Virus record (IMG/VR): IMGVR_UViG_3300016457_001310
Coordinates: 1-24,210 of that record
Reading direction: 5' to 3' (one strand)
DNA: 24,210 nt
In this document: positions 1-24,210 of the stretch, one piece after another
Numbering within the stretch: position 1 is the stretch's first letter
How the letters are laid out: every line of letters begins with the position of its first letter
Notes under the pieces: model-generated
Told to the model about the DNA's origin: nothing
The model's input: the letters and a program-made list of their open reading frames with translations, nothing else
Databases searched by the model: none
Program-made: the position numbers and the translations under genes

Positions 1-166
1 ATGCTTTCCCCTCATACACTTCCATCGGAACAGCCTTATCTATAGCAGCAAGCATTGCGAAGGTAACGTCTTCAGTGGGGTACTCTAGGTGCTCTCTAGT
101 GACGCTCCTGAGTGGGTGGTCTATCGGAACCTTAAGCCTGTGGTAATCGAGCACTAGGTCGGGCAC
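1..166 (-). CDS. Partial ORF running off the window; N-terminus resembles the 463-aa fibre-like protein (possible paralog)
   Basis: Not in the ORF track. Manual translation from GTG at 166, with GAGGTG RBS upstream: MPDLVLDYHRLKVPIDHPLRSVTREHLEYPTEDVTFAMLAAIDKAVPMEVYEGKA..., open to the window edge. Shares V-x-R-x-x-LE-x-P...A-x-L-x-A-x-x-KA with the ORF at 1468-2859. Confidence 0.7.
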   Translation of the reverse strand, partial: MPDLVLDYHRLKVPIDHPLRSVTREHLEYPTEDVTFAMLAAIDKAVPMEVYEGKA

Positions 167-190
167 TGCTCAGCACCTCTGTGTAGTGGT

Positions 191-559
191 TTAGACGCTG
201 CCCATTATCTCCTCTATGAATCCGTAGGGGAAGCTTCTGAGTGTGCCCTGTGTCTGGGTTATCGTAACCCTGTACTTCATCGAGGCTAGCAGGGTCTTTG
301 TATGGAACCTGATGACTGGGTTGCCCAGCGGGCCAGAGAAGTCTGTGCAGATGAACTTCTGGTAGTTCTGACCATCAACAGCGATGTACTCGCACACCGT
401 CACAGCATCACCCTCAGCAAGCTGGGAGAGATCTATGTATCCCTCCACCAGGTAGTCATCGTCGTTGGGCCCGAGCTCGACAACCGTTGTCTCGGTGTTG
501 AGATCCGATGGGGATACGGTTCCGCTGTACCTGTTCTTGGTCTGGATAACTATAGGCAT
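191..559 (-). CDS. 122-aa beta-rich putative structural protein, paralog B of 5085-5453
   Basis: Gap-free alignment to the ORF at 5085-5453 with about 60/122 identities counted by hand. GGTGA RBS. Beta-strand-like alternating pattern. Confidence 0.85.
   Translation of the reverse strand: MPIVIQTKNRYSGTVSPSDLNTETTVVELGPNDDDYLVEGYIDLSQLAEGDAVTVCEYIAVDGQNYQKFICTDFSGPLGNPVIRFHTKTLLASMKYRVTITQTQGTLRSFPYGFIEEIMGSV
224..272 (+). repeat. 49-bp perfect direct repeat, copy 1
   Basis: GTAGGGGAAGCTTCTGAGTGTGCCCTGTGTCTGGGTTATCGTAACCCTG is identical to 5118-5166. It encodes RVTITQTQGTLRSFPY on the minus strand. Confidence 0.95.
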
Positions 560-661
560 CTAGGGATCACCGTGCTGGCTGGGGTCGTCGAGCAGTATCT
601 CAAGCCCGCAGATCACGATAATAAGAAAAATGATTGCGTATACGAGGAGCAGCGGATTCAT
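560..661 (-). CDS. 33-aa single-pass membrane micro-protein
   Basis: Not in the ORF track. MNPLLLVYAIIFLIIVICGLEILLDDPSQHGDP*. GGTGG RBS upstream. Stop codon abuts the ATG of the next gene at 559 and the ORF fills the gap. Confidence 0.65.
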   Translation of the reverse strand: MNPLLLVYAIIFLIIVICGLEILLDDPSQHGDP

Positions 662-675
662 ATATATATCCACCG

Positions 676-876
676 CTAGCGCTGGGGTGGCTCCGACCTC
701 TCGTCGGATGGACGCTTCCTGAAGTAGAAGAAGACCACTGTCTGCGCCAACACGATGAGCGCGCCTATAACCTGGTCGGGTAGCCTTATCAGCCCAGCTC
801 CGTGAGCTATGAAGCTACCGATGATCGAGCCCCATATCATCACGGCGAACACGTTCCTGAAGCTCGTCCTCACCAC
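676..876 (-). CDS. Small two-TM membrane protein, holin-like topology
   Basis: Two hydrophobic segments (VFAVMIWGSIIGSFIAHGAGLI; VIGALIVLAQTVVFFYF) followed by a charged tail RKRPSDERSE. Start overlaps the stop codon of the upstream hydrolase gene. Confidence 0.7.
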   Translation of the reverse strand: MVRTSFRNVFAVMIWGSIIGSFIAHGAGLIRLPDQVIGALIVLAQTVVFFYFRKRPSDERSEPPQR

Positions 877-1418
877 GGTTTCACCACCCTCGTTACATAC
901 CTAACCCAGCCCAGTCCATATATATAGAAGTGCCTGTCCCAAGTTGGTATTGCTACTTCCTGGGTCTGAGGCTCGAAGAGGATCGGTATTATCCTAGACT
1001 GCCAGTAGTCCATGCACTCCGCTGGATCCTCAGAGATGCAGTACAGAGCCACGTTATAGGCGTGGTACCCCAGGAACTCGCCCCTCTCATCAACTATCTT
1101 CCCACCAGTTTCAAACATGCAGTTGAAGCCCAGCAGAGACGCCACGACCTTTGCGAGGGCACTGAAATCATCGCAATCAATCAATCCTCTGTAGGTAAAG
1201 CCGTACTCCTCCTTTATCCTCCTAAACACCCTCAGGAACTCGACGAACGCGCTGGGGGTGAAGAAGTTGAACCAGTTGTCGACACCTATGGCAACACCAT
1301 CGTCGTAGAAAGCAACGTTCTGCCACACACCCCTACCGTAGTATTGCTCTATCAGTTGTTTCACCACGCTATCGTGGAGATAGTACTGGAACTGATAGGA
1401 TCCCATACGGAGAGACAT
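870..1418 (-). CDS. Papain/transglutaminase-like cysteine hydrolase (DCDDF...HAYN...EPQ type)
   Basis: Ordered motifs DCDDFS, GYHAYNV and LFEPQT give a Cys-His-Glu triad like the papain-like C-terminal domain of MOA-type agglutinins and related phage proteins. Confidence 0.75.
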   Translation of the reverse strand: MSLRMGSYQFQYYLHDSVVKQLIEQYYGRGVWQNVAFYDDGVAIGVDNWFNFFTPSAFVEFLRVFRRIKEEYGFTYRGLIDCDDFSALAKVVASLLGFNCMFETGGKIVDERGEFLGYHAYNVALYCISEDPAECMDYWQSRIIPILFEPQTQEVAIPTWDRHFYIYGLGWVRYVTRVVKPW

Positions 1419-1467
1419 GATCCCGCCATAAAAGTGTATAGATTGCGAGGCTATAACACTAACGCCA

Positions 1468-2859
1468 TTACCACCCCAACTTCAGCACCTTACGAAGTTT
1501 ATCGATGTGCTTATCTCTTTCCTCAGTAAGCACAGACACTCTCTCCAGCCTCTTAATCCACATGCTTATAGTTTCACGCAACACGTTGTCTGACACATTC
1601 TTCAATTGTGATCTCTGTGGCTCAATCTTATGATCTATAAGGAATCCATAATAGAAATCCGCTACCTGAAATGCCTCAAGTTCAGGTACACCCAACACAT
1701 GATACGCATAATTATCCTTGCCAGCTATCCAATAGGAGAACCTCTTCCTAAATAGACGGTATTGTTCAACAGCTTCCCTATAATCTCTCGGTGGTCTAAT
1801 AGCCATTAGACCCCTTGCTTTAGCATACTCAACCTGTCTAAGTACTGCTCCCTGGCGATACGGATTATCCCTAGTAATAACTATCAGCATGTTAGTCTCT
1901 CCCTCCCTGTAGTCAAAGGCTCCCCACGATACTGATGCAATATCTATCTGATGCTTTGGTATGCGACCAAGTAGATACTCTATCTCCTCATCGGTGAAGC
2001 CCTTAGATCGAAGCATTCTGTACCTCTTAGCCTCTACAGCCACATGCGGAGGAACGCTGTGCAGTGTTGGGTCAACCTCTCTCAGATCGCTAACTAGGAG
2101 CGGTCTAAATGGCTCGTTCACACCGTCACCAGCAACCTCAGCCTCTATCACAGCTACTGCGTTGGGTAGTTGCGAGGCAACGTCTCTGATCATACCGAAG
2201 TCTATTGCGTAGCTATCGCCCGAATAGTAGTAGTTACCGAAACGACCAGAGGAGATGCTAGTATCTGTTGCGGATATGGAGCTCCAGGCACATGGATCTA
2301 TGGTGTCGACATCACGAACCTGGCCTGGAGATGATCTACATGACTTCAATGCAGATCCAGATACCTGTAGAGACGCGTGGATAATTCCAGACAAGTCAAC
2401 TGCTTCACTAGCTAACTCGGTTTCTGTGCCATTCACAACCTTATACAGCTTGTGATCCGCTGTAGCTAGCGAAGCATCAAAGTAGTTGTAGTACAGTGTG
2501 TTTACACCGTACCACCTATTGACATTGCATATAAAGTTCGTTGATAGCTTAAATAGCTGAACAACCTTCTTATCCGTTAGAACTGTTTCGTATAATGTAC
2601 CTAGACCAGATCCTCGCTTAGTCCAGATCATCCTTGCATAGGCTTTTCCTAGGGCTCTGAGATACGCTAGTTGCGAAGTAGATGGAACCTCTAGATCAAC
2701 CCTACCCACACCACCATCCTTTATCTTCGCGCTGTCTACCGAGTTGTCACATATCGTTAGCCTCCCATAGGCATCGACACAGATGTACACCTTATCTGCT
2801 ATCATCTTCGCTAGGATCTCCCTGTTCCAGAACCCCACCCGATACTCACCCCGATCCAT
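1468..2859 (-). CDS. 463-aa putative fibre/receptor-binding protein
   Basis: N-terminal DNSVDSAKIKDGGV resembles the 'svtxaKIxDgaV' trimeric fibre repeat. Beta-rich S/G/Y-rich middle region. Located in the fibre cluster. Lower GC than its neighbours. Function is inferred. Confidence 0.6.
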   Translation of the reverse strand: MDRGEYRVGFWNREILAKMIADKVYICVDAYGRLTICDNSVDSAKIKDGGVGRVDLEVPSTSQLAYLRALGKAYARMIWTKRGSGLGTLYETVLTDKKVVQLFKLSTNFICNVNRWYGVNTLYYNYFDASLATADHKLYKVVNGTETELASEAVDLSGIIHASLQVSGSALKSCRSSPGQVRDVDTIDPCAWSSISATDTSISSGRFGNYYYSGDSYAIDFGMIRDVASQLPNAVAVIEAEVAGDGVNEPFRPLLVSDLREVDPTLHSVPPHVAVEAKRYRMLRSKGFTDEEIEYLLGRIPKHQIDIASVSWGAFDYREGETNMLIVITRDNPYRQGAVLRQVEYAKARGLMAIRPPRDYREAVEQYRLFRKRFSYWIAGKDNYAYHVLGVPELEAFQVADFYYGFLIDHKIEPQRSQLKNVSDNVLRETISMWIKRLERVSVLTEERDKHIDKLRKVLKLGW

Positions 2860-2875
2860 CTATCCCCTCGGTGCT

Positions 2876-4624
2876 TTATATTCGCTTCCTCAGCTCCTCG
2901 TAGGTTGCCCTTATGTATATGAGCGCTAGGTGGAACTGGAGGAAGTGCTCGGGCATTATCAGGTCGCCCGTCATCACAAGCATCGGGTTGCTGACGATGT
3001 CGTAGGCCTCCGAGAGGAGGCTCTCAACCTCTGGTATGCTCTCTCCCGTAGCATCCCTGTACTTGTGGTAGGTATCCCTAACGAACCTGTACAGATGTGC
3101 GCACGCCTCCATCATGTAGTTGACATGCATAGCCCTAACCTCGTCACCGCTCGAAACTGGGCTCAGCTTGGAGAGCACGCTCTCTAGGTCGCTTAGGGAG
3201 CTGGGGTAGGGCTCCGAGGTTATGGAGCTCCACAGCTCCTTGGTACCCTCCTTAACCCTGTGGATCAGGTTCAGCGGATCGTTGAAGTGGCTAGCCCTGA
3301 TAACCTCACCGAGGAGGGGCTTCTCAAGCCTATAGCCGTACACCTCCACGATCCACTTAAGGATCTCGTCTATAGCCCTACCAGCCTCGCGAAGCACCTT
3401 CAGAGGCTCCTTCCTGGTTAGGTACTCTGGAACCACATAGTCCCTCAGGATGGTCACTACCAGCCGCACAATCGATACGCTGTCGAGAGCCGTAGAAGCG
3501 TCTAGAAGGCTCTTCAGAGCGCTACGAGCAACCCTATCAAGAGCCTTAACAGCGTCCGCTACCGTGGAAGCAACAAGCTTGGCTACCCTATCCAGCGACA
3601 GAACCACATCGCTTACCGCTCTCCTAGGCTCCTTCGAGGCTAGGTACTCAGGTACAACAACGTCGAGAACGCTCCTAAGAGTAGACCTAGATACGTAGTC
3701 GCTAGCCACAGTCGCGTCATAAACCCTGAGAGGAATGCCACGACCAACCCAGTCGGTTGCCAACACAGTATCGGGTAACCTAATGGAGGGTTCCTTCGTA
3801 GCCCTATCCAGAGCCCTAGCAACATCGCTCAGGACCTTGCCCCTAACCGTCGATAGCACGTACTCGGGTACAACAGCGTCGTACACGTTCTTAACCAGCG
3901 CCCTAAAGACGCTGTCCCTAGGTATCAACGACTCGCGCCACGCCTTGGTGCTGTGCCTAACCAGGCTATCTATGCCCCTACACGCATCGAGAACCACCAC
4001 CATAGAGGTCTTCGAGAGCGCATCCGTAGCCCTACCGATGTCCCTAACCAGCTTCGCACCCTCCTTCGATAGCCTATCAAGCAACACCCCCGCATCCACC
4101 AGCGTGCGGACGAAGAAGGCTGAAACCCTAGCGAGATCTGTTAGCTTCAGAGAATCCGCCACCACCTTAGCGCTCAGCCTGCTCAGAGCATCCACAGCCC
4201 TGCCACTATCCGCTAGGGATCTCCTGAAGTGAACAGCCCTCGACACGGAGTCTACAACACTCGTCGCCTCCCTACCCACCTTCAGGGGCGCCTTGACGAG
4301 CATATCGGCTACCGCACCAGAATCCACAAACGCGCGCACGAAGTGTGCAGACACGGAGAATCCGTCTCTGCTGGTCACCGACTCGCGTACCGAGCCAGCA
4401 ACCAGCTTCGACAACGCATCGAGAATCTTAACGCCATCGAAGAGCACCTTGGATCTGTATGCTATTAAAGCATACTCGGGGATTGCATAGTCGTAGACAG
4501 CTACTGACCCCACCTTCGCAACAACGTCGCTCGCTAGAACAGTATCCGATACCTCCACGCAATAAGTAACCCCTACTAACGTGAATAGAGGTCTCTGAGC
4601 TGGTAACGCGCTGGTGAAGCTCAT
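2876..4624 (-). CDS. 582-aa repetitive structural (fibre shaft-like) protein
   Basis: About 20 degenerate D-x5-D units rich in V/A/S/R, with four (I/V)PEY variants. The C-terminal domain has three G(D/E)-x-(I/V)-x3-H repeats (GEVIRASHFN, GDEVRAMHVN, GDLIMPEHF). GGTGA RBS. Confidence 0.75.
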   Translation of the reverse strand: MSFTSALPAQRPLFTLVGVTYCVEVSDTVLASDVVAKVGSVAVYDYAIPEYALIAYRSKVLFDGVKILDALSKLVAGSVRESVTSRDGFSVSAHFVRAFVDSGAVADMLVKAPLKVGREATSVVDSVSRAVHFRRSLADSGRAVDALSRLSAKVVADSLKLTDLARVSAFFVRTLVDAGVLLDRLSKEGAKLVRDIGRATDALSKTSMVVVLDACRGIDSLVRHSTKAWRESLIPRDSVFRALVKNVYDAVVPEYVLSTVRGKVLSDVARALDRATKEPSIRLPDTVLATDWVGRGIPLRVYDATVASDYVSRSTLRSVLDVVVPEYLASKEPRRAVSDVVLSLDRVAKLVASTVADAVKALDRVARSALKSLLDASTALDSVSIVRLVVTILRDYVVPEYLTRKEPLKVLREAGRAIDEILKWIVEVYGYRLEKPLLGEVIRASHFNDPLNLIHRVKEGTKELWSSITSEPYPSSLSDLESVLSKLSPVSSGDEVRAMHVNYMMEACAHLYRFVRDTYHKYRDATGESIPEVESLLSEAYDIVSNPMLVMTGDLIMPEHFLQFHLALIYIRATYEELRKRI

Positions 4625-4658
4625 CGCCGATCACTTCTACCCGCTCCCACTCATCCAG

Positions 4659-4664
4659 AAAAAA
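4659..4664 (-). terminator. Possible oligo-T terminator
   Basis: T6 tract on the minus strand about 25 nt after the stop of the ORF at 4691-5083, in a short intergenic gap. Confidence 0.35.
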
Positions 4665-4690
4665 CATGTAGTGGACTCGGAGAGATAGCT

Positions 4691-5083
4691 CTACCTCCTT
4701 CCCAGCCTCTTCCTGAGCTCGGAGAGCGGCATACCGTCAGGGCACTTGACCGCACCGTAGAACTTCTCCTTCCATGTATAGGGGATCCACCTATAGCCTC
4801 CACACCGCTTCCAGTCGTGTAGAAGCGTGTAGAAGATCACCGTTATCAGGACGGCTATGCCCCACATACCGAAGAGCACAGCTATGAGAAAAAGGAAATC
4901 AGCGTATACCCTACCCCTAAGAGGGTAGTGCCTCCCATACGGGCTCCTAGACATGACGTGGTCGGCGAGAGCCCTCTTCACCCTCCGCTTGAACTCCCTC
5001 GGGCAGAGGATAGACGTTAGCCTACCGAAGGTGTAGAGCATGTACTGCTCAAGAGTCATCCCCTTGCCCAGCTTCCAACCCAT
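4691..5083 (-). CDS. Basic membrane protein of about 130 aa
   Basis: Track ORF 4691-5098. The ATG at 5083 with GAGGAG RBS, just after the previous stop, is the likelier start. Long hydrophobic segment FLFLIAVLFGMWGIAVLITVIFYTLL. Confidence 0.7.
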   Translation of the reverse strand: MGWKLGKGMTLEQYMLYTFGRLTSILCPREFKRRVKRALADHVMSRSPYGRHYPLRGRVYADFLFLIAVLFGMWGIAVLITVIFYTLLHDWKRCGGYRWIPYTWKEKFYGAVKCPDGMPLSELRKRLGRR

Positions 5084-5084
5084 G

Positions 5085-5453
5085 CTAGATCTCCTCAAGC
5101 ACTTGAACGACGAACCAGTAGGGGAAGCTTCTGAGTGTGCCCTGTGTCTGGGTTATCGTAACCCTGGGCTGGGCATCCTTTGGAAGCGTCATCGAGAGCA
5201 GGTGCACAACGGGGTTATCGAGAGGCCCGTCAACCGCTATGGTATCCAGCTTCCTCCTGTTAGACCCGTCGACAGCTATGTAGATAACCAGCTTCACCGA
5301 GTCACCGCTCTGGAGCTGCGATAGATCTACGTAGCCCTCCAGGATTATCGCGTTCTCGTATGTCCCGAGGTTGATCAGATCGGTCTCCACGTTCAGATCG
5401 CTGGGCGTTACGGTGCCTCGGTACTCCTCCTTACGCTTTATCCTGACTACCAT
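5085..5453 (-). CDS. 122-aa beta-rich putative structural protein, paralog A of 191-559
   Basis: Same length as and collinear with 191-559. Shared blocks GTV-PSDLN-ET, EGY-DLSQL, YIAVDG and RVTITQTQGTLRSFPY. GAGGT RBS. Confidence 0.85.
   Translation of the reverse strand: MVVRIKRKEEYRGTVTPSDLNVETDLINLGTYENAIILEGYVDLSQLQSGDSVKLVIYIAVDGSNRRKLDTIAVDGPLDNPVVHLLSMTLPKDAQPRVTITQTQGTLRSFPYWFVVQVLEEI
5118..5166 (+). repeat. 49-bp perfect direct repeat, copy 2
   Basis: Identical to 224-272. Confidence 0.95.
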
Positions 5454-5465
5454 TGCTAGGCTACC

Positions 5466-6017
5466 TCACCTGCTCATCTGTATGTAGTACCTAATCGTGA
5501 TGGCGTCCCCAGCGTCGAAGTTCACTGGGACTGGGTTGAACGTCTTCCTAGCCAGCAACACACCACCAGAGGACGCGTTGAAGACCCCAGCCTCGGAGAT
5601 CTCCATACTCCCGCTAAGCCCGTCCTCGCTTGAGAACGTAGCTTCCAGGAGCGCGGTATCGCCCTCAACATCGGTCGTTGTCTGGCTAACCGAAGCCTGC
5701 TTCCTAGCGACCTCGGCTTCGAGAGCCGTATCAGTAACGGATTCGGATGTAGTGCCAGTACCGATAGCAACATACGTGAACGGCGTGCCACCGAGGTTGA
5801 ACACCAGCTTAATGATCTCCGCGAGCCCAGCGTTCGTCACAACGTTCTTCCTGAAGTAGAAGAGTACCTGGGTCTCTGGCAGAACACCCTTGGGGATGAC
5901 AGGCACTGGGTTACCGCGAGCAAGCGTAACCAGGTACTTCGGTCTACCCCTCCTGTCCCAGACTATGACCTCTACCCAGCCAGCGATAACCACCCTAGAG
6001 CTGTCTCCCCTCCACAT
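5466..6017 (-). CDS. Tail-collar / tail-fibre-anchor-like protein
   Basis: Motif series N-VVTNAG...YVAIGTG...TDTALEAEVAR...ISEAGVFN...LLARKTF...ITIRY matches the pattern of phage tail-collar fibre (DUF3751-like) N-terminal domains. Confidence 0.75.
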   Translation of the reverse strand: MWRGDSSRVVIAGWVEVIVWDRRGRPKYLVTLARGNPVPVIPKGVLPETQVLFYFRKNVVTNAGLAEIIKLVFNLGGTPFTYVAIGTGTTSESVTDTALEAEVARKQASVSQTTTDVEGDTALLEATFSSEDGLSGSMEISEAGVFNASSGGVLLARKTFNPVPVNFDAGDAITIRYYIQMSR

Positions 6018-6053
6018 AGCTGGCTTCCCCCATCAAAGCCCTTCTCCTACCAC

Positions 6054-6061
6054 CTTATAAA
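6054..6061 (-). promoter_or_regulatory. TATA box candidate for the fibre cluster
   Basis: TTTATAAG on the minus strand in an intergenic gap, about 37 nt upstream of the ATG at 6017. Confidence 0.55.
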
Positions 6062-6068
6062 TACGCTT

Positions 6069-6197
6069 CTATCCCTGCACAACGTACTTGACCCTGCCCT
6101 CCCTGTCCCTAACAATGATCTCAAGCCTAACGGATGTCCTAGCCGAGTCGAGCCTATGCGGTCTATAGCTCCGCCTAGCAACGGTCTCCCGCTTCAC
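6069..6197 (-). CDS. 42-aa mini-ORF duplicating the N-terminal hairpin of the downstream 183-aa protein
   Basis: Not in the ORF track. MKRETVARRSYRPHRLDSARTSVRLEIIVRDREGRVKYVVQG*. LEIIVRDREGRVKYVV aligns with VEVIVWDRRGRPKYLV of 5466-6017. G-rich RBS upstream of the GTG. Confidence 0.6.
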   Translation of the reverse strand: MKRETVARRSYRPHRLDSARTSVRLEIIVRDREGRVKYVVQG

Positions 6198-6247
6198 CTT
6201 CTCTACCCCAACCCTCTACGCGCTAGGAAAGTATATACCTCTATACA

Positions 6248-7369
6248 CTAGTCGGATACTATCTCCACCAGCCTCAGAGCTATGATATCCCATCTATACT
6301 CCTTCGAGAGCACCTTCTCTCTCCATTCCCGTACCCTCGCCTTGTACTCGTCTAGGTTATCCAGGATTACGTGCAACTTGTTGAGAGCGTCCTCGACATC
6401 GACAGCGTAGCCGTAGCCACCGTGAAAGGCGTTTCCTGGTAGGGGCTGAACCCTCCTACCCTTCTTGACCCACAGGAACGGGGGTACGTACTCAGACCAC
6501 GAACCGTACTCGCATGCGAGCACTGGCACACCCCTAGCAAGCGATTCTAGAGCAACCATCTCGAAGCCACCGCCTCGGCTGAACATCAGGGTTACGTCAG
6601 CCATATCGAAGAGCGCCATCTTCTCGTAGTCGCTCAGCCACTCGTATACCTGAAGTGCGCCGTACTGCATGACCTGCTGGTACTCGGGTATGTTGGGGAA
6701 CACCGTCTTCAGGACCAGAGCAACATCCTTCCTCTCCCTAGCAAGCCTGGTATACACCTCGTACACCTCTGGCCAGCCCTTCCTCTCACCGCTGTGGACA
6801 AGGAAGAACAGTATGAACTTCTTGTTCCTCCTCATCTTATAGAGGTAGAGCTGCACAAGCGATGAGCTGAGCCTCTGCCTCGGCGCGATCTCCCATACAT
6901 TGGGTGTTGTATACCACTCAGGGTCGACACCGTGCGGAAGCCTGTAGACCCTAGCCCTCACCCCAGACCTCCTAGCCACCTCCACACAGAAGCTGGAGGG
7001 CACGACGAACTTGTCGAACCTGTTAGCTATGGAGACCGCGTAGTCGGTATACGCATCGGAGTCGCAGACATCTATACCTATGAGCTGGTCGTAGAAGCCC
7101 CTCCACCACTGGTAGTAGTCCTCCCTAAACCTACCCCATATATCCTTCCTGCTCTCAAGAACCCTAAACATGATGAAGAAGCCTGGGTGTAGAATCAGGG
7201 AGTACTTGGTCGATGGCGTGAACGCTGGTACCATAAGCTCGTCGAGCTCGTACACCGACACATACCCAAGCCTCCTCATATACTCCAGATGCTTCCTCGC
7301 CACCAGCGTGAAGCTGACGGTGTGCCACTGAGGATAGGCATAGAGTATCGGCTTCAAGACTAGCCCCAC
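6248..7369 (-). CDS. GT-B fold family 4 glycosyltransferase, archaeal filamentous virus type
   Basis: VVPSSF, LPHGVD, ERKG and FSRGGGFEMVALESLARGVPVL, a variant of the E-x7-E motif with Gly at the first Glu. Confidence 0.9.
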   Translation of the reverse strand: MGLVLKPILYAYPQWHTVSFTLVARKHLEYMRRLGYVSVYELDELMVPAFTPSTKYSLILHPGFFIMFRVLESRKDIWGRFREDYYQWWRGFYDQLIGIDVCDSDAYTDYAVSIANRFDKFVVPSSFCVEVARRSGVRARVYRLPHGVDPEWYTTPNVWEIAPRQRLSSSLVQLYLYKMRRNKKFILFFLVHSGERKGWPEVYEVYTRLARERKDVALVLKTVFPNIPEYQQVMQYGALQVYEWLSDYEKMALFDMADVTLMFSRGGGFEMVALESLARGVPVLACEYGSWSEYVPPFLWVKKGRRVQPLPGNAFHGGYGYAVDVEDALNKLHVILDNLDEYKARVREWREKVLSKEYRWDIIALRLVEIVSD

Positions 7370-7413
7370 CCCACTCCATGTAGATGGGTAACCGTGGAGA
7401 AGCTGAAAAACGT

Positions 7414-8127
7414 CTAATGCTGTACCAAGCCAAGCGCCTTCACTACCCAGTAAACGACCTCAGATGCCCCCCTAGGCGGCTCGTCAAAGTTGGTGATAGC
7501 CGTGGCGTCCCTAATGTGGTAGAGCGCGGGTATAGGAGTGTCCCTAACATCGCTCGTAAAGCCGTGGTCTGACACCACCAGCCACCGCCTAGGCTTGAAC
7601 GTCTCTATCAGGTCGAGAGCCAGCTTGCATGCCAGGTCGTACCACTCTATCGCTGTTCTAAGCGCGTCTATGCTTGGTATGGTGGAGAAGAAGTGGTGAT
7701 GAGGCTGATCGGGTACGGGGTACCAAACGAAGAGGATATCCGCATCCCCGTTAGCCTTTACGTAGCTGTGGTACTTCATCAACACCTCCCTAAACCGCTC
7801 CTTAGGCGGCGAGAAGAAGTCCACCCAGTTAGCAGGCCTCGGAACGCCGTGGTATATCGGTGGCATGCATGCTGGTATATTGATAGCCTTTACCCTCCTA
7901 CCCGTAACGAGATCCCATACCCAGGTCGTTATGGTTCCAGGAACGAACTTCCTTAGCTGGAAGAAGGTTGCCATAACCGTGGGGGTCTCTGGAATCACAT
8001 CGACGTACATCATGCAGCGCTTAGCCCCTGGATAGCTCCAGAGCCTACGTATACTCTCTCCCCACCAACAAAACACATTTGCAAAGACGTAGCTGAGACC
8101 GTCTAGCACCACCACCAGGACATCCAT
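7414..8127 (-). CDS. Alkaline phosphatase superfamily protein (phosphodiesterase/sulfatase/phosphotransferase-like)
   Basis: Metal-binding motifs in canonical order: VVVLDG, Thr nucleophile in ETPT, PDQPHH, VVSDHGF and a late His (LYH). Confidence 0.8.
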   Translation of the reverse strand: MDVLVVVLDGLSYVFANVFCWWGESIRRLWSYPGAKRCMMYVDVIPETPTVMATFFQLRKFVPGTITTWVWDLVTGRRVKAINIPACMPPIYHGVPRPANWVDFFSPPKERFREVLMKYHSYVKANGDADILFVWYPVPDQPHHHFFSTIPSIDALRTAIEWYDLACKLALDLIETFKPRRWLVVSDHGFTSDVRDTPIPALYHIRDATAITNFDEPPRGASEVVYWVVKALGLVQH

Positions 8128-8131
8128 GGTA

Positions 8132-8425
8132 TCACGTCGGAGGCGCCCAGTGCACGCCTAGAATAGCCGCCACGAAGCTGAGGACTATGACCATAACCGT
8201 TATCATCGCGCCGACAAGAAACTTTATCAAGCCGTTGCGTCTCTCGACAAGCTTGTTTATGAGCCGCTTTATCTCGCTGACATCGTTCTCGATGTTATCG
8301 ACTCGTTGCTCTACCCGTGCTAATCTCTCGCGCATATCCATTACCATGAGCATCAGCTCCCTTATTTCCTGGTTGGGTACGGGATCATTTGAAGCCCCAT
8401 ACTGCGAAGTTCCCTCCCTCGACAT
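8132..8425 (-). CDS. Coiled-coil protein with C-terminal TM helix
   Basis: Heptads MRERLARVEQRVDNIENDVSEIKRLI, then hydrophobic LIKFLVGAMITVMVIVLSFVAAILGV. The start may be downstream of 8425 because it overlaps the MTase by 41 nt. Confidence 0.75.
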   Translation of the reverse strand: MSREGTSQYGASNDPVPNQEIRELMLMVMDMRERLARVEQRVDNIENDVSEIKRLINKLVERRNGLIKFLVGAMITVMVIVLSFVAAILGVHWAPPT

Positions 8426-8951
8426 AGCCCACCCCCCGAAAACCTATCCACTCAAGCAAGCGCTTTAGGGTTTTCGGATGAAGTACATGGAAATGCGTCT
8501 CGTCGCTGAGAGCCGTGGGGTCTGAGCACGTAACAGATTGTATCCACACAGCGCCCCCAGGCTTCAGAACGCGGTACACCTCGGTAAGCGCCTTCACGTA
8601 GTCAACGATGTGCTCAAGAACCTCTATCATGATAACGACATCGAAGCGGTTCGCAGGGAACTCCAGAGCCTCGGCATTCATGATCAGGTGCGGGTAGTCC
8701 TTCCTCCGATCTGGGGGCTCCACGATGTCTATACCCCAGTAGTTCCAAGAGTACTGGGGTCTCGGAAAGTTCTCGTGTAGCCAACCCACGAGAAAGCCCT
8801 TGAAGCAACCCACCTCCAGGATATCGAGGTGCCCGCGCTCCTTGAAGAGCCTCTCTAGGAACTCCTTAAGCTCCTTGCGCCTAACCAGTAGGAAGCCCCA
8901 GTAGTGCTTCTTGCCAGCCTCGATCATCGCGCTCTTCAGCTCCATGGTCAC
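8385..8951 (-). CDS. Class I SAM-dependent methyltransferase (small-molecule/glycan type)
   Basis: ILEVGC-KG motif I, WGIDI, NAEALEFPANRFDVV, EVLEHI, EVYRVLKPGG. No DPPY/NPPY or PC motif of DNA methyltransferases. Confidence 0.9.
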   Translation of the reverse strand: MTMELKSAMIEAGKKHYWGFLLVRRKELKEFLERLFKERGHLDILEVGCFKGFLVGWLHENFPRPQYSWNYWGIDIVEPPDRRKDYPHLIMNAEALEFPANRFDVVIMIEVLEHIVDYVKALTEVYRVLKPGGAVWIQSVTCSDPTALSDETHFHVLHPKTLKRLLEWIGFRGVGYVEGGNFAVWGFK

Positions 8952-9349
8952 ACCCTAGCAATGATCCACCAGTTGCCGTCCCGATCCGCTACCAGGATAA
9001 CCGCCTCACCGAACGATGCTAGCTCTATAGACGACGAGTTCTCGACGTACTTGCCGCTGGGCGGCGCTATCGTTACGGTGTTCGTCGAGGTATCGATCTT
9101 CTTAACTATGACCGTCACACCGTTGGCTACGGATGGTAACGTGATCGTTACTGACCCCCCAGACGCATCTACGAGGACAAGCTCGTAGGGGTTGGCGGTG
9201 TAGTTAGCCGTAACCTTAACTATCTTGGATATCCTGACCGCTACCGAAGCCATGTCGTAGAGCTCGTTGAGAGCATCAACAACCGAGTTAGCCCATGTTG
9301 ACGATGCTCTCTGGAGCGGCTTCACGTATAGATTATCGTACTTACCCAT
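8948..9349 (-). CDS. 133-aa fibre-associated protein
   Basis: N-terminal helix PLQRASSTWANSVVDALNELY, then TANYTA...LVDASGGSVTITLP...G-TVIVKKID...NTVTI...W, a beta module common in phage tail fibre proteins. Confidence 0.7.
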   Translation of the reverse strand: MGKYDNLYVKPLQRASSTWANSVVDALNELYDMASVAVRISKIVKVTANYTANPYELVLVDASGGSVTITLPSVANGVTVIVKKIDTSTNTVTIAPPSGKYVENSSSIELASFGEAVILVADRDGNWWIIARV

Positions 9350-9356
9350 AGACGCC

Positions 9357-10703
9357 TCACCCCAGACCCCTCTTCCTCAGGAACCTGGTTCTCTCTCTGA
9401 ACCTAAGAGAGGAGAAGGTTCTTAGATGGGTTCTGACAGCGTTGTACAGCTTCTCAAGCACGCTCCTATCCAAGCCGCTTGAGCTCCACTTGTCTAGCCA
9501 CCAGCTCTTCAGCTCGTCCTCGGACATGGTTCTGAGAGCGCCGTCTCCCCATCTATGCGGAGACGCCATGATCGCGAAGAGCTGTAGAACAGCGGACTTG
9601 TACATCCTCATGGTTACTGGGTCTACCGAGCCAAGCATGTTCCTAACCGTGTTGTAAACAACCCTCTCAAGGAACATCCTCTGCGATACTGGCAGAGCAA
9701 AGGTCTCGACACGCTCGCTAGCCGTCCACTGAGTCCTCTCCTCGTATGTCTGGTAGTTAGCCACAGCAAGGGCTGTAGCATGTATCCTGTTAACGAAGTT
9801 GCGCCACACAGCATCCACCAGCATCGTGACGATCGGTGGCGTGAGCTTGTACGGATGCACAACATCGCACCAGTGGAAGTAGTCCCATGGATACTCGTCC
9901 CAGTAGCCACACGCCTGGAAGTCTATCAGGTCCTCGTACTCGACCTCAACCTCCTGCAAGTCGTAGTTTATGTACGTAACCCTACCCGCGCTACCCTCCT
10001 TAGCCCACAGAGAGAAGTCCCACCATCCGTAGTCCCATGTAAGGGCCTGCTCCTTGACCGAGAAGATCGCTACCAGCCTATTGAAGAGGTTCCTAGCGAG
10101 CTCTGGGTTCATATTCAGGTTCCTAGCGATAGCTTCTACCCTATCCCTAGCCGTCCTCACGTCACCCCTCTTCTTTAGGAAGGCGAACAGCGTCGATTTG
10201 AAGAACTCCCTAACGGCTATCGGGTCGTAGTAGGAGTACCCATACCTAGAGATATCGTAGTAACCCTTCTCGGTTACGGAGGGCTTAAGGGCCTCCGCGA
10301 ACGGCGACTCCATGAACGCCTCCATGAAGTCGACCACGCTGTAGACCGACTTGATCATAATGTCCTCGAACTGCGGGTAGAGCTCCGCTATAACGTCGTC
10401 GATGCTTACCCTCTCAAGCTTTATCAGGACTCCCTTAGCGAACTCCTCGGGTGACGGAAGTTCGACACTCCATAACAGGTTCCATGGCTCTACCTCGCTT
10501 ATCGGTATACCCAGAAGAAAGAGGGATACAAGGGTAGAGAGAAGGGTGTCGCTCACTACCTGATCCGAGTAGTCCCTAAGCCAGTCAAAAATATTGAAAG
10601 ACTGGCTATAGACAGACCACGCTGCATCGTCCGACAGCGCCTTGTACCAGTACTTGCGCTTCTGATCCAGTAGCTTCCACGCCTCCCTGCTCAGAGCACC
10701 CAC
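9357..10703 (-). CDS. 448-aa putative minor structural protein
   Basis: Repeated aromatic-acid motifs GYYDISRYGYSYYDP, TWDYGWWDFSLW and GYWDEYPWDYFHW. Lies just downstream of the giant protein, as the second minor structural gene does in rudiviruses (from recall, not searched). Confidence 0.75.
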   Translation of the reverse strand: MGALSREAWKLLDQKRKYWYKALSDDAAWSVYSQSFNIFDWLRDYSDQVVSDTLLSTLVSLFLLGIPISEVEPWNLLWSVELPSPEEFAKGVLIKLERVSIDDVIAELYPQFEDIMIKSVYSVVDFMEAFMESPFAEALKPSVTEKGYYDISRYGYSYYDPIAVREFFKSTLFAFLKKRGDVRTARDRVEAIARNLNMNPELARNLFNRLVAIFSVKEQALTWDYGWWDFSLWAKEGSAGRVTYINYDLQEVEVEYEDLIDFQACGYWDEYPWDYFHWCDVVHPYKLTPPIVTMLVDAVWRNFVNRIHATALAVANYQTYEERTQWTASERVETFALPVSQRMFLERVVYNTVRNMLGSVDPVTMRMYKSAVLQLFAIMASPHRWGDGALRTMSEDELKSWWLDKWSSSGLDRSVLEKLYNAVRTHLRTFSSLRFRERTRFLRKRGLG

Positions 10704-10705
10704 AG

Positions 10706-10900
10706 CTACCTACCCCTTCGACCACCACGAATGGTCTCCTCAATGCGCTTCCTAACCTCCTCGAACTCCTTCCTAGCCTTCTCTATCCTCTCGTTCAGCT
10801 CCCTAACGCTCTTAGCCAGCTCCTCTATCCTCTTCCTGAGCTCGGGATCCACCTCGAAGCCCAGGTCGGTGCTGGGGCTAGACATGCGCCCTCCCCGCAT
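10706..10900 (-). CDS. Small coiled-coil protein
   Basis: LRKRIEELAKSVRELNERIEKARKEFEEVRKRIEE heptads. Fills the gap between two large genes. Probable start is the ATG at 10885 after GGGGAGGG. Confidence 0.75.
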   Translation of the reverse strand: MRGGRMSSPSTDLGFEVDPELRKRIEELAKSVRELNERIEKARKEFEEVRKRIEETIRGGRRGR

Positions 10901-10909
10901 TACCTATCT

Positions 10910-13900
10910 CTACCTACCGTATATTGTCTGTATGCGTTTCTTCTCAAGCTCCGCACCGTCAACTATCAGCGCTATCTCATCATCGGTGAGACCGTACTTC
11001 TTGAGAGCCTGTAGCTTCTGTATCAGGGTGTTCCTATCTATGATACCGTTGGCGTAGGCGTAGACCAGCCTGTTGCGGTACCACGCTATCTGCCTCCACA
11101 CGATGCGGTTCCTAGCCAGCTTCTTGTAGTACTCTATCTGCTTCTGGTACCTCGCTACGTCTATACCCCTAGCTCTGAGCACATCGCTGAGGATCTGCTC
11201 CCACTCTGGTATGTACCTGGCATCGGCTACGAGCTGGCGGATGGTCGGTACCAGCCAGCTAAGCACCCTGTACTCCTTGCGTAGCTGGAGAGCGAGGCTG
11301 AACACCTCAAGCTCCTTCCCGACCCAGCCGCCCTTCCTCATCCACTCAGCTACCTTGCTAGCGACCTCGCGAGACACCGTGAAGTACTCGTAGAGCCTCC
11401 TGTACTCAGCAACGAGCTGGTTCACCTCGCCCGCTATAGACCTAGCCTCTATGTACCTCAGCCACAGATCGGCAAAGTCCTTGGGAACCCTCCTAAGCTG
11501 TAGCACCCTATCGATTATGGTTCTGGGCACCTCGATGTACTCGACCATGGACGCTATGGTTCCTAGGCTAGGTACGTACTCCCTAGCGGACTCTATGAGT
11601 AGCTCGTAGTATACGCGCTTCTCGATCAGCTCTATCTCCTTCGGGGTGAAGCCGTAGCTCTTAGCGTCGTCGAGGAGCTTCTTCCACTCATCCTCAGAGA
11701 TAACACCGTACCTGAGAGCCCTAGCAGCAACGCTTAGAACCGCCTTGTAGTCGCTCTTAACTGGCCTCACCTGTATGTATTTCAGCCATATATCTATCCA
11801 CTCCTGTGGAACCCTCCTAGCCTCAAGCACCTTCCTAATCAGATCCTCCTTGAGCACGAGATACTCAGCCAGCGTTGCGAGCATCGTCGGTGTCGGTAGG
11901 TAGGCTCTCCTAAGCTCCATAGCCTCGGCAATCTCCTCCTCCAGATCCACGCGCTCCTTGATGAACTCGATCTCCTTGGATGTGAAGCCGTACTGACCGA
12001 GCTTATCTATGAACTCCTCCAGCTCCTTCTTGGTGATAACACCGTACCTGAGAGCCCTTATCTTGACCGAGAGCAACGACTTGACATCGCTCTTAATAGG
12101 CTTAGCCTCTATGTACTTCTTCCAGTAGTCTATCCACTCATCGGCTACCCTATGGTACTTCAGAGCGCTCAGAACCTTGTCCTCGGGCAAGACAATGTAC
12201 TCAGCAAGTGTTGCGAGCTGCGACGGTGTTGGAATCCTAACCTTAGCCTCCTCCAGCTTCTCCTCCAAGTCTATCCTATCCCTAAGTATCTTGATCTCCT
12301 CGTCGGTGAAGCCGTACTCCTTAGCCTTATCGATTATCTCGTCAAGCCTCTTCTTCTCTATGACGTTACGTAGGTAGGCACGGATAGCCACAGATATGTA
12401 CGCCTTGTAGTCGCTCTTCAGCGGCTTTACCTCTATATACTTCTCCCATATCTCCCTCCACTTCTCGGATACGCCATACCTCTTCAGAGCCTCCTCAACG
12501 AGATCCTTGGGTAGCGCTAGGTACTCGGCTAGAACCGCCAGCGTCGATGGAGACGGAATCCTCTCCCTAGCCGCCTGCCTAAGCTCGTCTATCCTCCTCT
12601 CGAAGGCGGCTATAACGTTGTACATCACCCACTCATGAGGCGCTATACCGAACGCCTGGAACACGTCCCTGTTAGCGTCGTAGAACGCAAGCAGCTTCTT
12701 AGCCTCGTCAGCACCCTCGATAACCAGCTCACCGCCCCTCACGGTGAACTTCATAGAGTACTTACTGAGTATATCCACGACCTCGTCGATGCCCATACCC
12801 AGAGCAAGCGCGTTGTATATCCTGGTCCTGAGAAGCGTCAGCTCGTCCTGTATCGGCTTCCTAGCAACGTAGAGCCTCCAGTACTGAAGCTCGTCGCTCG
12901 GCATGTTGAAGTGCTCCAAAGCCTTCAGGCTCGTGCTGATGGCTTCGGGCACGATCTCTAGGAGGGTCGCGTAGGTTGTTAGACCAGGCGTGTACCAGAC
13001 CACGTTGGCGTCTATATACTTCTTGGCGAGATCCTCGGAGAAGCCCAGCTTCTTGAGTTGCTCGATAGCCTCCGAGACGGCTATCCTCCTCGATCTGAGC
13101 AGGTTGATGATCGCCTTAGCCTTGACCTCCCTCTCGAACCTATAGACCATGAACTCCACGGAGAGCTCTATCGCCTCCCTAACGATGGGGTGCTCATGCA
13201 TCTTCTCCACTAGCTTGGATACCCAGCCCTTGGCCTCGTCAATCGTTACATAGCCGTAGCGCAGAGCCCATAACACCGACCACAGCAGGTACCTAGCGTA
13301 GAACCTCGTGCGCTCCCTAGCCTCAAGCTCTATGATCGCCTCGGCATACTTGCTCCAGGCCTCCCAGTAGCCAGTATCTAGCACTAGGGACAGCTCCTTG
13401 CCAGTGAGGCTCTTTACCGTCTGCTTGAAGAACTTCTCGTTTATCGCGCTGACAATATCGGCAATGATCTCCCTAGCCTTGGCTGGATCCACCACGTAGT
13501 AGGCTACGCTGCGTATGATGTACCTATACGCCTCTCTGTAGATATCGAGAGCCCTATCCATAGTTGCCCTGATCTCCAGGAGCTTGGACTCGGCTGGTAG
13601 GAACGCTATCGGGTACTCAACGGTTGCCGATACCCAGTCCCTCTTCTCTAGGTCGAAGTAGCCTACCTCGAACTTAACCGTGAAGAAACCCGAGAGTAGC
13701 TGGTGTAGGTGGTCTAGGCTCCATATACCCTCCTTGTATAGGTTGATGAAGCCAGTTCTGAGCAGTGTGCGCTCCTCGGTTAGGGCGTTTATTGTCTCGG
13801 CTATCGCTACCCACGGTATCCAGTACGGGTGTATACCCGTAGCCTGCAACACCCTACAGAACTGCTTGAGGTCGAAGACTATCTCACCCTTCTTCAGGTA

Positions 13901-16900
13901 CTGGAGGTAGAGATCCGCCATCGGTCTAGCCGACGCAGTGGTGCCCTCGGGTATGAGACTCTTGGTTATCTCGTGGATAGCCTTCTTCAGACCGATGCCG
14001 TATGCAGACCAGTAGTCGAAGAGGCCCCACCTTGTCATCCATCTCAGGTCTATCTTGGTGGGTATGTCAGCCATAAGCTCGATCATTATGGCGTTATCGG
14101 TTGGCCACCCAGGTTGCCACGGAAACCTGGCATAGTCATGCCACTTCATGTAGGTGCTGATCATCTTTTGCAACAAATCATATCTGAAGTTCAGCTCCTT
14201 GGGAGCCACAGCCTTCACAACCGTTGGGTCTAGACCGAAGGTCTTCATTATGTTCTCGTCGACTGGTGCCTCAGGGTTCCACAGCTCACCAGCGATACCC
14301 CTCCAGAAGAACTCTGCTAGCTTCTCTGGCGGTGGGTACCTGTAGTGCAGTAAGTAGAACATGAACGCCACGTCTGGCGTGAAGCCGTGCATAGCCATAA
14401 CTGCCGCAAAGTGCCTTGGATCCTGTATGATGTCCCTCACCATCATCCTAGCTAGCTCGCTCGGGCTCGGTATTGCCCACACCATCGATACTGGGAAGAG
14501 CCTCTCCTTCCTGGTGTATGACGTAAACCTATCCCATATCCTCAGAGCCCCCAGCTCCCTATCGTAGAGCTCGGATACATTGCCGAGTTGCTTAGCGACC
14601 TCCTCAGCGAGCTTGGTATTGAGACCATAGATCCTCTCTATAAAGCCCTTGTAGATACCACCCATCCTGAGCTGGTCTACAAACATCTTGTAGTTGTCCA
14701 TGAGTATCGGTGTCGGTATAGACCTCCTAACCAAGTTGAGAGTGTGCTCCATTGGTGGAAGCTCGACGGTTACGTACTCGGTCAGGTTGTACCTAGTGAT
14801 TGCCCTGGTTGGCTCGGCCCACCATATCATGTGGCCTATGATCATGTACCTCGCTACGTCTGGCATGAACTTCTCGAACTGCGAAACAGCCTTCTCAAGA
14901 ACGTCCTTCAGCTTCAGTCTTATCCTAGCACCGACACCGAGTGGCTCACCACTTATCTCGGTATCTGGTAACGCAGATACCAAGGGCTTCAGTATGAGGC
15001 CAACACCGTAGATGGCGGCCGATATCAGCACGCCAACGTTGAGCAGGTTGTATATGAACCTCACGGGGTTCTTCTTGGCCTCCTCTATCACCTCGCCGAG
15101 CTTCTCGACCATTATCGGTGTGAGCGGTAGTAGTATAGCCTCGATTATGGGGAACCATGGAGACGCAAGTATCTCGTAGAGCGCTGGGCTAGACCTAGCC
15201 ACTATCAGGTTGGTTATAGCCTTCATAGCGTTGCCGATAGCTGTAGCGATATCCTTACCGACCTCTCCAATAACCGAGATAACAGTCATTACAGCTCTGC
15301 CTACCCACGAAGCAAGCGTCTTAAATGCCGAGACAAACCAGTTACCGAGTCCCGTCAGGATGTTCCATAGCCACTGCGCACCCTCGACGATCTTCTGTCC
15401 GATCCACTGTAGAGAGTTCCAAACTGTCGTTACTAGCCTCTCTGGTAGCTGCATAACCGCGTTCACGAAGCCAGTGAGGTAGACACCCACCAGCTTCAGG
15501 TTCTCAGACACCTTGGTAAGAGCCTCGCCTAGCTTCGCGAAGCCCTCGCTTACCAGCGTTCCGAGCTTGGTCAGGTAGTCCCACAGTGATATGCCTACCT
15601 CTCTAAGCGTCCCGAAGACGATCTGCGGAATCCTCTGGATCTCCTCAACAACACCGCTTACCAGCGACGGGAACTGCTCGGTGAAGAACCTAGCCACCGT
15701 CTCCAGTCCGCTCCTAACCATGTCTAGGAACTGGGTGAACGCCTCGGTAATGGGCTTCACAACGTTCTCGCTGATCCACGTGCCTAGACCAGCTACCGCC
15801 TCCTTTACCTGGTCTACGAGGCTCGGAAGCGTCTCGGCTATGAAGCTCCTAACGGTCTCGAACCCCTCGGAGATGAAGCCGATCAGGTTCTCAAGAGCGC
15901 CCCTAAGCGGGGCGAGCACGTTGCTCTGGATGAAGCTCCATATACCCGCTAGGGCGCTCTGGATCTGGCTAACCATGCTAGCGATAGCCGACGATACGCT
16001 TCCGAGACCCTGCTGAACCGCTGATAGGATGCTCTGCACAGCCGATGTTAGAGGCGCGATAACGTTCTGCTGGATCCACGAAGCGATCCCCGCAACAGCA
16101 TCGCGGAGCTGAGCAACGAAACTATTGATGTAGCTCGGCAACTCCTCGGTGAAGAACCTAGATACGGTCTGTAGACCGCTGTTGATGAAGTCTATGAAGC
16201 TCTGGAAAGCCGCTGTTAGGGGTGCTACAACGTTCTCCTGTACCCAGGTAGCTATTCCAGATAGCGTCTGCTGTATAGACGCAATAGCCTGGCTTACGAA
16301 TGCTGGTAGCTCCTCGGTGAAGAACCTGGAGACCGTCTCCAGACCGCTACTAATTAGCTGTATCAACTGGCTAAACGCGTTGCTCAGCGGTGCAACAACG
16401 TTCTCCTGGATCCAGGTGGCTAGCTCACCAACAGCTTGCTGAACCATCGCTGGTATCTGCGACACAAAGCTCGTCACGGTGTCGAGACCGCGTGTAATCG
16501 TCTCTATCAGGTTATTTACAGCGGTTAGCAGGGGTGTGACCACATAGTCGTTTATCAGCGTGCTGATGTCGCTTATCCATTTCTGGAGCTCCGCAAACAT
16601 CTGCGGAACGGTCTCGGTGAAGAACGTCGTTAGCGTCGATATGCCCTGGCTGATCCAGCTCATCAGGTTGTTAATAGCGCTGAACAGCGGGTCGATTATG
16701 TCCTCCTGTATCCAGCTCCATACACCGCTTATCTGGCGACTTAGCCAATCCAGAGCGTTCTCAACCGTGCCTGGTATCTGCTGTAGGAAGCTCCACACCT
16801 GCTCAACGAGGTTCTTGATCGTGTCGAGGAACGGCTTAGCTACCGTGTCCCAGAGCCTGCGACCTATCTCCTCGACCGTCTGAGCAAACCAGGAGGCGAG

Positions 16901-17158
16901 CTCGCTCATACGGTCGTAGAGCCACTGCTGTAGCTGTCCAATCGGGTCGGTGATGCCGTGCTCCGAGGTAACGAGAGCCTCTAGATCGAGCTCCTCTAGA
17001 TCCCTGATAACCGTTACGGTGAAGACCTCCTCGATACCCTTGCTCCACCTAAGCTCCCATAGACCAGCCGCGCTGAGAGTAGCCGCTAGGTACTTAGCGT
17101 CCTCGGCGGTGAAGAGCTCCAGCCTCTGATGGCTGGTCACAGCTACACCCGAGAACAA
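10910..17158 (-). CDS. Giant (about 2080 aa) virion terminal-structure/fibre protein with tape-measure-like N-terminus and C-terminal helical repeats
   Basis: Uninterrupted 6.2-kb ORF. Residues ~70-660 carry amphipathic W/F-periodic repeats (WIQENVVAPL...GLETVSRFFTEELP). The C-terminal third has ~6 repeats starting P(S/T)PxxLAxLAEY, several with YGFTxxEI. The GTG at 17140 (RBS GGGTG) is an alternative start. Confidence 0.85.
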   Translation of the reverse strand: MFSGVAVTSHQRLELFTAEDAKYLAATLSAAGLWELRWSKGIEEVFTVTVIRDLEELDLEALVTSEHGITDPIGQLQQWLYDRMSELASWFAQTVEEIGRRLWDTVAKPFLDTIKNLVEQVWSFLQQIPGTVENALDWLSRQISGVWSWIQEDIIDPLFSAINNLMSWISQGISTLTTFFTETVPQMFAELQKWISDISTLINDYVVTPLLTAVNNLIETITRGLDTVTSFVSQIPAMVQQAVGELATWIQENVVAPLSNAFSQLIQLISSGLETVSRFFTEELPAFVSQAIASIQQTLSGIATWVQENVVAPLTAAFQSFIDFINSGLQTVSRFFTEELPSYINSFVAQLRDAVAGIASWIQQNVIAPLTSAVQSILSAVQQGLGSVSSAIASMVSQIQSALAGIWSFIQSNVLAPLRGALENLIGFISEGFETVRSFIAETLPSLVDQVKEAVAGLGTWISENVVKPITEAFTQFLDMVRSGLETVARFFTEQFPSLVSGVVEEIQRIPQIVFGTLREVGISLWDYLTKLGTLVSEGFAKLGEALTKVSENLKLVGVYLTGFVNAVMQLPERLVTTVWNSLQWIGQKIVEGAQWLWNILTGLGNWFVSAFKTLASWVGRAVMTVISVIGEVGKDIATAIGNAMKAITNLIVARSSPALYEILASPWFPIIEAILLPLTPIMVEKLGEVIEEAKKNPVRFIYNLLNVGVLISAAIYGVGLILKPLVSALPDTEISGEPLGVGARIRLKLKDVLEKAVSQFEKFMPDVARYMIIGHMIWWAEPTRAITRYNLTEYVTVELPPMEHTLNLVRRSIPTPILMDNYKMFVDQLRMGGIYKGFIERIYGLNTKLAEEVAKQLGNVSELYDRELGALRIWDRFTSYTRKERLFPVSMVWAIPSPSELARMMVRDIIQDPRHFAAVMAMHGFTPDVAFMFYLLHYRYPPPEKLAEFFWRGIAGELWNPEAPVDENIMKTFGLDPTVVKAVAPKELNFRYDLLQKMISTYMKWHDYARFPWQPGWPTDNAIMIELMADIPTKIDLRWMTRWGLFDYWSAYGIGLKKAIHEITKSLIPEGTTASARPMADLYLQYLKKGEIVFDLKQFCRVLQATGIHPYWIPWVAIAETINALTEERTLLRTGFINLYKEGIWSLDHLHQLLSGFFTVKFEVGYFDLEKRDWVSATVEYPIAFLPAESKLLEIRATMDRALDIYREAYRYIIRSVAYYVVDPAKAREIIADIVSAINEKFFKQTVKSLTGKELSLVLDTGYWEAWSKYAEAIIELEARERTRFYARYLLWSVLWALRYGYVTIDEAKGWVSKLVEKMHEHPIVREAIELSVEFMVYRFEREVKAKAIINLLRSRRIAVSEAIEQLKKLGFSEDLAKKYIDANVVWYTPGLTTYATLLEIVPEAISTSLKALEHFNMPSDELQYWRLYVARKPIQDELTLLRTRIYNALALGMGIDEVVDILSKYSMKFTVRGGELVIEGADEAKKLLAFYDANRDVFQAFGIAPHEWVMYNVIAAFERRIDELRQAARERIPSPSTLAVLAEYLALPKDLVEEALKRYGVSEKWREIWEKYIEVKPLKSDYKAYISVAIRAYLRNVIEKKRLDEIIDKAKEYGFTDEEIKILRDRIDLEEKLEEAKVRIPTPSQLATLAEYIVLPEDKVLSALKYHRVADEWIDYWKKYIEAKPIKSDVKSLLSVKIRALRYGVITKKELEEFIDKLGQYGFTSKEIEFIKERVDLEEEIAEAMELRRAYLPTPTMLATLAEYLVLKEDLIRKVLEARRVPQEWIDIWLKYIQVRPVKSDYKAVLSVAARALRYGVISEDEWKKLLDDAKSYGFTPKEIELIEKRVYYELLIESAREYVPSLGTIASMVEYIEVPRTIIDRVLQLRRVPKDFADLWLRYIEARSIAGEVNQLVAEYRRLYEYFTVSREVASKVAEWMRKGGWVGKELEVFSLALQLRKEYRVLSWLVPTIRQLVADARYIPEWEQILSDVLRARGIDVARYQKQIEYYKKLARNRIVWRQIAWYRNRLVYAYANGIIDRNTLIQKLQALKKYGLTDDEIALIVDGAELEKKRIQTIYGR

Positions 17159-17174
17159 GTTGATAATATGGAAG

Positions 17175-17182
17175 CTTAAAAA
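17175..17182 (-). promoter_or_regulatory. TATA box candidate for the giant protein gene; may also act as a T-tract terminator
   Basis: TTTTTAAG on the minus strand in the AT-rich gap 17159-17203. Confidence 0.5.
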
Positions 17183-17203
17183 CGTGGTATATGTATCTAC
17201 ACG

Positions 17204-17470
17204 TCACTCTATCCGCTTGTATATATCGTGCTTCCCGCTCATGATAATGAACTTCATCTTCGCTATCTCGGCACGGAGCTTGGCCTTCAGCTCAGCGTTG
17301 CTCTCAACATCAAGCGTAAAGATTGGGGATCTAAAACCGTTCCACTCAACGAAAACCGTTACCAAAAAACGCTTCTGCTTGTTGACCCACTCATGCTTGG
17401 TTATCTCAAGTATATAGACCTTCGCACCATCGAGCTCGACCAGGACAGGGGGAACGACTACCCTTGTCAT
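17204..17470 (-). CDS. Hypothetical 88-aa protein
   Basis: ATGA overlap with the upstream gene, AGGAG RBS, alpha/beta pattern. Confidence 0.8.
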   Translation of the reverse strand: MTRVVVPPVLVELDGAKVYILEITKHEWVNKQKRFLVTVFVEWNGFRSPIFTLDVESNAELKAKLRAEIAKMKFIIMSGKHDIYKRIE

Positions 17471-17742
17471 CTCCTAGCCCTTCTCTTTATGATCTTGTAG
17501 AAGTGCCACGTCGCTCTAACCACGCTCCTAGCCGCATCCACGAGCTCCTTGAGCTCTGGGTACCTATCCACGAGCTCGTTGGGTAACAGCGCTACGACGT
17601 AGCTCAGCTCCTGAGCCGACATTATGAGGTTGTTCATCGCATCTAGAAGCTCCTTCTGCTCGGGTGTCAGCTCCACGTCTTGCGCTGGTAGCTGGGTCTG
17701 AGCCTGAACCTGGGGAGCGCTAGGTGCGCGGGTCTCGGACAC
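17467..17742 (-). CDS. Hypothetical 91-aa helical protein
   Basis: Fits tightly between the glycosyltransferase and the 88-aa gene. GGGGGT RBS. Confidence 0.8.
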   Translation of the reverse strand: MSETRAPSAPQVQAQTQLPAQDVELTPEQKELLDAMNNLIMSAQELSYVVALLPNELVDRYPELKELVDAARSVVRATWHFYKIIKRRARR

Positions 17743-17746
17743 GTTC

Positions 17747-18793
17747 TCAACCCCCGTATGAGAACATTGCTAGGAACTCCCTATAAGTCTTCCGCATATC
17801 GAACTCGCGAGCTCTTTCCAGACACCTAGCCCTAACCTCGTCGCGGTTCTTAAGCACGTAGTCCTTTGCATATATAATCATCTCCGCGAAGTCCTTGGGG
17901 TCGTAGTAGTGCAACTCGTAGTCTATGGCACCTATCTCCGACCTGTATACAACGCTCCTCACCCTAACCCTGAAGCTGGTATCCTTCGTCGTTACCTCGC
18001 TCAGGGGCTCGTAATCAGCGTGCACAACTGGCTTGCCAGCCGCAAGAGCTTCTAGAACGGGATATCCGAAGCCCTCGGCTAGGGATGGCTGTGCATAGAG
18101 ATCGAAGCTGTGTAGAAGACCGTAGTACTCGTCCTCGCTCAGCTTGCCGAACTGGTCGATCAGTATAACGTTGTCAACACCGCTGTACTTCTCAACACCC
18201 TTGGAATCCGTTAGAACCACGAACTTTATCGACGGATCCCTATCGTGTACAAGCCTTATCACCTCAGCAAAGACATCGTGACCCTTACGCATGTAGCCAC
18301 CAGCTATGTACCCAACAACGAAGTCATCGTCTTTGAGACCCAGCTCCCTCCTAACGTACCTAGCCCTCCACCCGAACGCGCCAACAGCATCGATATCTAT
18401 ACCGTGGTAGACCACCTTGGTAACCGTTGCCCCAGCCTCCCTCAGCTTACTCATCGTGTACCGAGAGTTAGCGACAAAGCTGAGATCCCTATAGATCCAG
18501 GCATCGCCGTGAACGCGCCTAGCCCTCCCCTCTATAGTTGTGTAGAACACGCACTTCTTTCCGTACACAAGCATCTCCCTGCACACGAAAGCGAATGGAG
18601 ATACCCACGCTGGGTCGAAGGTCATCACAACGAGCACGCCGTCGACATCCTTGTAGACCTCTGGATCGGCATTGGGGTAGCCGAGGATATCCTTGACATT
18701 GACACCGCCCTCCCTGAGAACCGTAGCAACGTCGTTCGCTACGCGCTTAAGCGATGCGGATCTATGAGAAGTTAACACGATTACGCTAACCAT
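17747..18793 (-). CDS. GT-B fold family 4 glycosyltransferase
   Basis: FVANSRYT, VVYHGID, MRKG, and PSLAEGFGYPVLEALAAGKPVV with a canonical E-x7-E. Directly downstream of the capsid genes. Confidence 0.93.
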   Translation of the reverse strand: MVSVIVLTSHRSASLKRVANDVATVLREGGVNVKDILGYPNADPEVYKDVDGVLVVMTFDPAWVSPFAFVCREMLVYGKKCVFYTTIEGRARRVHGDAWIYRDLSFVANSRYTMSKLREAGATVTKVVYHGIDIDAVGAFGWRARYVRRELGLKDDDFVVGYIAGGYMRKGHDVFAEVIRLVHDRDPSIKFVVLTDSKGVEKYSGVDNVILIDQFGKLSEDEYYGLLHSFDLYAQPSLAEGFGYPVLEALAAGKPVVHADYEPLSEVTTKDTSFRVRVRSVVYRSEIGAIDYELHYYDPKDFAEMIIYAKDYVLKNRDEVRARCLERAREFDMRKTYREFLAMFSYGG

Positions 18794-18818
18794 GATCCCC
18801 TAGCGAGAAGCTCAGCGA

Positions 18819-18840
18819 GAGGTGTAAAAAATGGTTTTTG
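18819..18840 (-). terminator. Oligo-T terminator of the capsid transcript
   Basis: CAAAAACCATTTTTTACACCTC on the minus strand, 30 nt after the MCP2 stop. A near-identical motif follows the divergent operon at 20617-20636. Confidence 0.6.
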
Positions 18841-18869
18841 GCTCTTAGGGGAGGTTATCGATAGGCTGG

Positions 18870-19244
18870 TTAGTACGGTGGTACGGCTCCTATGAGTGCC
18901 TCTATGATCCTGTCGAGCACTGCTGGATCGCACTTGTAGGCCGTTACGAAGTAGCTCTTGATGCCGCTAACCTCCTTCTGGAGTGTTAGACCGCTGTGGC
19001 TGAACATTGTCTTAGCTACTATCTGCGCGAAGGCTAGATAGGGAGCCCATAGACCAGTTGGCACACCCTCTTCGCTCAGGATGTTCCTAGCTACCTCCAC
19101 AGCGTTGTATATGGCGGCAGTAGCGCTCTCGAACCTAGCCTCCATAATGGGCTTGACAGCCGTCAGCCTGTTGGTCACGTTGGTACCGTCGTACTTAGCC
19201 TCGTACTTGGCTCTCATATCACCTAATCTCTTAACGATGGGCAT
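18870..19244 (-). CDS. Major capsid protein 2, SIRV2-like (Adnaviria) fold
   Basis: AKYEAKY...NILSEEGVPTGLWAPYLAFAQIVAK...SGIKSYFVTAYKCDPAVLDRIIEALIG matches the rudivirus MCP pattern as I recall it (AKWQAKF...VLTQYGITGPNRAIYQGFGLKVAR...NGLKGYYISAFNANPQVLDAVVNIITG). Strong GGGGGTGA RBS. Confidence 0.88.
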   Translation of the reverse strand: MPIVKRLGDMRAKYEAKYDGTNVTNRLTAVKPIMEARFESATAAIYNAVEVARNILSEEGVPTGLWAPYLAFAQIVAKTMFSHSGLTLQKEVSGIKSYFVTAYKCDPAVLDRIIEALIGAVPPY

Positions 19245-19270
19245 GGGATCTCACCCCCCACCCATCACCT

Positions 19271-19627
19271 TTATCCAACTATCAGGTTCGCGATCTTGTC
19301 TAGTATAGCGGGGTCGGCACCCTTAGCAACGAACCACTGCTTGAGACCGCTGGCAATCGCTTGCAGGTCAGCACCCTCGTGGCTCAGAGCCTTGCTTGCT
19401 AGCTTCATCGCGAACGCGTAGTAGACACCGTGGAACCCTGCTGGAACACCCTCGCTCTCAAGTATGTTCCTAACGCGCTCCCTGACAGCCGCCATCACGC
19501 CGCTGCCCTCGATGTACCTAGTCACAGCGATGTCCTTTACCGCACCGTATCTAGTACCTGTCTGATCTGGTGGTGTCTTTGCCTTGAACTTCTCTACTCG
19601 GTCTGCAAGGGTCTTGACTATGGGCAT
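19271..19627 (-). CDS. Major capsid protein 1, SIRV2-like (Adnaviria) fold
   Basis: Paralog of MCP2: shared MPIVK-L-D start, RNIL--EGVP-G, Y-AFA, SH-G--LQ, SG-K--FV and DPA-LD-I. Confidence 0.88.
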   Translation of the reverse strand: MPIVKTLADRVEKFKAKTPPDQTGTRYGAVKDIAVTRYIEGSGVMAAVRERVRNILESEGVPAGFHGVYYAFAMKLASKALSHEGADLQAIASGLKQWFVAKGADPAILDKIANLIVG

Positions 19628-19664
19628 AGGTACCTACCTCGATGCTCAATTCGGGCACGAAGCG

Positions 19665-19672
19665 TTAATATA
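19665..19672. promoter_or_regulatory. Bidirectional TATA element between the MCP operon and the divergent genes
   Basis: TTAATATA on plus, TATATTAA on minus, in a 100-nt gap between divergent starts at 19627 (-) and 19728 (+). Confidence 0.55.
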
Positions 19673-19727
19673 CGTAGTATGTAATAGAGAGCGTCTGGAG
19701 CTGTATCGCAGTGCTGGTGGTTCGGGT

Positions 19728-20264
19728 ATGACCAAGAACGAGATGAATATACTGCCCGATAAAGCCGAGGAAGCCGAGTCCCATCTCTTCGAGGTGTCTC
19801 AGGATGGAACGGTCTGGATATGGAACATCAAGGAGCCCGTCATAATCGAGGTCATCAAGCTGTTCGTGCGGAAGTGGGTCGATACCATAGAGAACTTCGC
19901 TCAGTACGTAGCTCGTAGGCTCCAGCGCAACGGTGTCATCACCGAGGTCAACTCGACTATTTCGCCAACGAGCGACGGCTACGCGCTTAACATCACTATC
20001 AGGGTGAGGGGCGTGAAGTACGATCTGCTGAAGAAGCAGTGGCGGCTGATCAAGAGGCATGCTCAGGATAGGACGACTGTTAGCTATAGGTATAAGAGGA
20101 TGCTAGACCTTCTAGAGAGGTTAGAGAAGGCGGGTGACAGGCTTGGCAGAGCGATTAGAGATCCTCTTACCGCGGAGTATATACGAGCGGATAAAGAGGA
20201 AGGCGGAGCAAAAGAAGATGCGTCTCCAGGACCTCGTGCTCAGAGCCATAATGAAGGTTCTTGA
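19728..20264 (+). CDS. Hypothetical 178-aa protein
   Basis: The track ORF from 19584 overlaps MCP1. The in-frame ATG at 19728 (MTKNEM) has a GGTGG RBS. Confidence 0.8.
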   Translation: MTKNEMNILPDKAEEAESHLFEVSQDGTVWIWNIKEPVIIEVIKLFVRKWVDTIENFAQYVARRLQRNGVITEVNSTISPTSDGYALNITIRVRGVKYDLLKKQWRLIKRHAQDRTTVSYRYKRMLDLLERLEKAGDRLGRAIRDPLTAEYIRADKEEGGAKEDASPGPRAQSHNEGS

Positions 20265-20277
20265 GGAGGACTGAGCC

Positions 20278-20616
20278 ATGGACGTGAACAGGCTGGTCAA
20301 CTGGCTCCTAGGTGGCTGCGGTAAGGAGAGGGAGAAGATAGAGCTACAGTCGATACTGTTCCAGCTCGCGGAGGAGCTCCACAGAGGCAACGCAACCGAG
20401 GACGAGGTTACCAACACCGTTGCGGAGCTCTGCGAAGCCATAGTCGTGCTCGCACAGCAATGCGGAAAGACCATATCTCAGGATCAGTGCGTAGACATGG
20501 TTACGAGAGCCGTTAAGAACACCGTCCCCTTCGGAGCGATGAGCATGAAGCTCAGGTCGCTCATAAGGTCTAGAAGGGGCTCTAGGGCCACATCCTCAGA
20601 GTCCTCCATACTCTGA
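20278..20616 (+). CDS. Hypothetical 112-aa helical protein with four Cys and a basic tail
   Basis: GAGGAGG RBS. Follows the previous gene by 13 nt and is followed by a T-tract. Confidence 0.8.
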   Translation: MDVNRLVNWLLGGCGKEREKIELQSILFQLAEELHRGNATEDEVTNTVAELCEAIVVLAQQCGKTISQDQCVDMVTRAVKNTVPFGAMSMKLRSLIRSRRGSRATSSESSIL

Positions 20617-20636
20617 CAAACACCGTTTTTCACCTC
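20617..20636 (+). terminator. Oligo-T terminator
   Basis: CAAACACCGTTTTTCACCTC immediately after the stop, followed by a pyrimidine-rich tract. Confidence 0.55.
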
Positions 20637-20714
20637 CCTATTCTCTCCCCTAGGGGCTGTGACCGAAAGGCTTATTAGTGTACACCCCCTAGTGGGTATC
20701 TGGGATGGCACACC

Positions 20715-21245
20715 GTGCCCTACAAGAACATCAAGATCCACCTCGACACCTACAACAGGCTGAACGCGCTTAAGGAACCGAGCGAGACGTTCGACACCCT
20801 AATCAATCGGCTTATCGATAGGGTTAGGGAGCTGGAGGAAAAGGTCGCTGAGCTTGAGCAACGGGTTCCGATAGAGGTTGAGCAGAGGGTTCGGGAGAGG
20901 GTTGCTTCGCTAGCCGAGGAGAAGGTTAGGAAGGAGGTGGACAGCATACAGCTAGACAAGGCGGCTTGGTACATAACGAAGCTGGTGTTCTCGGTTCAGA
21001 GCCTAAAGGATCTGGTACAGATCAACGCTCCTCCCTACGAGATCGATAAGCAGTTGAAGAGAGTGGAGAAGGTGTTGATGCAGATCTGGGAGAGGTACAG
21101 GGTGGAGACCAGGACGCTCTACGAGGTCGCGAAGCAATACAGGGTGGAGCCCACGAGGGAGAACCTCATCCTCCTGAACGAGGCGACGAAGGAGGTGGTG
21201 AAGAGCATCTTCGTGAAGATGCTCTCAATTGAGGTAATCAGGTAG
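20715..21245 (+). CDS. DNA-binding protein: N-terminal RHH/VapB-like domain, coiled coil, helical C-domain
   Basis: YKNIKIHLDTYNRLNALKEPSETFDTLINRLI is the archaeal 'kTIxvxxxtYxrLxxlKxxxESFxxvIxRLi' ribbon-helix-helix pattern, followed by heptads VRELEEKVAELEQRV. Confidence 0.75.
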   Translation: MPYKNIKIHLDTYNRLNALKEPSETFDTLINRLIDRVRELEEKVAELEQRVPIEVEQRVRERVASLAEEKVRKEVDSIQLDKAAWYITKLVFSVQSLKDLVQINAPPYEIDKQLKRVEKVLMQIWERYRVETRTLYEVAKQYRVEPTRENLILLNEATKEVVKSIFVKMLSIEVIR

Positions 21246-21310
21246 ATTCTCGATTGCTTCGCTATCCCAGAGCGGGGGATATCCATGCGCTCTTAAACAC
21301 TCAAGAAAAA

Positions 21311-21380
21311 TCGAAACTCAGTTACGATATTTGTAACATATTGAATATGTTATATAGAGAGATACTAGACTGAGTTTCGA
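21311..21380. repeat. Nested inverted repeats in an AT-rich non-coding region
   Basis: Outer perfect 12-bp arms TCGAAACTCAGT (21311-21322) and ACTGAGTTTCGA (21369-21380). Inner perfect 9-bp arms TAACATATT-G-AATATGTTA (21334-21352). Confidence 0.9.
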
Positions 21381-21586
21381 GTGCCATTGCTTTCTTAACC
21401 TCCCCCTACGTCCGTGGGGAGTGCGCTGGACTTTTCTCTATGGAGAGAAGGGTATATCCCCCGAAAGTGTTGCATAGGAATTGAGGGGTCTGATTTGCGT
21501 GACCCCCTAACAGGTTTAGAACCTTATTTAGTAACCAGCTAGTGAGATTGAAAGGTTTGAGGAGAGGTATACTTATATAATCTTCC

Positions 21587-22339
21587 TTGTCATATATAAG
21601 AAGAGGGATCAGAACAGTGCTCACTCATCACATGCAACAAAACATCGTCTCAGTATACGGTCTCATCACCAAGTTGTTCTTACAGTATCTTAGAAAGTAT
21701 ATAAAAGTTGTTGGTAAACAAGTGGTTGTCCATCAGATGCCTAGGCATAAGACCACCTTTATCCTGGTGCCACTATCGTTTGATGAGGAGCGCTACTGGT
21801 TCTTCGTTCTGATAGCCTCGGATTCTAAAGATCCTTGGAGCCCCAAGGAGGTGTGGCAAAGGATACTGAGAACGTACTTCTCAAGGTTCTATCCATGGAT
21901 AAGGCAGATCATGGGAAGCAGTGCGTTTAGATACATCGAGGGAGGTACAGTCCTCTACATAGGTGCGATCTCTCGCGGGTGCTATAGCTTCGGTGGAAAG
22001 GAGATAGAGCCTAACGTGATGCTGTTCACGAGGGATATAAGGAACTTGATACGGTGGCTACGGACGTGGAACCCAACAAAGATAAAGGAGTTCTTCGGGG
22101 ACTTCGTCTCCGCGTTTGAGGAGTTTTCTTTCCGCCTTGCACAGCAGGTGAAACACGTTTTCTCTGCTCTTCGTAAGCTCTTCGCTGATAAGGCTGAGCT
22201 CATCGAGCGCAAATCGAGGATGAAAGACGTTGAGCCATATGGCCCAGTGAAGCAGAAGATAGTGATGCTGAAGACCCTGAGCGAGGTGTTCGAAGAGCTA
22301 GTTAGGTACGCATGTGGAAAGCCAGTTGTTGTAATGTGA
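21587..22339 (+). CDS. Hypothetical protein; true start probably 21722 or 21737, about 200 aa
   Basis: Long ORF. The 5' part is AT-rich and contains a BRE/TATA-like AGAAAGTATATAAAA near 21692-21706, which suggests a start at the in-frame GTG 21722 or ATG 21737 (MPRHKTT). Confidence 0.7.
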   Translation: MSYIRRGIRTVLTHHMQQNIVSVYGLITKLFLQYLRKYIKVVGKQVVVHQMPRHKTTFILVPLSFDEERYWFFVLIASDSKDPWSPKEVWQRILRTYFSRFYPWIRQIMGSSAFRYIEGGTVLYIGAISRGCYSFGGKEIEPNVMLFTRDIRNLIRWLRTWNPTKIKEFFGDFVSAFEEFSFRLAQQVKHVFSALRKLFADKAELIERKSRMKDVEPYGPVKQKIVMLKTLSEVFEELVRYACGKPVVVM

Positions 22340-22352
22340 CATATGGTGGTGC

Positions 22353-22883
22353 GTGAGCATGTCTGGGTTGGAACACCTTAGGAACCTGATCTCTAGGCTT
22401 GAGGAGCTGGAGAAGCGTAGGTGTAGAGCGGTGTACATGAAGGGATTCAGCGCGGGGATAGTCATCAGGACGCTGCTGGAGAGGTTTAGGGCTGTTGAGG
22501 CGGCTCTCAGCGGTGAGGATACATCGGAGGGTGTCTGCACGGAGCTGGCGAACTTCATCAGGTTCCTAGGCAACGCGCACTGGCGTAACGGGGTTCTCGA
22601 AACCGACTGCTTCGTCACCGTGACCATGGACGTGCCCCTGTTGATGAAGGAGGTGTTCGTGCGCTACGTAACGCTGTGCGGCTACAGGGATAGGGAGGCT
22701 CTGGAGGTGGCTAGGAGGGTTCTGGGCATAGAGAGCGTCTCGGAGCTACGTAGGAAGGTAAAGAAGAAGAAGCGTAGAAAGATAAGGGAGGAGGAGGTAG
22801 AGGCTAGCTCGGAGGTTGATACCGAAGAAGTGGTTGAAAGCGATGTAGAGTATGCTTCAGAGGATGTCGAGGTAGTTAGCTGA
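22353..22883 (+). CDS. Hypothetical protein with basic patch and acidic C-terminal tail
   Basis: GGTGGTG RBS. RRKVKKKKRRK is followed by an E/D/V/S-rich tail. Confidence 0.8.
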   Translation: MSMSGLEHLRNLISRLEELEKRRCRAVYMKGFSAGIVIRTLLERFRAVEAALSGEDTSEGVCTELANFIRFLGNAHWRNGVLETDCFVTVTMDVPLLMKEVFVRYVTLCGYRDREALEVARRVLGIESVSELRRKVKKKKRRKIREEEVEASSEVDTEEVVESDVEYASEDVEVVS

Positions 22884-22892
22884 AAACGTTTC

Positions 22893-23318
22893 TCAGATGA
22901 TCTCGGATAGCTTTTTGGCTCGGTCGAACATCTGTTTTGTGATTACGTACCTAACGCCTTTCTCCCACTGTTGCTTCTCAAGAACCTCAAGTGGGAATAC
23001 GTACCACTGCTTCTCTTCCGAGACCCTGACCGCTATGTATGCCTCTCCCCCTGCTCTCCTAGCGAAGTTCTCCAGCATCCACACCTTGGGCGCGGCGAGG
23101 TATATCGCGTCTCTATGTTTCCTGAGCTTAACCTCGAAGACCAGAACCCTGTACCTAGAACCATCGAACTTAACAGCGAAGACATCTGGATAGAAAACCC
23201 TTCTTGTCTTAGCACCAGAGGCGGGGGCTCTCATTACTGCATACCCTGCTCTTCTAAGCTTCTTAACCAGCTCCAGCTCAGCTTGCTTACCCCTTCGATA
23301 GAAGCTCATTTCCAGCAC
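22893..23318 (-). CDS. hjc: Archaeal Holliday junction resolvase (Hjc family, PD-(D/E)xK)
   Basis: RRGKQAELELVKKLRRAGYAVMRAPASG...YPDVFAV...VFEVK...LENFARRAGG-AYIAVR...W is the full Hjc motif set. Confidence 0.93.
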   Translation of the reverse strand: MLEMSFYRRGKQAELELVKKLRRAGYAVMRAPASGAKTRRVFYPDVFAVKFDGSRYRVLVFEVKLRKHRDAIYLAAPKVWMLENFARRAGGEAYIAVRVSEEKQWYVFPLEVLEKQQWEKGVRYVITKQMFDRAKKLSEII

Positions 23319-23543
23319 CTACTCTATGTAGTCGTCGTACAGAATTAGATACACGTATTCCTCGCATCTCCCTAGGTTCTCCTCTATCCTCTTCCTGAAA
23401 TCCTCGTGGGGGCTGAAGATGATGACCCATCGAGGGTACCGCCTCTTCATGTACTCCAACAGCTCCTCCCAGCTCCCGAACCTGAGGTATATAGTTTCAT
23501 CCGTCGACGCTATATCTATACGTGCACAGAGCACCATAAACAC
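23319..23543 (-). CDS. Hypothetical protein of about 72-74 aa
   Basis: Abuts hjc. GGTAGGTG RBS before the ATG at 23537. Ends with LILYDDYIE. Confidence 0.7.
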   Translation of the reverse strand: MFMVLCARIDIASTDETIYLRFGSWEELLEYMKRRYPRWVIIFSPHEDFRKRIEENLGRCEEYVYLILYDDYIE

Positions 23544-23625
23544 CTACCTACTCTACCTATCGCAACACTCCTTGGCTAGGTGCCTGAGGACGCGTCTGAG
23601 AACCATGGTCATCAACCTGAGCGCT

Positions 23626-23802
23626 CTATTCACATACCCTCTCTAGATCGGCTATTCTTCTTCTAATCCTATTGATCTCGCTCTTCAGCCTATACTTCCT
23701 CTGCTTCAACATCCTGATCTCCCGCTCCACCTCGCGTAGCTGGTTCTCCAGCATCTCCAGCTTCCTTTTGAGGATATCGTAGTCCATACATGTGCTCATC
23801 AT
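23626..23802 (-). CDS. 58-aa basic coiled-coil protein
   Basis: Not in the ORF track. MMSTCMDYDILKRKLEMLENQLREVEREIRMLKQRKYRLKSEINRIRRRIADLERVCE*. Starts immediately after the stop of the upstream gene. Confidence 0.7.
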   Translation of the reverse strand: MMSTCMDYDILKRKLEMLENQLREVEREIRMLKQRKYRLKSEINRIRRRIADLERVCE

Positions 23803-24210
23803 CTAGCTCGCCTCCCGCACCTCGCGTATTATGTCGGTTATCGGTATGTAGAGCCTGAGGACGGGGTACGTAGGCTTCTTGCTGGTTTCGTCGCTTGGTG
23901 TGGGGAGCTTCTTCGGCACCATGTGAAGCACGAGACCGTAGACCGATCTCCGCGGCTCTTCGAGCTCTACCCAGTCCAGCCTCGGCACAGTTATGAACAG
24001 CGCGTGGTTCTCAACGAACCTCTCCAGCTCCCTTAGGCTGGAGAACCTGAGGACAGCGTCTGCAACCCTATCCATCCGCGCGCTGTAGCTCTCCACCTTC
24101 TTGGTCAGCTCGTTGACGAACTCGCTTACGTAGCTCTGGAGCCTCTCGTAGCACTCCTTGCATAGGTAGAGATGGTAGTAGTCGGGTGGGTAGGCACCTG
24201 GTTTGTACGC
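23803..24210 (-). CDS. Partial hypothetical protein with a CxxC motif; 5' end outside the window
   Basis: The frame of track ORF 23803-24096 stays open to the window end: ...AYKPGAYPPDYYHLYLCKECYERLQSYVSEFVNELTKKVES... Confidence 0.75.
   Translation of the reverse strand, partial: AYKPGAYPPDYYHLYLCKECYERLQSYVSEFVNELTKKVESYSARMDRVADAVLRFSSLRELERFVENHALFITVPRLDWVELEEPRRSVYGLVLHMVPKKLPTPSDETSKKPTYPVLRLYIPITDIIREVREAS

What the first reader, a model, noticed from the sequence alone, without database searches (positions are those of the whole stretch)
1..24210. Apparently complete absence of the tetranucleotide CCGG
Seen: reading through the CCG trinucleotides in the window by eye (a few hundred), I found none followed by G. 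About 95 CCGG sites would be expected at uniform composition (24210/256). Other palindromes (GATC, CTAG, AGCT, GCGC, CGCG, TCGA) are common and GGCC is present. Inference: strong selection by a host restriction system recognising CCGG (HpaII/MspI-like). Even the low-GC fibre gene complies, which suggests a shared host gene pool. This could be used to identify the host.
Basis: seen in the sequence. Interest (0 to 1): 0.65.

Follow-up and report, generated by a model that had tools for sequence, protein, structure and literature searches.

The report
Archaeal rod virus with no CCGG
This 24-kb piece of a rod-shaped archaeal virus from a deep-sea vent has removed every CCGG site, and several other short palindromes, by its choice of synonymous codons; this is the classic mark of escape from host restriction enzymes, and many of its relatives share it, but the host and the enzyme remain unknown.

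Summary
CCGG occurs 0 times in 24,210 nt. The expected count is 117 from base composition, 86 from dinucleotide shuffles, 50 from a second-order Markov model and 43.5±5 (minimum 27) from synonymous-codon shuffles.

The loss comes from context-dependent codon choice. Pro CCG is never used before a G-starting codon (0/87, against 75/205 elsewhere). NCC is never used before Gly (0/64, against 370/1418). CGG is never used after an NNC codon (0/115, against 28/430).

CCGG is not alone: GGCC, GGNCC/GGWCC, GCWGC, CTCGAG, CAGCTG and CTGCAG are also depleted or absent.

The window is an incomplete genome of a rudivirus-like virus (realm Adnaviria) from a hydrothermal vent metagenome. Sixteen contigs including the window (about 243 kb; some are near-duplicates) have 0 CCGG against about 333 expected. 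Each has its own further missing sites, and other relatives keep CCGG. The trait changes at least 4 times on the tree.

The best explanation is avoidance of the sites of host Type II restriction enzymes, a known strategy. The enzyme and host were not found: there were no spacer hits, no HpaII or MspI family genes, and no CCGG-poor genome among about 90 sampled.

This is a new member of a known kind, of moderate interest.

The parts
1..24210 (.). The whole window is free of CCGG. It is also depleted in GGCC, GGNCC/GGWCC and GCWGC, and it has no CTCGAG, CAGCTG or CTGCAG.
   Evidence: About 92% of the window is coding. The roughly 1.9 kb of non-coding DNA also has 0 CCGG, against about 8 expected at zero order.
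10910..17158 (-). A 2082-aa minor structural / terminal-fibre protein, a homologue of the large rudiviral protein. It is the largest single contributor to the deficit: 13.8 CCGG expected, 0 seen.
   Evidence: phrog_7334 at 8e-58. tblastn matches the 'minor structural protein' of rudiviruses SSRV1, ARV2/3 and MRV1 at about 23% identity.
18870..19244 (-). SIRV2-like major capsid protein, paralogue 1 (124 aa).
   Evidence: Pfam PF12193 Sulf_coat_C at 1e-12. It is 25-30% identical to Rudiviridae coat proteins. There are 41 metagenomic homologues.
19271..19627 (-). SIRV2-like major capsid protein, paralogue 2 (118 aa).
   Evidence: PF12193 at 9e-12 and PF21660 MCP_C.
17747..18793 (-). GT4 glycosyltransferase next to the capsid genes, a conserved synteny in all relatives.
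   Evidence: PF00534 at 1e-14 and phrog_2170. Synteny is shown.
22893..23318 (-). Archaeal Holliday-junction resolvase (Hjc). It is the only recognisable nuclease in the window.
   Evidence: PF01870 at 2e-21.
8385..8951 (-). Class I SAM methyltransferase of the UbiE/UbiG type. It is not a recognisable DNA methyltransferase, so the window shows no means of protecting itself by methylation.
   Evidence: Methyltransf_23/11. NCBIfam gives only weak UbiE/UbiG/ArsM-type hits. The sequence has no (D/N/S)PP(Y/F) or PC-type DNA-methyltransferase motif. There is a weak PADLOC mad2 hit at 5.5e-11.
1468..2859 (-). Its lack of CCGG is not significant on its own.
   Evidence: The shuffle expectation is 1.93 with P(0) = 0.11. 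No family was found. It is 40% identical to an ORF of the distant relative G399:C142.
6248..7369 (-). A second GT4 glycosyltransferase (373 aa).
   Evidence: phrog_2170 at 1e-40 and PF00534.
23803..24210 (-). An ORF that runs off the right end of the window, so the genome is incomplete.
   Evidence: Contigs from public runs continue at least 468 nt and at least 2170 nt past position 24210. The relative L190 continues about 3 kb further. No terminal inverted repeats were found.

Best explanation
The window is part of the linear dsDNA genome of an uncultivated rod-shaped archaeal virus from a deep-sea hydrothermal vent (realm Adnaviria, rudivirus-like). Its lineage has been selected to carry no CCGG at all because its host or hosts have a restriction activity that cuts unmethylated CCGG. 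One site is enough for cleavage, so any genome that gains a site is lost. Sites are kept out by synonymous codon choice: CCA/CCC/CCT replaces CCG before G, NCT/NCA/NCG replaces NCC before Gly, and AGG/AGA/CGY replaces CGG after NNC. The same passive strategy acts, completely or partly, against further Type II-like sites (GGCC/GGNCC, GCWGC, CTCGAG, CAGCTG, CTGCAG). The strategy is general in this virus group, and the set of avoided sites tracks the changing restriction repertoire of the hosts. What is shown: the absence, its independence from codon usage and protein sequence, its recurrence in relatives, and the lack of a recognisable DNA methyltransferase in the window. What is inferred: that the selecting agent is a host Type II restriction endonuclease, and that agent's identity.
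For: (1) The window has 0 CCGG against 43-117 expected under four nulls.
(2) Codon choice depends on context. Pro CCG is used 0/87 times before a G-starting codon and 75/205 times elsewhere. NCC is used 0/64 times before Gly and 370/1418 times elsewhere. Arg CGG is used 0/115 times after NNC and 28/430 times elsewhere. The amino-acid pairs are present and only the DNA word is avoided.
(3) The other strongly depleted words are also short palindromes typical of orthodox Type II sites. Non-target palindromes (GATC, GCGC, CGCG, TCGA, AGCT) are at normal frequency.
(4) Sixteen contigs including the window, with GC 0.39-0.55 and about 243 kb in total, have 0 CCGG against about 333 Markov-expected. 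Each has its own extra missing sites: L019 lacks GCGC, CGCG, TCGA, GGWCC and GCWGC; L024 lacks GATC and GGCC; L021 lacks GTAC and CGCG; G253:C117 is depleted in GGWCC and GATC. Other relatives (L005, L013, L023, L025, L027, L028, G399:C142) have normal CCGG but avoid other sites, for example GGWCC 0/157.
(5) The state changes at least 4 times on a tree built from MCP1, MCP2 and the glycosyltransferase, including between the close relatives L025 and L026. This is what host-dependent selection predicts.
(6) The window has no DNA methyltransferase.
[quoted passage not shown] CCGG-specific m4C methyltransferases are recorded in vent archaea, for example M.MjaVI of Methanocaldococcus jannaschii and Methanotorris igneus, and GCWGC m5C methyltransferases are widespread in Thermoproteota (PMC11033074, Table 1).
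Against: No host and no cognate enzyme were found.
- There was no CRISPR-like hit in 351 + 120 + 401 genomes.
- The HpaII family was absent from 471 genomes. The MspI family was absent from 351, although for MspI no control genome gave a hit either, so that search is uninformative.
- The MAG bins that hold related viral contigs have normal CCGG. So do 90 sampled genomes of two crenarchaeal classes, with observed/expected 0.54-2.09.
- Cultivated Crenarchaeota are reported to be generally poor in restriction-modification systems (PMC10609329).
- The replacements favour transitions at the inner C (CCA|G, NCT|GG), which is also what methyl-cytosine deamination would produce.
- The genome is incomplete, so a DNA methyltransferase or other factor may lie outside the window.
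Confidence: 0.8

Rival explanations
1. Mutational decay without restriction. A host or viral methyltransferase makes m5C at CCGG, and at high temperature m5C deaminates to T so fast that CCGG is lost by mutation pressure alone, giving CTGG/CCAG or TCGG/CCGA.
For: The replacements are biased toward transitions at the inner C. Before G-starting codons Pro is CCA in 51 of 87 cases. Before Gly the third base is T in 38 of 64 cases. CTGG, CCAG, TCGG and CCGA are all above expectation.
Against: Total absence (0 against about 333 expected over about 243 kb in 16 contigs) would need the methylated C to mutate roughly 100 times faster than ordinary bases. That figure is my own estimate from about 1170 one-step neighbour words in the window. 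A host with such a methyltransferase should itself be CCGG-poor, and none of about 90 sampled genomes is. The archaeal CCGG methyltransferases on record make m4C, not m5C (PMC11033074). Part of the excess of neighbour words follows arithmetically from CCGG being 0. Transitions are the commonest mutations in any case, so selection would also fix them preferentially.
Confidence: 0.1
2. A virus-encoded CCGG-specific nuclease, used to degrade host DNA or exclude competing viruses, forces the virus itself to stay free of CCGG.
For: CCGG is the site most often missing across the whole virus group, whatever the GC content. Many window proteins have no known function.
Against: No window gene is present only in CCGG-less relatives. 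All conserved genes also occur in relatives with normal CCGG. The only recognisable nuclease is Hjc, which is also present in the CCGG-containing relatives L013, L022 and G399:C142. This rival does not explain the many other avoided sites that differ between lineages. No family search gave a restriction-enzyme-like hit.
Confidence: 0.05
3. The absence is due to chance, codon bias, or an assembly or sequencing artefact.
For: None beyond the prior. Strong codon bias exists in the window (AGG for Arg, few AAT/ATT).
Against: None of 2000 codon-preserving shuffles gave fewer than 27 sites. The same absence is seen in independently assembled contigs from JGI, ENA, NCBI and Logan and from several vent fields.
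Confidence: 0.01

Closest known systems
Restriction-site (palindrome) avoidance in genomes of phages and archaeal viruses (surveyed by Rusinov et al. 2018, PMC6286503)
   Same: Short palindromic, Type II-like words are eliminated completely or nearly so. The loss is achieved by synonymous changes, there is no self-methylation, and the set of avoided sites differs between related viruses.
   Different: The host and the cognate enzymes are unknown here. The trait is shared by many uncultivated relatives spanning GC 0.39-0.55. It was not previously described for Adnaviria in the papers I could search.
CCGG restriction-modification systems (HpaII, MspI; archaeal M.MjaVI, which makes m4C at CCGG, in Methanocaldococcus jannaschii; PMC11033074 Table 1)
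   Same: The target word is CCGG. Archaeal examples come from deep-sea vent hyperthermophiles, which share the virus's habitat.
   Different: No HpaII-family or MspI-family endonuclease was detected in 471 and 351 crenarchaeal genomes respectively. The window's GC of 53% and its normal CTAG, GATC and GTAC counts do not fit the M. jannaschii repertoire. The enzyme family remains open.
Rudiviridae / Ligamenvirales and other Tokiviricetes (Ahmunviridae of ANME-1, bioRxiv 10.1101/2022.07.04.498658; Chiyouviridae of Bathyarchaeia, PMC10848311; Demeterviridae and Gaiaviridae of Caldarchaeales, bioRxiv 10.1101/2025.08.23.671958)
   Same: It has two adjacent SIRV2-like capsid genes beside a glycosyltransferase, a P1070-like giant fibre protein, Hjc, and a UbiG/UbiE-like SAM methyltransferase.
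   Different: Capsid identity to classified Rudiviridae is only 25-30%. The GC content is 53%. It comes from a marine vent. No terminal repeats are present in the contig. Membership of any named family was not tested.

Membership tests
Anti-restriction by recognition-site avoidance | The site is significantly under-represented against compositional expectation. | tested here: met
   0 sites against 117 (zero order), 86 (dinucleotide shuffles) and 50 (Markov), z = -8.7.
Anti-restriction by recognition-site avoidance | The deficit is not explained by protein sequence or codon usage. | tested here: met
   Synonymous shuffles give 43.5±5.1 with a minimum of 27. Codon choice depends on context.
Anti-restriction by recognition-site avoidance | The avoided words are short palindromes of the orthodox Type II kind, and non-target palindromes are at normal frequency. 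| tested here: met
   CCGG, GGCC, GGNCC, GCWGC, CTCGAG, CAGCTG and CTGCAG are depleted. GATC, GCGC, CGCG, TCGA and AGCT are normal.
Anti-restriction by recognition-site avoidance | The host encodes a restriction endonuclease of that specificity. | tested here: inconclusive
   The host is unknown. No spacer hits were found. PF09561 gave 0/471 and PF09208 gave 0/351. Restriction endonucleases are too diverse for absence of these families to be shown this way.
Anti-restriction by recognition-site avoidance | The avoidance varies with lineage or host among related viruses. | tested here: met
   At least 4 state changes on the tree. Each relative has its own set of avoided sites.
HpaII/MspI-like restriction-modification system as the selecting agent | An HpaII-family (PF09561) or MspI-family (PF09208) endonuclease is present in candidate host genomes. 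| tested here: not met
   0 of 471 and 0 of 351 genomes. The MspI search had no positive control. The true host lineage may not have been searched.
Adnaviria / Tokiviricetes rod-shaped viruses | A SIRV2-like alpha-helical major capsid protein. | tested here: met
   PF12193 on two adjacent ORFs and tblastn hits to rudiviral coat proteins.
Adnaviria / Tokiviricetes rod-shaped viruses | A large terminal-fibre / minor structural protein homologous to SIRV2 P1070. | tested here: met
   phrog_7334 at 8e-58 and rudiviral 'minor structural protein' hits.
Adnaviria / Tokiviricetes rod-shaped viruses | A linear genome with inverted terminal repeats. | tested here: inconclusive
   No terminal inverted repeat is present in the window, but the contig is incomplete at least at its right end.
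Adnaviria / Tokiviricetes rod-shaped viruses | A rod-shaped virion holding A-form DNA. | not testable with these tools
   No virion has been observed.

The most novel reading that the evidence does not exclude
The CCGG-free state is imposed not by the host but by the viruses themselves. Under this reading, a virus-encoded CCGG-specific nuclease among the many unannotated proteins destroys host or competitor DNA, so the lineage must stay free of the site. A milder novel reading is that a widespread CCGG-specific restriction activity of an unrecognised enzyme family exists in uncultured vent archaea.
Probability: 0.05. Interest if true: 0.8.

Novelty: new member of a known kind. Interest (0 to 1): 0.42.

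Why it matters
Restriction-site avoidance is textbook biology, so the single observation is not new. Three things add value.

First, the case is unusually clean. No sites are present, and codon choice in three reading-frame contexts shows directly that the DNA word, not the protein, is under selection.

Second, the signature extends to a whole group of uncultivated vent Adnaviria, each with its own list of forbidden palindromes. These viruses therefore rely on passive site loss and face hosts with rich and changing Type II restriction repertoires. This contrasts with reports that cultivated Crenarchaeota are poor in restriction-modification systems.

Third, the avoided-site list (CCGG, GGNCC, GCWGC, CTCGAG, CAGCTG, CTGCAG) is a testable fingerprint. 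It could be used to match virus to host once methylomes of vent metagenomes are available.

Tried and rejected
- **CRISPR spacers.** I used BLAST of the window against 351 genomes (class of G001), 120 (class of G003) and 401 (phylum sample). Only related viral contigs and short coding or low-complexity matches came back. None lay in a repeat array.
- **Restriction enzyme families.** PF09561 (HpaII) gave 0/471 and PF09208 (MspI) gave 0/351. For MspI no control genome gave a hit, so that search is weak.
- **Host genome signature.** I sampled up to 20 kb from 73 + 17 genomes. CCGG observed/expected was 0.54-2.09, so there is no candidate.
- **MAG bins holding related viral contigs** (G001, G002, G003, G212, G253, G387, G399). 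Their other contigs have normal CCGG, and G002 and G003 look chimeric. Binning gives no reliable host.
- **Close DNA or protein relatives in the phage collection and IMG/VR, using the 582-aa protein.** None were found.
- **tRNA genes** as integration or host clues. None were found.
- **A virus gene that tracks CCGG-lessness.** None was found among the window's genes.
- **A DNA methyltransferase in the window or just beyond its end.** None was found. The 188-aa methyltransferase is of the small-molecule type, and the relative L190 shows none in the next 3 kb. The relative L001 has a partial C5-methyltransferase-like gene in a region the window lacks.
- **A module shared between the low-GC gene and the giant ORF.** Only a short GFTDEEI motif is shared.
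- **L188, a contig with a 73% identical Hjc.** It has normal CCGG and a different gene content, so it was not counted as a relative.


Full report
**1. The observation**

CCGG does not occur in the 24,210-nt window, and it is the only tetranucleotide that is absent. The window has 53.0% G+C, 287 CCG, 254 CGG and 1444 CG.

| Null model | Expected CCGG |
|---|---|
| Base composition (zero order) | 117 |
| 100 dinucleotide-preserving shuffles | 86.5±9.4 |
| Maximal-order Markov model | 50.5 (z = -8.7, the most extreme of all 4-mers) |
| 2000 shuffles of synonymous codons within each of 28 gene models (92% of the window), keeping every protein and each gene's codon usage | 43.5±5.1, minimum 27 |
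| Second run of 600 codon shuffles | 43.2 |

The finding is real and is not a by-product of composition or codon bias.

**2. How the site is kept out**

The amino-acid pairs that could encode CCGG are common: there are about 612 synonymous opportunities. The codons are chosen so that the word never forms.

| Context | Count in that context | Count elsewhere |
|---|---|---|
| Pro CCG before a codon starting with G | 0 of 87 | 75 of 205 |
| NCC codons of Ser/Pro/Thr/Ala before Gly | 0 of 64 | 370 of 1418 |
| Arg CGG after a codon ending in C | 0 of 115 | 28 of 430 |

This shows directly that the nucleotide word is under selection. The replacements favour CCA before G and NCT before Gly, which are transitions at the inner C.

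The non-coding 1.9 kb also has no site, against about 8 expected at zero order. Per gene, only the giant ORF (13.8 expected) and a few others are individually significant.

**3. CCGG is not alone**

Against the codon-shuffle null, these words are depleted or absent:

| Word | Observed | Expected |
|---|---|---|
| GGCC | 23 | 58 |
| GGNCC | 15 | 59 |
| GGWCC | 5 | 37 |
| GCWGC | 15 | 46 |
| CTCGAG | 0 | 16.7 |
| CAGCTG | 0 | 10.5 |
| CTGCAG | 0 | 7.5 |
| CGTACG | 0 | 5.3 |

GATC, GCGC, CGCG, TCGA, AGCT, GTAC and CATG are near expectation, and CTAG is over-represented. The profile is a set of short palindromes of the orthodox Type II kind.

**4. What the window is**

The assembly holding the window is the window itself. 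It encodes:

- two adjacent SIRV2-like capsid proteins (PF12193);
- a GT4 glycosyltransferase next to them;
- a 2082-aa protein related to the large minor structural / terminal-fibre protein of rudiviruses;
- an archaeal Holliday-junction resolvase;
- a second glycosyltransferase;
- a phosphodiesterase-like protein;
- a UbiE/UbiG-type SAM methyltransferase.

The nearest classified viruses are Rudiviridae at 25-30% capsid identity. It is therefore a distant, uncultivated member of the rod-shaped archaeal viruses (Adnaviria, Tokiviricetes).

Public runs that hold it are hydrothermal vent metagenomes from one study. Their contigs continue at least 468 nt and at least 2170 nt past the right end. 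A relative at 83% identity continues about 3 kb further. No terminal repeats are present. The genome is therefore incomplete.

I found no DNA methyltransferase. The 188-aa methyltransferase lacks DNA-methyltransferase motifs, although it gives a weak PADLOC mad2 hit.

**5. Relatives**

The capsid protein has 41 metagenomic homologues. I fetched their contigs, further ones from IMG/VR, and contigs from species-representative genomes.

These contigs have no CCGG (observed/Markov-expected):

| Contig | CCGG |
|---|---|
| L015 | 0/14 |
| L001 | 0/15 |
| L190 | 0/10 |
| L019 | 0/8 |
| L020 | 0/11 |
| L012 | 0/13 |
| L007 | 0/11 |
| L010 | 0/17 |
| L031 | 0/37 |
| L077 | 0/24 |
| L030 | 0/4 |
| L021 | 0/12 |
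| L024 | 0/8 |
| L033 | 0/5 |
| G253:C117 (47 kb, distant relative) | 0/94 |

With the window this comes to about 243 kb and about 333 expected sites, across G+C from 0.39 to 0.55. Some pairs are near-duplicates, so these contigs are not all independent.

Each lineage has further missing words of its own:

- L019 lacks GCGC, CGCG, TCGA, GGWCC and GCWGC.
- L024 lacks GATC and GGCC.
- L021 lacks GTAC and CGCG.
- L007 and L010 lack GCGC and CGCG.
- G253:C117 is depleted in GGWCC and GATC.

Other relatives keep CCGG at normal density: L005 26/20, L013 142/137, L023, L025, L027, L028 and G399:C142 329/395. They avoid other sites instead, such as CTCGAG 0/14 in L013 and GGWCC 0/157 in G399:C142. Intermediate cases also exist (L026 2/11, L076 18/45).

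On a tree of MCP1, MCP2 and the glycosyltransferase, the CCGG-less state holds for 11 of the 13 members of the window's clade. It needs at least 4 changes overall, including one between the close relatives L025 and L026. No window gene is present only in CCGG-less relatives.

**6. Explanation**

Several features point the same way:

- The loss is all-or-none.
- Only the DNA word is avoided, not the amino acids.
- The other victims are palindromic.
- The avoided set is lineage-specific and changeable.
- There is no self-methylation.

Together these are the expected marks of avoidance of host Type II restriction sites, a documented strategy of prokaryotic viruses (PMC6286503). CCGG-specific archaeal methyltransferases that make m4C are recorded in vent methanogens, for example M.MjaVI. 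GCWGC m5C methyltransferases are widespread in Thermoproteota (PMC11033074, Table 1). I put this explanation at 0.8.

**7. What remains unshown**

I could not find the host or the enzyme.

- BLAST of the window against 351, 120 and 401 genomes of Thermoproteota gave no match inside a repeat array.
- The HpaII family is absent from 471 genomes. The MspI family is absent from 351, but no control gave a hit for it.
- The MAG bins that hold related viral contigs have normal CCGG elsewhere.
- 90 sampled genomes of two crenarchaeal classes have CCGG observed/expected of 0.54-2.09, and almost no avoided palindromes at all. This fits the report that Crenarchaeota are poor in restriction-modification systems (PMC10609329).

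The host may therefore lie outside the lineages I could sample. Adnaviria have been assigned to ANME-1, Bathyarchaeia and Caldarchaeales as well as to Crenarchaeota (bioRxiv 10.1101/2022.07.04.498658; PMC10848311; bioRxiv 10.1101/2025.08.23.671958). Alternatively, its restriction-modification system may be too young to have shaped its own genome; the title and abstract of PMC4687349 state that the lifespan of a system matters for this. The label 'HpaII/MspI-like' is thus unsupported as a statement of family membership, though not as a statement of specificity.

**8. Rivals**

- **Mutational decay through m5C deamination (0.1).** It fits the transition-biased replacements. It is hard to reconcile with zero sites in about 243 kb, with the m4C chemistry of the known archaeal CCGG methyltransferases, and with the lack of CCGG-poor genomes.
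- **A virus-encoded CCGG nuclease (0.05).** The evidence does not exclude it, but no gene tracks the trait, and it would not explain the other avoided sites.
- **Chance or artefact.** This is excluded by the shuffles and by independent assemblies from several sources.

**9. Verdict**

Two side remarks are wrong or carry no weight: GGCC is not unaffected, and the low-GC gene is not informative.

This is a new and very clean member of a known kind of phenomenon. The family-wide pattern and the missing host enzyme give it moderate interest.

Noticed in passing
window 191-559 (-) and 5085-5453 (-); repeat 218-272 / 5112-5166: Two paralogous 122-aa genes are only 49% identical in protein sequence, yet they share a 55-nt block that is 96% identical and encodes ...RVTITQTQGTLRSFPY.... 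This may be gene conversion or a strongly constrained segment. Homologues occur in the distant relatives G253:C117 and G399:C142.
   Followed up: partly
window 10910-17158 (-): The 2082-aa fibre-like ORF holds two series of internal repeats. One has a period of 168/300 nt at about 15669-16722. The other has a period of 324-336 nt at about 11412-12475, and its units carry a GFT(D/S/P)(E/K)EI motif. That motif also occurs once in gene 1468-2859.
   Followed up: partly
whole window: CTAG (146 against 111), CCTA/TAGG (286 against 193), CCTAGG (11 against 5) and TACGTA (17 against 7) are over-represented against codon shuffles. AAT and ATT are strongly under-represented, which explains the low AATT count (8). 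No explanation was sought.
   Followed up: no
L020 vs L031; all relatives: Relatives with capsid proteins 50-70% identical to the window's span G+C from 0.36 to 0.67. The sister contigs L020 and L031 differ by 10 points (0.44 against 0.54). Base composition changes fast in this group.
   Followed up: no
L001:1688-2440 (+): A relative with 88% capsid identity carries a 250-aa gene with the N-terminal half of a C5 cytosine DNA methyltransferase (PF00145; TIGR00675 at 3.5e-14, below its cut-off). It lies in a region near Hjc that has no counterpart in the window. This relative also lacks CCGG and nearly lacks GGCC.
   Followed up: partly
G399:C142 (L073-L075), 52.9 kb, GC 0.67: This GC-rich distant relative has normal CCGG but no GGWCC at all (0 against 157 expected) and depleted CCSGG (29/143).
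   Followed up: no
G002 (Thermoprotei archaeon B83_G16): L045, L046, L047: The MAG looks chimeric, with contigs of GC 0.36, 0.61 and 0.45. Two of them show extreme avoidance of their own: GATC 1/54 in one and GGWCC 0/39 in the other. Some vent organisms, not identified here, therefore do purge restriction sites from their own genomes.
   Followed up: no
window 8385-8951 (-): The UbiE/UbiG-type SAM methyltransferase, which is conserved in L031 (72%) and G253:C117 (55%), gives a PADLOC hit to mad2 of the methylation-associated defence system (5.5e-11). It has no DNA-methyltransferase motifs, and its substrate is unknown.
   Followed up: partly
L022:9800-15201: This relative has only 6 CCGG sites (10 expected), and all of them lie in one 5.4-kb stretch of an 18.5-kb locus. 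The pattern would fit a recently imported segment.
   Followed up: no
window 18211-24210 laid on runs X3, X4: Two of the four runs hold a diverged strain, with many substitutions and replaced segments, for example 21223-22374 replaced by 1843 other letters. The accessory region between the capsid genes and Hjc is variable within the population.
   Followed up: no

What the first reader, a model, noticed from the sequence alone, without database searches (positions are those of the whole stretch)
1..2859. Second fibre-like paralog begins at the window edge: duplicated adapter-plus-adhesin modules
Seen: the unannotated ORF starting at 166 contains SVTREHLEYPTEDVTFAMLAAIDKA, which aligns with GVGRVDLEVPSTS-QLAYLRALGKA near the N-terminus of the 463-aa protein. 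Each of the two lies downstream of a copy of the 122-aa gene. Inference: the virus carries at least two alternative receptor-binding proteins with a shared N-terminal docking segment and different payloads.
Basis: partly seen in the sequence, partly recalled or inferred. Interest (0 to 1): 0.6.

Follow-up and report, generated by a model that had tools for sequence, protein, structure and literature searches.

The report
Second lectin-fibre paralog at contig edge

Summary
On the minus strand a GTG at 166, with a GAGGTG Shine-Dalgarno box 7 nt upstream, opens a frame that runs off the contig after 55 codons. Pairwise BLASTP against the 463-aa protein finds nothing (E 22). Against a profile of that protein's family it scores 99.2% probability, E 8.5e-20. 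A 1746-bp contig overlaps the window's last 321 nt at 99% identity and carries the whole gene.

The family has at least 204 clusters and no Pfam or PDB sequence match. Its layout is a variable N-terminus, a junction motif, a ConA/CBM66-like lectin sandwich and a strongly conserved C-terminal domain.

The two paralogs are homologous throughout and least alike at the N-terminus. The two 122-aa genes are ancient paralogs with different partners: copy B follows a gp80-like gene, and copy A sits next to family members. Payload swapping on a constant N-terminus does occur in a close relative. A receptor-binding role is inferred, not shown.

The parts
2..166 (-). First 55 codons of a roughly 421-aa paralog of the 463-aa protein (GTG start 166-164); the gene is cut by the contig end
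32..106 (-). Family junction motif in the edge ORF (SVTREHLEYPTEDVTFAMLAAIDKA, residues 21-45)
174..179 (-). GAGGTG Shine-Dalgarno-like box 7 nt upstream of the GTG start
   Evidence: read directly from the sequence
191..559 (-). 122-aa jelly-roll protein, copy A (the clade that neighbours family members)
676..876 (-). 66-aa hydrophobic ORF, shared only with L013 and sister contigs
870..1418 (-). 182-aa ORF, shared only with L013 and sister contigs; possible papain-like (MOA C-terminal-like) domain, a lead only
1468..2859 (-). 463-aa family member. Residues 1-53 are a lineage-specific N-terminus, 50-73 the junction motif, about 56-230 the ConA/CBM66-like lectin sandwich, and 270-463 the conserved alpha/beta plus helical C-terminal domain ending in GW
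2641..2712 (-). Junction motif in the 463-aa protein (GVGRVDLEVPSTSQLAYLRALGKA); the recombination breakpoint seen against L013 lies just upstream of it
2876..4624 (-). 582-aa repeat protein with an 'MSFTS' N-terminus, a frequent neighbour of the 122-aa genes
4691..5098 (-). 135-aa ORF with a hydrophobic segment, lineage-specific, overlapping the end of copy B by 14 nt
5085..5453 (-). 122-aa jelly-roll protein, copy B (the clade always directly downstream of the gp80-like gene)
5466..6017 (-). 183-aa gp80-like / tail-collar-fibre-like protein, the constant upstream partner of copy B

Best explanation
Context. The window is one whole metagenome contig of an uncultured filamentous archaeal virus. 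It has two SIRV2-type coat protein paralogs, a giant rudivirus-like minor structural protein, Hjc, glycosyltransferases and a methyltransferase.

What the edge ORF is. It is the 5' end of a gene for a roughly 421-aa protein that is an old paralog (37% identity) of the 463-aa protein. Both belong to a large, unnamed family found on contigs with the same coat-protein and structural genes from hot-spring and other metagenomes, some of them binned with Thermoprotei, Thermofilales and Guaymas MAGs.

Architecture (shown). A short, variable N-terminal segment comes first, followed in some members by phage tail-fibre-type 'IADGAVTTAK' repeats. Next comes the junction motif VTRxKLEYPTxDV. After that sits a ConA/CBM66-like lectin beta-sandwich that differs sharply even between near-identical strains. 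The protein ends in a highly conserved alpha/beta plus helical C-terminal domain.

Function (inferred). Both proteins are glycan-binding adhesins displayed at the virion ends. The lectin domain recognises host surface glycans, and the conserved parts hold the protein in the terminal structure. The two paralogs have different N-termini, so they probably sit at different docking sites and are shown together rather than as alternatives.

The 122-aa protein. This very conserved jelly-roll protein is a linked structural partner. Whether it acts as an adapter is a guess.

The contig end. The contig probably stops inside the gene because co-occurring strains diverge there. The genome does not end at that point.
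For: Paralogy:
- establish it.
- L013, whose copy A is 94% identical, has a complete 421-aa family member directly after copy A.

Virus type: Sulf_coat_C on two adjacent ORFs, plus Hjc, glycosyltransferases and a methyltransferase. The coat proteins are 25-30% identical to rudiviral ones. The C-terminus of the giant protein matches the rudiviral 'minor structural protein'.

Fold:
- The AF2 model has pLDDT 85.8.
- Residues 56-230 match CBM66 (VIA Z 10.6, rmsd 3.7 over 144 residues; Foldseek E 1.5e-5).
- They also match L-type lectins and phage receptor-binding domains: TM4 gp23 (Z 9.2), the Douge baseplate, and J-1 Dit CBM2.
- In BFVD the model matches many minor tail and tail fibre proteins.

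Fibre repeats: tail-fibre PHROGs match 11 of 36 members, and the matches map to the N-terminal repeats.

Hypervariable core: the edge-type proteins of L093 and L013 are 85-95% identical over the first two 30-column alignment blocks (about 40 residues) and 71-90% over the last three blocks (about 85 residues). In between they are only 18-60% identical. DNA similarity stops at codon 35, right after the motif.

Contig break: three contigs (the window, L002, L003) all end within codons 43-58.

Module swap at the 463 locus in L013.

Gene linkage:
- The 122-aa genes lie next to lectin-type or fibre-type genes in most of 80 loci (fam463, DUF2341, gp80-like, MSFTS repeat proteins).
- In a Thermofilales MAG contig, 183, 122B, 122A and fam463 are contiguous.
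Against: - There is no direct evidence that either protein is in the virion or binds anything.
- The best-conserved part is the C-terminal domain, whose fold was not searched on its own and whose function is unknown. It could be enzymatic.
- The two window paralogs themselves lack the fibre repeats, apart from one degenerate unit.
- Sugar-binding residues were not examined.
- The complex prediction for the 421-aa protein with copy A gave no verdict.
Confidence: 0.6

Rival explanations
1. The family proteins are not adhesins. They are glycan-acting enzymes or host-surface modifiers, with the lectin sandwich serving as a carbohydrate-binding module for a catalytic C-terminal domain. Possible roles are cutting S-layer or pilus glycans at entry or egress, or superinfection exclusion.
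For: The C-terminal domain is the most conserved part and has invariant acidic, His and Trp positions. CBM66 and the GH43/GH32-attached sandwiches among the fold hits are enzyme appendages. The genome carries several glycan-related genes.
Against: There is no Pfam, PDB-sequence or Atlas match for the C-terminal domain. Homologs carry tail-fibre repeats. The genes lie in the structural gene block next to fibre-like genes. The strain-level variability sits in the lectin domain, as it does in receptor-binding proteins.
Confidence: 0.2
2. The two proteins share an N-terminal docking peptide that plugs into the 122-aa adapter, carry unrelated payloads, and each adapter-adhesin pair is a duplicated module.
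For: The motif is shared and lies near both N-termini. Copy A directly precedes the edge gene. Payload exchange on a fixed N-terminus is seen in L013.
Against: The bodies are homologous (37% identity over the full length). The N-terminal parts are the least similar. Copy B belongs to a separate clade that always follows the gp80-like gene and never neighbours a family member directly. In most loci the family gene lies upstream of copy A's type, not downstream (19 against 5).
Confidence: 0.1
3. The edge ORF is a remnant at a true genome end, a truncated pseudogene or terminal sequence, and this virus does not encode a second full-length protein.
For: Three contigs stop within 45 nt of each other. 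Filamentous archaeal viruses have linear genomes (general knowledge).
Against: L093 continues from 99%-identical sequence through a complete 421-aa gene, a 75-nt spacer and a further ORF. L013 shows the same. No terminal inverted or direct repeat was found. The start has a good SD box and the family's canonical N-terminus.
Confidence: 0.04

Closest known systems
Receptor-binding and tail-fibre proteins of tailed phages with lectin-type heads (for example mycobacteriophage TM4 gp23 C-terminal RBD, Douge baseplate and fibre proteins, Lactobacillus phage J-1 Dit CBM2)
   Same: They share a ConA-like sandwich (VIA Z 7.7-9.2). Homologs carry N-terminal tail-fibre-type repeats. Modules are exchanged between close strains. 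Several fibre-like genes lie side by side.
   Different: The host virus is a filamentous archaeal virus with no tail. The lectin domain is central rather than C-terminal, and it is followed by a conserved roughly 190-aa domain with no match found. There is no sequence-level relation outside the repeats.
CBM66 and L-type (legume, ERGIC-53/VIP36) lectin domains
   Same: The best fold matches are to these domains: 4b1m, Z 10.6, rmsd 3.7 A over 144 residues, Foldseek E 1.5e-5.
   Different: Sequence identity is 11-16%. Ligand-binding and Ca2+ sites were not compared, and no Pfam lectin model hits.
Terminal fibre / minor structural protein of Rudiviridae (SIRV2 P1070 type)
   Same: It belongs to the same kind of virion, and it is the protein thought to form the terminal fibres that contact host pili (from memory; not checked in a paper here). 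This genome has a homolog in the 2082-aa ORF.
   Different: The family studied here is unrelated to it in sequence and is absent from all cultured rudi- and lipothrixvirus records searched.
Jelly-roll subunits: Bacillus Ena fibres, TNF/C1q-like lectins (BC2L-C N-terminal domain), lambda gpJ tip domain (for the 122-aa protein)
   Same: An eight-strand jelly roll. Ena2A gives Z 11.1, rmsd 2.5 over 105 residues. The TNF-like, C1q and gpJ matches have Z about 7.5-8.
   Different: Identity is about 10%. The protein has no N-terminal connector like the one in Ena. GOLD domains and small plant-virus capsids score equally well, so only the generic fold is shared.

Membership tests
Unnamed '463-aa' family (alignments A2/A4; at least 204 clusters) | N-terminal MPDLVLDYHRLKxPIDH segment plus the junction motif VTRxKLEYPTxDV | tested here: met
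   The edge ORF matches profile columns 15-82 (probability 99.2%, E 8.5e-20). It has the same start as P0124, P0125, P0132 and others.
Unnamed '463-aa' family (alignments A2/A4; at least 204 clusters) | Full architecture (lectin core plus conserved C-terminal domain ending in GW) in the edge gene | tested here: met
   This cannot be read in the window itself. It is met in L093 (99% identical overlap; HMM columns 1-447, E 6e-152) and in L013.
Phage-type receptor-binding / fibre protein | Fibre repeats or a trimeric shaft | tested here: inconclusive
   Repeats are present in 11 of 36 homologs. The two window paralogs have none that match (P0241: 0 PHROGs). Oligomeric state was not tested.
Phage-type receptor-binding / fibre protein | A variable receptor-binding domain flanked by conserved parts | tested here: met
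   L093 against L013: 18-60% identity in the core, 71-95% at the ends.
Phage-type receptor-binding / fibre protein | Presence in the virion and determination of host range | not testable with these tools
   No cultured relative; no proteomics.
ConA-like lectin / CBM66 | Beta-sandwich fold | tested here: met
   Z 10.6 and Foldseek E 1.5e-5 on a model with pLDDT 85.8.
ConA-like lectin / CBM66 | Conserved sugar- or metal-binding residues; glycan binding | not tested
   Model coordinates cannot be inspected here; no assay is possible.
Adapter role of the 122-aa protein | Physical contact with the family protein | tested here: inconclusive
   Gene adjacency in 24 of 84 copy-A-type genes. The complex prediction gave no verdict.
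Tokiviricetes filamentous viruses (Rudiviridae/Lipothrixviridae-like) | SIRV2-type major coat protein(s) | tested here: met
   PF12193 on ORFs 18870-19244 and 19271-19627 (E 1e-12 and 9e-12); tblastn hits to rudiviral coat proteins.
Tokiviricetes filamentous viruses (Rudiviridae/Lipothrixviridae-like) | Linear genome with inverted terminal repeats | tested here: inconclusive
   No ITR or overlap at the contig ends, but the contigs are incomplete.

The most novel reading that the evidence does not exclude
A clade of uncultured filamentous viruses of hyperthermophilic archaea (Thermofilales/Thermoprotei-associated) builds its host-recognition apparatus from a cassette system. Short N-terminal anchors are joined to interchangeable carbohydrate-binding bodies (ConA-like, discoidin-like, DUF2341) through a fibre-repeat junction motif that doubles as the recombination boundary. 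These are organised around two ancient, highly conserved 122-aa jelly-roll hub proteins. This genome would then display two different lectin adhesins at once. It would be the first defined receptor-binding system for such viruses and would point to glycans, not only pili, as receptors.
Probability: 0.3. Interest if true: 0.6.

Novelty: new variant of a known kind. Interest (0 to 1): 0.45.

Why it matters
Host recognition by filamentous archaeal viruses is poorly understood, and most of their structural genes have no annotation. This work defines a large, unnamed protein family. It has a confident model, a lectin core, clear strain-level cassette exchange and fixed gene partners, so it offers concrete candidates for expression, glycan-array and cryo-EM work. 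It also explains a practical artefact: metagenome assemblies of these viruses break inside this gene, so automated annotation loses the second paralog.

Tried and rejected
- Circular join of the contig: no terminal overlap or ITR. The joined frame gives only 101 aa of unrelated sequence. The far end of the 28.3-kb sister contig carries unrelated genes and has no overlap.
- DNA and protein searches of cultured phage and archaeal virus records with the left 6.1 kb, copy A and P0241: no match.
- IMG/VR scans with single proteins found nothing. With the two-sequence alignment they found one locus.
- Pfam and PHROGs on the 463-aa, 122-aa and 55-aa sequences: nothing meaningful. Pex14_N falls below its cutoff.
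- PDB sequence profile search with the family: 0 hits.
- ESM Atlas: the feature search with the C-terminal domain gave no usable hit. The shape search with the whole model returned only lectin/DUF1080-type rows.
- Complex prediction of the 421-aa protein with copy A: no verdict (score 0.00). This counts neither for nor against binding.
- The genome search on the record behind L002 was not possible.
- The BFVD top hit A0A0N9MN81 (E 1e-18, full length) could not be named.
- Paper searches gave nothing on this family.
- No tRNA or Rfam family lies in the window.
- Plus-strand ORFs inside 1-2859 (for example 302-679 and 930-1529) are shadows of the minus-strand genes. They were not searched for homologs, and none is in the gene calls for the sister contigs.
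Full report
What the window is. The window is a whole contig (24,210 bp, one contig in the 'genome'), and nearly all of its genes lie on the minus strand. It encodes the following:
- two adjacent SIRV2-type coat protein paralogs (PF12193; 18870-19244 and 19271-19627);
- two GT4 glycosyltransferases and a SAM methyltransferase;
- an Hjc resolvase;
- a 2082-aa protein whose C-terminus matches the rudiviral 'minor structural protein'.

It is therefore an uncultured filamentous archaeal virus, distantly related to Rudiviridae and Lipothrixviridae (coat proteins 25-30% identical). It has no DNA match in cultured virus records. Related contigs come from several JGI and ENA metagenomes. A few are binned with Thermoprotei, Desulfurococcaceae, Thermofilales and Thermofilum MAGs. 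The host assignment is tentative.

The observation. On the minus strand, copy A of the 122-aa gene ends at 191. After a 24-nt spacer that contains GAGGTG (179-174), a GTG at 166 opens a frame that is still open at base 2, 55 codons later. The 463-aa ORF contains the partner string at residues 50-73 (window 2641-2712). The two strings share 10 of 24 positions. Pairwise BLASTP does not find this alignment (best E 22), so taken alone it could be chance.

It is not chance. The 463-aa protein has at least 204 relatives (90% clusters) of about 420 aa, all unannotated. In an alignment of 36 of them (A2), many start MPDLVLDYHRLKxPIDH...VTRxKLEYPTxDVxFAYLxAIxK. That is the edge ORF's sequence almost word for word. 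Three tests agree:
- hhalign of the 55 aa against this profile gives probability 99.2%, E 8.5e-20.
- The family HMM gives E 1e-08.
- A phmmer search with the 58 aa that are visible in a sister contig, run against 1.84 billion representatives, finds P0241. It is 421 aa and 100% identical over all 58 residues.

P0241 lies on a 1746-bp ENA contig (L093). Its first 321 nt match the window's last 321 nt at 99.07%. It then continues through the whole gene, a 75-nt spacer and the start of another ORF. A second close relative, L013 (copy A 94% identical), has the same order: 582, a 206-aa ORF at the 463-aa locus, 182, 66, 122A, then a complete 421-aa family member.

Why the contig stops there. Three contigs of this virus end within codons 43-58 of this gene: the window, a 28.3-kb JGI contig and a 26.0-kb ENA contig. 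There is no terminal overlap or inverted repeat. The far end of the longer contig carries unrelated genes. L093 and L013 are 89% identical in DNA up to codon 35, have no detectable DNA similarity across the core, and are 81% identical again over the last 260 nt. At the protein level the ends are 71-95% identical and the core 18-60%. I infer that co-occurring strains differ in this core and that the assembly graph breaks there.

What the proteins look like. The AF2 model of the 463-aa protein is confident (pLDDT 85.8, pTM 0.83).
- Residues about 56-230 form a ConA-like sandwich. The best matches are CBM66 (VIA Z 10.6, rmsd 3.7 A over 144 residues; Foldseek E 1.5e-5), the galactocerebrosidase lectin domain, L-type lectins, and phage receptor-binding modules (TM4 gp23 RBD Z 9.2, Douge baseplate, J-1 Dit CBM2).
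- Against viral models the matches are mostly minor tail and tail fibre proteins. One unnamed full-length hit has E 1e-18.
- Residues 270-463 are alpha/beta plus helical and are the best-conserved part of the family. No match was found for them by sequence or by Atlas features.
- Eleven of 36 family members match tail-fibre PHROGs (best E 5e-19). These matches map to 'IADGAVTTAK'-type repeats inserted between the N-terminal segment and the junction motif.
- By eye, the junction motif looks like a degenerate last unit of that repeat. This is my reading of alignment A2.

The two window paralogs do not share an anchor and differ in payload. The reverse is closer to the truth. Identity per 30-column block is 28, 40, 18, 13, 26, 51, 31, 20, 29, 44, 41, 43, 26, 73, 35 and 73%. 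The 463-aa protein has its own 53-aa N-terminus.

The two 122-aa genes are also not copies of one module. In 80 metagenome loci plus others, a tree of 99 sequences separates two clades with 99% SH-aLRT support. One clade has 15 members and includes copy B. Every member lies directly downstream of a gp80-like 183-aa gene. The other clade has 84 members and includes copy A. In it, 19 members have a family gene directly upstream and 5 have one directly downstream (this was the quick tree, because the careful search did not finish). The window's order, 122A then family gene, is the minority one. It is shared with L013, L014, L045 and L067, and with a Thermofilales MAG contig where 183, 122B, 122A and the family gene are contiguous. 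Compared with that arrangement, the window has the 135, 582, 463, 182 and 66 genes lying between 122B and 122A.

At the 463-aa locus of L013, the first 56 residues are 84% identical to the window's (E 2e-29) and the upstream DNA is about 90% identical. From the codon just before the junction motif onward, however, the sequence is unrelated. It consists of a fibre-type repeat and a 150-aa body with weak F5/8-type-C (discoidin) hits below Pfam's cutoffs. So a constant N-terminus with exchangeable carbohydrate-binding bodies does occur in this lineage. Both observed breakpoints flank the motif, one just before it and one just after. Other neighbours of the copy-A-type gene are also of lectin or fibre type:
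- DUF2341 proteins;
- gp80-like phrog_23653 proteins;
- 'MSFTS' repeat proteins such as the 582-aa ORF.

The 122-aa protein. The model is very confident (pLDDT 98) and shows an eight-strand jelly roll. The best matches are Ena fibre subunits (Z 11.1), GOLD domains, small plant-virus capsids, TNF/C1q-like lectins and the lambda gpJ tip. Only the generic fold is shared. The family is highly conserved (mean column identity 70%), while its neighbours vary. That fits a structural hub or adapter, but this is inference only. The one complex prediction gave no verdict.

Most likely mechanism. Shown: the paralogy, the domain layout, the lectin-type fold, the strain-level cassette exchange and the gene linkage. 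Inferred: both proteins are glycan-binding adhesins at the virion termini, attached through different N-terminal segments and therefore displayed together, and the 122-aa jelly rolls are conserved partners in the terminal structure. I put the whole statement at about 0.6. The paralogy part alone is about 0.97. The main rival is that the conserved C-terminal domain is an enzyme and the lectin sandwich is its CBM (0.2).

Novelty. No named family, solved structure or paper was found for either protein. The kind of protein, a modular viral adhesin with a lectin head, is well known from tailed phages. This family differs in three ways. Its host virus is a filamentous archaeal virus. The lectin domain sits centrally. 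A conserved C-terminal domain of unknown function follows it. I rate it a new variant of a known kind, of moderate interest.

The virus infects archaea.

Noticed in passing
window 218-272 and 5112-5166: A 55-nt patch, coding RVTITQTQGTLRSFPY, is 96% identical between the two 122-aa paralogs. The rest of the two genes is about 52% identical in DNA. Across other genomes the same patch is at most 80% identical between the two clades (mean 58%). This looks like a local gene conversion tract in this lineage. L012 shows 85%.
   Followed up: partly
L013:695-1312 (corresponds to window 1468-2859): In a close relative the 463-aa gene is replaced by a 206-aa ORF. It keeps only the first 56 residues and then carries a fibre repeat and a discoidin-like body (Pfam hits below cutoff).
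   Followed up: yes
window 870-1418 (-): The 182-aa ORF is present only in this lineage. Its Atlas feature hits (0.93) are to viral clusters that carry PF18022/PF18021, which I recall as the papain-like C-terminal domain of the MOA agglutinin (from memory, not checked). A Cys...His pattern is visible by eye. This is a lead only.
   Followed up: partly
window 10910-17158 (-): A 2082-aa protein. Its N-terminal third gives tape-measure-like coiled-coil hits. Its C-terminus is homologous to the rudiviral minor structural protein (phrog_7334, E 8e-58). The protein is about twice the length of the phrog_7334 profile (1078 positions).
   Followed up: partly
L054:686-2257: A gp80-like (phrog_23653) neighbour of a 122-aa gene carries an inserted Hint/LAGLIDADG intein. 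That is unusual for a putative structural gene of an archaeal filamentous virus.
   Followed up: no
window 24210 end; L009:1-4500 vs L010:1-2200: Sister contigs that are identical over the window differ beyond its right end. One has an STIV_B116-like gene and four other ORFs; the other has an SSO2105_N protein. This end of the genome is variable. The window also cuts a 203-aa gene at 23803-24210.
   Followed up: partly
window 2876-4624 (-): The 582-aa 'MSFTS' protein is built of degenerate repeats (six 45-nt repeat copies at irregular 54-324-nt spacing; VVPEY...D..SR/K units). Its relatives range from 170 to 911 aa and lie in either orientation next to the 122-aa genes.
   Followed up: partly
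window 560-673, 676-876, 4691-5098 (-): Three small ORFs with hydrophobic segments (37, 66 and 135 aa) are interleaved with the fibre-like genes. The 135-aa ORF overlaps the end of copy B by 14 nt. No homologs were seen outside this lineage.
   Followed up: no

What the first reader, a model, noticed from the sequence alone, without database searches (positions are those of the whole stretch)
191..5453. Perfect 49-bp direct repeat inside diverged paralogs brackets a 4.9-kb fibre/host-range cassette
Seen: the two 122-aa genes are only about 49% identical, and their other conserved blocks differ at synonymous sites (YIAVDG is TAC ATC GCT GTT GAT GGT in one and TAC ATA GCT GTC GAC GGG in the other). 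Yet 16 consecutive codons (224-272 and 5118-5166) are identical at every base. Between them lie the 582-aa and 463-aa fibre-like genes, the cysteine hydrolase and three membrane proteins. Inference: recent gene conversion, or a maintained recombination site. A crossover between the repeats would delete or amplify the cassette, leave an intact in-frame hybrid 122-aa gene, and bring the alternative fibre-like gene (starting at 166) next to the collar gene. That would be an accordion or switch mechanism for receptor-binding modules, possibly resolved by the viral Hjc.
Basis: partly seen in the sequence, partly recalled or inferred. Interest (0 to 1): 0.8.

Follow-up and report, generated by a model that had tools for sequence, protein, structure and literature searches.

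The report
Gene-conversion patch between two viral paralogs
Two anciently diverged copies of a small jelly-roll virion gene in an uncultivated filamentous archaeal virus share a perfect 49-base stretch because short patches of DNA were recently copied between them, not because the stretch is a built-in switch for swapping fibre genes.

Summary
Bases 224-272 and 5118-5166 are identical. They lie at the same codons (third base of codon 96 to codon 112) of two 122-aa minus-strand genes that are 49% identical in protein. Chance is excluded: P about 3e-7 from codon usage, and no run longer than 29 nt in 3,260 control pairs.

The two genes belong to two deep clades (A and B) of a widespread family with a confidently predicted jelly-roll fold. 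The block encodes the family's most conserved motif.

Fifteen other genomes that carry both paralogs show no such nucleotide identity. Close strains of this virus do not show it either. L040 keeps an A-type 5' half, and L094 (99% identical) and L002 keep a B-type patch. Every block difference from those strains makes the window copy equal to its own paralog (7/7 and 5/5).

This is therefore recent, lineage-specific, bidirectional short-tract gene conversion.

I found no support for a maintained recombination site or an accordion. No hybrid gene or deletion junction appears in any assembly or protein cluster. The block is not conserved at nucleotide level in relatives. Cassette variants among strains break elsewhere. 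A crossover there remains geometrically possible and untested at read level.

The parts
224..272 (-). 49-nt block, copy in paralog A (third base of codon 96 to codon 112; peptide RVTITQTQGTLRSFPY)
5118..5166 (-). 49-nt block, copy in paralog B, same codon register
250..270 (-). Minimal B-to-A converted tract in pA. Seven differences from the closest A ortholog (L040) span codon 97 position 2 to codon 104 position 1, and all equal pB. The flanking codons 88-96 and 113-122 are identical to L040.
5130..5145 (-). Minimal A-to-B converted tract in pB. Six of the 15 differences from the 99%-identical strain L094 fall within these 16 nt (codons 103-108), and all equal pA.
191..559 (-). pA, 122 aa, clade A of the jelly-roll family
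5085..5453 (-). pB, 122 aa, clade B. In 41 of 43 clade-B members the gene directly follows a col183 homolog.
5466..6017 (-). col183. Its C-terminal ~125 aa resemble tail-fibre, tail-collar-fibre and baseplate proteins of tailed phages. It is the conserved upstream partner of pB.
4691..5098 (-). 135-aa protein with a hydrophobic segment (residues 63-94). Its start overlaps the pB stop.
2876..4624 (-). f582. A repeat-containing protein family of variable length, present near col183/pB in most relatives.
1468..2859 (-). f463. It has a conserved N-terminal ~56 aa. The rest is replaced by an unrelated ~150-aa C-terminal part in strains L040 and L030.
870..1418 (-). 182-aa protein with no family assignment
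676..876 (-). 66-aa protein with two hydrophobic segments
1..166 (-). N-terminus of a second f463-family gene (X), cut by the contig end. It is full length (421 aa, 42% identical to f463) in strain L040.
22893..23318 (-). Viral Holliday-junction resolvase (Pfam Hjc, E 2.2e-21)

Best explanation
Setting (shown). The window is a whole metagenomic contig of an uncultivated filamentous archaeal virus with two rudivirus-type coat proteins. pA and pB are ancient paralogs of a small single-jelly-roll protein.

What the block encodes (shown). Codons 97-112 encode the penultimate beta-strand, a turn and the start of the last strand. This is the family's most conserved motif, so it is the stretch where the two genes were already most alike.

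What happened (inferred). In this lineage only, heteroduplex formed between the two copies, which lie 4.9 kb apart in direct orientation on one genome or on sister genomes in an infected cell. It was resolved as short non-crossover patches. pA received at least 21 nt of B-type sequence (5' half of the block). pB received at least 16 nt of A-type sequence (3' half). Both copies now read 'B 5' half + A 3' half', which gives 49 identical bases.

Number of events (not decided). This could be two independent short-tract conversions. It could also be one reciprocal event with heteroduplex on opposite sides of a break on both duplexes, resolved without crossover. The viral or host Hjc is a plausible resolvase.

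Why the tracts stop at the block edges (inferred). Homology ends there. Longer tracts would also overwrite paralog-specific residues and be selected against.

Consequence. The repeat is a by-product with no dedicated function. It is a latent substrate for a rare 4,894-bp deletion.
For: 1. Identity far above chance.
2. A tree of 83 family members splits into two clades with 96/99 support. pA lies in clade A. pB lies in clade B, where 41 of 43 members directly follow col183. The genes are therefore old paralogs, not a recent duplication.
3. Window pA versus its closest ortholog L040: 92.5% identity outside the block and 100% in the codons flanking it, but 7 mismatches in the 24 nt of the block's 5' half. 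All 7 equal pB, against 4 of 24 differences outside the block.
4. Window pB versus the 99%-identical strain L094: 6 of 15 differences fall within 16 nt inside the block (permutation P = 2e-5), and all equal pA. Against L002, 5 of 5 block differences equal pA, compared with 9 of 29 outside.
5. Fifteen other A/B pairs within one genome have longest exact runs of 8-23 nt, and none is homogenised in the C-terminal block. In the 14 pairs tallied codon by codon there is no codon excess in the block.
6. The sequence is reproduced by independent assemblies and samples.
7. Uncoordinated short-patch resolution of heteroduplex is documented in the hyperthermophilic crenarchaeon Sulfolobus acidocaldarius (PMC3367456).
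8. A structure model (pLDDT 97.7) places the block on strands 97-104 and 110-121 of a jelly roll.
Against: - The polarity of the pB patch rests on two comparators (L094, L002). Their own patch could be the derived state, because the more distant B orthologs L003 and L004 have CTC AGA / CTC AGG like the window.
- The clustering of pA differences taken alone is only marginal (permutation P = 0.08). The case for pA rests on the 7/7 polarity.
- No reads were available, so low-frequency crossover products cannot be excluded.
- Whether L002 and L040 come from one genome is unknown.
- Involvement of Hjc is pure inference.
Confidence: 0.78

Rival explanations
1. The block is a maintained recombination site. 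Crossovers between the two copies delete, excise or amplify the 4.9-kb cassette as a regulated or selected accordion or switch for receptor-binding modules.
For: - The repeats are direct, in register and 49 nt long. A crossover would leave an in-frame hybrid next to gene X.
- A viral Hjc is present.
- The region between and around the paralogs is hypervariable among strains.
- In most two-copy relatives the A and B genes also flank f582/f463-family genes.
- A few clade-A bodies carry B-like C-terminal tails.
Against: - Relatives show no nucleotide conservation of the block, including 15 other pairs within one genome.
- Close strains lack the identity.
- No hybrid protein is present in the 90% clusters drawn from about 15 billion proteins.
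- Every contig that spans the region has the parental arrangement.
- Observed cassette variants break at the f463 N-terminal module, inside f582, or between pB and m135, never at the block.
- The 'cassette-less' relative L111 keeps both paralogs intact in tandem, which a crossover would not produce.
- No site-specific recombinase lies near by.
Confidence: 0.07
2. The identity is kept by selection on the nucleotide sequence itself, for example an RNA structure, a protein-binding site or an expression signal for the downstream genes.
For: Both copies lie 20-58 nt upstream of the next gene's start.
Against: - Relatives conserve the peptide but not the codons.
- There is no Rfam match in the window.
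- Folding of either copy in its context is no better than shuffled sequence (z = -0.8 and +0.4).
- The distances to the downstream starts differ between the two copies.
Confidence: 0.03
3. The identity is an assembly artefact or a chimera of co-occurring strains.
For: - Strains about 1% and about 10% divergent co-occur in related samples.
- All long contigs end 150-200 nt beyond pA.
Against: - Two JGI contigs and an ENA assembly are 100% identical across both copies.
- The pB copy recurs in four more samples.
- The junctions 'A-specific flank + B-type half block' must exist in reads, because the unconverted strains share at most about 25-29 nt, less than typical final k values (inference).
- The k=31 Logan contig breaks exactly at k-1 inside the block.
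Confidence: 0.03
4. The identity arose by chance or by shared codon bias on an invariant peptide.
For: The peptide is the most conserved in the family.
Against: P = 3.2e-7. None of 3,260 control pairs has a run longer than 29 nt. The block uses rare codons.
Confidence: 0.01

Closest known systems
Interlocus (ectopic) gene conversion between paralogs, giving mosaic or concerted evolution
   Same: A short tract of perfect identity sits inside otherwise old, diverged paralogs. The tract groups by genome while the flanks group by paralog clade. Sister lineages lack it. It is confined to the most similar, most constrained segment.
   Different: The tracts are very short (at least 16-21 nt, at most 49 nt). 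Both copies were changed, in opposite halves. The setting is an uncultivated filamentous archaeal virus, for which I know of no described case; my literature search found none, but it was not exhaustive.
Short-patch, uncoordinated mismatch resolution during homologous recombination in Sulfolobus acidocaldarius (Mao and Grogan 2012, PMC3367456)
   Same: Heteroduplex between moderately diverged DNAs is resolved in short independent patches, producing mosaics over a few tens of bases.
   Different: That work used experimental transformation of a cellular chromosome. Here the evidence is a natural footprint in a viral genome whose host is unknown. The mechanism is inferred by analogy only.
Phage host-range switches that use repeats inside fibre genes (Mu G segment / P1 C segment invertases, shufflons)
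   Same: Repeats lie within coding sequence next to fibre-like genes, so recombination yields in-frame alternative genes.
   Different: Those systems use inverted repeats conserved at nucleotide level and a dedicated serine or tyrosine recombinase next to the segment. Here the repeats are direct, are not conserved in relatives, and no such recombinase is present.
Poxvirus-type gene accordions (recombination-driven copy-number expansion and contraction)
   Same: Direct repeats flanking a host-interaction locus could in principle allow amplification or loss.
   Different: No copy-number variant, junction or hybrid was found. This could not be tested at read level.

Membership tests
Interlocus gene conversion tract | Run of identity between paralogs significantly longer than expected from their divergence | tested here: met
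   49 nt against a maximum of 29 in 3,260 control pairs; codon-usage P = 3.2e-7
Interlocus gene conversion tract | Paralogs are old, so the flanks group by paralog type across genomes while the tract groups by genome | tested here: met
   Clades A and B have 96/99 support. The block is identical within the window but differs from orthologs L040, L002 and L094.
Interlocus gene conversion tract | Differences from unconverted orthologs are clustered in the tract and polarised toward the paralog in the same genome | tested here: met
   7/7 and 5/5 inside the block against 4/24 and 9/29 outside. Six of 15 differences from L094 lie within 16 nt, P = 2e-5.
Interlocus gene conversion tract | Both copies are physically on one replicon | tested here: met
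   Three assemblies give contiguous 15.4 kb spanning both copies. Read-level phasing was not possible.
Programmed recombination switch / excisable host-range cassette | Recombination sites conserved at nucleotide level among relatives | tested here: not met
Programmed recombination switch / excisable host-range cassette | Dedicated site-specific recombinase encoded next to the segment | tested here: not met
   Pfam scans of the ORFs tested across the window found only Hjc, 17 kb away
Programmed recombination switch / excisable host-range cassette | Alternative junctions or hybrid genes present in populations | tested here: not met
   No hybrid in the protein clusters. All spanning contigs are parental. 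Reads were not available, so rare forms remain untested.
Gene accordion | Copy-number variation of the flanked segment | not testable with these tools
   Needs read depth or long reads
Adnaviria-type filamentous archaeal virus (genome context) | Rudivirus/lipothrixvirus-type major capsid protein(s) | tested here: met
   Two adjacent genes match Pfam Sulf_coat_C (1e-12 and 9e-12). One is 25-30% identical to rudivirus coat proteins.
Adnaviria-type filamentous archaeal virus (genome context) | Linear A-form dsDNA genome in a helical virion | not testable with these tools
   Metagenomic contig only
Single jelly-roll (TNF/C1q-like) structural proteins | Eight-stranded beta-sandwich with jelly-roll topology | tested here: met
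   AlphaFold2 model with pLDDT 97.7 and eight strands. Foldseek matches birnavirus VP2 jelly roll, Ena appendage subunits, a phage cement protein, TNF/C1q heads and tail-fibre tips at E 1e-3 to 4e-5 and TM 0.5-0.7. This is fold similarity only; homology and oligomeric state are unknown.

The most novel reading that the evidence does not exclude
Both paralogs may have been altered in opposite halves of one 49-nt interval by a single reciprocal event. That would mean heteroduplex on both duplexes on opposite sides of a break, that is, a double Holliday junction resolved without crossover by the viral or host Hjc. The block would then be a natural fossil of that intermediate in an archaeal virus. 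The resulting perfect repeat would now prime occasional loss or gain of the fibre cassette.
Probability: 0.12. Interest if true: 0.55.

Novelty: new member of a known kind. Interest (0 to 1): 0.33.

Why it matters
The mechanism is ordinary: ectopic gene conversion between paralogs. The case is unusually clean, with population-level comparators, and it comes from filamentous viruses of hyperthermophilic archaea, where recombination is hard to study.

It shows that exchange tracts of a few tens of bases operate between viral paralogs 4.9 kb apart. It also shows how such exchange creates perfect repeats that could later mediate deletions.

The by-products may matter more than the repeat itself:
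- A large uncharacterised jelly-roll family with two ancient clades, one of them strictly coupled to a protein with a phage tail-fibre-like domain.
- A hypervariable fibre module with swaps of the C-terminal domain between strains.

Both give concrete candidates for the unknown terminal and host-recognition apparatus of these viruses.

Tried and rejected
- DNA search of window 1-8000 against 50,697 phage and archaeal-virus records found no match. tblastn of pB and of the 448-aa gene against the same collection also found nothing. No cultured relative is available.
- Pfam and PHROGs give nothing for the window's own pA and pB. Ten of 83 family members give a weak FNIII-A_GpJ match, with best E 3.5e-4. 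A PDB profile search gave only noise.
- The 'cysteine hydrolase' label for the 182-aa gene is unsupported. PDB sequence searches with col183 and f463 were uninformative.
- A search for the 49-mer in IMG/VR found only the window itself. The extra 4 kb of the longer JGI contig holds no further copy of the block or of the gene.
- GC-biased repair as the cause of the shared mosaic was rejected. By my own reading of the codons, the retained alleles include T over C and A over C.
- A single unequal crossover was rejected as the explanation, because both genes keep their own clade-specific sequence on both sides of the block.
- An exact-protein look-up of Hjc failed, probably because the called start differs.
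- I tried to call hybrid A/B genes across the family from body-versus-tail profiles. A few discordant members exist, but the classes grade into each other, so I do not count them as evidence.
Full report
**What the window is.** The window is the complete IMG/VR contig IMGVR_UViG_3300016457_001310.
- It encodes two adjacent coat proteins with the Sulfolobus-virus coat fold (Pfam Sulf_coat_C, 1e-12 and 9e-12). One is 25-30% identical to rudivirus coat proteins.
- It also encodes two glycosyltransferases, a methyltransferase, a 2,082-aa repeat protein and an Hjc resolvase at 22893-23318.
- No cultured virus matches it at DNA level.
- It is therefore an uncultivated filamentous, Adnaviria-type archaeal virus. 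Relatives occur in hot-spring and Guaymas Basin metagenomes and are scattered over MAG bins of several phyla, so the host is unknown.

**The observation.**
- The repeat is exactly as described: 224-272 equals 5118-5166, and 218-272 / 5112-5166 is 55 nt at 96%, with spacing 4,894.
- Both copies sit at gene nt 288-336 of two 122-aa minus-strand genes, pA (191-559) and pB (5085-5453). The genes are 49% identical in protein without gaps.
- Outside the block, 21 of 43 conserved degenerate residues share a codon. Inside it, 16 of 16 do, including rare codons.
- The probability of 16 identical codons given the peptide and this genome's codon usage is 3.2e-7.
- Among 3,260 pairs of family members from different genomes with similar divergence, the longest exact run has median 9 and maximum 29.

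**It is not an assembly product.**
- A second JGI contig (28,306 nt) and an ENA assembly (25,997 nt) are 100% identical to the window over 15.4 kb, including both copies.
- Four further samples carry pB contigs at 99-99.95% identity with the identical block.
- A Logan contig built with k=31 ends exactly 30 nt into the pB copy, the k-1 overhang expected where a true repeat makes the graph branch.

**What the genes are.**
- The family is large: 234 stretches in JGI metagenomes and at least 165 protein clusters at E < 1e-30.
- A maximum-likelihood tree of 83 distinct members has two deep clades with 96/99 support.
  - pB falls in clade B, where 41 of 43 members lie directly downstream of a homolog of the 183-aa gene (5466-6017).
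  - pA falls in clade A, whose members sit in more variable contexts, often next to f463-family or f582-family genes.
- The 183-aa protein carries a C-terminal domain 30-39% identical to tail-fibre, tail-collar-fibre and baseplate proteins of tailed phages.
- An AlphaFold2 model built on the 83-sequence alignment is very confident (pLDDT 97.7, pTM 0.88) and is an eight-stranded beta-sandwich.
  - Its Foldseek matches are single jelly rolls: birnavirus VP2, Ena appendage subunits, a phage cement protein, TNF/C1q heads and fibre tips.
  - Residues 97-112 form the penultimate strand, a turn and the start of the last strand.
  - They are the most conserved motif in the family.
- The two genes are therefore old paralogs of a small structural jelly-roll protein. 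This is fold similarity only; their role in the virion is inferred.

**Do relatives keep the block identical? No.**
- Sixteen other loci carry two copies (one carries three), mostly in direct orientation 3-5.5 kb apart and flanking fibre-type genes.
- Their paralog pairs have longest exact runs of 8-19 nt and no codon excess in the block.
- In L111 the two genes are tandem, only 19 nt apart, and the block is still not homogenised.
- Nucleotide identity is thus not a property of the family. This argues against a conserved site and against a nucleotide-level functional element.
- There is no Rfam match in the window, and the block region folds no better than shuffled sequence.

**What close strains show.**

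*L040* is the closest pA ortholog.
- It is 92.5% identical to window pA outside the block and 100% identical in codons 88-96 and 113-122.
- It differs at 7 of the 24 bases of the block's 5' half and at none of the 3' half.
- All 7 window states equal pB and the B orthologs L002 and L003, whereas only 4 of 24 differences outside the block do.
- So pA acquired a B-type 5' half. The converted markers span window 250-270.

*L094* comes from another sample.
- It is 99% identical to the window over 912 nt, with 15 differences.
- Six of them lie within 16 nt of the block (window 5130-5145, codons 103-108). The permutation P is 2e-5, and all six window states equal pA.

*L002* (about 90% identical) differs from window pB at 5 positions in codons 106-108. 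Again all window states equal pA, against 9 of 29 outside the block.

*Conclusion and caveats.*
- pB acquired, or in those strains lost, an A-type 3' patch. The window block is a mosaic of a B-type 5' half and an A-type 3' half, present in both genes.
- This needs either two short conversions in opposite directions or one reciprocal event with heteroduplex on both duplexes. I cannot tell which.
- L003 and L004 share CTC AGA / CTC AGG with the window, so the L094/L002 patch may itself be derived.
- Either way, patches of 10-25 nt are being exchanged at this site among 99%-identical strains.
- Uncoordinated short-patch resolution of heteroduplex is documented in Sulfolobus acidocaldarius (PMC3367456). 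Applying it here is an analogy.

**The accordion or switch idea.**
- The geometry is right: the repeats are direct, in register and in frame; gene X starts at 166; and an Hjc is encoded.
- I looked for its products and found none.
  - The 90% clusters of pA and pB hold three and two sequences, all parental types, with no B-body/A-tail or A-body/B-tail protein.
  - All contigs that span the region are parental.
- The module does vary between strains, but at other breakpoints:
  - In L040 and L030 the f463 gene keeps its first 56 aa and carries an unrelated ~150-aa C-terminal part.
  - L090 lacks 255 nt at the f582 start.
  - L003 has a 269-aa gene inserted between pB and the 135-aa gene.
  - L030 lacks the 182-aa and 66-aa genes.
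- A few clade-A genes with B-like tails hint at old exchanges downstream of the block, but the classes grade into each other.
- Rare crossover products cannot be excluded without reads.

**Verdict.** The gene-conversion reading is supported. The maintained-site and accordion reading is not supported. The phenomenon is a well-documented instance of a known process in an unusual setting. The repeat itself is most likely a by-product.

Noticed in passing
window 1468-2859; L040:695-1315; L030:239-829: The gene at the f463 position keeps a conserved N-terminal ~56 aa (84% identical). In two close strains it carries an unrelated ~150-aa C-terminal part (206 aa and 196 aa instead of 463 aa). This is the anchor-plus-swappable-head pattern typical of receptor-binding proteins.
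   Followed up: partly
window 5466-6017: The C-terminal ~125 aa of the 183-aa protein are 30-39% identical to tail-fibre, tail-collar-fibre and baseplate proteins of tailed phages. Hits include a Nitrososphaera provirus and Thermus phage P23-45. A caudoviral fibre domain in a filamentous archaeal virus is unexpected.
   Followed up: partly
window 1-200; L085, L086, L102-L104: All long contigs of this virus end 150-200 nt downstream of pA, inside gene X. All three contigs of the L040-type strain end in or shortly after the end of X, two of them about 150 nt past it. This could be a genome terminus, a repeat or a strain-variable spot; it is unexplained.
   Followed up: no
L111:9383-12308: A 52.9-kb scaffold binned as Thermofilales has col183, B, A and an X/f463-like gene in a row, with B and A only 19 nt apart. 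This suggests the paralogs arose as a tandem duplication and that the window's 4.5-kb cassette lies between former neighbours.
   Followed up: partly
window 4425-4679 (L090): A 99.7%-identical strain lacks 255 nt covering the start of the 582-aa gene and its upstream spacer.
   Followed up: no
L003:3205-4014: An ~81%-identical strain has an extra 269-aa gene between pB and the 135-aa membrane-type gene.
   Followed up: no
window 10910-17158: A 2,082-aa protein with internal repeats of about 56 and 108-112 aa (nucleotide families D1-D4, D6, D7, D10). It is conserved with variable length in most relatives. Its function is unknown.
   Followed up: no
window 5106-5131 versus L022-L026: Window pB shares a 26-nt exact run, spanning the end of the block and the B-type tail, with genes only about 50% identical from other metagenomes. 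This is at the extreme of the control distribution and may reflect exchange between viruses.
   Followed up: no
window 24210 end; L095:1-4700: The same JGI dataset holds a 28,306-nt contig that extends the window by about 4 kb. The extension carries further genes, including an STIV_B116-like protein. The ENA scaffold continues differently, into an SSO2105_N-domain gene.
   Followed up: no

Follow-up and report, generated by a model that had tools for sequence, protein, structure and literature searches.

Among the systems by which archaeal viruses leave their hosts, the virus-associated pyramids, formed by PVAPs (SIRV2 P98/STIV C92 and SIFV gp43), serve the exit of filamentous Ligamenvirales-type viruses through membrane plus S-layer. 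PVAPs are small membrane proteins with one N-terminal TM plus a helical domain and need no enzyme. Tailed phages instead use holin-endolysin cassettes, for example the XhlA-XhlB-XlyA type of Bacillus PBSX/SPP1-like phages, and the pseudomurein endoisopeptidases PeiW/PeiP (Peptidase_C71) of methanogen viruses are the only established archaeal-virus wall-lytic enzymes (PMC10791045, PMC12596118). According to a 2024 review, no S-layer-degrading enzyme has been identified in any archaeal virus and the holins of archaeal viruses remain elusive (PMC10791045). Outside pyramids and budding, how such viruses exit is largely unknown. A further relevant system is the C-terminal papain-like peptidase domain of the Marasmius oreades agglutinin (MOA) and the Polyporus squamosus lectin PSL1a (Pfam PF18021 Agglutinin_C/PF18022 Lectin_C_term; PDB 2IHO, 5MU9, 3PHZ, 5MUA), in which the catalytic residues C215/H257/E274 of MOA are experimentally established, activity requires Ca2+/Mn2+, the domain doubles as a dimerisation domain, and the protease is coupled to a lectin (PMC8244254).

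The window analysed here, 24,210 nt in length, is the whole of the IMG/VR contig IMGVR_UViG_3300016457_001310, an incomplete genome of an uncultivated rudivirus-like filamentous archaeal virus that encodes two Sulf_coat_C capsid proteins and Hjc. An earlier note had described in it a leaderless Cys-His-Glu papain/transglutaminase-like enzyme translationally coupled to a 66-aa two-TM protein and followed by a 33-aa single-TM peptide, and this observation was confirmed. All three ORFs were located on the minus strand: the protease gene (1418..870, ATG start, 182 aa), the 66-aa ORF (876..676, GTG start) and the 33-aa ORF (661..560, ATG start). Compared with the 87-92% identical locus L002 (loci carrying relatives of the protease are numbered with L), pN/pS was 0.15, 0.22 and 0.20, respectively, and 0.11 for the 122-aa gene downstream, indicating that these are real genes under purifying selection.

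Direct scans of the three proteins against Pfam and PHROGs gave no useful hit, the protease having none in Pfam at E<=1, and PHROGs contained no family for any of 77 relatives. Megablast and tblastn searches of the region, the protease and two relatives against 50,697 deposited phage and archaeal-virus genomes found no match; thus, no cultured virus in this set carries the family. A scan of IMG/VR with the protease alignment returned only the window itself, and a scan of GTDB genomes returned one 3.8-kb contig of a Thermoprotei MAG. Only 4 close homologs were found at first, but profile searches extended the family to 87 proteins, including stand-alone metagenomic relatives of 130-190 aa, and many of the 87 carried precomputed PF18021/22 assignments. 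In direct Pfam scans, the relatives P0010-12 hit weakly, P0014 reached 25.4 bits and P0015 reached 29.8 bits, above the cutoff of 27.1, so that membership of the window protein is transitive, seen only through intermediate sequences. A narrow profile of 9 sequences matched MOA in PDB at E=0.004, and in the same register a profile of 77 sequences, with the window protein first, matched MOA (2iho/5mu9) at E=8.6e-16 and PSL (3phz) at 3.1e-15 over about 105 residues.

In these alignments, C82, H119 and E149 (codons at 1173-1175, 1062-1064 and 972-974) corresponded to C215, H257 and E274 of MOA, and Q151 to the substrate-contacting Q276 of the E-P-Q motif, whereas Y76 lay at the oxyanion-hole position. 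C, H, E and P were invariant in the 77 sequences and Q was conserved in at least 90%; the Cys-His-Glu reading of the earlier note was therefore correct. An acidic cluster, D81/D83/D84 plus D47, was also conserved, with D81/D83/D84 matching the D-C-D-D of MOA. An AlphaFold2 model built from 5 close sequences reached a pLDDT of only 34, but the 77-sequence alignment gave a pLDDT of 84.1 and a pTM of 0.83. In this model, Cys is at the N-terminus of helix 82-95, His in strand 115-127 and Glu at the end of the neighbouring strand 143-149, so that the catalytic residues sit on the canonical elements. Foldseek ranked MOA and PSL1a at positions 1 to 9, with probabilities of 0.99-1.0 and TM scores up to 0.49 over the shared domain. 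No lectin domain was found, and no N-terminal hydrophobic stretch was observed, the highest hydropathy being in the internal catalytic helix; only 4 of 77 family members had such a stretch.

The 66-aa ORF overlapped the protease stop by 7 nt (GTGGTGA), with a Shine-Dalgarno-like motif, GGTGGTGA, just upstream, such that translational coupling is plausible, although inferred. A lambda-style dual-start motif was considered for the GTG-GTG start but was rejected, since the two starts differ by no charged residue. The predicted protein had a basic N-terminus with a conserved FRN motif, two TM-like segments at about residues 9-27 and 32-50, and a C-terminal tail with 5 basic and 3 acidic residues and a conserved FYFRK motif. 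The 33-aa ORF started 14 nt after the 66-aa gene; its alternative GTG start at 673, giving 37 aa, was not conserved in the relative L002. The peptide had a single very hydrophobic segment and an acidic C-terminus. It was conserved as an ORF in L002-5 and L016, with 7.2 synonymous against 4.8 non-synonymous changes, but was absent in L001. A weak resemblance to the 36-aa TM peptide following the protease in L042 (E=0.005, pairwise) was not conclusive, and homology to the TM peptides of L042, L047 or L040 could not be shown. Neither the 66-aa nor the 33/37-aa protein hit a holin family in Pfam or PHROGs.

The TAG stop of the 33-aa ORF directly abutted the ATG of a soluble 122-aa protein gene (559..191, minus strand), which had no family hit but had a paralog at 5085-5453 (49% identity, E=1e-42). 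Upstream of the protease, the 463-aa protein (1468..2859, minus strand) belonged to a 420-460-aa family ending in KLGW and was 41% identical to the 421-aa protein of L002; a second, partial paralog at 2-166 on the minus strand ran off the left end of the contig. Its N-terminal motif was shared with the 264-aa discoidin-domain protein upstream of the protease in L010 (E=2e-7), in which F5_F8_type_C was a weak hit. The 420-aa and 122-aa genes next to the distant homolog in L010 were suspected to be homologs of the 463-aa and 122-aa genes of the window, but comparison showed that they are not. On the same strand, 6.7 kb upstream, a 97-aa coiled-coil protein with a C-terminal TM anchor (8132..8425) matched PHROG phrog_689 "holin" at E=1.7e-6 over nearly the full profile, phrog_1193 "hemolysin" at 7e-5 and Pfam XhlA (PF10779) at E=2e-4 with 21.8 bits, below the cutoff of 34.7, scores which coiled-coil composition may inflate. 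It is a possible third lysis-associated component, and proteins of the same architecture directly follow the protease-2TM pair in L015 and L035; PHROG scans of neighbouring genes in these two loci did not reveal the virus type.

The pairing with small membrane-protein genes recurred in many distant viral contigs. In 15 of 17 protease lineages (60% identity clusters), a same-strand TM ORF of 130 aa or less abutted the protease gene, often with a 1-16 nt overlap, compared with 20 of 101 for other genes of 100 aa or more in the same loci (Fisher p=4e-9, computed on the uncurated count of 16/17). A stricter version based on gene calls gave 11/16 against 15/102 (p=2e-5). However, small TM genes are common in archaeal viruses, and the test gave each lineage several chances (any member) whereas the background used one locus. 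The pairing is also not obligatory, as the closer relatives L006-L009 (66-70% identical) had a soluble 125-aa gene downstream instead and L010/L011 had a 420-aa protein there. Homologs of the 66-aa protein followed the protease in L001, L002-5, L016, L015/L048, L022 and L055, the window copy being 43% identical to that of L015 (E=6e-13) although the two proteases were only 27% identical; in L015, L022 and L055 the proteases were 27-31% identical. In L055, the pair was next to a Phage_Mu_F head-morphogenesis gene (E=2.5e-12), and the closest cultured relative of this contig was a Methanoculleus tailed virus. The module is therefore shared by filamentous and head-tailed viruses, which argues for a host-directed rather than a virion-specific role. 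TM partners in L033 and L037 hit holin PHROGs (5e-4 and 9e-4) and Phage_holin_3_3 (0.007), but these hits are weak and could reflect TM or coiled-coil composition.

Searches for pyramid proteins, in which SIRV2 ORF98 and SIFV gp43 were compared by tblastn and phmmer with the window and related loci, including L001, gave nothing below E=0.04 and nothing in a TM protein, and a TM survey of all window ORFs found no 90-100-aa protein with one N-terminal TM followed by a helical domain. This evidence is weak, because the contig is incomplete and PVAPs diverge beyond sequence recognition, so that a pyramid protein may exist elsewhere in the genome. Conversely, SIRV2 and SIFV lacked both cassette families. 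An archaeal host was indicated by the rudivirus-type capsid proteins and Hjc, and the one genome hit was the Thermoprotei MAG.

The earlier note had inferred from this layout, which it likened to endolysin-holin cassettes, a protease-based endolysin for S-layer cleavage with a holin-like exporter, and this interpretation was partly supported: three conditions named beforehand as able to refute it, concerning the enzyme class, the linkage to TM genes and the presence of a pyramid protein, were examined and none refuted it. The best reading, held at about even confidence, is an egress cassette built on the logic of holin-endolysin systems but with a protease as the wall-breaking enzyme. In this view, the peptidase would be made without a signal peptide and accumulate in the cytoplasm, while the 66-aa protein would accumulate in the membrane, possibly assisted by the 33-aa peptide and the XhlA-like 97-aa protein, and these membrane proteins would eventually permeabilise the membrane or let the enzyme through. 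The protease would then cleave the proteinaceous envelope (S-layer protein or its membrane stalk) of the archaeal host, so that filamentous virions can leave. Because characterised MOA-type peptidases are inactive without Ca2+/Mn2+, low cytoplasmic metal could keep the enzyme silent until it is exposed to the outside. The active site of MOA is built across a dimer with metal sites, and for the stand-alone viral protein both can be proposed only by analogy. The analysis itself established the enzyme family, the catalytic residues by alignment, the predicted fold, the gene overlap, and the conservation of the protease/small-TM pairing across many lineages and two virus morphotypes, whereas the substrate and its cleavage, pore formation, late timing and metal gating are inferences from sequence and model alone.

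The rival that survives best, although considered unlikely, is a virion-associated entry enzyme, carried at the filament terminus with lectin- or adhesin-like proteins and cleaving the glycosylated S-layer or a proteinaceous receptor such as pili during adsorption and penetration, a split version of the lectin plus protease design of MOA, with the small TM proteins as envelope components or unrelated. It is favoured by the variable, adhesin-like proteins encoded upstream of the protease, namely the 463-aa family, Big_1 Ig-like and C-terminally anchored 320-aa proteins in L006-9, Gly-rich C-terminal fibre-like proteins in L001, L015 and L035, and proteins with a shared C-terminal motif and an N-terminal anchor in L023-L030, and by a Gp80 fibre-like protein and a 2082-aa protein in the window block; moreover, a cytoplasmically assembled virion needs no signal peptide on the enzyme. 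Against it, the most conserved neighbour is a small TM protein rather than any one structural protein, the pair in the tailed virus lies next to head-morphogenesis genes and away from fibre genes, and virion-associated lysins of phages are usually domains of larger tail proteins rather than free 140-180-aa proteins. Still less likely is a membrane-associated processing protease, recruited by the 2-TM protein to the inner face of the membrane to trim viral envelope or structural proteins (maturation) or host membrane proteins (for example receptors, for superinfection exclusion) without breaching the cell envelope. The co-inheritance of one specific 2-TM family would fit a physical partnership, the two capsid paralogs, as in enveloped lipothrixviruses, suggest that there may be envelope proteins to process, and both ends of a 2-TM hairpin could face the cytoplasm, where the leaderless enzyme is. 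However, the partner TM proteins belong to several unrelated families across lineages, which is typical of holins and not expected for a specific docking subunit, the capsid genes are 17 kb away, processing of rudivirus or lipothrixvirus capsid proteins is not known, and the Ca2+/Mn2+ requirement of MOA-type enzymes (PMC8244254) fits an extracytoplasmic site better. A transglutaminase-like cross-linking enzyme, an alternative raised in the earlier note, or a catalytically silent dimerisation scaffold stabilising virions at high temperature is not favoured and very unlikely, since, although the papain and transglutaminase folds are related, weak Foldseek hits included transglutaminase 2 (E=0.88), protein-glutaminase and the transglutaminase-like protease LapG, and the MOA domain also serves in dimerisation, all significant sequence and structure matches were to proven proteases, no Pfam Transglut_core hit was found, the third residue is the Glu of the MOA-specific E-P-Q motif and not the Asp of transglutaminases, and the invariance of the full catalytic set in 77 sequences argues against a silent scaffold.

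The locus provides a conserved two-gene candidate, with clear catalytic residues, for the missing system by which archaeal viruses would cut a protein cell wall and get out. It also moves a protease subfamily described as fungal-specific (PMC4764322) into archaeal viruses and defines a new small-membrane-protein family, with FRN and FYFRK motifs, that travels with the protease. A bolder and more tentative reading, judged somewhat less likely than not, is that this would be the first enzyme-plus-holin type lysis system for archaea bounded only by a protein S-layer, in which a metal-gated MOA-type cysteine protease acts as the endolysin and is released by a new 2-TM holin family, the module being exchanged between filamentous (Adnaviria) and head-tailed archaeal viruses as an alternative to pyramid-based egress. 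If confirmed, the cassette would show that the holin-endolysin logic was re-invented, or transferred, for proteinaceous cell walls, and would supply heat-stable S-layer proteases as tools.

Compared with the pyramid proteins, which solve the same problem of exit and are likewise small membrane proteins, the window cassette has a 2-TM hairpin plus a protease and showed no homology. The cysteine-peptidase endolysins (CHAP, NlpC/P60) and PeiW/PeiP are also papain- or transglutaminase-fold Cys-His enzymes used by viruses to cut peptide bonds of the host wall, but no sequence match to these families was found, and their substrates are (pseudo)murein peptide cross-links, which a Thermoprotei-type host lacks. 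LapG-type calcium-dependent bacterial transglutaminase-like cysteine proteinases were the next-best structural neighbours after MOA and PSL1a, at Foldseek E of only about 0.2-0.5; their calcium site superimposes on MOA site A (PMC8244254) and they use a Tyr at the oxyanion position, as the viral protein may (PMC4764322), but LapG is a periplasmic enzyme with a signal peptide that releases an adhesin. With the XhlA-XhlB-XlyA type cassettes, the locus shares a leaderless, putatively wall-directed enzyme gene tightly linked to a small 2-TM protein with a charged C-terminal tail, a coiled-coil tail-anchored protein, possibly XhlA-like, in the same genome, and partner TM proteins that are diverse across lineages, as holins are, whereas the enzyme belongs to a protease family not known as an endolysin and the host presumably has no peptidoglycan. 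With MOA and PSL1a, the viral protein shares a homologous catalytic domain, including the D-C-D-D-F helix start with the nucleophile Cys, the H-A-[YW]-N strand with His, the E-P-Q strand with the Glu that anchors His and the substrate-contacting Gln, and an aromatic residue at the oxyanion-hole position, but it is viral/archaeal rather than fungal, lacks the N-terminal ricin-B beta-trefoil lectin domain, and is a stand-alone protein with a different N-terminal 70 residues.

All genes at the locus run on the minus strand. ORF 1418..870 encoded a protein of 182 aa, and ORF 876..676, with a GTG start and encoding 66 aa, overlapped its stop by 7 nt (GTGGTGA), with a GGTGGTGA Shine-Dalgarno-like motif lying just upstream. 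ORF 661..560, with an ATG start and encoding 33 aa, followed after 14 nt, while a longer 37-aa version beginning at a GTG was not conserved in relatives; the TAG stop of the 33-aa ORF abutted the ATG of a 122-aa gene at 559..191. Hydropathy analysis gave two TM-like segments in the 66-aa protein (about residues 9-27 and 32-50), the tail of which carried five basic and three acidic residues, and one very hydrophobic segment in the 33-aa peptide, whereas the 182-aa protein possessed no N-terminal hydrophobic region. Against L002, a metagenomic locus of 87-92% identity, pN/pS was 0.15, 0.22, 0.20 and 0.11 for the 182-aa, 66-aa, 33-aa and 122-aa genes, respectively, and even the micro-ORF therefore behaves as a coding gene. 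The arrangement described in the earlier note, a papain/transglutaminase-like enzyme with no obvious signal peptide followed by a two-TM protein and a single-TM peptide, is confirmed.

The cassette was located within a duplicated gene set, consisting of two 122-aa paralogs (191-559 and 5085-5453; 49% identity) and two members of a 420-460-aa family ending in KLGW (1468-2859 and 1-166, all minus strand), one of which is cut by the contig end. The protease cassette sat between them, and gene order differed from that of L002, which suggests module shuffling. A 582-aa protein encoded at 2876-4624 (minus strand) contained at least four repeats with a V-P-E-Y motif, spaced about 70-100 aa apart, and gave no family hit.

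The window is the entire IMG/VR contig IMGVR_UViG_3300016457_001310, with a GC content of about 53%, and several features show a distant, uncultivated relative of rudi- and lipothrixviruses. Two adjacent paralogous capsid proteins of 124 and 118 aa (18870-19244 and 19271-19627, minus strand) matched Pfam Sulf_coat_C (E about 1e-12) and were 25-30% identical to rudivirus coat proteins in PDB and GenBank, including those of SIRV and SSRV1; two copies suggest a heterodimeric capsid, as in enveloped lipothrixviruses, and the contig looks like an undescribed Ligamenvirales-like lineage. An archaeal Hjc resolvase (22893-23318, E=2e-21), two GT4 glycosyltransferases and a methyltransferase were also encoded. 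Within the block of glycosyltransferase and methyltransferase genes, a 237-aa protein (7414-8127, minus strand) matched the type I phosphodiesterase/alkaline-phosphatase superfamily (E=4e-6) and a 183-aa protein (5466-6017, minus strand) resembled podophage fibre protein Gp80 (E=1e-4, below cutoff). A giant ORF at 10910-17158 (minus strand) encoded 2082 aa, with an N-terminal third of repeated helical units (weak Baculo_PEP_C and ApoLp-III-like hits), a TM-like segment near residue 700 and a C-terminal part of repeated modules of about 100 aa; it may be a terminal-structure or tape-like protein, and a similar 1864-aa protein precedes the protease region in locus L010, which carries a distant homolog of the protease. 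At about 19600-20700 the coding strand switched, with the GC skew changing sign near 20 kb, and the genes from 20.3 to 22.9 kb, on the plus strand, included a ribbon-helix-helix/VapB-like protein (20715-21245); this may be the boundary between the early/regulatory and late/structural regions. The contig has no terminal inverted repeats and a gene runs off its left end, indicating that it is incomplete. The only genome-database relative of the protease was a Thermoprotei MAG contig from Guaymas, and an archaeal host with a proteinaceous envelope is the reasonable inference.

Direct scans with the enzyme were negative, and only four close homologs were found among 5.8 billion proteins. Distant relatives were found by an exhaustive phmmer search, and two rounds of profile search then gathered 87 proteins, many of them with precomputed PF18021/PF18022 domains. 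A 77-sequence profile headed by the window protein hit the solved structures of Marasmius oreades agglutinin (MOA) at E=9e-16 and Polyporus squamosus lectin at E=3e-15, aligning C82 with Cys215, H119 with His257, E149 with Glu274 and Q151 with Gln276 of MOA, the roles of which are taken from PMC8244254 and PMC4764322. An aromatic residue (Y76) fell at the position of the oxyanion-hole Trp208, and D47, D81, C82, D84, H119, E149 and P150 were invariant in all 77 sequences. AlphaFold prediction with this alignment gave pLDDT 84, whereas a 5-sequence alignment had not given a usable model, and a Foldseek search with the model ranked MOA and PSL1a first at probability 1.0, with LapG, staphopain, protein-glutaminase and other clan-CA folds far behind. 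In the predicted model, Cys is situated at a helix N-terminus and His and Glu on consecutive strands, which is the papain arrangement. The Cys-His-Glu papain-like hydrolase proposed in the earlier note is therefore right and can be named more precisely as a stand-alone MOA-type peptidase domain without the lectin domain, while the transglutaminase reading is not favoured.

Linkage of the protease to TM genes, the key test proposed beforehand, was examined in neighbourhoods of homologs collected from assemblies and from a metagenome scan (35 loci). With the proteases clustered at 60% identity, at least one member in 16 of 17 lineages had a same-strand ORF of 130 aa or less, with a TM segment, abutting the protease gene, often with a 1-16-nt overlap; one of these was a spurious embedded ORF, giving a curated count of 15 of 17. 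The corresponding rate for other genes of 100 aa or more in the same loci was 20 of 101 (Fisher p=4e-9, computed on the uncurated count of 16 of 17), and a stricter version based on gene calls gave 11/16 against 15/102 (p=2e-5), although lineages get several chances through their members and gene calling is crude. More telling, the 66-aa protein defined a family with conserved FRN and FYFRK motifs, which was located immediately after proteases only 27-31% identical to that of the window. These were found in locus L015, with the same 7-nt overlap and 2-TM proteins of 43% identity (E=6e-13), in locus L022, and in the IMG/VR contig L055 (IMGVR_UViG_3300005393_000031, 3493-4186). In L055, the pair was followed by a Phage_Mu_F head-morphogenesis gene (E=2.5e-12), the capsid-protease-like gene was closest to Methanoculleus tailed viruses, and the closest cultured relatives of the contig were Methanoculleus viruses. 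The module thus occurs in both filamentous and head-tailed viruses, which is evidence of module exchange between virus realms. Exceptions were observed in L006-L009, with a soluble 125-aa gene downstream, in L010 and L011, with a 420-aa protein downstream, in L049, with no TM neighbour, and in L056, possessing the 2-TM gene without a detectable protease.

The 66- and 33-aa proteins matched no holin family, and only weak hints came from elsewhere. Partner TM proteins in loci L033 and L037 hit holin PHROGs (E=5e-4 and 9e-4) and Phage_holin_3_3 (0.007). The window also encoded, 6.7 kb upstream on the same strand (8132-8425), a 97-aa coiled-coil protein with a C-terminal TM anchor, which hit holin PHROG 689 (1.7e-6), a "hemolysin" PHROG and, below threshold, Pfam XhlA, although coiled-coil and TM composition can inflate such scores; an XhlA-like protein in an archaeal filamentous virus would itself be unusual. 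Proteins of that architecture directly followed the protease-2TM pair in L015 and in locus L035. As for pyramid proteins, SIRV2 ORF98 and SIFV gp43, taken from the annotated records, had no homolog in the window or in related loci, no window protein had the PVAP architecture, and SIRV2 and SIFV lacked both cassette families; because the contig is incomplete and PVAPs diverge fast, this is only weak support.

The best-supported reading, considered about as likely as not, is an egress cassette in which a leaderless and possibly metal-gated cysteine protease would be let across the membrane by holin-like small TM proteins and would then cleave a proteinaceous envelope. The arguments are the conserved pairing with diverse small TM proteins, the absence of signal peptides in 73 of 77 relatives, the spread of the module across virus morphotypes, the XhlA-like companion and the absence of recognisable PVAPs. 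The gene arrangement, the family of the enzyme and the recurrent pairing come from the sequence analysis itself, whereas the substrate, pore formation, timing and metal dependence are inferred. The interpretation in the earlier note, a protease-based endolysin acting on the S-layer with a holin-like exporter, was supported in part. The main rival, which appears unlikely, is a virion-borne entry protease working with the variable lectin- or adhesin-like proteins encoded just upstream, which echoes the lectin plus protease design of MOA. In three divergent loci, the large proteins encoded just upstream of the protease (L001 8763-9983, L015 4350-6347 and L035 3148-4749) shared a glycine-rich C-terminal motif (poly-G followed by IVY.[FAL]YK), and those in L015 and L035 also shared PHROG 13336; they may be a conserved fibre or adhesin partner of the cassette. 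A membrane-tethered processing protease is somewhat less likely still. A cross-linking or scaffold role is very unlikely.

A 2024 review states that neither S-layer-degrading enzymes nor holins have been identified in archaeal viruses (PMC10791045), a 2025 survey only predicts a few peptidase-type lysins and holins by structure, and not this family (PMC12596118), and none of 50,697 deposited phage and archaeal-virus genomes carries the family. Compared with MOA and PSL1a, the enzyme is a distant relative belonging to the same peptidase family, standing alone without the lectin domain and occurring in an unexpected host range. The cassette, with its 2-TM protein and XhlA-like companion, recalls the XhlA-XhlB-XlyA cassette, and would follow the holin-endolysin principle with a MOA-type cysteine protease as the enzyme that cleaves the envelope.

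What the first reader, a model, noticed from the sequence alone, without database searches (positions are those of the whole stretch)
2876..9349. Tailed-phage-type fibre parts in a filamentous virus
Seen: a tail-collar-like protein (5466-6017), a 'VDASGGSVTITLP' fibre module (8948-9349) and GDxIxxxHxN repeats (582-aa protein), plus a 'SVDSAKIKDG' repeat in the adjacent 463-aa protein. No terminase, portal, HK97 capsid or tail tube gene is visible in the window. Established: these motifs are typical of Caudoviricetes tail fibre and baseplate proteins. Inference: an A-DNA filamentous virion capped by an elaborate terminal adsorption device built from modules shared with head-tail viruses, i.e. 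cross-realm module exchange.
Basis: partly seen in the sequence, partly recalled or inferred. Interest (0 to 1): 0.7.

Follow-up and report, generated by a model that had tools for sequence, protein, structure and literature searches.

The report
Phage-like fibre proteins in rod virus
An uncultivated rod-shaped archaeal virus really does encode two small proteins related to tail-fibre parts of head-tail viruses, but one of them is an old, strongly conserved part of this virus group and not a recent import, and the other claimed fibre parts show no detectable link to head-tail viruses.

Summary
The window is a whole 24.2-kb IMG/VR contig of a rod-shaped archaeal virus of realm Adnaviria. It has two tandem SIRV2-type capsid genes, a glycosyltransferase, an Hjc resolvase and a 2082-aa homologue of the rudivirus minor structural protein. 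It has no terminase, portal, HK97 capsid or tail tube gene.

It is not a chimera. Capsid gene and fibre-like genes share one contig in four other assemblies, and about 20 longer loci keep the giant gene with the pair.

Two claims hold:
- The 183-aa protein is homologous to tail-fibre or baseplate proteins of tailed viruses (tblastn 5e-10, hhalign 6e-16). Its model matches the HFTV1 tail and phage GP4 fibre I.
- The 133-aa protein matches haloarchaeal tailed-virus proteins (2e-15), the C-terminal ends of a tail fibre and a tail spike, and weakly T4 gp10.

Two claims do not hold. The 582-aa and 463-aa proteins have real motifs but no detectable tailed-virus relatives.

The 183-aa gene and the next 122-aa jelly-roll gene are the best-conserved cassette of a large metagenomic clade, and betalipothrixviruses carry the same fold. 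So the sharing is old for the 183-aa protein and probably horizontal only for the 133-aa protein. A role in adsorption at the virion ends is inferred, not shown.

The parts
19271..19627 (-). Major capsid protein copy 1 (118 aa), SIRV2 type
   Evidence: Pfam PF12193 Sulf_coat_C E 9e-12, above the cut-off.
18870..19244 (-). Major capsid protein copy 2 (124 aa), SIRV2 type
   Evidence: Pfam PF12193 E 1e-12. tblastn finds only rudivirus coat proteins, at 25-30% identity.
17747..18793 (-). GT4 glycosyltransferase (348 aa) next to the capsid genes
   Evidence: Pfam Glycos_transf_1 1e-14. It sits in the same position in relatives L005 and L006.
10910..17158 (-). Giant 2082-aa minor structural protein; likely forms the terminal fibres or their anchor
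   Evidence: phrog_7334 8e-58. The C-terminal part (residues 1719-2066) matches the minor structural proteins of SIRV, ARV and SSRV1. The N-terminal part (residues 53-715) weakly matches tape-measure proteins. Conserved across the clade at 24-38% identity.
9357..10703 (-). 448-aa conserved clade protein of unknown function
   Evidence: Homologues at 24-32% identity lie near the giant gene in relatives. No family hit.
8948..9349 (-). 133-aa stand-alone fibre-end module (the VDASGGSVTITLP family)
   Evidence: tblastn: Halorubrum tailed virus 29 gp59 at 2e-15; the C-terminus of the Thermocrinis virus 'T7 tail fiber protein'; the C-terminus of the Gordonia phage tail spike. The family profile hits T4 gp10 residues 70-143 at E 1.3e-3. 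Only 8 metagenomic homologues, and present in 2 of 80 related loci.
8385..8951 (-). SAM-dependent methyltransferase (188 aa)
   Evidence: Pfam Methyltransf_23 1e-19.
8132..8425 (-). 97-aa protein with a coiled coil and a C-terminal membrane helix
   Evidence: phrog_689 'holin' 1.7e-6; Pfam XhlA below the cut-off.
7414..8127 (-). 237-aa phosphodiesterase / alkaline-phosphatase-superfamily protein
   Evidence: Pfam PF01663 3.6e-6, 27.2 bits against a 23-bit cut-off.
6248..7369 (-). GT4 glycosyltransferase (373 aa), conserved in the clade
   Evidence: phrog_2170 1e-40; Pfam Glycos_transf_1. Relatives are 32-48% identical.
5466..6017 (-). 183-aa protein like the phage GP4 fibre I monomer (gp80): a conserved N-terminal beta-hairpin, a linker, and a C-terminal beta-sandwich
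   Evidence: tblastn finds 26 Caudoviricetes records (best 5e-10). hhalign to the Pro-Nvie1 tail fibre: probability 98.6%, E 6e-16. AF2 model pLDDT 82. Foldseek: HFTV1 tail E 6.6e-7, GP4 fibre I probability 0.99, and 84 viral hits including AFV9 and SIFV2. More than 400 metagenomic homologues at 50-95% identity.
5085..5453 (-). 122-aa eight-stranded jelly-roll protein, the obligate partner of the 183-aa gene
   Evidence: Directly follows the 183-aa homologue in 71 of 80 related loci. AF2 model pLDDT 96.9. Foldseek gives only generic jelly-roll matches. No phage hit.
4691..5098 (-). 135-aa protein with one hydrophobic helix
   Evidence: Read from the sequence. No family hit.
2876..4624 (-). 582-aa repeat protein: about 20 repeats of 18 residues plus three C-terminal units of about 55 residues. 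Likely a variable stalk, adhesin or 'rope'
   Evidence: Autocorrelation peaks at lag 18; the C-terminal motif occurs three times against 0.014 expected. 232 homologues, driven by the repeats. Relatives are 326-1194 aa, always lie beside the 183+122 pair, and some carry DUF2341 or Kelch domains. No phage hit.
1468..2859 (-). 463-aa protein of a large family of unknown function; its base composition stands apart from the rest of the genome
   Evidence: More than 200 homologues at about 40% identity. It holds the same position after the pair in L101. GC3 is 0.46, against 0.60-0.74 in every other gene. No Pfam, PHROG, PDB or phage hit.
22893..23318 (-). Archaeal Holliday junction resolvase Hjc (141 aa)
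   Evidence: Pfam PF01870 2e-21.

Best explanation
The window is a nearly complete genome of an uncultivated rod-shaped archaeal virus of realm Adnaviria. It resembles rudiviruses and Ahmunviridae.

Downstream of its giant protein, which is related to the rudivirus minor structural protein, lies a conserved block of genes that most likely builds the structures at the virion ends used for adsorption. The block contains:
- A 183-aa protein homologous to the small fibre monomers and fibre or baseplate domains of tailed viruses (GP4 gp80 type).
- Its obligate 122-aa jelly-roll partner.
- A variable-length protein made of 18-residue repeats (582 aa here). In relatives this protein ends in sugar-binding-type domains.
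- In a few genomes only, a 133-aa module that tailed viruses use at the far end of fibres and spikes.
- Glycosyltransferases and a methyltransferase.

The link to tailed viruses is real for the 183-aa and 133-aa proteins only. For the 183-aa protein it is old: the gene is conserved across the clade and the fold is present in betalipothrixviruses. For the 133-aa protein it is probably horizontal.

Shown: the homologies, the gene linkage, the conservation and the folds. Inferred: presence in the virion, location at the ends, and a role in binding the host.
For: Virus identity:
- Two Sulf_coat_C capsid genes, with rudivirus coat proteins as the only tblastn hits.
- Hjc resolvase.
- The C-terminus of the giant protein matches rudivirus minor structural proteins.

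Not a chimera:
- A capsid gene, the giant gene and the 183+122 pair share one contig in L005 and L006 and in L064 and L065.
- About 20 further long loci keep the giant gene upstream of the pair.

183-aa protein:
- tblastn hits in 26 tailed-virus records.
- hhalign E 6e-16 to a provirus tail fibre that sits after the tape-measure and baseplate genes.
- A homologue lies directly after a true tape-measure gene in IMG/VR tailed contig L013.
- Confident model with top structural hits to the HFTV1 tail and GP4 fibre I, and 84 viral hits named tail fibre or tail collar fibre.

133-aa protein.

Old origin of the 183-aa fold in Adnaviria:
- AFV9 ORF164 and SIFV2 gp53-like share the fold.
- ORF164 lies next to ORF1170, a glycosyltransferase and a methyltransferase, and is conserved in five betalipothrixvirus genomes.

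Variable adhesin behaviour of the 582-like protein.

Known biology: the SIRV2 terminal fibres bind host pili (review PMC10791045).
Against: - No proteomic or imaging data exist, so virion location is unproven.
- The 183+122 pair is the most conserved part of the block: 46-84% and 45-82% identity, against 31-37% for the capsid proteins. Its branches in the domain tree are very short. That is the opposite of what a host-specificity tip would show.
- The window's own 183-aa protein misses the Pfam Gp80 cut-off.
- hhalign to AFV9 ORF164 is weak (probability 42%, E 2.6e-4).
- The gp10 match of the 133-aa family is borderline (E 1.3e-3) and that protein was not modelled.
- The 582-aa, 463-aa and 122-aa proteins have no specific known relatives.
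- The domain tree does not resolve the direction of transfer.
Confidence: 0.6

Rival explanations
1. Chain-like fibre. As in podophages GP4, VP1 and A1002, the 183-aa protein would form dimers strung one after another on an extended 'rope' by adding a strand to a beta-sheet. The rope would be the 18-residue-repeat region of the neighbouring 582-like protein, whose far end carries the real binding domain. The 183-aa protein would then be a conserved building block, not the specificity tip.
For: - Proteins with the gp80 fold and 140-171 aa are exactly such dimer-forming fibre monomers bound to a rope or fibre-dock domain (PMC13730344).
- The 183-aa protein has this fold and size.
- An 18-residue-repeat protein of variable length (326-1194 aa) lies next to the pair in most relatives. 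Some of these end in DUF2341 or Kelch domains.
- This model explains why the 183-aa protein is so conserved.
Against: - No complex was modelled.
- Several relatives (L076, L080, L096, L098) have no separate 18-residue-repeat protein within the stretch fetched.
- The A1002 paper never uses the word 'repeat', so it gives no sign of sequence repeats in the known ropes. Ropes of GP4 and VP1 were not examined.
- TM-scores to GP4 gp80 are modest (0.41 and 0.53).
- The role of the 122-aa partner is left unexplained.
Confidence: 0.2
2. The fibre-like proteins are not virion parts. They would act in or on the infected cell, for example as lectins, as surface or glycan modifiers working with the neighbouring glycosyltransferases, methyltransferase and phosphodiesterase, or in exclusion of other viruses.
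For: - The block is interleaved with sugar- and methyl-transfer enzymes.
- The strong conservation of the 183+122 pair is unusual for adsorption proteins.
- No virion data exist.
Against: - Every annotated homologue of the 183-aa and 133-aa proteins lies in the tail or baseplate gene cluster of a tailed virus, or is part of a fibre or spike protein.
- The block follows the giant structural protein in all relatives.
- In rudiviruses and lipothrixviruses, glycosyltransferase genes also sit among structural genes.
Confidence: 0.13
3. The contig is an assembly chimera that joins a filamentous virus to a head-tail virus.
For: The giant protein gives weak tape-measure hits, and two proteins have tailed-virus homologues.
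Against: - The same linkage of capsid gene, giant gene and 183+122 pair is seen in independent assemblies from other samples.
- Base composition is even except for one gene.
- No terminase, portal, HK97 capsid or tail tube gene is present.
- The giant protein shows no similarity to the true tape-measure proteins of L013 and L014.
Confidence: 0.02
4. The resemblance to tailed-virus fibres is only a common beta-sandwich shape reached by convergence, not shared descent.
For: This is true for the 122-aa protein, whose matches are generic jelly rolls with TM-scores of 0.45-0.64 across unrelated families. The 582-aa and 463-aa claims rest on short motifs only.
Against: For the 183-aa and 133-aa proteins the similarity is at sequence level: tblastn 5e-10 and 2e-15, hhalign E 6e-16, and shared motifs N..TN.GL and GTGT..TDT.
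Confidence: 0.05

Closest known systems
Rudiviridae (SIRV2, SSRV1, ARV1) and the metagenomic rod-virus families Ahmunviridae, Demeterviridae and Gaiaviridae
   Same: - SIRV2-type capsid protein (PF12193).
- Two adjacent capsid gene copies followed by a glycosyltransferase, as described for Hoswirudivirus, PBV300 and Demeterviridae (bioRxiv 10.1101/2025.08.23.671958).
- Hjc resolvase.
- Giant minor structural protein with a rudivirus-like C-terminus.
   Different: - Capsid identity to rudiviruses is only 25-30%, and there is no nucleotide match.
- The giant protein is twice as long.
- The 183+122 cassette, the 18-residue-repeat protein and the 463-aa family found no rudivirus record by tblastn.
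- PBV300 could not be fetched for comparison, so family placement is open.
Fibre monomers of podophage chain-like fibres: GP4 gp80 (Pfam PF23140, PDB 8jou), VP1 gp11, A1002 gp40 and gp41
   Same: - A small stand-alone protein (183 aa against 140-171 aa) with the same beta-sandwich fold. Foldseek probability 0.99.
- Many close homologues carry a PF23140 hit.
- An N-terminal extension of about 30 residues, as in A1002 gp41.
   Different: - It is encoded by a filamentous archaeal virus with no tail, nozzle or adaptor.
- The window protein itself is below the Pfam cut-off (23.0 against 27 bits).
- Its oligomeric state and docking partner are unknown.
- It is paired with a 122-aa jelly-roll gene that no phage record matched by tblastn.
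Betalipothrixvirus ORF164 (AFV9 gp56, with AFV3, 6, 7 and 8 homologues) and the SIFV2 gp53-like protein
   Same: - Same predicted fold: Foldseek E 1e-10 and 4e-6.
- Shared sequence motifs.
- Same neighbourhood: next to the giant ORF1170, a glycosyltransferase and a methyltransferase.
   Different: - Sequence similarity is marginal (hhalign probability 42%).
- No 122-aa partner; the next gene is ORF64b.
- These proteins are annotated only as hypothetical, and their function is untested.
T4 gp10 N-terminal domain, and the C-terminal end modules of tailed-virus fibres and spikes (Thermocrinis virus 'T7 tail fiber protein', Gordonia phage Turuncu tail spike, HRTV-29 gp59)
   Same: The 133-aa protein shares the '[VI]DASGG.VT[IV]TLP ... 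KK.D ... N.VT[IV]' core at 39-49% identity.
   Different: - Here it is a free-standing 133-aa protein placed after the 448-aa gene, in a virus without a baseplate.
- In tailed viruses it is usually one domain of a protein of 565-769 aa, or the N-terminal domain of gp10.

Membership tests
Adnaviria / Tokiviricetes rod-shaped viruses | Alpha-helical major capsid protein of the SIRV2 type | tested here: met
   Two genes hit PF12193 above the cut-off (48.7 and 45.7 bits against 25.2). Only rudivirus coat proteins are found by tblastn.
Adnaviria / Tokiviricetes rod-shaped viruses | Large minor structural (terminal fibre) protein of the rudivirus type | tested here: met
   phrog_7334 8e-58. tblastn links residues 1719-2066 to the minor structural proteins of SIRV, ARV and SSRV1.
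Adnaviria / Tokiviricetes rod-shaped viruses | Linear genome with inverted terminal repeats | tested here: inconclusive
   No terminal inverted repeat is present in the window. The contig is probably incomplete: an identical 133-aa protein lies on a 28.3-kb contig.
Adnaviria / Tokiviricetes rod-shaped viruses | A-form DNA in a helical virion | not testable with these tools
   Needs virion structure.
Caudoviricetes (head-tail viruses) | HK97-fold capsid protein, terminase large subunit, portal | tested here: not met
   None among the 30 ORFs scanned against Pfam, 20 of them also against PHROGs.
Pfam PF23140 Gp80 (podophage GP4 fibre I) | Sequence match above the curated cut-off | tested here: not met
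   23.0 bits against a 27-bit cut-off, E 1.1e-4. Many homologues at 55-85% identity do carry a precomputed PF23140 hit.
Pfam PF23140 Gp80 (podophage GP4 fibre I) | Same fold as the solved gp80 chain | tested here: met
   Foldseek to 8jou_a: probability 0.99, TM-scores 0.41 and 0.53, 133 aligned columns. The model has pLDDT 82.
Pfam PF23140 Gp80 (podophage GP4 fibre I) | Forms dimers docked on a rope or adaptor protein | not tested
Described for GP4, VP1 and A1002 in PMC13730344.
Phage tail collar domain (Pfam Collar) | Match to the Pfam tail-collar model | tested here: not met
   No such hit at E up to 0.01. The label comes only from the names of some homologues.
T4 gp10 N-terminal domain-like module (133-aa protein) | Sequence or fold match to gp10 residues 70-143 | tested here: inconclusive
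   The family profile hits gp10 at E 1.3e-3, 21.8 bits. The single sequence gives no hit. The fold was not predicted.
Tail tape-measure proteins (2082-aa protein) | Tape-measure homology in a tail gene context | tested here: inconclusive
   - Several tape-measure PHROGs at about 1e-19, and actinophage tape-measure proteins at about 20% identity.
- The matches fall in the repetitive helical part.
- No match to the true tape-measure proteins of L013 and L014.
- No tail tube or chaperone genes.

The most novel reading that the evidence does not exclude
This clade of rod-shaped archaeal viruses would carry podophage-style chain-like fibres at its ends. Dimers of the conserved 183-aa gp80-fold protein would be threaded on the 18-residue repeats of the adjacent 'rope' protein. 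That rope would be anchored through the giant protein and tipped by swappable binding domains (DUF2341, Kelch, the 463-aa and 133-aa modules). If so, one fibre-building principle is shared by two virus realms that have unrelated capsids, and it was already present in the common ancestor of this clade and the betalipothrixviruses.
Probability: 0.15. Interest if true: 0.75.

Novelty: new variant of a known kind. Interest (0 to 1): 0.5.

Why it matters
Little is known about how filamentous archaeal viruses recognise their hosts. In the papers read here the only entry step described in detail is the binding of SIRV2's terminal fibres to host pili.

This work points to a concrete, widely conserved gene cassette as the candidate end structure of a large uncultivated branch of Adnaviria. 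The cassette is the 183-aa fibre-monomer-like protein, a 122-aa jelly roll and a variable repeat protein. More than 400 homologues of the 183-aa protein exist in hot-spring and hydrothermal metagenomes.

It also shows that the same fold sits unannotated in cultured betalipothrixviruses, where it can be tested at the bench.

Finally, it gives a rare, statistically solid link between the structural gene sets of Adnaviria and Duplodnaviria. The papers I could search on rod-shaped archaeal viruses do not mention this link.

Tried and rejected
- Nucleotide search of the whole window against GenBank phages: no match.
- Single-sequence PDB searches for the 183-aa, 133-aa and 582-aa proteins: only noise. 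Profiles of the 183-aa, 122-aa and 463-aa families against the PDB: nothing useful.
- tblastn of the 582-aa, 463-aa and 122-aa proteins, and of the 582-like P0123, against phages: no match.
- Pfam and PHROG scans of 43 homologues of the 582-aa protein gave only Kelch, DUF2341, an unnamed PHROG and weak tape-measure hits. None is a tail-fibre family.
- Fetching Methanophagales virus PBV300 (OP413840) for comparison: not in the collection.
- Testing whether the giant protein is a tape-measure protein, by phmmer against the true tape-measure proteins of tailed contigs L013 and L014: no hit.
- Testing whether the 125-aa gene after the Pro-Nvie1 tail fibre is related to the 122-aa partner: it is not.
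- A tree of the gp80-like domain to get the direction of transfer. The deep branches are unresolved and the tailed-virus branches are long. It only shows that the clade can be a single group.
- Terminal inverted repeats: none in the window.
- The 133-aa, 582-aa and 463-aa proteins were not modelled, because only two structure jobs were allowed.

Full report
**What the window is.** All genes from 870 to 20974 lie on the minus strand, and base composition is even at about 53% GC.
- Two tandem genes (19271-19627 and 18870-19244) hit the SIRV2-type coat protein family PF12193 above the cut-off. Their only tblastn hits among 50,697 phage and archaeal-virus records are rudivirus coat proteins at 25-30% identity.
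- They are followed by a GT4 glycosyltransferase.
- Next comes a 2082-aa protein. Its C-terminus matches the minor structural proteins of SIRV, ARV and SSRV1.
- An archaeal Hjc resolvase is also present.
- None of the 30 ORFs scanned hits a terminase, portal, HK97 capsid or tail tube family.
- The window has no nucleotide match in GenBank phages. It equals the whole IMG/VR contig IMGVR_UViG_3300016457_001310. It has no terminal inverted repeats, so it is probably incomplete.
- Two capsid copies next to a glycosyltransferase is the layout reported for Hoswirudivirus, PBV300 (Ahmunviridae) and Demeterviridae (PMC9894754; bioRxiv 10.1101/2025.08.23.671958).

**Chimera test.**
- Contigs from other samples carry the same linkage. 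L005 (19.4 kb) and L006 (48.5 kb) both have a Sulf_coat_C capsid gene, a glycosyltransferase, a 442-452-aa protein, the giant protein, and the homologue of the 183-aa gene followed by a 122-aa gene.
- Four IMG/VR contigs of 28-41 kb and about 20 longer metagenome loci repeat the giant-gene-to-pair part of the block. L101, L109 and L110 do too. Two of the long loci, L064 and L065, also include a capsid gene.

The chimera explanation is refuted.

**The 183-aa protein (5466-6017).**
- Family hits: phrog_5417 (2e-18), phrog_4176 'tail fiber protein' (2e-14), and Pfam Gp80 (podophage GP4 fibre I) just below the cut-off. It does not hit the Pfam tail-collar domain.
- tblastn finds 26 records, all Caudoviricetes. 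Among them are a Nitrososphaera provirus 'putative tail fiber protein' (3e-9), Thermus phage P23-45 'baseplate protein' and a 'tail collar fiber protein'.
- The provirus protein aligns to the family profile with probability 98.6% and E 6e-16. It lies after the tape-measure and baseplate genes.
- In IMG/VR tailed contig L013 the homologue lies two genes after a true tape-measure gene.
- The AlphaFold model is good (pLDDT 82, pTM 0.79). It shows an N-terminal beta-hairpin (residues 11-32), a disordered linker (34-56) and a beta-sandwich (57-183).
- Its best matches among solved structures are a 953-residue chain of the tail of the archaeal tailed virus HFTV1 (E 6.6e-7) and fibre I of phage GP4 (probability 0.99). 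The output does not say which HFTV1 tail protein that chain is.
- Among predicted viral structures there are 84 hits at E up to 1e-3. Many are named tail fibre or tail collar fibre.

This part of the finding is confirmed in substance.

**The sharing is old, not special to this contig.**
- The third-best viral structural hit is a 164-aa protein of Acidianus filamentous virus 9 (E 1e-10). A SIFV2 'gp53-like' protein also matches.
- The only 164-aa ORF in the AFV9 record is ORF164. It lies beside the giant ORF1170, a glycosyltransferase and a methyltransferase. That neighbourhood mirrors the window.
- It shares the family motifs N..TN.GL and GTGT..TDT, although hhalign is weak (E 2.6e-4). It is conserved in five betalipothrixvirus genomes.
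- In metagenomes the 183-aa family has more than 400 members at 50-95% identity. Some sit in bins labelled Thermoprotei, Bathyarchaeia, Archaeoglobales and ANME-1.
- Of 80 loci found through the neighbouring 122-aa gene, 71 have the 183-aa homologue directly upstream. Most of the rest are cut by a contig end.
- The pair is the best-conserved part of the block. Identity to the window is 46-84% for the 183-aa protein and 45-82% for the 122-aa protein. The other shared proteins are lower: capsid 31-37%, giant 24-38%, 582-like 21-26%.
- In the domain tree the clade has end branches of about 0.1, against 2.5-9 for the tailed-virus homologues. The deep order is unresolved.

Such conservation does not fit a host-specificity tip. 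It fits a building block or adaptor.

**The 122-aa partner (5085-5453).** Its model is excellent (pLDDT 96.9) and is an eight-stranded jelly roll. The structural matches are generic: birnavirus VP2, lambda tail tip, Ena spore-appendage subunits, CBM6 and phage cement proteins. It has no PHROG, Pfam or phage hit. I cannot assign it to a family.

**The 133-aa protein (8948-9349).**
- The motif is present.
- tblastn finds:
  - Halorubrum tailed virus 29 gp59 (2e-15, 41% identity). This is a stand-alone gene between the tail completion gene and the DUF2961 and tail tube genes.
  - Halorubrum tailed viruses 4 and 27.
  - The last 80 or so residues of the 565-aa 'T7 tail fiber protein' of a Thermocrinis virus.
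  - The last residues of the 769-aa tail spike of Gordonia phage Turuncu.
  - Weakly, an internal part of a 1012-aa protein of a Nitrosopumilaceae spindle-shaped virus.
- The family profile hits the N-terminal domain of T4 baseplate protein gp10 at E 1.3e-3.
- Only eight metagenomic homologues were found, and only 2 of the 80 related loci have it. In those it always follows the 448-aa gene.

This is a true fibre or baseplate module with a patchy distribution. It is the best candidate for horizontal exchange.

**The 582-aa protein (2876-4624).**
- It has an 18-residue period over residues 20-430.
- It has no Pfam, PHROG, PDB or phage hit.
- A full-library search finds 232 relatives through the repeats.
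- Those checked lie in the same virus clade, right beside the 183+122 pair. They range from 326 to 1194 aa and keep the 18-residue period. Some carry DUF2341 or Kelch domains.

This is how a modular adhesin behaves. Nothing ties it to tailed viruses.

**The 463-aa protein (1468-2859).**
- The motif occurs once.
- The family has more than 200 members at about 40% identity with no annotation.
- In L101 it follows the pair just as in the window.
- The gene is a clear composition outlier: GC3 is 0.46, against 0.60-0.74 elsewhere. This suggests recent replacement from a relative with lower GC.
- It has no phage or PDB hit.

**How it probably works.**
- In SIRV2, terminal fibres bind host pili (PMC10791045). 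The giant protein here is the homologue of the rudivirus minor structural protein.
- I infer that the downstream block builds the end structures.
- A 2026 cryo-EM paper shows that gp80-fold proteins of 140-171 aa form dimers. These dimers are strung on a rope-like docking domain to make chain-like fibres in podophages GP4, VP1 and A1002 (PMC13730344).
- The 183-aa protein has that fold and size, and an 18-residue-repeat protein sits next to it in most relatives. A chain-like fibre on a repeat 'rope' is therefore an attractive reading, and it would explain the conservation.
- It is untested, however, and some relatives lack a separate repeat protein in the stretch fetched.

**Verdict.**
- The virus is a new member of a known realm.
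- The link between Adnaviria end-structure genes and tailed-virus fibre parts is real for two proteins. It is not mentioned in the rod-virus papers I could read, and a literature search for the link listed nothing relevant among its top results.
- It is best described as a new variant of a known theme, the sharing of host-recognition modules between unrelated viruses.

Noticed in passing
window 10910-17158 (-), residues 53-715 of the 2082-aa protein: The N-terminal third of the giant structural protein hits about 20 tape-measure PHROGs (E around 1e-19). It also matches actinophage tape-measure proteins at about 20% identity (E down to 1e-11). It shows no similarity to the true tape-measure proteins of tailed contigs L013 and L014. 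This is probably repetitive helical composition, but real kinship is not excluded.
   Followed up: partly
window 5085-6017 (-) and 80 related loci (L021-L100): The 183-aa plus 122-aa gene pair is more conserved across the clade than the capsid proteins. That is unexpected for adsorption proteins.
   Followed up: partly
window 1468-2859 (-): The 463-aa gene has GC 0.46 and GC3 0.46, while every other gene has GC3 of 0.60-0.74. This suggests recent acquisition or cassette replacement.
   Followed up: partly
window 8132-8425 (-): A 97-aa protein with a coiled coil and a C-terminal membrane helix hits a holin PHROG (1.7e-6) and, weakly, XhlA. It might act in egress. The pyramid-forming proteins known from rod viruses have the membrane helix at the N-terminus instead.
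   Followed up: no
window 7414-8127 (-), 8385-8951 (-), 6248-7369 (-): A phosphodiesterase-like protein, a SAM methyltransferase and a second GT4 glycosyltransferase are interleaved with the putative structural genes. This hints at modification of virion proteins or host glycans.
   Followed up: no
window 22893-23318 (-): An archaeal Holliday junction resolvase Hjc (E 2e-21). The paragraph of the Pfam scan does not say so, but from my own knowledge rudiviruses carry this enzyme.
   Followed up: no
window 20715-21245 (+): A 176-aa protein on the opposite strand has an N-terminal DUF7557 / VapB-antitoxin-like domain. It is likely a small DNA-binding regulator at the point where the gene strand switches.
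   Followed up: no
L005:7994-14032, L076, L096, L080: The giant proteins of relatives have different internal periods: 18 residues in L005, 11 in L076 and L096, 15 in L080. L005 has no separate 18-residue-repeat protein, so the repeat stalk may be fused into the giant protein there.
   Followed up: partly
L101 (NCBI GCA_028275925.1, 52.9-kb contig): A much larger relative with the same structural block also carries radical SAM, thymidylate synthase and DpdA-like genes. Genome size in this clade therefore ranges from about 20 kb to more than 50 kb.
   Followed up: no
L108:2600-5638 (Nitrosopumilaceae spindle-shaped virus ORF60): A weak match (E 4e-3) of the 133-aa module lies inside a 1012-aa protein of a spindle-shaped virus. 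The module may be shared by three virus morphotypes.
   Followed up: no
L020:32872-33366 (AFV9 ORF164): In cultured betalipothrixviruses, a protein annotated only as hypothetical has the tail-fibre-monomer fold and sits beside the giant ORF1170. This is a testable candidate for their terminal structures.
   Followed up: partly

What the first reader, a model, noticed from the sequence alone, without database searches (positions are those of the whole stretch)
6248..19627. Probable new lineage of filamentous archaeal virus: rudivirus-like gene order, but two MCPs and high GC
Seen: two tandem paralogous ~120-aa proteins with the SIRV2 capsid pattern, followed by GT4, a giant repeat protein, a 448-aa aromatic-motif protein, a SAM methyltransferase and a second GT4 of the GG-FE type. 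An Hjc lies elsewhere in the window. Established, from recall: this order parallels the Rudiviridae core (MCP next to a GT; large fibre protein, second minor protein, MTase, GT). Characterised rudiviruses such as SIRV2 are AT-rich Sulfolobales viruses with a homodimeric MCP, while heterodimeric MCPs typify enveloped lipothrix- and tristromaviruses. Inference: with GC above 50% and two MCPs that are still clearly alignable, this may be an undescribed Adnaviria group with a non-Sulfolobales host and an independent MCP duplication.
Basis: partly seen in the sequence, partly recalled or inferred. Interest (0 to 1): 0.85.

Follow-up and report, generated by a model that had tools for sequence, protein, structure and literature searches.

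The report
Vent rod-shaped archaeal virus, two capsid genes
The window is most of the genome of an uncultured rod-shaped archaeal virus from deep-sea hydrothermal sediment: it is related to the Sulfolobus rudiviruses but has two adjacent capsid genes, and because similar vent and hot-spring viruses have been described since 2023 it is a solid addition, not a surprise.

Summary
The region contains two tandem 118- and 124-aa proteins with the SIRV2 capsid fold. They are followed by a GT4, a 2082-aa P1070-like repeat protein, a 448-aa protein, a SAM methyltransferase and a second GT4. An Hjc lies at 22893-23318.

The window is the whole contig IMGVR_UViG_3300016457_001310, from Pescadero Basin hydrothermal sediment. 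It is an incomplete genome: a 28.3-kb contig of the same virus exists, and no terminal repeats were seen.

Gene order matches the rudivirus SSRV1, but identities are only 24-33% for the capsid proteins and 29-31% for the glycosyltransferases. It belongs to a well-populated, uncultured clade found in Guaymas and Pescadero sediments and in New Zealand and Yellowstone hot springs. That clade is defined by one tandem capsid-gene duplication, and both copies are kept full-length under purifying selection. The clade is separate from Rudiviridae and from a proposed Demeterviridae member, both compared directly.

- The lineage is non-rudiviral, and the ML tree favours a lineage-specific duplication.
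- GC is not diagnostic, because relatives span 34-59%.
- Some rudiviruses already carry a tandem second coat gene.
- Non-Sulfolobales, two-capsid adnaviruses are now well documented (Ahmunviridae, Chiyouviridae, Demeter-/Gaiaviridae, Baiyan- and samediviruses).

The host remains unknown. PBV300 and Chiyouvirus could not be compared directly.

The parts
19271..19627 (-). MCP1, 118 aa; the upstream capsid paralogue, SIRV2 fold
   Evidence: PF12193 E 9e-12. PDB 6WQ0/3J9X by sequence. AF2 pLDDT 90.8, best fold match 3J9X at TM 0.70. Orthologues are 58-79% identical, with a conserved basic N-terminal arm. dN/dS is about 0.06-0.27.
18870..19244 (-). MCP2, 124 aa; the downstream capsid paralogue, SIRV2 fold
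   Evidence: PF12193 E 1e-12. PDB 6WQ0 E 2e-9. AF2 pLDDT 84.5, 3J9X at TM 0.68. 41 homologue clusters. dN/dS is about 0.09-0.31.
17747..18793 (-). GT4 glycosyltransferase number 1 (348 aa); counterpart of the rudiviral GT that lies next to the MCP
   Evidence: Glycos_transf_1 and phrog_2170. 29% identity over the full length to SSRV1 ORF13-339, E 2e-39. 119 homologue clusters in metagenomes.
17467..17742 (-). Conserved 91-aa protein of unknown function
   Evidence: Homologue at the same position in relatives, 30-72% identity.
17204..17470 (-). Conserved 88-aa protein of unknown function
   Evidence: Conserved across the wider assemblage, including the Demeterviridae member L121 (32%).
10910..17158 (-). 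Giant minor structural protein (2082 aa as an ORF, 2076 aa as called); an expanded P1070-type terminal-fibre protein
   Evidence: phrog_7334 E 8e-58, the family that SSRV1 ORF23-1115 hits at 1639 bits. tblastn to 42 rudivirus records. The SSRV1 N- and C-terminal modules each match several places. DNA repeats D1-D5.
10706..10900 (-). Small coiled-coil protein (64 aa)
   Evidence: Only sub-threshold coiled-coil matches in Pfam. Homologue in L011/L112.
9357..10703 (-). 448-aa minor structural protein with a C-terminal MCP-like helical domain
   Evidence: hhalign of its family against the MCP alignment gives probability 92.7%, E 4e-7, residues about 333-424. Conserved next to the giant protein or the GT in all relatives.
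8948..9349 (-). 133-aa protein of unknown function
   Evidence: Weak hits to phrog_8859 and phrog_4302. Partial homologues in relatives.
8385..8951 (-). SAM-dependent methyltransferase (188 aa)
   Evidence: Methyltransf_23 E 1e-19 and Methyltransf_11 E 1e-16. Only far-sub-cutoff UbiE/UbiG-class hits. Not the rudiviral phrog_5108 family.
8132..8425 (-). 97-aa protein with a coiled coil and one hydrophobic segment
   Evidence: Sub-threshold Pfam hits. Hydrophobic stretch at 63-81.
7414..8127 (-). 237-aa protein with an alkaline-phosphatase-superfamily (Phosphodiest) match and a hydrophobic N-terminus
   Evidence: PF01663 E 3.6e-6, above cutoff. Hydrophobic stretch at 1-19. 35% identical homologue in L114.
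6248..7369 (-). GT4 glycosyltransferase number 2 (373 aa), with GGGFE motif
   Evidence: phrog_2170 E 1e-40. 27-32% identity over the full length to rudiviral GTs. 31% to SSRV1 ORF27-343.
5466..6017 (-). 183-aa fibre-like protein, probably part of the adsorption module
   Evidence: phrog_5417 E 2e-18 and phrog_4176 (tail fibre) E 2e-14. 51% identical to a protein of Demeterviridae vOTU_0037.
5085..5453 (-). 122-aa protein, paralogue of 191-559
   Evidence: 49% identity to the 191-559 product. 55-nt stretch 96% identical between the two genes.
191..559 (-). 122-aa protein, paralogue of 5085-5453
   Evidence: 59-72% identical homologues in L115 and L112.
1468..4624 (-). Two large proteins of unknown function (463 aa and 582 aa; the second is repeat-rich), in the variable end of the structural arm
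   Evidence: ORFs. No family hits. Homologues in L112 (37%) and in L022/L026 (22-31%).
19728..22883 (+). Divergently transcribed block of five genes, one with an RHH/DUF7557 N-terminus
   Evidence: GC skew flips sign here. Gene calls on the opposite strand. DUF7557 E 1e-7. Homologues in close relatives.
22893..23318 (-). Holliday junction resolvase Hjc (141 aa)
   Evidence: PF01870 E 2e-21. NCBIfam Hjc equivalog 83 bits against a cutoff of 70. phrog_6591.

Best explanation
The window is an incomplete linear dsDNA genome of an uncultured rod-shaped or filamentous archaeal virus (realm Adnaviria, class Tokiviricetes) from Pescadero Basin hydrothermal sediment. Region 6248-19627 is its virion module.

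Shown:
- Two tandem, full-length SIRV2-fold capsid proteins.
- Two GT4 glycosyltransferases.
- An internally amplified P1070-type fibre protein.
- A 448-aa protein whose C-terminus is a third MCP-like domain.
- A methyltransferase, and an Hjc resolvase elsewhere in the window.
- All in rudivirus order.

The virus belongs to a monophyletic, uncultured clade found in marine vent sediments and terrestrial hot springs. In that clade one tandem MCP duplication is kept in every member. By direct comparison the clade is distinct from Rudiviridae and from a proposed Demeterviridae member.

Inferred, by analogy with solved adnavirus virions:
- MCP1 and MCP2 form a heterodimeric capsomer that wraps A-form DNA.
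- The GTs glycosylate virion proteins.
- The giant protein forms terminal fibres for attachment, and the MCP-like 448-aa protein sits at the virion ends.
- Hjc resolves replication intermediates.
For: Identity and fold of both MCPs.

Synteny and homology with SSRV1 (MCP, GT339, ORF23-1115, GT343, Hjc).

Provenance and incompleteness:
- The window is IMGVR_UViG_3300016457_001310.
- The same virus is found at 100% identity on a 28,306-nt contig and in two other assemblies.
- No inverted terminal repeat was found.

Clade: the two-MCP + GT + 91 aa + 88 aa + giant + 448 aa module is present in L006, L010-L019 and L031.

MCP tree:
- The upstream copies form one clade (96/88).
- That clade sits inside a 46-row clade (98/91).
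- The 46-row clade lies in a 53-row clade (99/96), which is sister to the 15-row clade (98/94) that holds the Demeterviridae member.
- SSRV1 lies outside both.

Both copies look functional:
- Both have a full-length basic N-terminal arm.
- dN/dS is 0.06-0.31.
- The SSRV1 paralogue, by contrast, lacks the first ~32 profile positions.

Third MCP-like domain.

Direct comparison with Demeterviridae vOTU_0037 (L121, identified): MCP 29-33% and GT 31% identity, and the MCP is followed by the other GT type.
Against: - No virion, host or genome termini are known. The contig is partial, and an ORF runs off its left end.
- A heterodimer is not shown. In the rudivirus SSRV1 the tandem paralogue is reported not to be in the virion (Duan et al., read), and the authors of the Demeterviridae preprint suspect that only one copy is structural.
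- PBV300 (Ahmunviridae), Chiyouvirus, the Gaiaviridae exemplar, Baiyanviruses and samediviruses were not available as sequence. Membership in one of them is excluded only by their published descriptions.
- The MCP alignment has only 124 columns.
- An AU test does not reject placing the SSRV1 paralogue with the MCP1 clade (p = 0.39).
Confidence: 0.85

Rival explanations
1. The contig is an ordinary member of an already named or proposed family (Ahmunviridae from the same basin, Gaiaviridae, Chiyouviridae or Baiyanviruses), so the lineage is not undescribed.
For: - PBV300 comes from Pescadero Basin, has several MCP-like genes, a GT next to the MCP, a fibre-protein homologue and an Hjc.
- The preprint read describes tandem MCP copies next to a GT in hot-spring rod-shaped viruses.
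- Relatives of the window occur in the same New Zealand sample as the Gaiaviridae exemplar.
Against: - Ahmunviruses are described as having MCPs of 122 and 131 aa, about 24% identical and in separate genome blocks. Here the MCPs are 118 and 124 aa, 41% identical and tandem.
- Neither the window nor 14 related UViG ids appear in the preprint's tables, although those tables are truncated as stored.
- The GT homologue search returned no protein named for a virus among its 119 hits, which ranged down to 28% identity.
- The Gaiaviridae exemplar, IMGVR_UViG_3300020567_000363, was not picked up by any of my MCP or GT pattern scans, which did pick up other contigs of that sample.
- The one Demeterviridae genome in hand falls in a different, well-supported MCP clade.
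Confidence: 0.25
2. Only one of the two MCPs builds the capsid as a homodimer, as in rudiviruses. The other has a different role, such as end-cap, scaffold or regulator.
For: - SSRV1 carries a tandem coat-like ORF10-108 that is reported absent from virions.
- The 448-aa protein shows that MCP-like domains are reused in minor proteins.
- The overall gene order is rudiviral.
Against: - Unlike SSRV1 ORF10-108, both copies keep the full N-terminal DNA-wrapping arm, with 8 K+R in the first 45 residues each. SSRV1 ORF10-108 aligns only from profile position 33.
- Both are similarly conserved across the clade.
- According to ICTV, all structurally solved adnaviruses with two full-length MCPs use heterodimers.
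Confidence: 0.35
3. The tandem MCP pair is ancient and shared with Hoswirudivirus (SSRV1 ORF10 and ORF11), not an independent duplication. Single-MCP lineages lost one copy.
For: - The positions match: the upstream copy, then the MCP, then the GT.
- The AU test does not reject the MCP1 clade plus SSRV1 ORF10-108 as one clade (p = 0.39).
- The preprint argues for common ancestry with Hoswirudivirus.
Against: - Both window MCPs are closer to SSRV1 ORF11-134 (28-33%) than to ORF10-108 (25-28%), and closest to each other (41%).
- In the ML tree the MCP1 clade is nested among the downstream copies of the same genomes. The SSRV1 MCP and the Demeterviridae-type clade, whose fetched loci show no tandem second copy, lie outside with 98-99% bootstrap support.
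- Most rudiviruses would need an additional loss.
Confidence: 0.2
4. The region is not a virus. It would be cellular DNA, a defective provirus or an assembly chimera.
For: Relatives are deposited inside MAG bins of many taxa.
Against: - No cellular marker, tRNA or integrase was found.
- The bins are taxonomically inconsistent (Desulfurococcales, Thermotogae, Deltaproteobacteria, Archaeoglobales), as expected for mis-binned viral contigs.
- Four independent assemblies give the identical sequence.
- The gene content is the adnavirus structural set throughout.
Confidence: 0.02

Closest known systems
Rudiviridae, especially Hoswirudivirus SSRV1 (NC_074634)
   Same: - SIRV2-fold MCP.
- A tandem second coat-like gene upstream of the MCP, and a GT just downstream.
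- A P1070-type giant minor structural protein, followed by another protein, an MTase, a small protein and a second GT.
- An Hjc.
- Few membrane proteins.
   Different: - MCP identity is only 24-33% and GT identity 29-31%.
- Both MCP copies are full-length here, while SSRV1 ORF10-108 is N-terminally truncated.
- The giant protein is twice as long through module amplification.
- The MTase belongs to a different family.
- No homologue was found of the rudiviral ORF22-595, ORF24-399, Cas4-like nuclease or pyramid protein.
- The source is marine vent sediment, not an acidic hot spring.
Proposed Demeterviridae (Caldarchaeales-linked rod-shaped viruses; bioRxiv 10.1101/2025.08.23.671958), member vOTU_0037 = IMGVR_UViG_3300005573_000154
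   Same: - A shared module of MCP, GT, 448-aa-type protein, 88-aa protein and giant protein.
- The fibre-like 183-aa and 122-aa proteins are about 50% identical.
- The family is described as having multiple MCP copies next to a GT and a UbiG-like MTase.
   Different: - MCP 29-33%, GT 31% and giant protein 27% identity.
- The MCP is followed by the GT2-type enzyme, not the GT1-type.
- It falls in a different, well-supported MCP clade.
- No ArsR-type regulator was found in the window.
Ahmunviridae (Methanophagales virus PBV300, NC_074636; plus the Thermococcales-linked ahmunviruses)
   Same: - Same basin and habitat.
- More than one MCP-like gene, a GT beside an MCP, a fibre-protein homologue, an Hjc and an MTase.
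   Different: - The ahmunvirus MCPs are described as divergent (about 24% identical) and in separate genome blocks, with an MCP-fusion gene, TFB and a queuine tRNA-ribosyltransferase. None of these was seen here.
Lipothrixviridae, Ungulaviridae and Tristromaviridae (heterodimeric MCPs)
   Same: - Two paralogous SIRV2-fold MCPs, presumably forming a heterodimer.
- Fold matches to AFV1, SFV1 and PFV2 capsid proteins.
   Different: - Those matches are much weaker than the matches to rudiviruses.
- Those viruses are enveloped and share little other gene content with the window.
- Here the paralogues are young (41% identical), and the rest of the genome is rudivirus-like.

Membership tests
Adnaviria / Tokiviricetes | Major capsid protein with the SIRV2-type alpha-helical fold | tested here: met
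   PF12193 above cutoff for both MCPs. Sequence hits to 6WQ0 and 3J9X. AF2 models match 3J9X best, at TM 0.68-0.70.
Adnaviria / Tokiviricetes | Linear dsDNA genome with inverted terminal repeats | tested here: inconclusive
   No ITR in the window, nor between its left end and the end of the 28.3-kb contig. The contig is incomplete, and an ORF runs off its left end.
Adnaviria / Tokiviricetes | A-form DNA in a helical filament | not testable with these tools
   Needs virions and cryo-EM.
Rudiviridae | Conserved gene set and order (MCP next to a GT; P1070-type protein; second GT; Hjc) | tested here: met
   SSRV1 annotation and BLASTP. phrog_7334, phrog_7510 and phrog_2170 are shared.
Rudiviridae | One structural MCP forming a homodimer | tested here: inconclusive
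   Two full-length, equally conserved MCP genes are present. Virion composition is unknown.
Rudiviridae | Sequence relatedness at family level to classified members | tested here: not met
   - No DNA match.
- MCP tblastn finds no rudivirus at E 0.01.
- MCP 24-33% and GT 26-32% identity.
- Only about 6 of 29 window proteins find an SSRV1 homologue.
- There is a clear gap in GT identity between the window's clade (43-67%) and the rudiviral isolates (26-30%).
Rudiviridae | Sulfolobales host in an acidic terrestrial hot spring | not testable with these tools
   The source is Pescadero Basin marine hydrothermal sediment. No host link was obtained.
Ahmunviridae | Two divergent MCPs (about 24% identical) in separate genome blocks, plus an MCP-fusion gene | tested here: not met
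   Here the MCPs are tandem and 41% identical. No fused double-MCP ORF is present.
Ahmunviridae | Proteome or MCP relatedness to PBV300 | not tested
   NC_074636 is not in the collections on hand. No PBV300-named protein was retrieved.
Demeterviridae (proposed) | Relatedness to vOTU_0037 (IMGVR_UViG_3300005573_000154) | tested here: not met
   MCP 29-33% and GT 31% identity. Different starred MCP clades.
Demeterviridae (proposed) | UbiG-like methyltransferase and ArsR-like regulator | tested here: inconclusive
   The MTase gives only weak UbiE/UbiG-class hits, 30-33 bits against cutoffs of 103-378. No ArsR hit; one sub-threshold winged-helix hit lies in the 4-kb extension.
Samediviridae (proposed) | Core replication set: PCNA, MCM-like protein, AEP PriS, SSB and an AAA+-wHTH protein | tested here: not met
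   None was found in the window or in the 4-kb extension. The genome is incomplete, so this is not final.
Chiyouviridae | Non-adjacent MCPs, a Cas2 homologue, mini-CRISPR arrays and many membrane proteins | tested here: not met
   The MCPs are adjacent. No Cas2 hit and no array-like repeats. Only three or four proteins have a hydrophobic segment. PP467602 was not available for a direct comparison.
pPolB-encoding hot-spring rod-like viruses (Tamarit 2022; Asgard virome 2026) | [quoted passage not shown] | tested here: not met
   No polymerase domain in any ORF scanned.

The most novel reading that the evidence does not exclude
The window represents a family-level adnavirus lineage that has not yet been classified. 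In it, a rudivirus-type and probably non-enveloped virion switched from a homodimeric to an obligate heterodimeric capsomer through its own recent tandem MCP duplication. Because the paralogues are still 41% identical, the lineage would be a natural intermediate for studying how heterodimeric filament capsids evolve. Its adsorption genes appear to be exchanged with Caldarchaeales-linked Demeterviridae.
Probability: 0.35. Interest if true: 0.55.

Novelty: new member of a known kind. Interest (0 to 1): 0.35.

Why it matters
Adnaviria were long known only from terrestrial acidic hot springs. This contig adds a well-sampled clade that spans deep-sea vent sediments and neutral hot springs. The MCP homologue search returned 41 clusters, and 17 of the 50%-identity representatives score E 1e-30 or better.

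The clade offers a young, clearly alignable pair of capsid paralogues in an otherwise rudivirus-like genome. That makes the homodimer-to-heterodimer transition experimentally approachable: express both proteins and assemble them on DNA.

It also shows that GC content and "two MCPs" are poor markers of novelty in this realm. The practical value is for taxonomy, for capsid evolution, and as a search seed for host assignment. It does not change what is known about how these viruses work.

Tried and rejected
- Megablast of the whole window and tblastn of MCP1 against the phage/archaeal-virus collection found nothing. Longer proteins did find rudiviruses.
- PBV300 (NC_074636) and Chiyouvirus (PP467602) could not be fetched by accession because they are not in the collection.
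- A profile search with a 67-sequence MCP alignment and a GT search, both aimed at named virus proteins, returned only unnamed metagenome or MAG proteins.
- BFVD fold search returned only rudi- and lipothrixvirus proteins, with no ahmunvirus.
- Searches of the preprint's supplements for the window's and relatives' ids found none. One GT2 hit proved to be a Demeterviridae member and served as the anchor.
- Profile comparison of the 448-aa family with SSRV1 ORF24-399 and ORF22-595 showed no relationship.
- A full-text search for the sample and run accessions found no paper.
- There are no tRNAs to hint at a host.
- CRISPR spacer matching was not feasible with the tools.
- MAG bin labels were considered as host evidence and rejected as decisive because they conflict.

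Full report
**What is there**

Nearly all long ORFs up to about 19.6 kb lie on the minus strand. GC skew confirms this and flips between 20 and 23 kb, where a divergent plus-strand block sits.

The two small ORFs at 19271-19627 and 18870-19244 are capsid proteins.
- Both pass the curated threshold of Pfam PF12193, the Sulfolobus virus coat protein family.
- Both match the solved capsid proteins of SSRV1 (6WQ0) and SIRV2 (3J9X) by sequence alone.
- They are 41% identical to each other.
- AlphaFold2 models built on alignments of homologues are confident, with pLDDT 90.8 and 84.5. They show the expected long N-terminal helical arm plus a C-terminal helix bundle.
- Foldseek ranks SIRV2 3J9X first for both, followed by SSRV1 (for the MCP2 model), AFV1, SFV1 and PFV2 capsid proteins.

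The rest of the list is also real.
- There are two GT4 glycosyltransferases and a SAM methyltransferase at 8385-8951.
- The neighbouring 237-aa ORF at 7414-8127 is a separate protein with an alkaline-phosphatase-superfamily (Phosphodiest) match.
- The 2082-aa protein belongs to the same PHROG as the rudiviral P1070-type minor structural protein.
- An Hjc resolvase is present elsewhere in the window.

**Provenance and completeness**

The window is the entire IMG/VR contig IMGVR_UViG_3300016457_001310. Sample 3300016457 is a combined assembly of sediment near hydrothermal vents in Pescadero Basin, Gulf of California.

The same virus was assembled at 100% identity three more times. One of these is a 28,306-nt contig that extends the window by 4.1 kb on the right. 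That extension adds a B116-like protein and a partial PAPS-reductase-like protein, but no replication enzymes.

No inverted terminal repeat is present, and an ORF runs off the left end. The genome is therefore incomplete.

**Comparison with rudiviruses**

The annotated genome of SSRV1 has this order: coat-like ORF10-108, MCP ORF11-134, ORF12, GT ORF13-339, then further on ORF23-1115, ORF24-399, MTase, ORF26 and GT ORF27-343, with an Hjc in between.

The window has the same order. BLASTP pairs the following:
- GT1 with ORF13 (29% identity).
- GT2 with ORF27 (31%).
- The giant protein with ORF23.
- Hjc with ORF19.
- Both MCPs with ORF11 (28-33%).

Two of its premises need correction. First, a tandem second coat gene is already present in a rudivirus. 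Second, the published record says such a second copy is not in the virion.

Sequence distance is large. There is no DNA match. Only about six proteins are shared with SSRV1. GT identity drops from 43-67% within the window's own clade to 26-30% for all rudiviral isolates.

**The clade**

MCP and GT homologues are abundant in public metagenomes.
- The MCP2 search found 41 clusters and the GT1 search found 119.
- An exhaustive profile search found 626 MCP-like representatives, 17 of them at E 1e-30 or better.

The fetched loci show the module MCP, MCP, GT, 91 aa, 88 aa, giant protein, 448 aa conserved in contigs from several sites:
- Guaymas and Pescadero sediments.
- Orakei Korako, New Zealand.
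- Washburn Spring, Yellowstone.

GC across contigs carrying the module ranges from 34% to 59%, so high GC is not a property of the lineage.

A wider assemblage shares the giant protein, the 448-aa protein and the GTs, but its fetched loci show no tandem second MCP copy. One of these contigs, IMGVR_UViG_3300005573_000154, is listed as Demeterviridae vOTU_0037 in a 2025 preprint. This allowed a direct test.
- Its MCP is 29-33% and its GT 31% identical to the window's.
- Its MCP is followed by the other GT type.

In an MCP tree rooted on the SSRV1 MCP:
- The Demeterviridae-containing clade (98/94) is separate from the 53-row clade (99/96) that contains the window.
- Within the 53-row clade, a 46-row clade (98/91) holds all tandem pairs.
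- All upstream copies form one clade (96/88).

This is the pattern expected from one duplication at the base of this clade with both copies retained. It is not airtight. The alignment has 124 columns, and an AU test does not reject joining the long-branched SSRV1 paralogue to the MCP1 clade (p = 0.39).

**Are both MCPs used?**

Both keep the basic N-terminal arm, with 8 K+R in the first 45 residues each. Both have conserved lysines and arginines there across orthologues. Both show dN/dS of roughly 0.06-0.31, although dS is saturated and the values are rough.

The SSRV1 paralogue aligns only from profile position 33. ICTV states that adnaviruses with two MCPs form heterodimers.

I therefore favour a heterodimeric capsomer. 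This is inference, and the rudivirus-like alternative keeps substantial weight.

**A third MCP-like domain**

The 448-aa protein family shows weak but recurrent hits of its C-terminus to the MCP profile. Profile-profile comparison gives 92.7% probability, E 4e-7, over about 82 columns.

This fits the "MCP-like minor structural protein" reported for rudiviruses, ahmunviruses and Baiyanviruses. No relationship to SSRV1 ORF24 or ORF22 was detected with single sequences.

**What is already known**

ICTV now lists six adnavirus families. They include Ahmunviridae, which is ANME-1-linked, from Pescadero Basin and 41.5 kb, and Chiyouviridae, which is Bathyarchaeia-linked.

Recent work adds further groups:
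- Baiyanviruses of Asgard archaea.
- Samediviridae and new ahmunviruses linked to Thermococcales.
- pPolB-encoding rod-like viruses.
- Demeterviridae and Gaiaviridae linked to Caldarchaeales. These are explicitly described as having two capsid copies next to each other and to a GT.

The window lacks several defining features of these groups:
- The samedivirus replication core.
- A pPolB.
- Cas2 and mini-arrays.
- The separated, 24%-identical MCP pair described for ahmunviruses.

PBV300, Chiyouvirus, the Gaiaviridae exemplar and the Baiyanviruses could not be compared as sequences. The claim that the lineage is undescribed therefore rests partly on published descriptions.

**Host**

No tRNA is present, and no spacer matching was possible.

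Relatives sit in MAG bins labelled Desulfurococcales, Thermoprotei, Thermosphaera, Thermofilum and Geothermarchaeota. Others are labelled Methanotrichaceae, Thermotogae, Archaeoglobales and Deltaproteobacteria. That is a weak lean toward Thermoproteota and nothing more.

There is one lead. The fibre-like 183-aa and 122-aa proteins are about 50% identical to those of the Caldarchaeales-linked Demeterviridae genome, while core proteins are 25-33% identical. This suggests an exchanged adsorption module.

**Verdict**

The object is a partial genome of an uncultured adnavirus from a distinct clade defined by tandem MCPs. It is a new member of a known and rapidly growing kind, not a new kind. Interest is moderate.

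Noticed in passing
window 9357-10703 (-): The 448-aa protein ends in an MCP-like helical domain (hhalign 92.7%, E 4e-7). The window therefore encodes three MCP-fold proteins, not two.
   Followed up: yes
window 191-559 (-), 5085-5453 (-) and 5466-6017 (-); L121 20295-21045; L115 15422-15787: Two 122-aa paralogues are 49% identical and share a 55-nt stretch at 96% identity. They and the 183-aa fibre-like protein are 48-59% identical to proteins of distant lineages, including a Caldarchaeales-linked Demeterviridae genome whose core proteins are only 25-33% identical. This looks like an exchanged adsorption module, and possibly gene conversion between the paralogues.
   Followed up: partly
window 10910-17158 (-): The giant protein is twice the rudiviral P1070 length. 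The N-terminal module of SSRV1 ORF23 matches four to five staggered places (residues about 84-788). Its C-terminal module matches about three places (1296-2066). This fits the DNA repeat periods of 168/300 nt and 324/336 nt.
   Followed up: partly
window 19728-22883 (+): This is a divergent plus-strand block of five genes, supported by a flipped GC skew and by gene calls. The longer minus-strand ORFs listed here (19665-20060 and 20121-20474) are probably not genes. One product has an RHH/DUF7557 N-terminus and is likely a transcription regulator.
   Followed up: partly
window 1-190 and L002 1-4088: Three assemblies of the same virus end within 8-36 nt of window position 1, yet a minus-strand ORF runs off that end and there is no ITR. 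The 28.3-kb contig adds a B116-like protein and a partial PAPS-reductase-like protein on the other side.
   Followed up: partly
L006 (JGI 3300005099, contig Ga0072682_123122, 44,957 nt): A two-MCP relative sits on a 45-kb contig, longer than the 41.5-kb maximum ICTV gives for Adnaviria. The contig carries phosphoglucomutase, a sugar nucleotidyltransferase and a LAGLIDADG-containing 748-aa protein. Other relatives lie on contigs of 34-46 kb.
   Followed up: no
window 8385-8951 (-) and 7414-8127 (-); L114 11068-13615: The methyltransferase is not the rudiviral MTase family (phrog_5108), although it sits at the same position. Next to it is a 237-aa Phosphodiest-type protein with a hydrophobic N-terminus. 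Both have 35-39% identical homologues side by side in a distant relative.
   Followed up: no
L023 12603-13370; L029 10001-11686; L027 5816-6967: Relatives without a tandem second MCP carry further MCP-like domains fused to other domains, in proteins of 256, 562 and 384 aa. This resembles the MCP fusions reported for ahmunviruses, chiyouviruses and BaiyanV2.
   Followed up: no

What the first reader, a model, noticed from the sequence alone, without database searches (positions are those of the whole stretch)
15180..16950. Tape-measure-like amphipathic repeat array fused to the giant virion protein
Seen: about 600 residues of W/F-periodic helical repeats (WIQEDIIDPL, WIQENVVAPL, WVQENVVAPL, WIQQNVIAPL, FIQSNVLAPL, WISENVVKPI, alternating with GLETVSRFFTEELP-like units). 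DNA-level echoes such as GGTGAAGAAC occur near 15681, 16148, 16316 and 16616. Established: such periodic Trp/Phe repeats characterise phage tape measure proteins. Inference: filament length is set by the genome, so this array may instead measure a terminal tail or fibre, or form a membrane-crossing DNA delivery conduit. Repeat number could vary between strains.
Basis: partly seen in the sequence, partly recalled or inferred. Interest (0 to 1): 0.6.

Follow-up and report, generated by a model that had tools for sequence, protein, structure and literature searches.

The report
Tape-measure-like arm of archaeal virus fibre protein
The repeats are real and form the long helical N-terminal arm of the end-fibre protein of an uncultivated rod-shaped archaeal virus; the arm resembles phage tail tape-measure proteins in sequence and changes length between near-identical strains, which gives a testable idea of how such viruses cap their ends and deliver DNA.

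Summary
Observation confirmed. Window 15180-16950 (minus strand) encodes residues ~70-660 of a 2,082-aa protein (10910-17158). Seven clear 47-56-aa units (residues 149-516) sit in a ~590-residue, almost all-helical arm. Its hydrophobic period is a coherent 3.70 residues (about 11/3). A conserved hydrophobic segment follows at 701-730.

The protein is not an orphan. It is a homologue of the rudiviral terminal-fibre/minor structural protein SIRV2 P1070 (phrog_7334). It lies in a typical filamentous archaeal virus (Adnaviria) module with two SIRV2-type capsid genes, glycosyltransferases and Hjc.

The tape-measure protein (TMP) likeness is supported. A profile of the arm hits solved phage TMPs first (80alpha gp57, E 1.5e-33). 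TMP PHROGs dominate for this protein, its relatives and P1070 itself. So the arm is an ancestral part of the family, not a fusion.

Across 76 homologues the core is fixed (~700 aa). The N arm (520-1241 aa) and a second C-terminal array of ~108-aa units both vary. Strains with 96-99% identical cores differ by clean 184-aa and 108-aa blocks.

The mechanism is inferred: the arm is a bundled plug or anchor in the virion end that may be expelled into the host membrane. New member of a known family; the TMP link appears unreported in the literature I could search.

The parts
10910..17158 (-). Gene for the 2,082-aa giant protein (P0001), a homologue of the rudiviral terminal-fibre/minor structural protein P1070. 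A TTG start is assumed; a metagenome gene call starts 6 codons later (P0002, 2,076 aa).
16922..16957 (-). Invariant N-terminal motif at the start of the arm (G68, D71, P72, G74, Q75 invariant; W79 at least 90%) in 38 aligned homologues. Residues 1-67 upstream are poorly conserved.
15179..16945 (-). Tape-measure-like amphipathic helical arm, residues 72-660. Hydropathy period is 3.70 residues, charge is low, and Pro recurs about every 28 residues.
15611..16714 (-). Seven clear repeat units of 47-56 aa (residues 149-516), each opening with a W/F-I/V-Q/S-x-N/D-V/I-V/I-x-P-L/I motif (six of seven match exactly).
15239..15433 (-). Trp-rich stretch (residues 576-640) with W spaced about 11 residues apart. 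It corresponds approximately to the profile region that aligns with highest posterior to the W-repeat region of the phage 80alpha tape measure.
14969..15058 (-). Strongly hydrophobic, transmembrane-like segment (residues 701-730; Kyte-Doolittle up to 2.2). A comparable segment lies upstream of the core in most homologues.
12719..14848 (-). Fixed-length conserved core (residues 771-1480). It is about 680-710 aa in homologues. Thirty-eight of the 39 invariant columns of alignment A2 fall within it. No solved-structure relative was found.
10913..12718 (-). C-terminal arm (residues 1481-2082) with five charged helical units of about 108-112 aa starting at residues 1534, 1642, 1754, 1862 and 1970. 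It is homologous to the C-terminus of SIRV2 P1070.
18870..19627 (-). Two tandem SIRV2-type major capsid protein genes (124 and 118 aa). They mark the element as a filamentous archaeal virus (Adnaviria).

Best explanation
The region encodes the N-terminal arm of a P1070-family terminal-structure protein of an uncultivated filamentous archaeal virus with two capsid proteins.

Shown by the tools:
- The arm is about 590 residues of nearly continuous amphipathic alpha-helix with an 11/3-type (3.7-residue) hydrophobic stripe. It has seven clear 47-56-aa units and degenerate Trp-rich flanks.
- Its sequence profile resembles the W/F-repeat region of tailed-phage tape measure proteins more than any other solved protein.
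- It is followed by a conserved hydrophobic segment, a fixed core of about 700 aa, and a second, highly charged repeat arm.
- Both arms change length by whole blocks, even between near-identical strains.

Inferred:
- A few copies sit at each virion end (three, if it follows the three terminal fibres of rudiviruses).
- Their poorly charged N arms bundle into an elongated helical plug or anchor lodged in the lumen of the capsid end, as a tape measure lies in a tail tube.
- The core caps the end, and the charged C arms project as the fibres.
- The number of units would then set the length of that terminal structure.

More speculative: on receptor binding the arm is released and its hydrophobic segment enters the host membrane to help the DNA cross, as proposed for the phage T5 tape measure.
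For: Homology to P1070:
- phrog_7334 matches the N, middle and C parts of the protein (E 2e-22, 8e-08, 5e-34).
- That family is P1070 (E 4e-153).
- tblastn of the C arm hits 'minor structural protein' genes in 42 rudivirus records.
- BLASTP against P1070 gives E 1e-13 for the C arm and 8e-08 for the N arm.
- The only confident fold match is a rudiviral structural protein (E 3.6e-09).
- P1070 is described as the terminal-fibre protein.

Context: SIRV2-type capsid genes, glycosyltransferases and Hjc occur in the window and in 6 of 6 homologue contigs. None has an HK97 capsid, terminase or portal gene.

Helical amphipathic arm:
- AlphaFold2 secondary structure is helix from 72 to 728.
- Period 3.70 has power 299, against a shuffle maximum of 85.
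- The period is 3.60-3.73 in 21 homologues and in P1070.

Tape-measure likeness:
- Profile search of the PDB: 80alpha TMP 1.5e-33, FtbJ 4e-24, other TMPs 1e-20 to 3e-14. Generic helical bundles reach 4e-12 at best.
- TMP PHROGs: 1e-20 here, 3e-72 for P0005, 1e-10 for P1070.
- The score against one TMP survives repeat- and phase-preserving permutation (60.5 bits against a maximum of 43.1).

Hydrophobic segment.

Buried-versus-exposed hint: in this protein the N arm has K+R 5% and D+E 9%. The C arm has about 16-20% of each.

Length variation: a clean 184-aa block in the N arm and a 108-aa block in the C arm separate proteins 96% identical overall.

T5 precedent: the TMP is a trimer in the tube lumen, is expelled, and its hydrophobic stretch inserts in the membrane.
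Against: - No experiment or structure places the N arm inside the virion. Its topology, copy number and oligomeric state are all inferred.
- The AlphaFold2 model of the arm has low confidence (mean pLDDT 49).
- A three-copy complex prediction gave no verdict.
- Part of the TMP similarity comes from the shared amphipathic period and repeat structure. Against the RGL3 TMP the real score is reached by 9 of 100 phase-preserving permutations.
- The low charge of the arm is not general. Several homologues have 11-12% of each charge class.
- Rapid length change is equally typical of exposed, host-facing fibres.
- The gene has none of the tail-module neighbours that define a true tape measure.
Confidence: 0.45

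Rival explanations
1. The N arm is itself the exposed fibre shaft. It would be a long coiled coil with an 11/3 period that projects from the virion end, with unit number setting the reach of the fibre. The C arm or the core would then be the capsid-proximal part.
For: - P1070 is regarded as the fibre protein.
- The arm varies between near-identical strains, as host-facing fibres do.
- The long uninterrupted helices and coherent 3.7 period suit a straight coiled coil.
Against: - In this protein the arm is poorly charged and Ser/Thr/Gln/Ala-rich, while the C arm has the charged make-up expected of a solvent-exposed helical rod.
- The best sequence relatives are lumenal tape measures.
- A hydrophobic segment sits between the arm and the core.
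Confidence: 0.25
2. The arm is an apolipoprotein-like or perilipin-like lipid-surface binder. Its Pro-punctuated 11/3 amphipathic helices would lie on a membrane and tie the terminal complex to a viral envelope, or to the host membrane during assembly or entry, with no ruler role.
For: - 3.7-residue period with Pro about every 28 residues.
- Weak Pfam hits to ApoLp-III, Perilipin and Prominin.
- PDB hits to apolipoprotein A-IV and apolipophorin III.
- Two capsid genes are typical of enveloped filamentous archaeal viruses.
Against: - All those Pfam hits are below their gathering scores.
- The PDB hits are 20 to 30 orders of magnitude weaker than the TMP hits.
- The same arm is present in P1070 of rudiviruses, which are non-enveloped (from my own knowledge).
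Confidence: 0.1
3. The TMP likeness is convergence of amphipathic helical repeats. The arm would be a tolerant spacer whose length drifts through unequal recombination and has no length-dependent function.
For: - Units show no one-to-one orthology even with a 72%-identical relative.
- Block indels are frequent.
- Part of the TMP score is reproduced by phase-preserving permutations.
Against: - The arm is kept in all 76 mapped homologues and in P1070.
- It is framed by an invariant N-terminal motif and a conserved hydrophobic segment.
- The hydrophobic phase is maintained across units whose lengths are near-integer numbers of turns.
- P0001 and P0003 keep arm length (770 and 765 aa) through opposite indels of 48 and 44 aa.
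- TMP profile E-values reach 3e-72.
Confidence: 0.15

Closest known systems
SIRV2 P1070 (ORF1070) and its rudiviral orthologues (phrog_7334), the minor structural protein thought to form the three terminal fibres
   Same: - Homologous over the N arm, part of the core and the C-terminal repeats.
- Same order of parts.
- Same amphipathic 3.6-3.7 period in the N arm.
- Same kind of gene neighbourhood: capsid gene, glycosyltransferase, then the large protein, methyltransferase, glycosyltransferase.
   Different: - Twice as long (2,082 against 1,070 aa).
- The N arm is about 590 aa against roughly 220 aa.
- Five clear C-terminal units against about two.
- Sequence identity is only 21-28% in the aligned parts.
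- The virus has two tandem capsid genes and 52-55% G+C over most of the window.
Tail tape measure proteins of Caudoviricetes (for example Staphylococcus phage 80alpha gp57, PDB 6v8i; phage T5 pb2)
   Same: - Long helical region with periodic Trp/Phe markers and an 11/3 hydrophobic period.
- Best profile matches among solved proteins and PHROGs.
- A hydrophobic stretch follows the helical region, as in T5 pb2.
- Length changes by unit blocks.
   Different: - No tail tube, tail chaperone, distal tail or hub genes nearby.
- The virus has no tail.
- The array is only the first third of a protein that continues with a 700-aa core and a second repeat arm.
- In the clear units Trp recurs every 46-56 residues, not every 11.
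Large P1070-like minor structural proteins reported in metagenomic filamentous archaeal viruses (Chiyouviridae)
   Same: A large P1070 homologue is reported in the Bathyarchaeia virus Chiyouvirus, which like this window has two capsid protein genes.
   Different: That paper, as far as I read it, does not describe the tape-measure-like arm, the hydrophobic segment or the length variation. I did not compare sequences with that virus directly.

Membership tests
P1070-like terminal-fibre / minor structural protein of Adnaviria (phrog_7334) | Significant sequence similarity to rudiviral P1070 orthologues | tested here: met
   - phrog_7334 E 2e-22 (N part), 8e-08 (middle), 5e-34 (C part).
- P1070 itself scores 4e-153 against that family.
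- BLASTP E 1e-13.
- tblastn hits in 42 rudivirus records.
P1070-like terminal-fibre / minor structural protein of Adnaviria (phrog_7334) | Structural similarity to a rudiviral orthologue | tested here: met
   Foldseek against BFVD: K4NWV3, structural protein of Sulfolobales Mexican rod-shaped virus 1, E 3.6e-09, probability 1.00. The model covers residues 771-1900 only, with mean pLDDT 77.
P1070-like terminal-fibre / minor structural protein of Adnaviria (phrog_7334) | Encoded in a filamentous archaeal virus genome next to SIRV2-type capsid genes | tested here: met
   PF12193 capsid genes occur in the window and in 6 of 6 homologue contigs.
P1070-like terminal-fibre / minor structural protein of Adnaviria (phrog_7334) | Present in virions and forming the terminal fibres | not testable with these tools
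   This rests on the literature for cultured rudiviruses and on record annotations.
Caudoviricetes tail tape measure protein | Long alpha-helical region with periodic Trp/Phe repeats | tested here: met
   Helix from 72 to 728 in the model. The period is 3.70 and W spacing is 9-13 in the flanks and 46-56 in the clear units. The TMP criterion comes from PMC3271669.
Caudoviricetes tail tape measure protein | Profile similarity to recognised TMP families | tested here: met
   - 80alpha gp57 E 1.5e-33, with further solved TMPs behind it.
- 19 of the 25 best PHROG families are annotated 'tail length tape measure protein'.
- Permutation controls give a mixed result.
Caudoviricetes tail tape measure protein | Gene lies in a tail module (tail tube, frameshifted chaperones upstream, distal tail or hub proteins downstream) | tested here: not met
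   No tail, portal, terminase or HK97 capsid family appears in the window or in six related contigs. It is therefore not filed as a tape measure protein.
Caudoviricetes tail tape measure protein | Protein length sets the length of the structure built around it | not testable with these tools
   Only the length variation of the arm could be shown.
Exchangeable apolipoprotein / perilipin-type 11-mer amphipathic helix proteins | Pfam family score above the gathering threshold | tested here: not met
   ApoLp-III 20.6 bits against a cut-off of 36.3; Perilipin 9.6 against 33; Prominin 13.5 against 34.3.
Pfam PF04513 Baculo_PEP_C | Score above the gathering threshold | tested here: met
   48.1 bits against a cut-off of 38, at residues 158-239. 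This is a match of helical repeats. It says nothing about function here and recurs across the whole family.

The most novel reading that the evidence does not exclude
The W/F-repeat module is shared by descent, or by transfer, between tailed-virus tape measures (Duplodnaviria) and the terminal protein of filamentous archaeal viruses (Adnaviria). In the latter it would work as an expellable, membrane-inserting plug. Rod-shaped archaeal viruses would then deliver DNA through a tape-measure-like device without having a tail.
Probability: 0.2. Interest if true: 0.8.

Novelty: new member of a known kind. Interest (0 to 1): 0.5.

Why it matters
How filamentous archaeal viruses cap their ends and get DNA across the host envelope is not well understood (reviews entry). 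The terminal fibre protein turns out to have three parts: a tape-measure-like arm with a hydrophobic segment, a fixed hub, and a second modular arm. This turns that question into concrete experiments on cultured models such as SIRV2, whose P1070 has the same layout. It also points to a protein module shared, by descent or by convergence, between two otherwise unrelated virus realms. Finally, it shows natural length polymorphism that could be matched to virion end dimensions.

Tried and rejected
- Megablast of 10000-24210 against phage records: no match.
- tblastn of the core (residues 740-1480) against phage records: no match.
- Tandem Repeats Finder: neither array was detected, because the copies are too diverged.
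- AlphaFold2 model of residues 1-770: mean pLDDT 49, so I used it only for secondary structure and ran no fold search on it.
- Foldseek against the PDB and VIA-align wide search with the core plus C-arm model: nothing above noise, E above 0.003 and Z at most 7.4 on short helical hairpins. The model is long, so single domains remain untested.
- Complex prediction, three copies of residues 291-515: no verdict, score 0.00, controls not run. This is not evidence either way.
- phmmer of SIRV2 P1070 residues 1-300 against the PDB: nothing.
- The 582-aa neighbour against SIRV2 ORF564: no similarity.
- The 448-aa neighbour against SIRV2 ORF488: only E 6e-04.
- Literature search for 'Adnaviria' plus 'tape measure': 0 papers. 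'Baculo_PEP_C' plus 'archaeal': 1 paper, judged irrelevant from its title and abstract.
- Rejected: a recent fusion of a phage tape measure onto a virion protein, because the arm is family-wide.
- Rejected: a head-tailed virus context, because no such genes are present.
- Not used: another genetic code, the read tools and the big representative search. The word search gave 136 homologues, so they were not needed.
Full report
**What the window is.** The window is a 24,210-nt linear IMG/VR virus record. Most genes lie on the minus strand. Two tandem genes (18870-19244 and 19271-19627) match the SIRV2-type coat family PF12193 (E 1e-12 and 9e-12). They are 25-30% identical to Rudiviridae capsid proteins. 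Two GT1 glycosyltransferases, a SAM methyltransferase and an archaeal Holliday junction resolvase complete a typical filamentous archaeal virus (Adnaviria) gene set. A 28,306-nt contig of the same virus exists in a JGI metagenome. Megablast finds no close relative among deposited virus genomes.

**The observation.** The finding lies in a 2,082-aa ORF (10910-17158, minus strand). Coordinates 15180-16950 correspond to residues about 70-660.

- GGTGAAGAAC occurs four times, at 15680, 16148, 16316 and 16616, against 0.03 expected.
- DNA repeat families have spacings of 144-168 nt.
- An HMM built from the units finds seven units at residues 149-516, each 47-56 aa.
- The flanks (72-148 and 517-660) are degenerate but share the same character. 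Trp there is spaced 9-13 residues apart, and 46-56 residues apart in the clear units.

The strongest feature is a coherent hydropathy period of 3.70 residues over the whole arm. Its power is 299, against a mean of 48 and a maximum of 85 in 200 shuffles. The signal starts near residue 56 and stops near 660. Unit lengths of 56, 52 and 48 are close to 15, 14 and 13 turns, so the hydrophobic stripe stays in phase across units. Pro recurs about every 28 residues. AlphaFold2 with a 38-sequence alignment predicts helix from 72 to 728, in segments of up to 94 residues. Confidence is low (mean pLDDT 49), so I used only the secondary structure. A strongly hydrophobic segment follows at 701-730.

**What the protein is.** The word-based protein search found 136 homologues of 1,176-2,863 aa in metagenomes. 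Those with a source label are attributed to Thermoprotei, Archaeoglobales, Thermococci and Thaumarchaeota, among others.

- PHROG family phrog_7334 matches the N, middle and C parts of the protein. That family is SIRV2 ORF1070/P1070 (E 4e-153).
- tblastn of the C arm hits the 'minor structural protein' gene of 42 rudivirus records.
- BLASTP against P1070 gives E 1e-13 for the C arm and 8e-08 for the N arm.
- A model of residues 771-1900 (mean pLDDT 77) has one confident fold match, the structural protein of Sulfolobales Mexican rod-shaped virus 1 (E 3.6e-09). It has no reliable match in the PDB.
- P1070 is described in the literature as the protein thought to form the terminal fibres that recognise the host (10.1101/2023.08.24.554615; PMC7911016).
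- All six homologue contigs that I inspected carry a SIRV2-type capsid gene, a glycosyltransferase and mostly Hjc in the same order. None has tailed-virus genes.

**Is the arm tape-measure-like?** Yes, at the level of sequence profiles.

- A profile of 38 N arms hits solved tape measures first: 80alpha gp57 (E 1.5e-33), FtbJ (4e-24), and others from 1e-20 to 3e-14. Designed bundles, chemoreceptors, talin and apolipoproteins reach 4e-12 at best.
- The alignment to gp57 is best over the Trp-repeat stretch just before the hydrophobic region.
- Nineteen of the 25 best PHROG families are annotated as tail length tape measure protein (E about 1e-20).
- The arm of homologue P0005 reaches 3e-72. The arm of SIRV2 P1070 reaches 1e-10, with only tail families besides its own.
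- Two annotated tape measures show the same 3.6-3.7 period in the matched region.

Controls give a mixed picture.

- Full and phase-preserving shuffles of the arm score about 19 +/- 2 bits, against 76.6 and 49.7 bits for the real sequence.
- The strictest control keeps both the repeat structure and the amphipathic phase. Under it, the clear array still beats all 100 permutations against one tape measure (60.5 bits against a maximum of 43.1).
- Against the other tape measure it does not: 26.9 bits is reached by 9 of 100 permutations.

So part of the likeness is shared architecture, and common descent is not settled. By gene context this is not a tape measure, because there is no tail module. 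It works like one at most by analogy.

**Architecture and variation.** I mapped two anchors in the conserved middle onto 76 homologues.

- The core is fixed at about 680-710 aa. The exceptions are a few of roughly 1,130-1,260 aa, at least some of which carry intein domains.
- The N arm ranges from about 520 to 1,241 aa.
- The C arm ranges from 89 to 1,056 aa, in steps that fit units of about 108 aa.
- P0007 and P0013, 96% identical overall, differ by one clean 184-aa block in the N arm and one 108-aa block in the C arm.
- P0010 and P0011, with 99% identical cores, differ by the same 184-aa block plus smaller indels.
- The nearest relative, P0003, has an 83% identical core. Its units have no one-to-one orthologues here (25-50% identity in all pairings).
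- Even so, total arm length is kept (770 against 765 aa) through opposite indels of 48 and 44 aa.

The refuting case of a fixed globular domain is excluded. The arm is ancestral to the family rather than fused on.

**Mechanism.**

- Shown: the composition, helicity, period, hydrophobic segment, modular variation and homologies described above.
- Inferred: the poorly charged N arm (K+R 5%, D+E 9% here) is the buried part and the strongly charged C arm (about 16-20% of each) is the exposed fibre. On this reading a few copies per end bundle their N arms into a plug or anchor in the capsid lumen, the core caps the end, and the C arms splay out.
- From memory, not checked here: the original SIRV descriptions reported a roughly 6-nm-wide, 50-nm-long plug and three 28-nm fibres at each end. 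At 0.15 nm per helical residue, the arm here would span up to about 88 nm if fully extended.
- By analogy: in T5 the trimeric tape measure is expelled and its 46-residue hydrophobic stretch is proposed to form a membrane channel. The arm here could likewise be released on receptor binding.
- A three-copy complex prediction gave no verdict.

The rivals are an exposed fibre shaft, a lipid-surface binder, and a drifting spacer with convergent sequence. Each is weighed in its own section of this report.

**Novelty.** The family and its presumed role are known, and P1070 homologues have been noted in metagenomic filamentous archaeal viruses. I found no paper linking Adnaviria with tape measures. 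That library lacks most subscription journals, however, and automated JGI names such as 'phage-related protein' show that the similarity is detectable. I rate this a new member of a known family, with a useful and apparently unreported reading of its N arm.

**Limits.**

- There is no virion data for this virus.
- The start codon is uncertain by six codons.
- The transmembrane call rests on hydropathy alone.
- The core was searched only as part of a 1,130-residue model.
- CheckV's 23% completeness is probably not meaningful for this virus type.

Noticed in passing
window 10913-12718 (residues 1481-2082): A second, independent repeat array: five charged helical units of about 108-112 aa, with DNA periods of 324 and 336 nt. 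It is homologous to the P1070 C-terminus. In homologues this arm ranges from 89 to 1,056 aa, in steps that fit whole units, and one clean 108-aa block separates 96%-identical proteins.
   Followed up: partly
window 16922-16957 (residues 68-79): An invariant motif (G68, D71, P72, G74, Q75; W79 in at least 90%) marks the start of the arm in 38 homologues, while the 67 residues before it are poorly conserved. It could be a docking or processing site. I did not see it by eye in SIRV2 P1070.
   Followed up: no
homologues P0053, P0103, P0108 (PF14528); P0049, P0050: Some family members carry intein or homing-endonuclease domains (P0053, P0103, P0108). In P0049, P0050 and P0053 the otherwise fixed core is expanded to about 1,130-1,260 aa; whether P0049 and P0050 hold inteins was not checked.
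   Followed up: no
window 5466-6017 (-), 183 aa: A small protein with a tail-fibre-like domain (phrog_4176 'tail fiber protein' E 1.7e-14; PF23140 Gp80 E 1e-04). A similar gene lies near the giant gene in L003. It is a candidate receptor-binding partner of the terminal complex.
   Followed up: no
window 18870-19244 and 19271-19627 (-): Two tandem paralogous SIRV2-type capsid genes. Some related contigs show only one recognisable copy (L002, L003, L009, L010) and others show two (L007, L008).
   Followed up: partly
window 9357-10703 (-), 448 aa: The conserved neighbour just downstream of the giant gene is weakly similar to SIRV2 ORF488 (E 6e-04). Proteins of about 440-465 aa lie just upstream of the giant gene in L002, L003 and L009, and L003 also has a 448-aa one further downstream; homology was not tested. 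It may be another minor structural protein.
   Followed up: partly
L007 (JGI 3300016457, contig of 28,306 nt): A longer contig of the same virus extends the window by about 4 kb and adds a STIV_B116-like protein among others. No terminal repeats were examined.
   Followed up: no
L008 22774-24559: An IS200/IS605-type element (Y1 transposase plus OrfB/TnpB-like gene) sits inside the structural module of a 49.9-kb relative.
   Followed up: no
window about 20000-20300: GC skew changes sign where gene orientation switches from minus to plus, so two divergent transcription units meet here.
   Followed up: no
window 7414-8127 (-), 237 aa: A type I phosphodiesterase / nucleotide pyrophosphatase-like protein (PF01663, E 3.6e-06) lies between the methyltransferase and a glycosyltransferase in the structural module. 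This looked unusual to me for this virus type.
   Followed up: no
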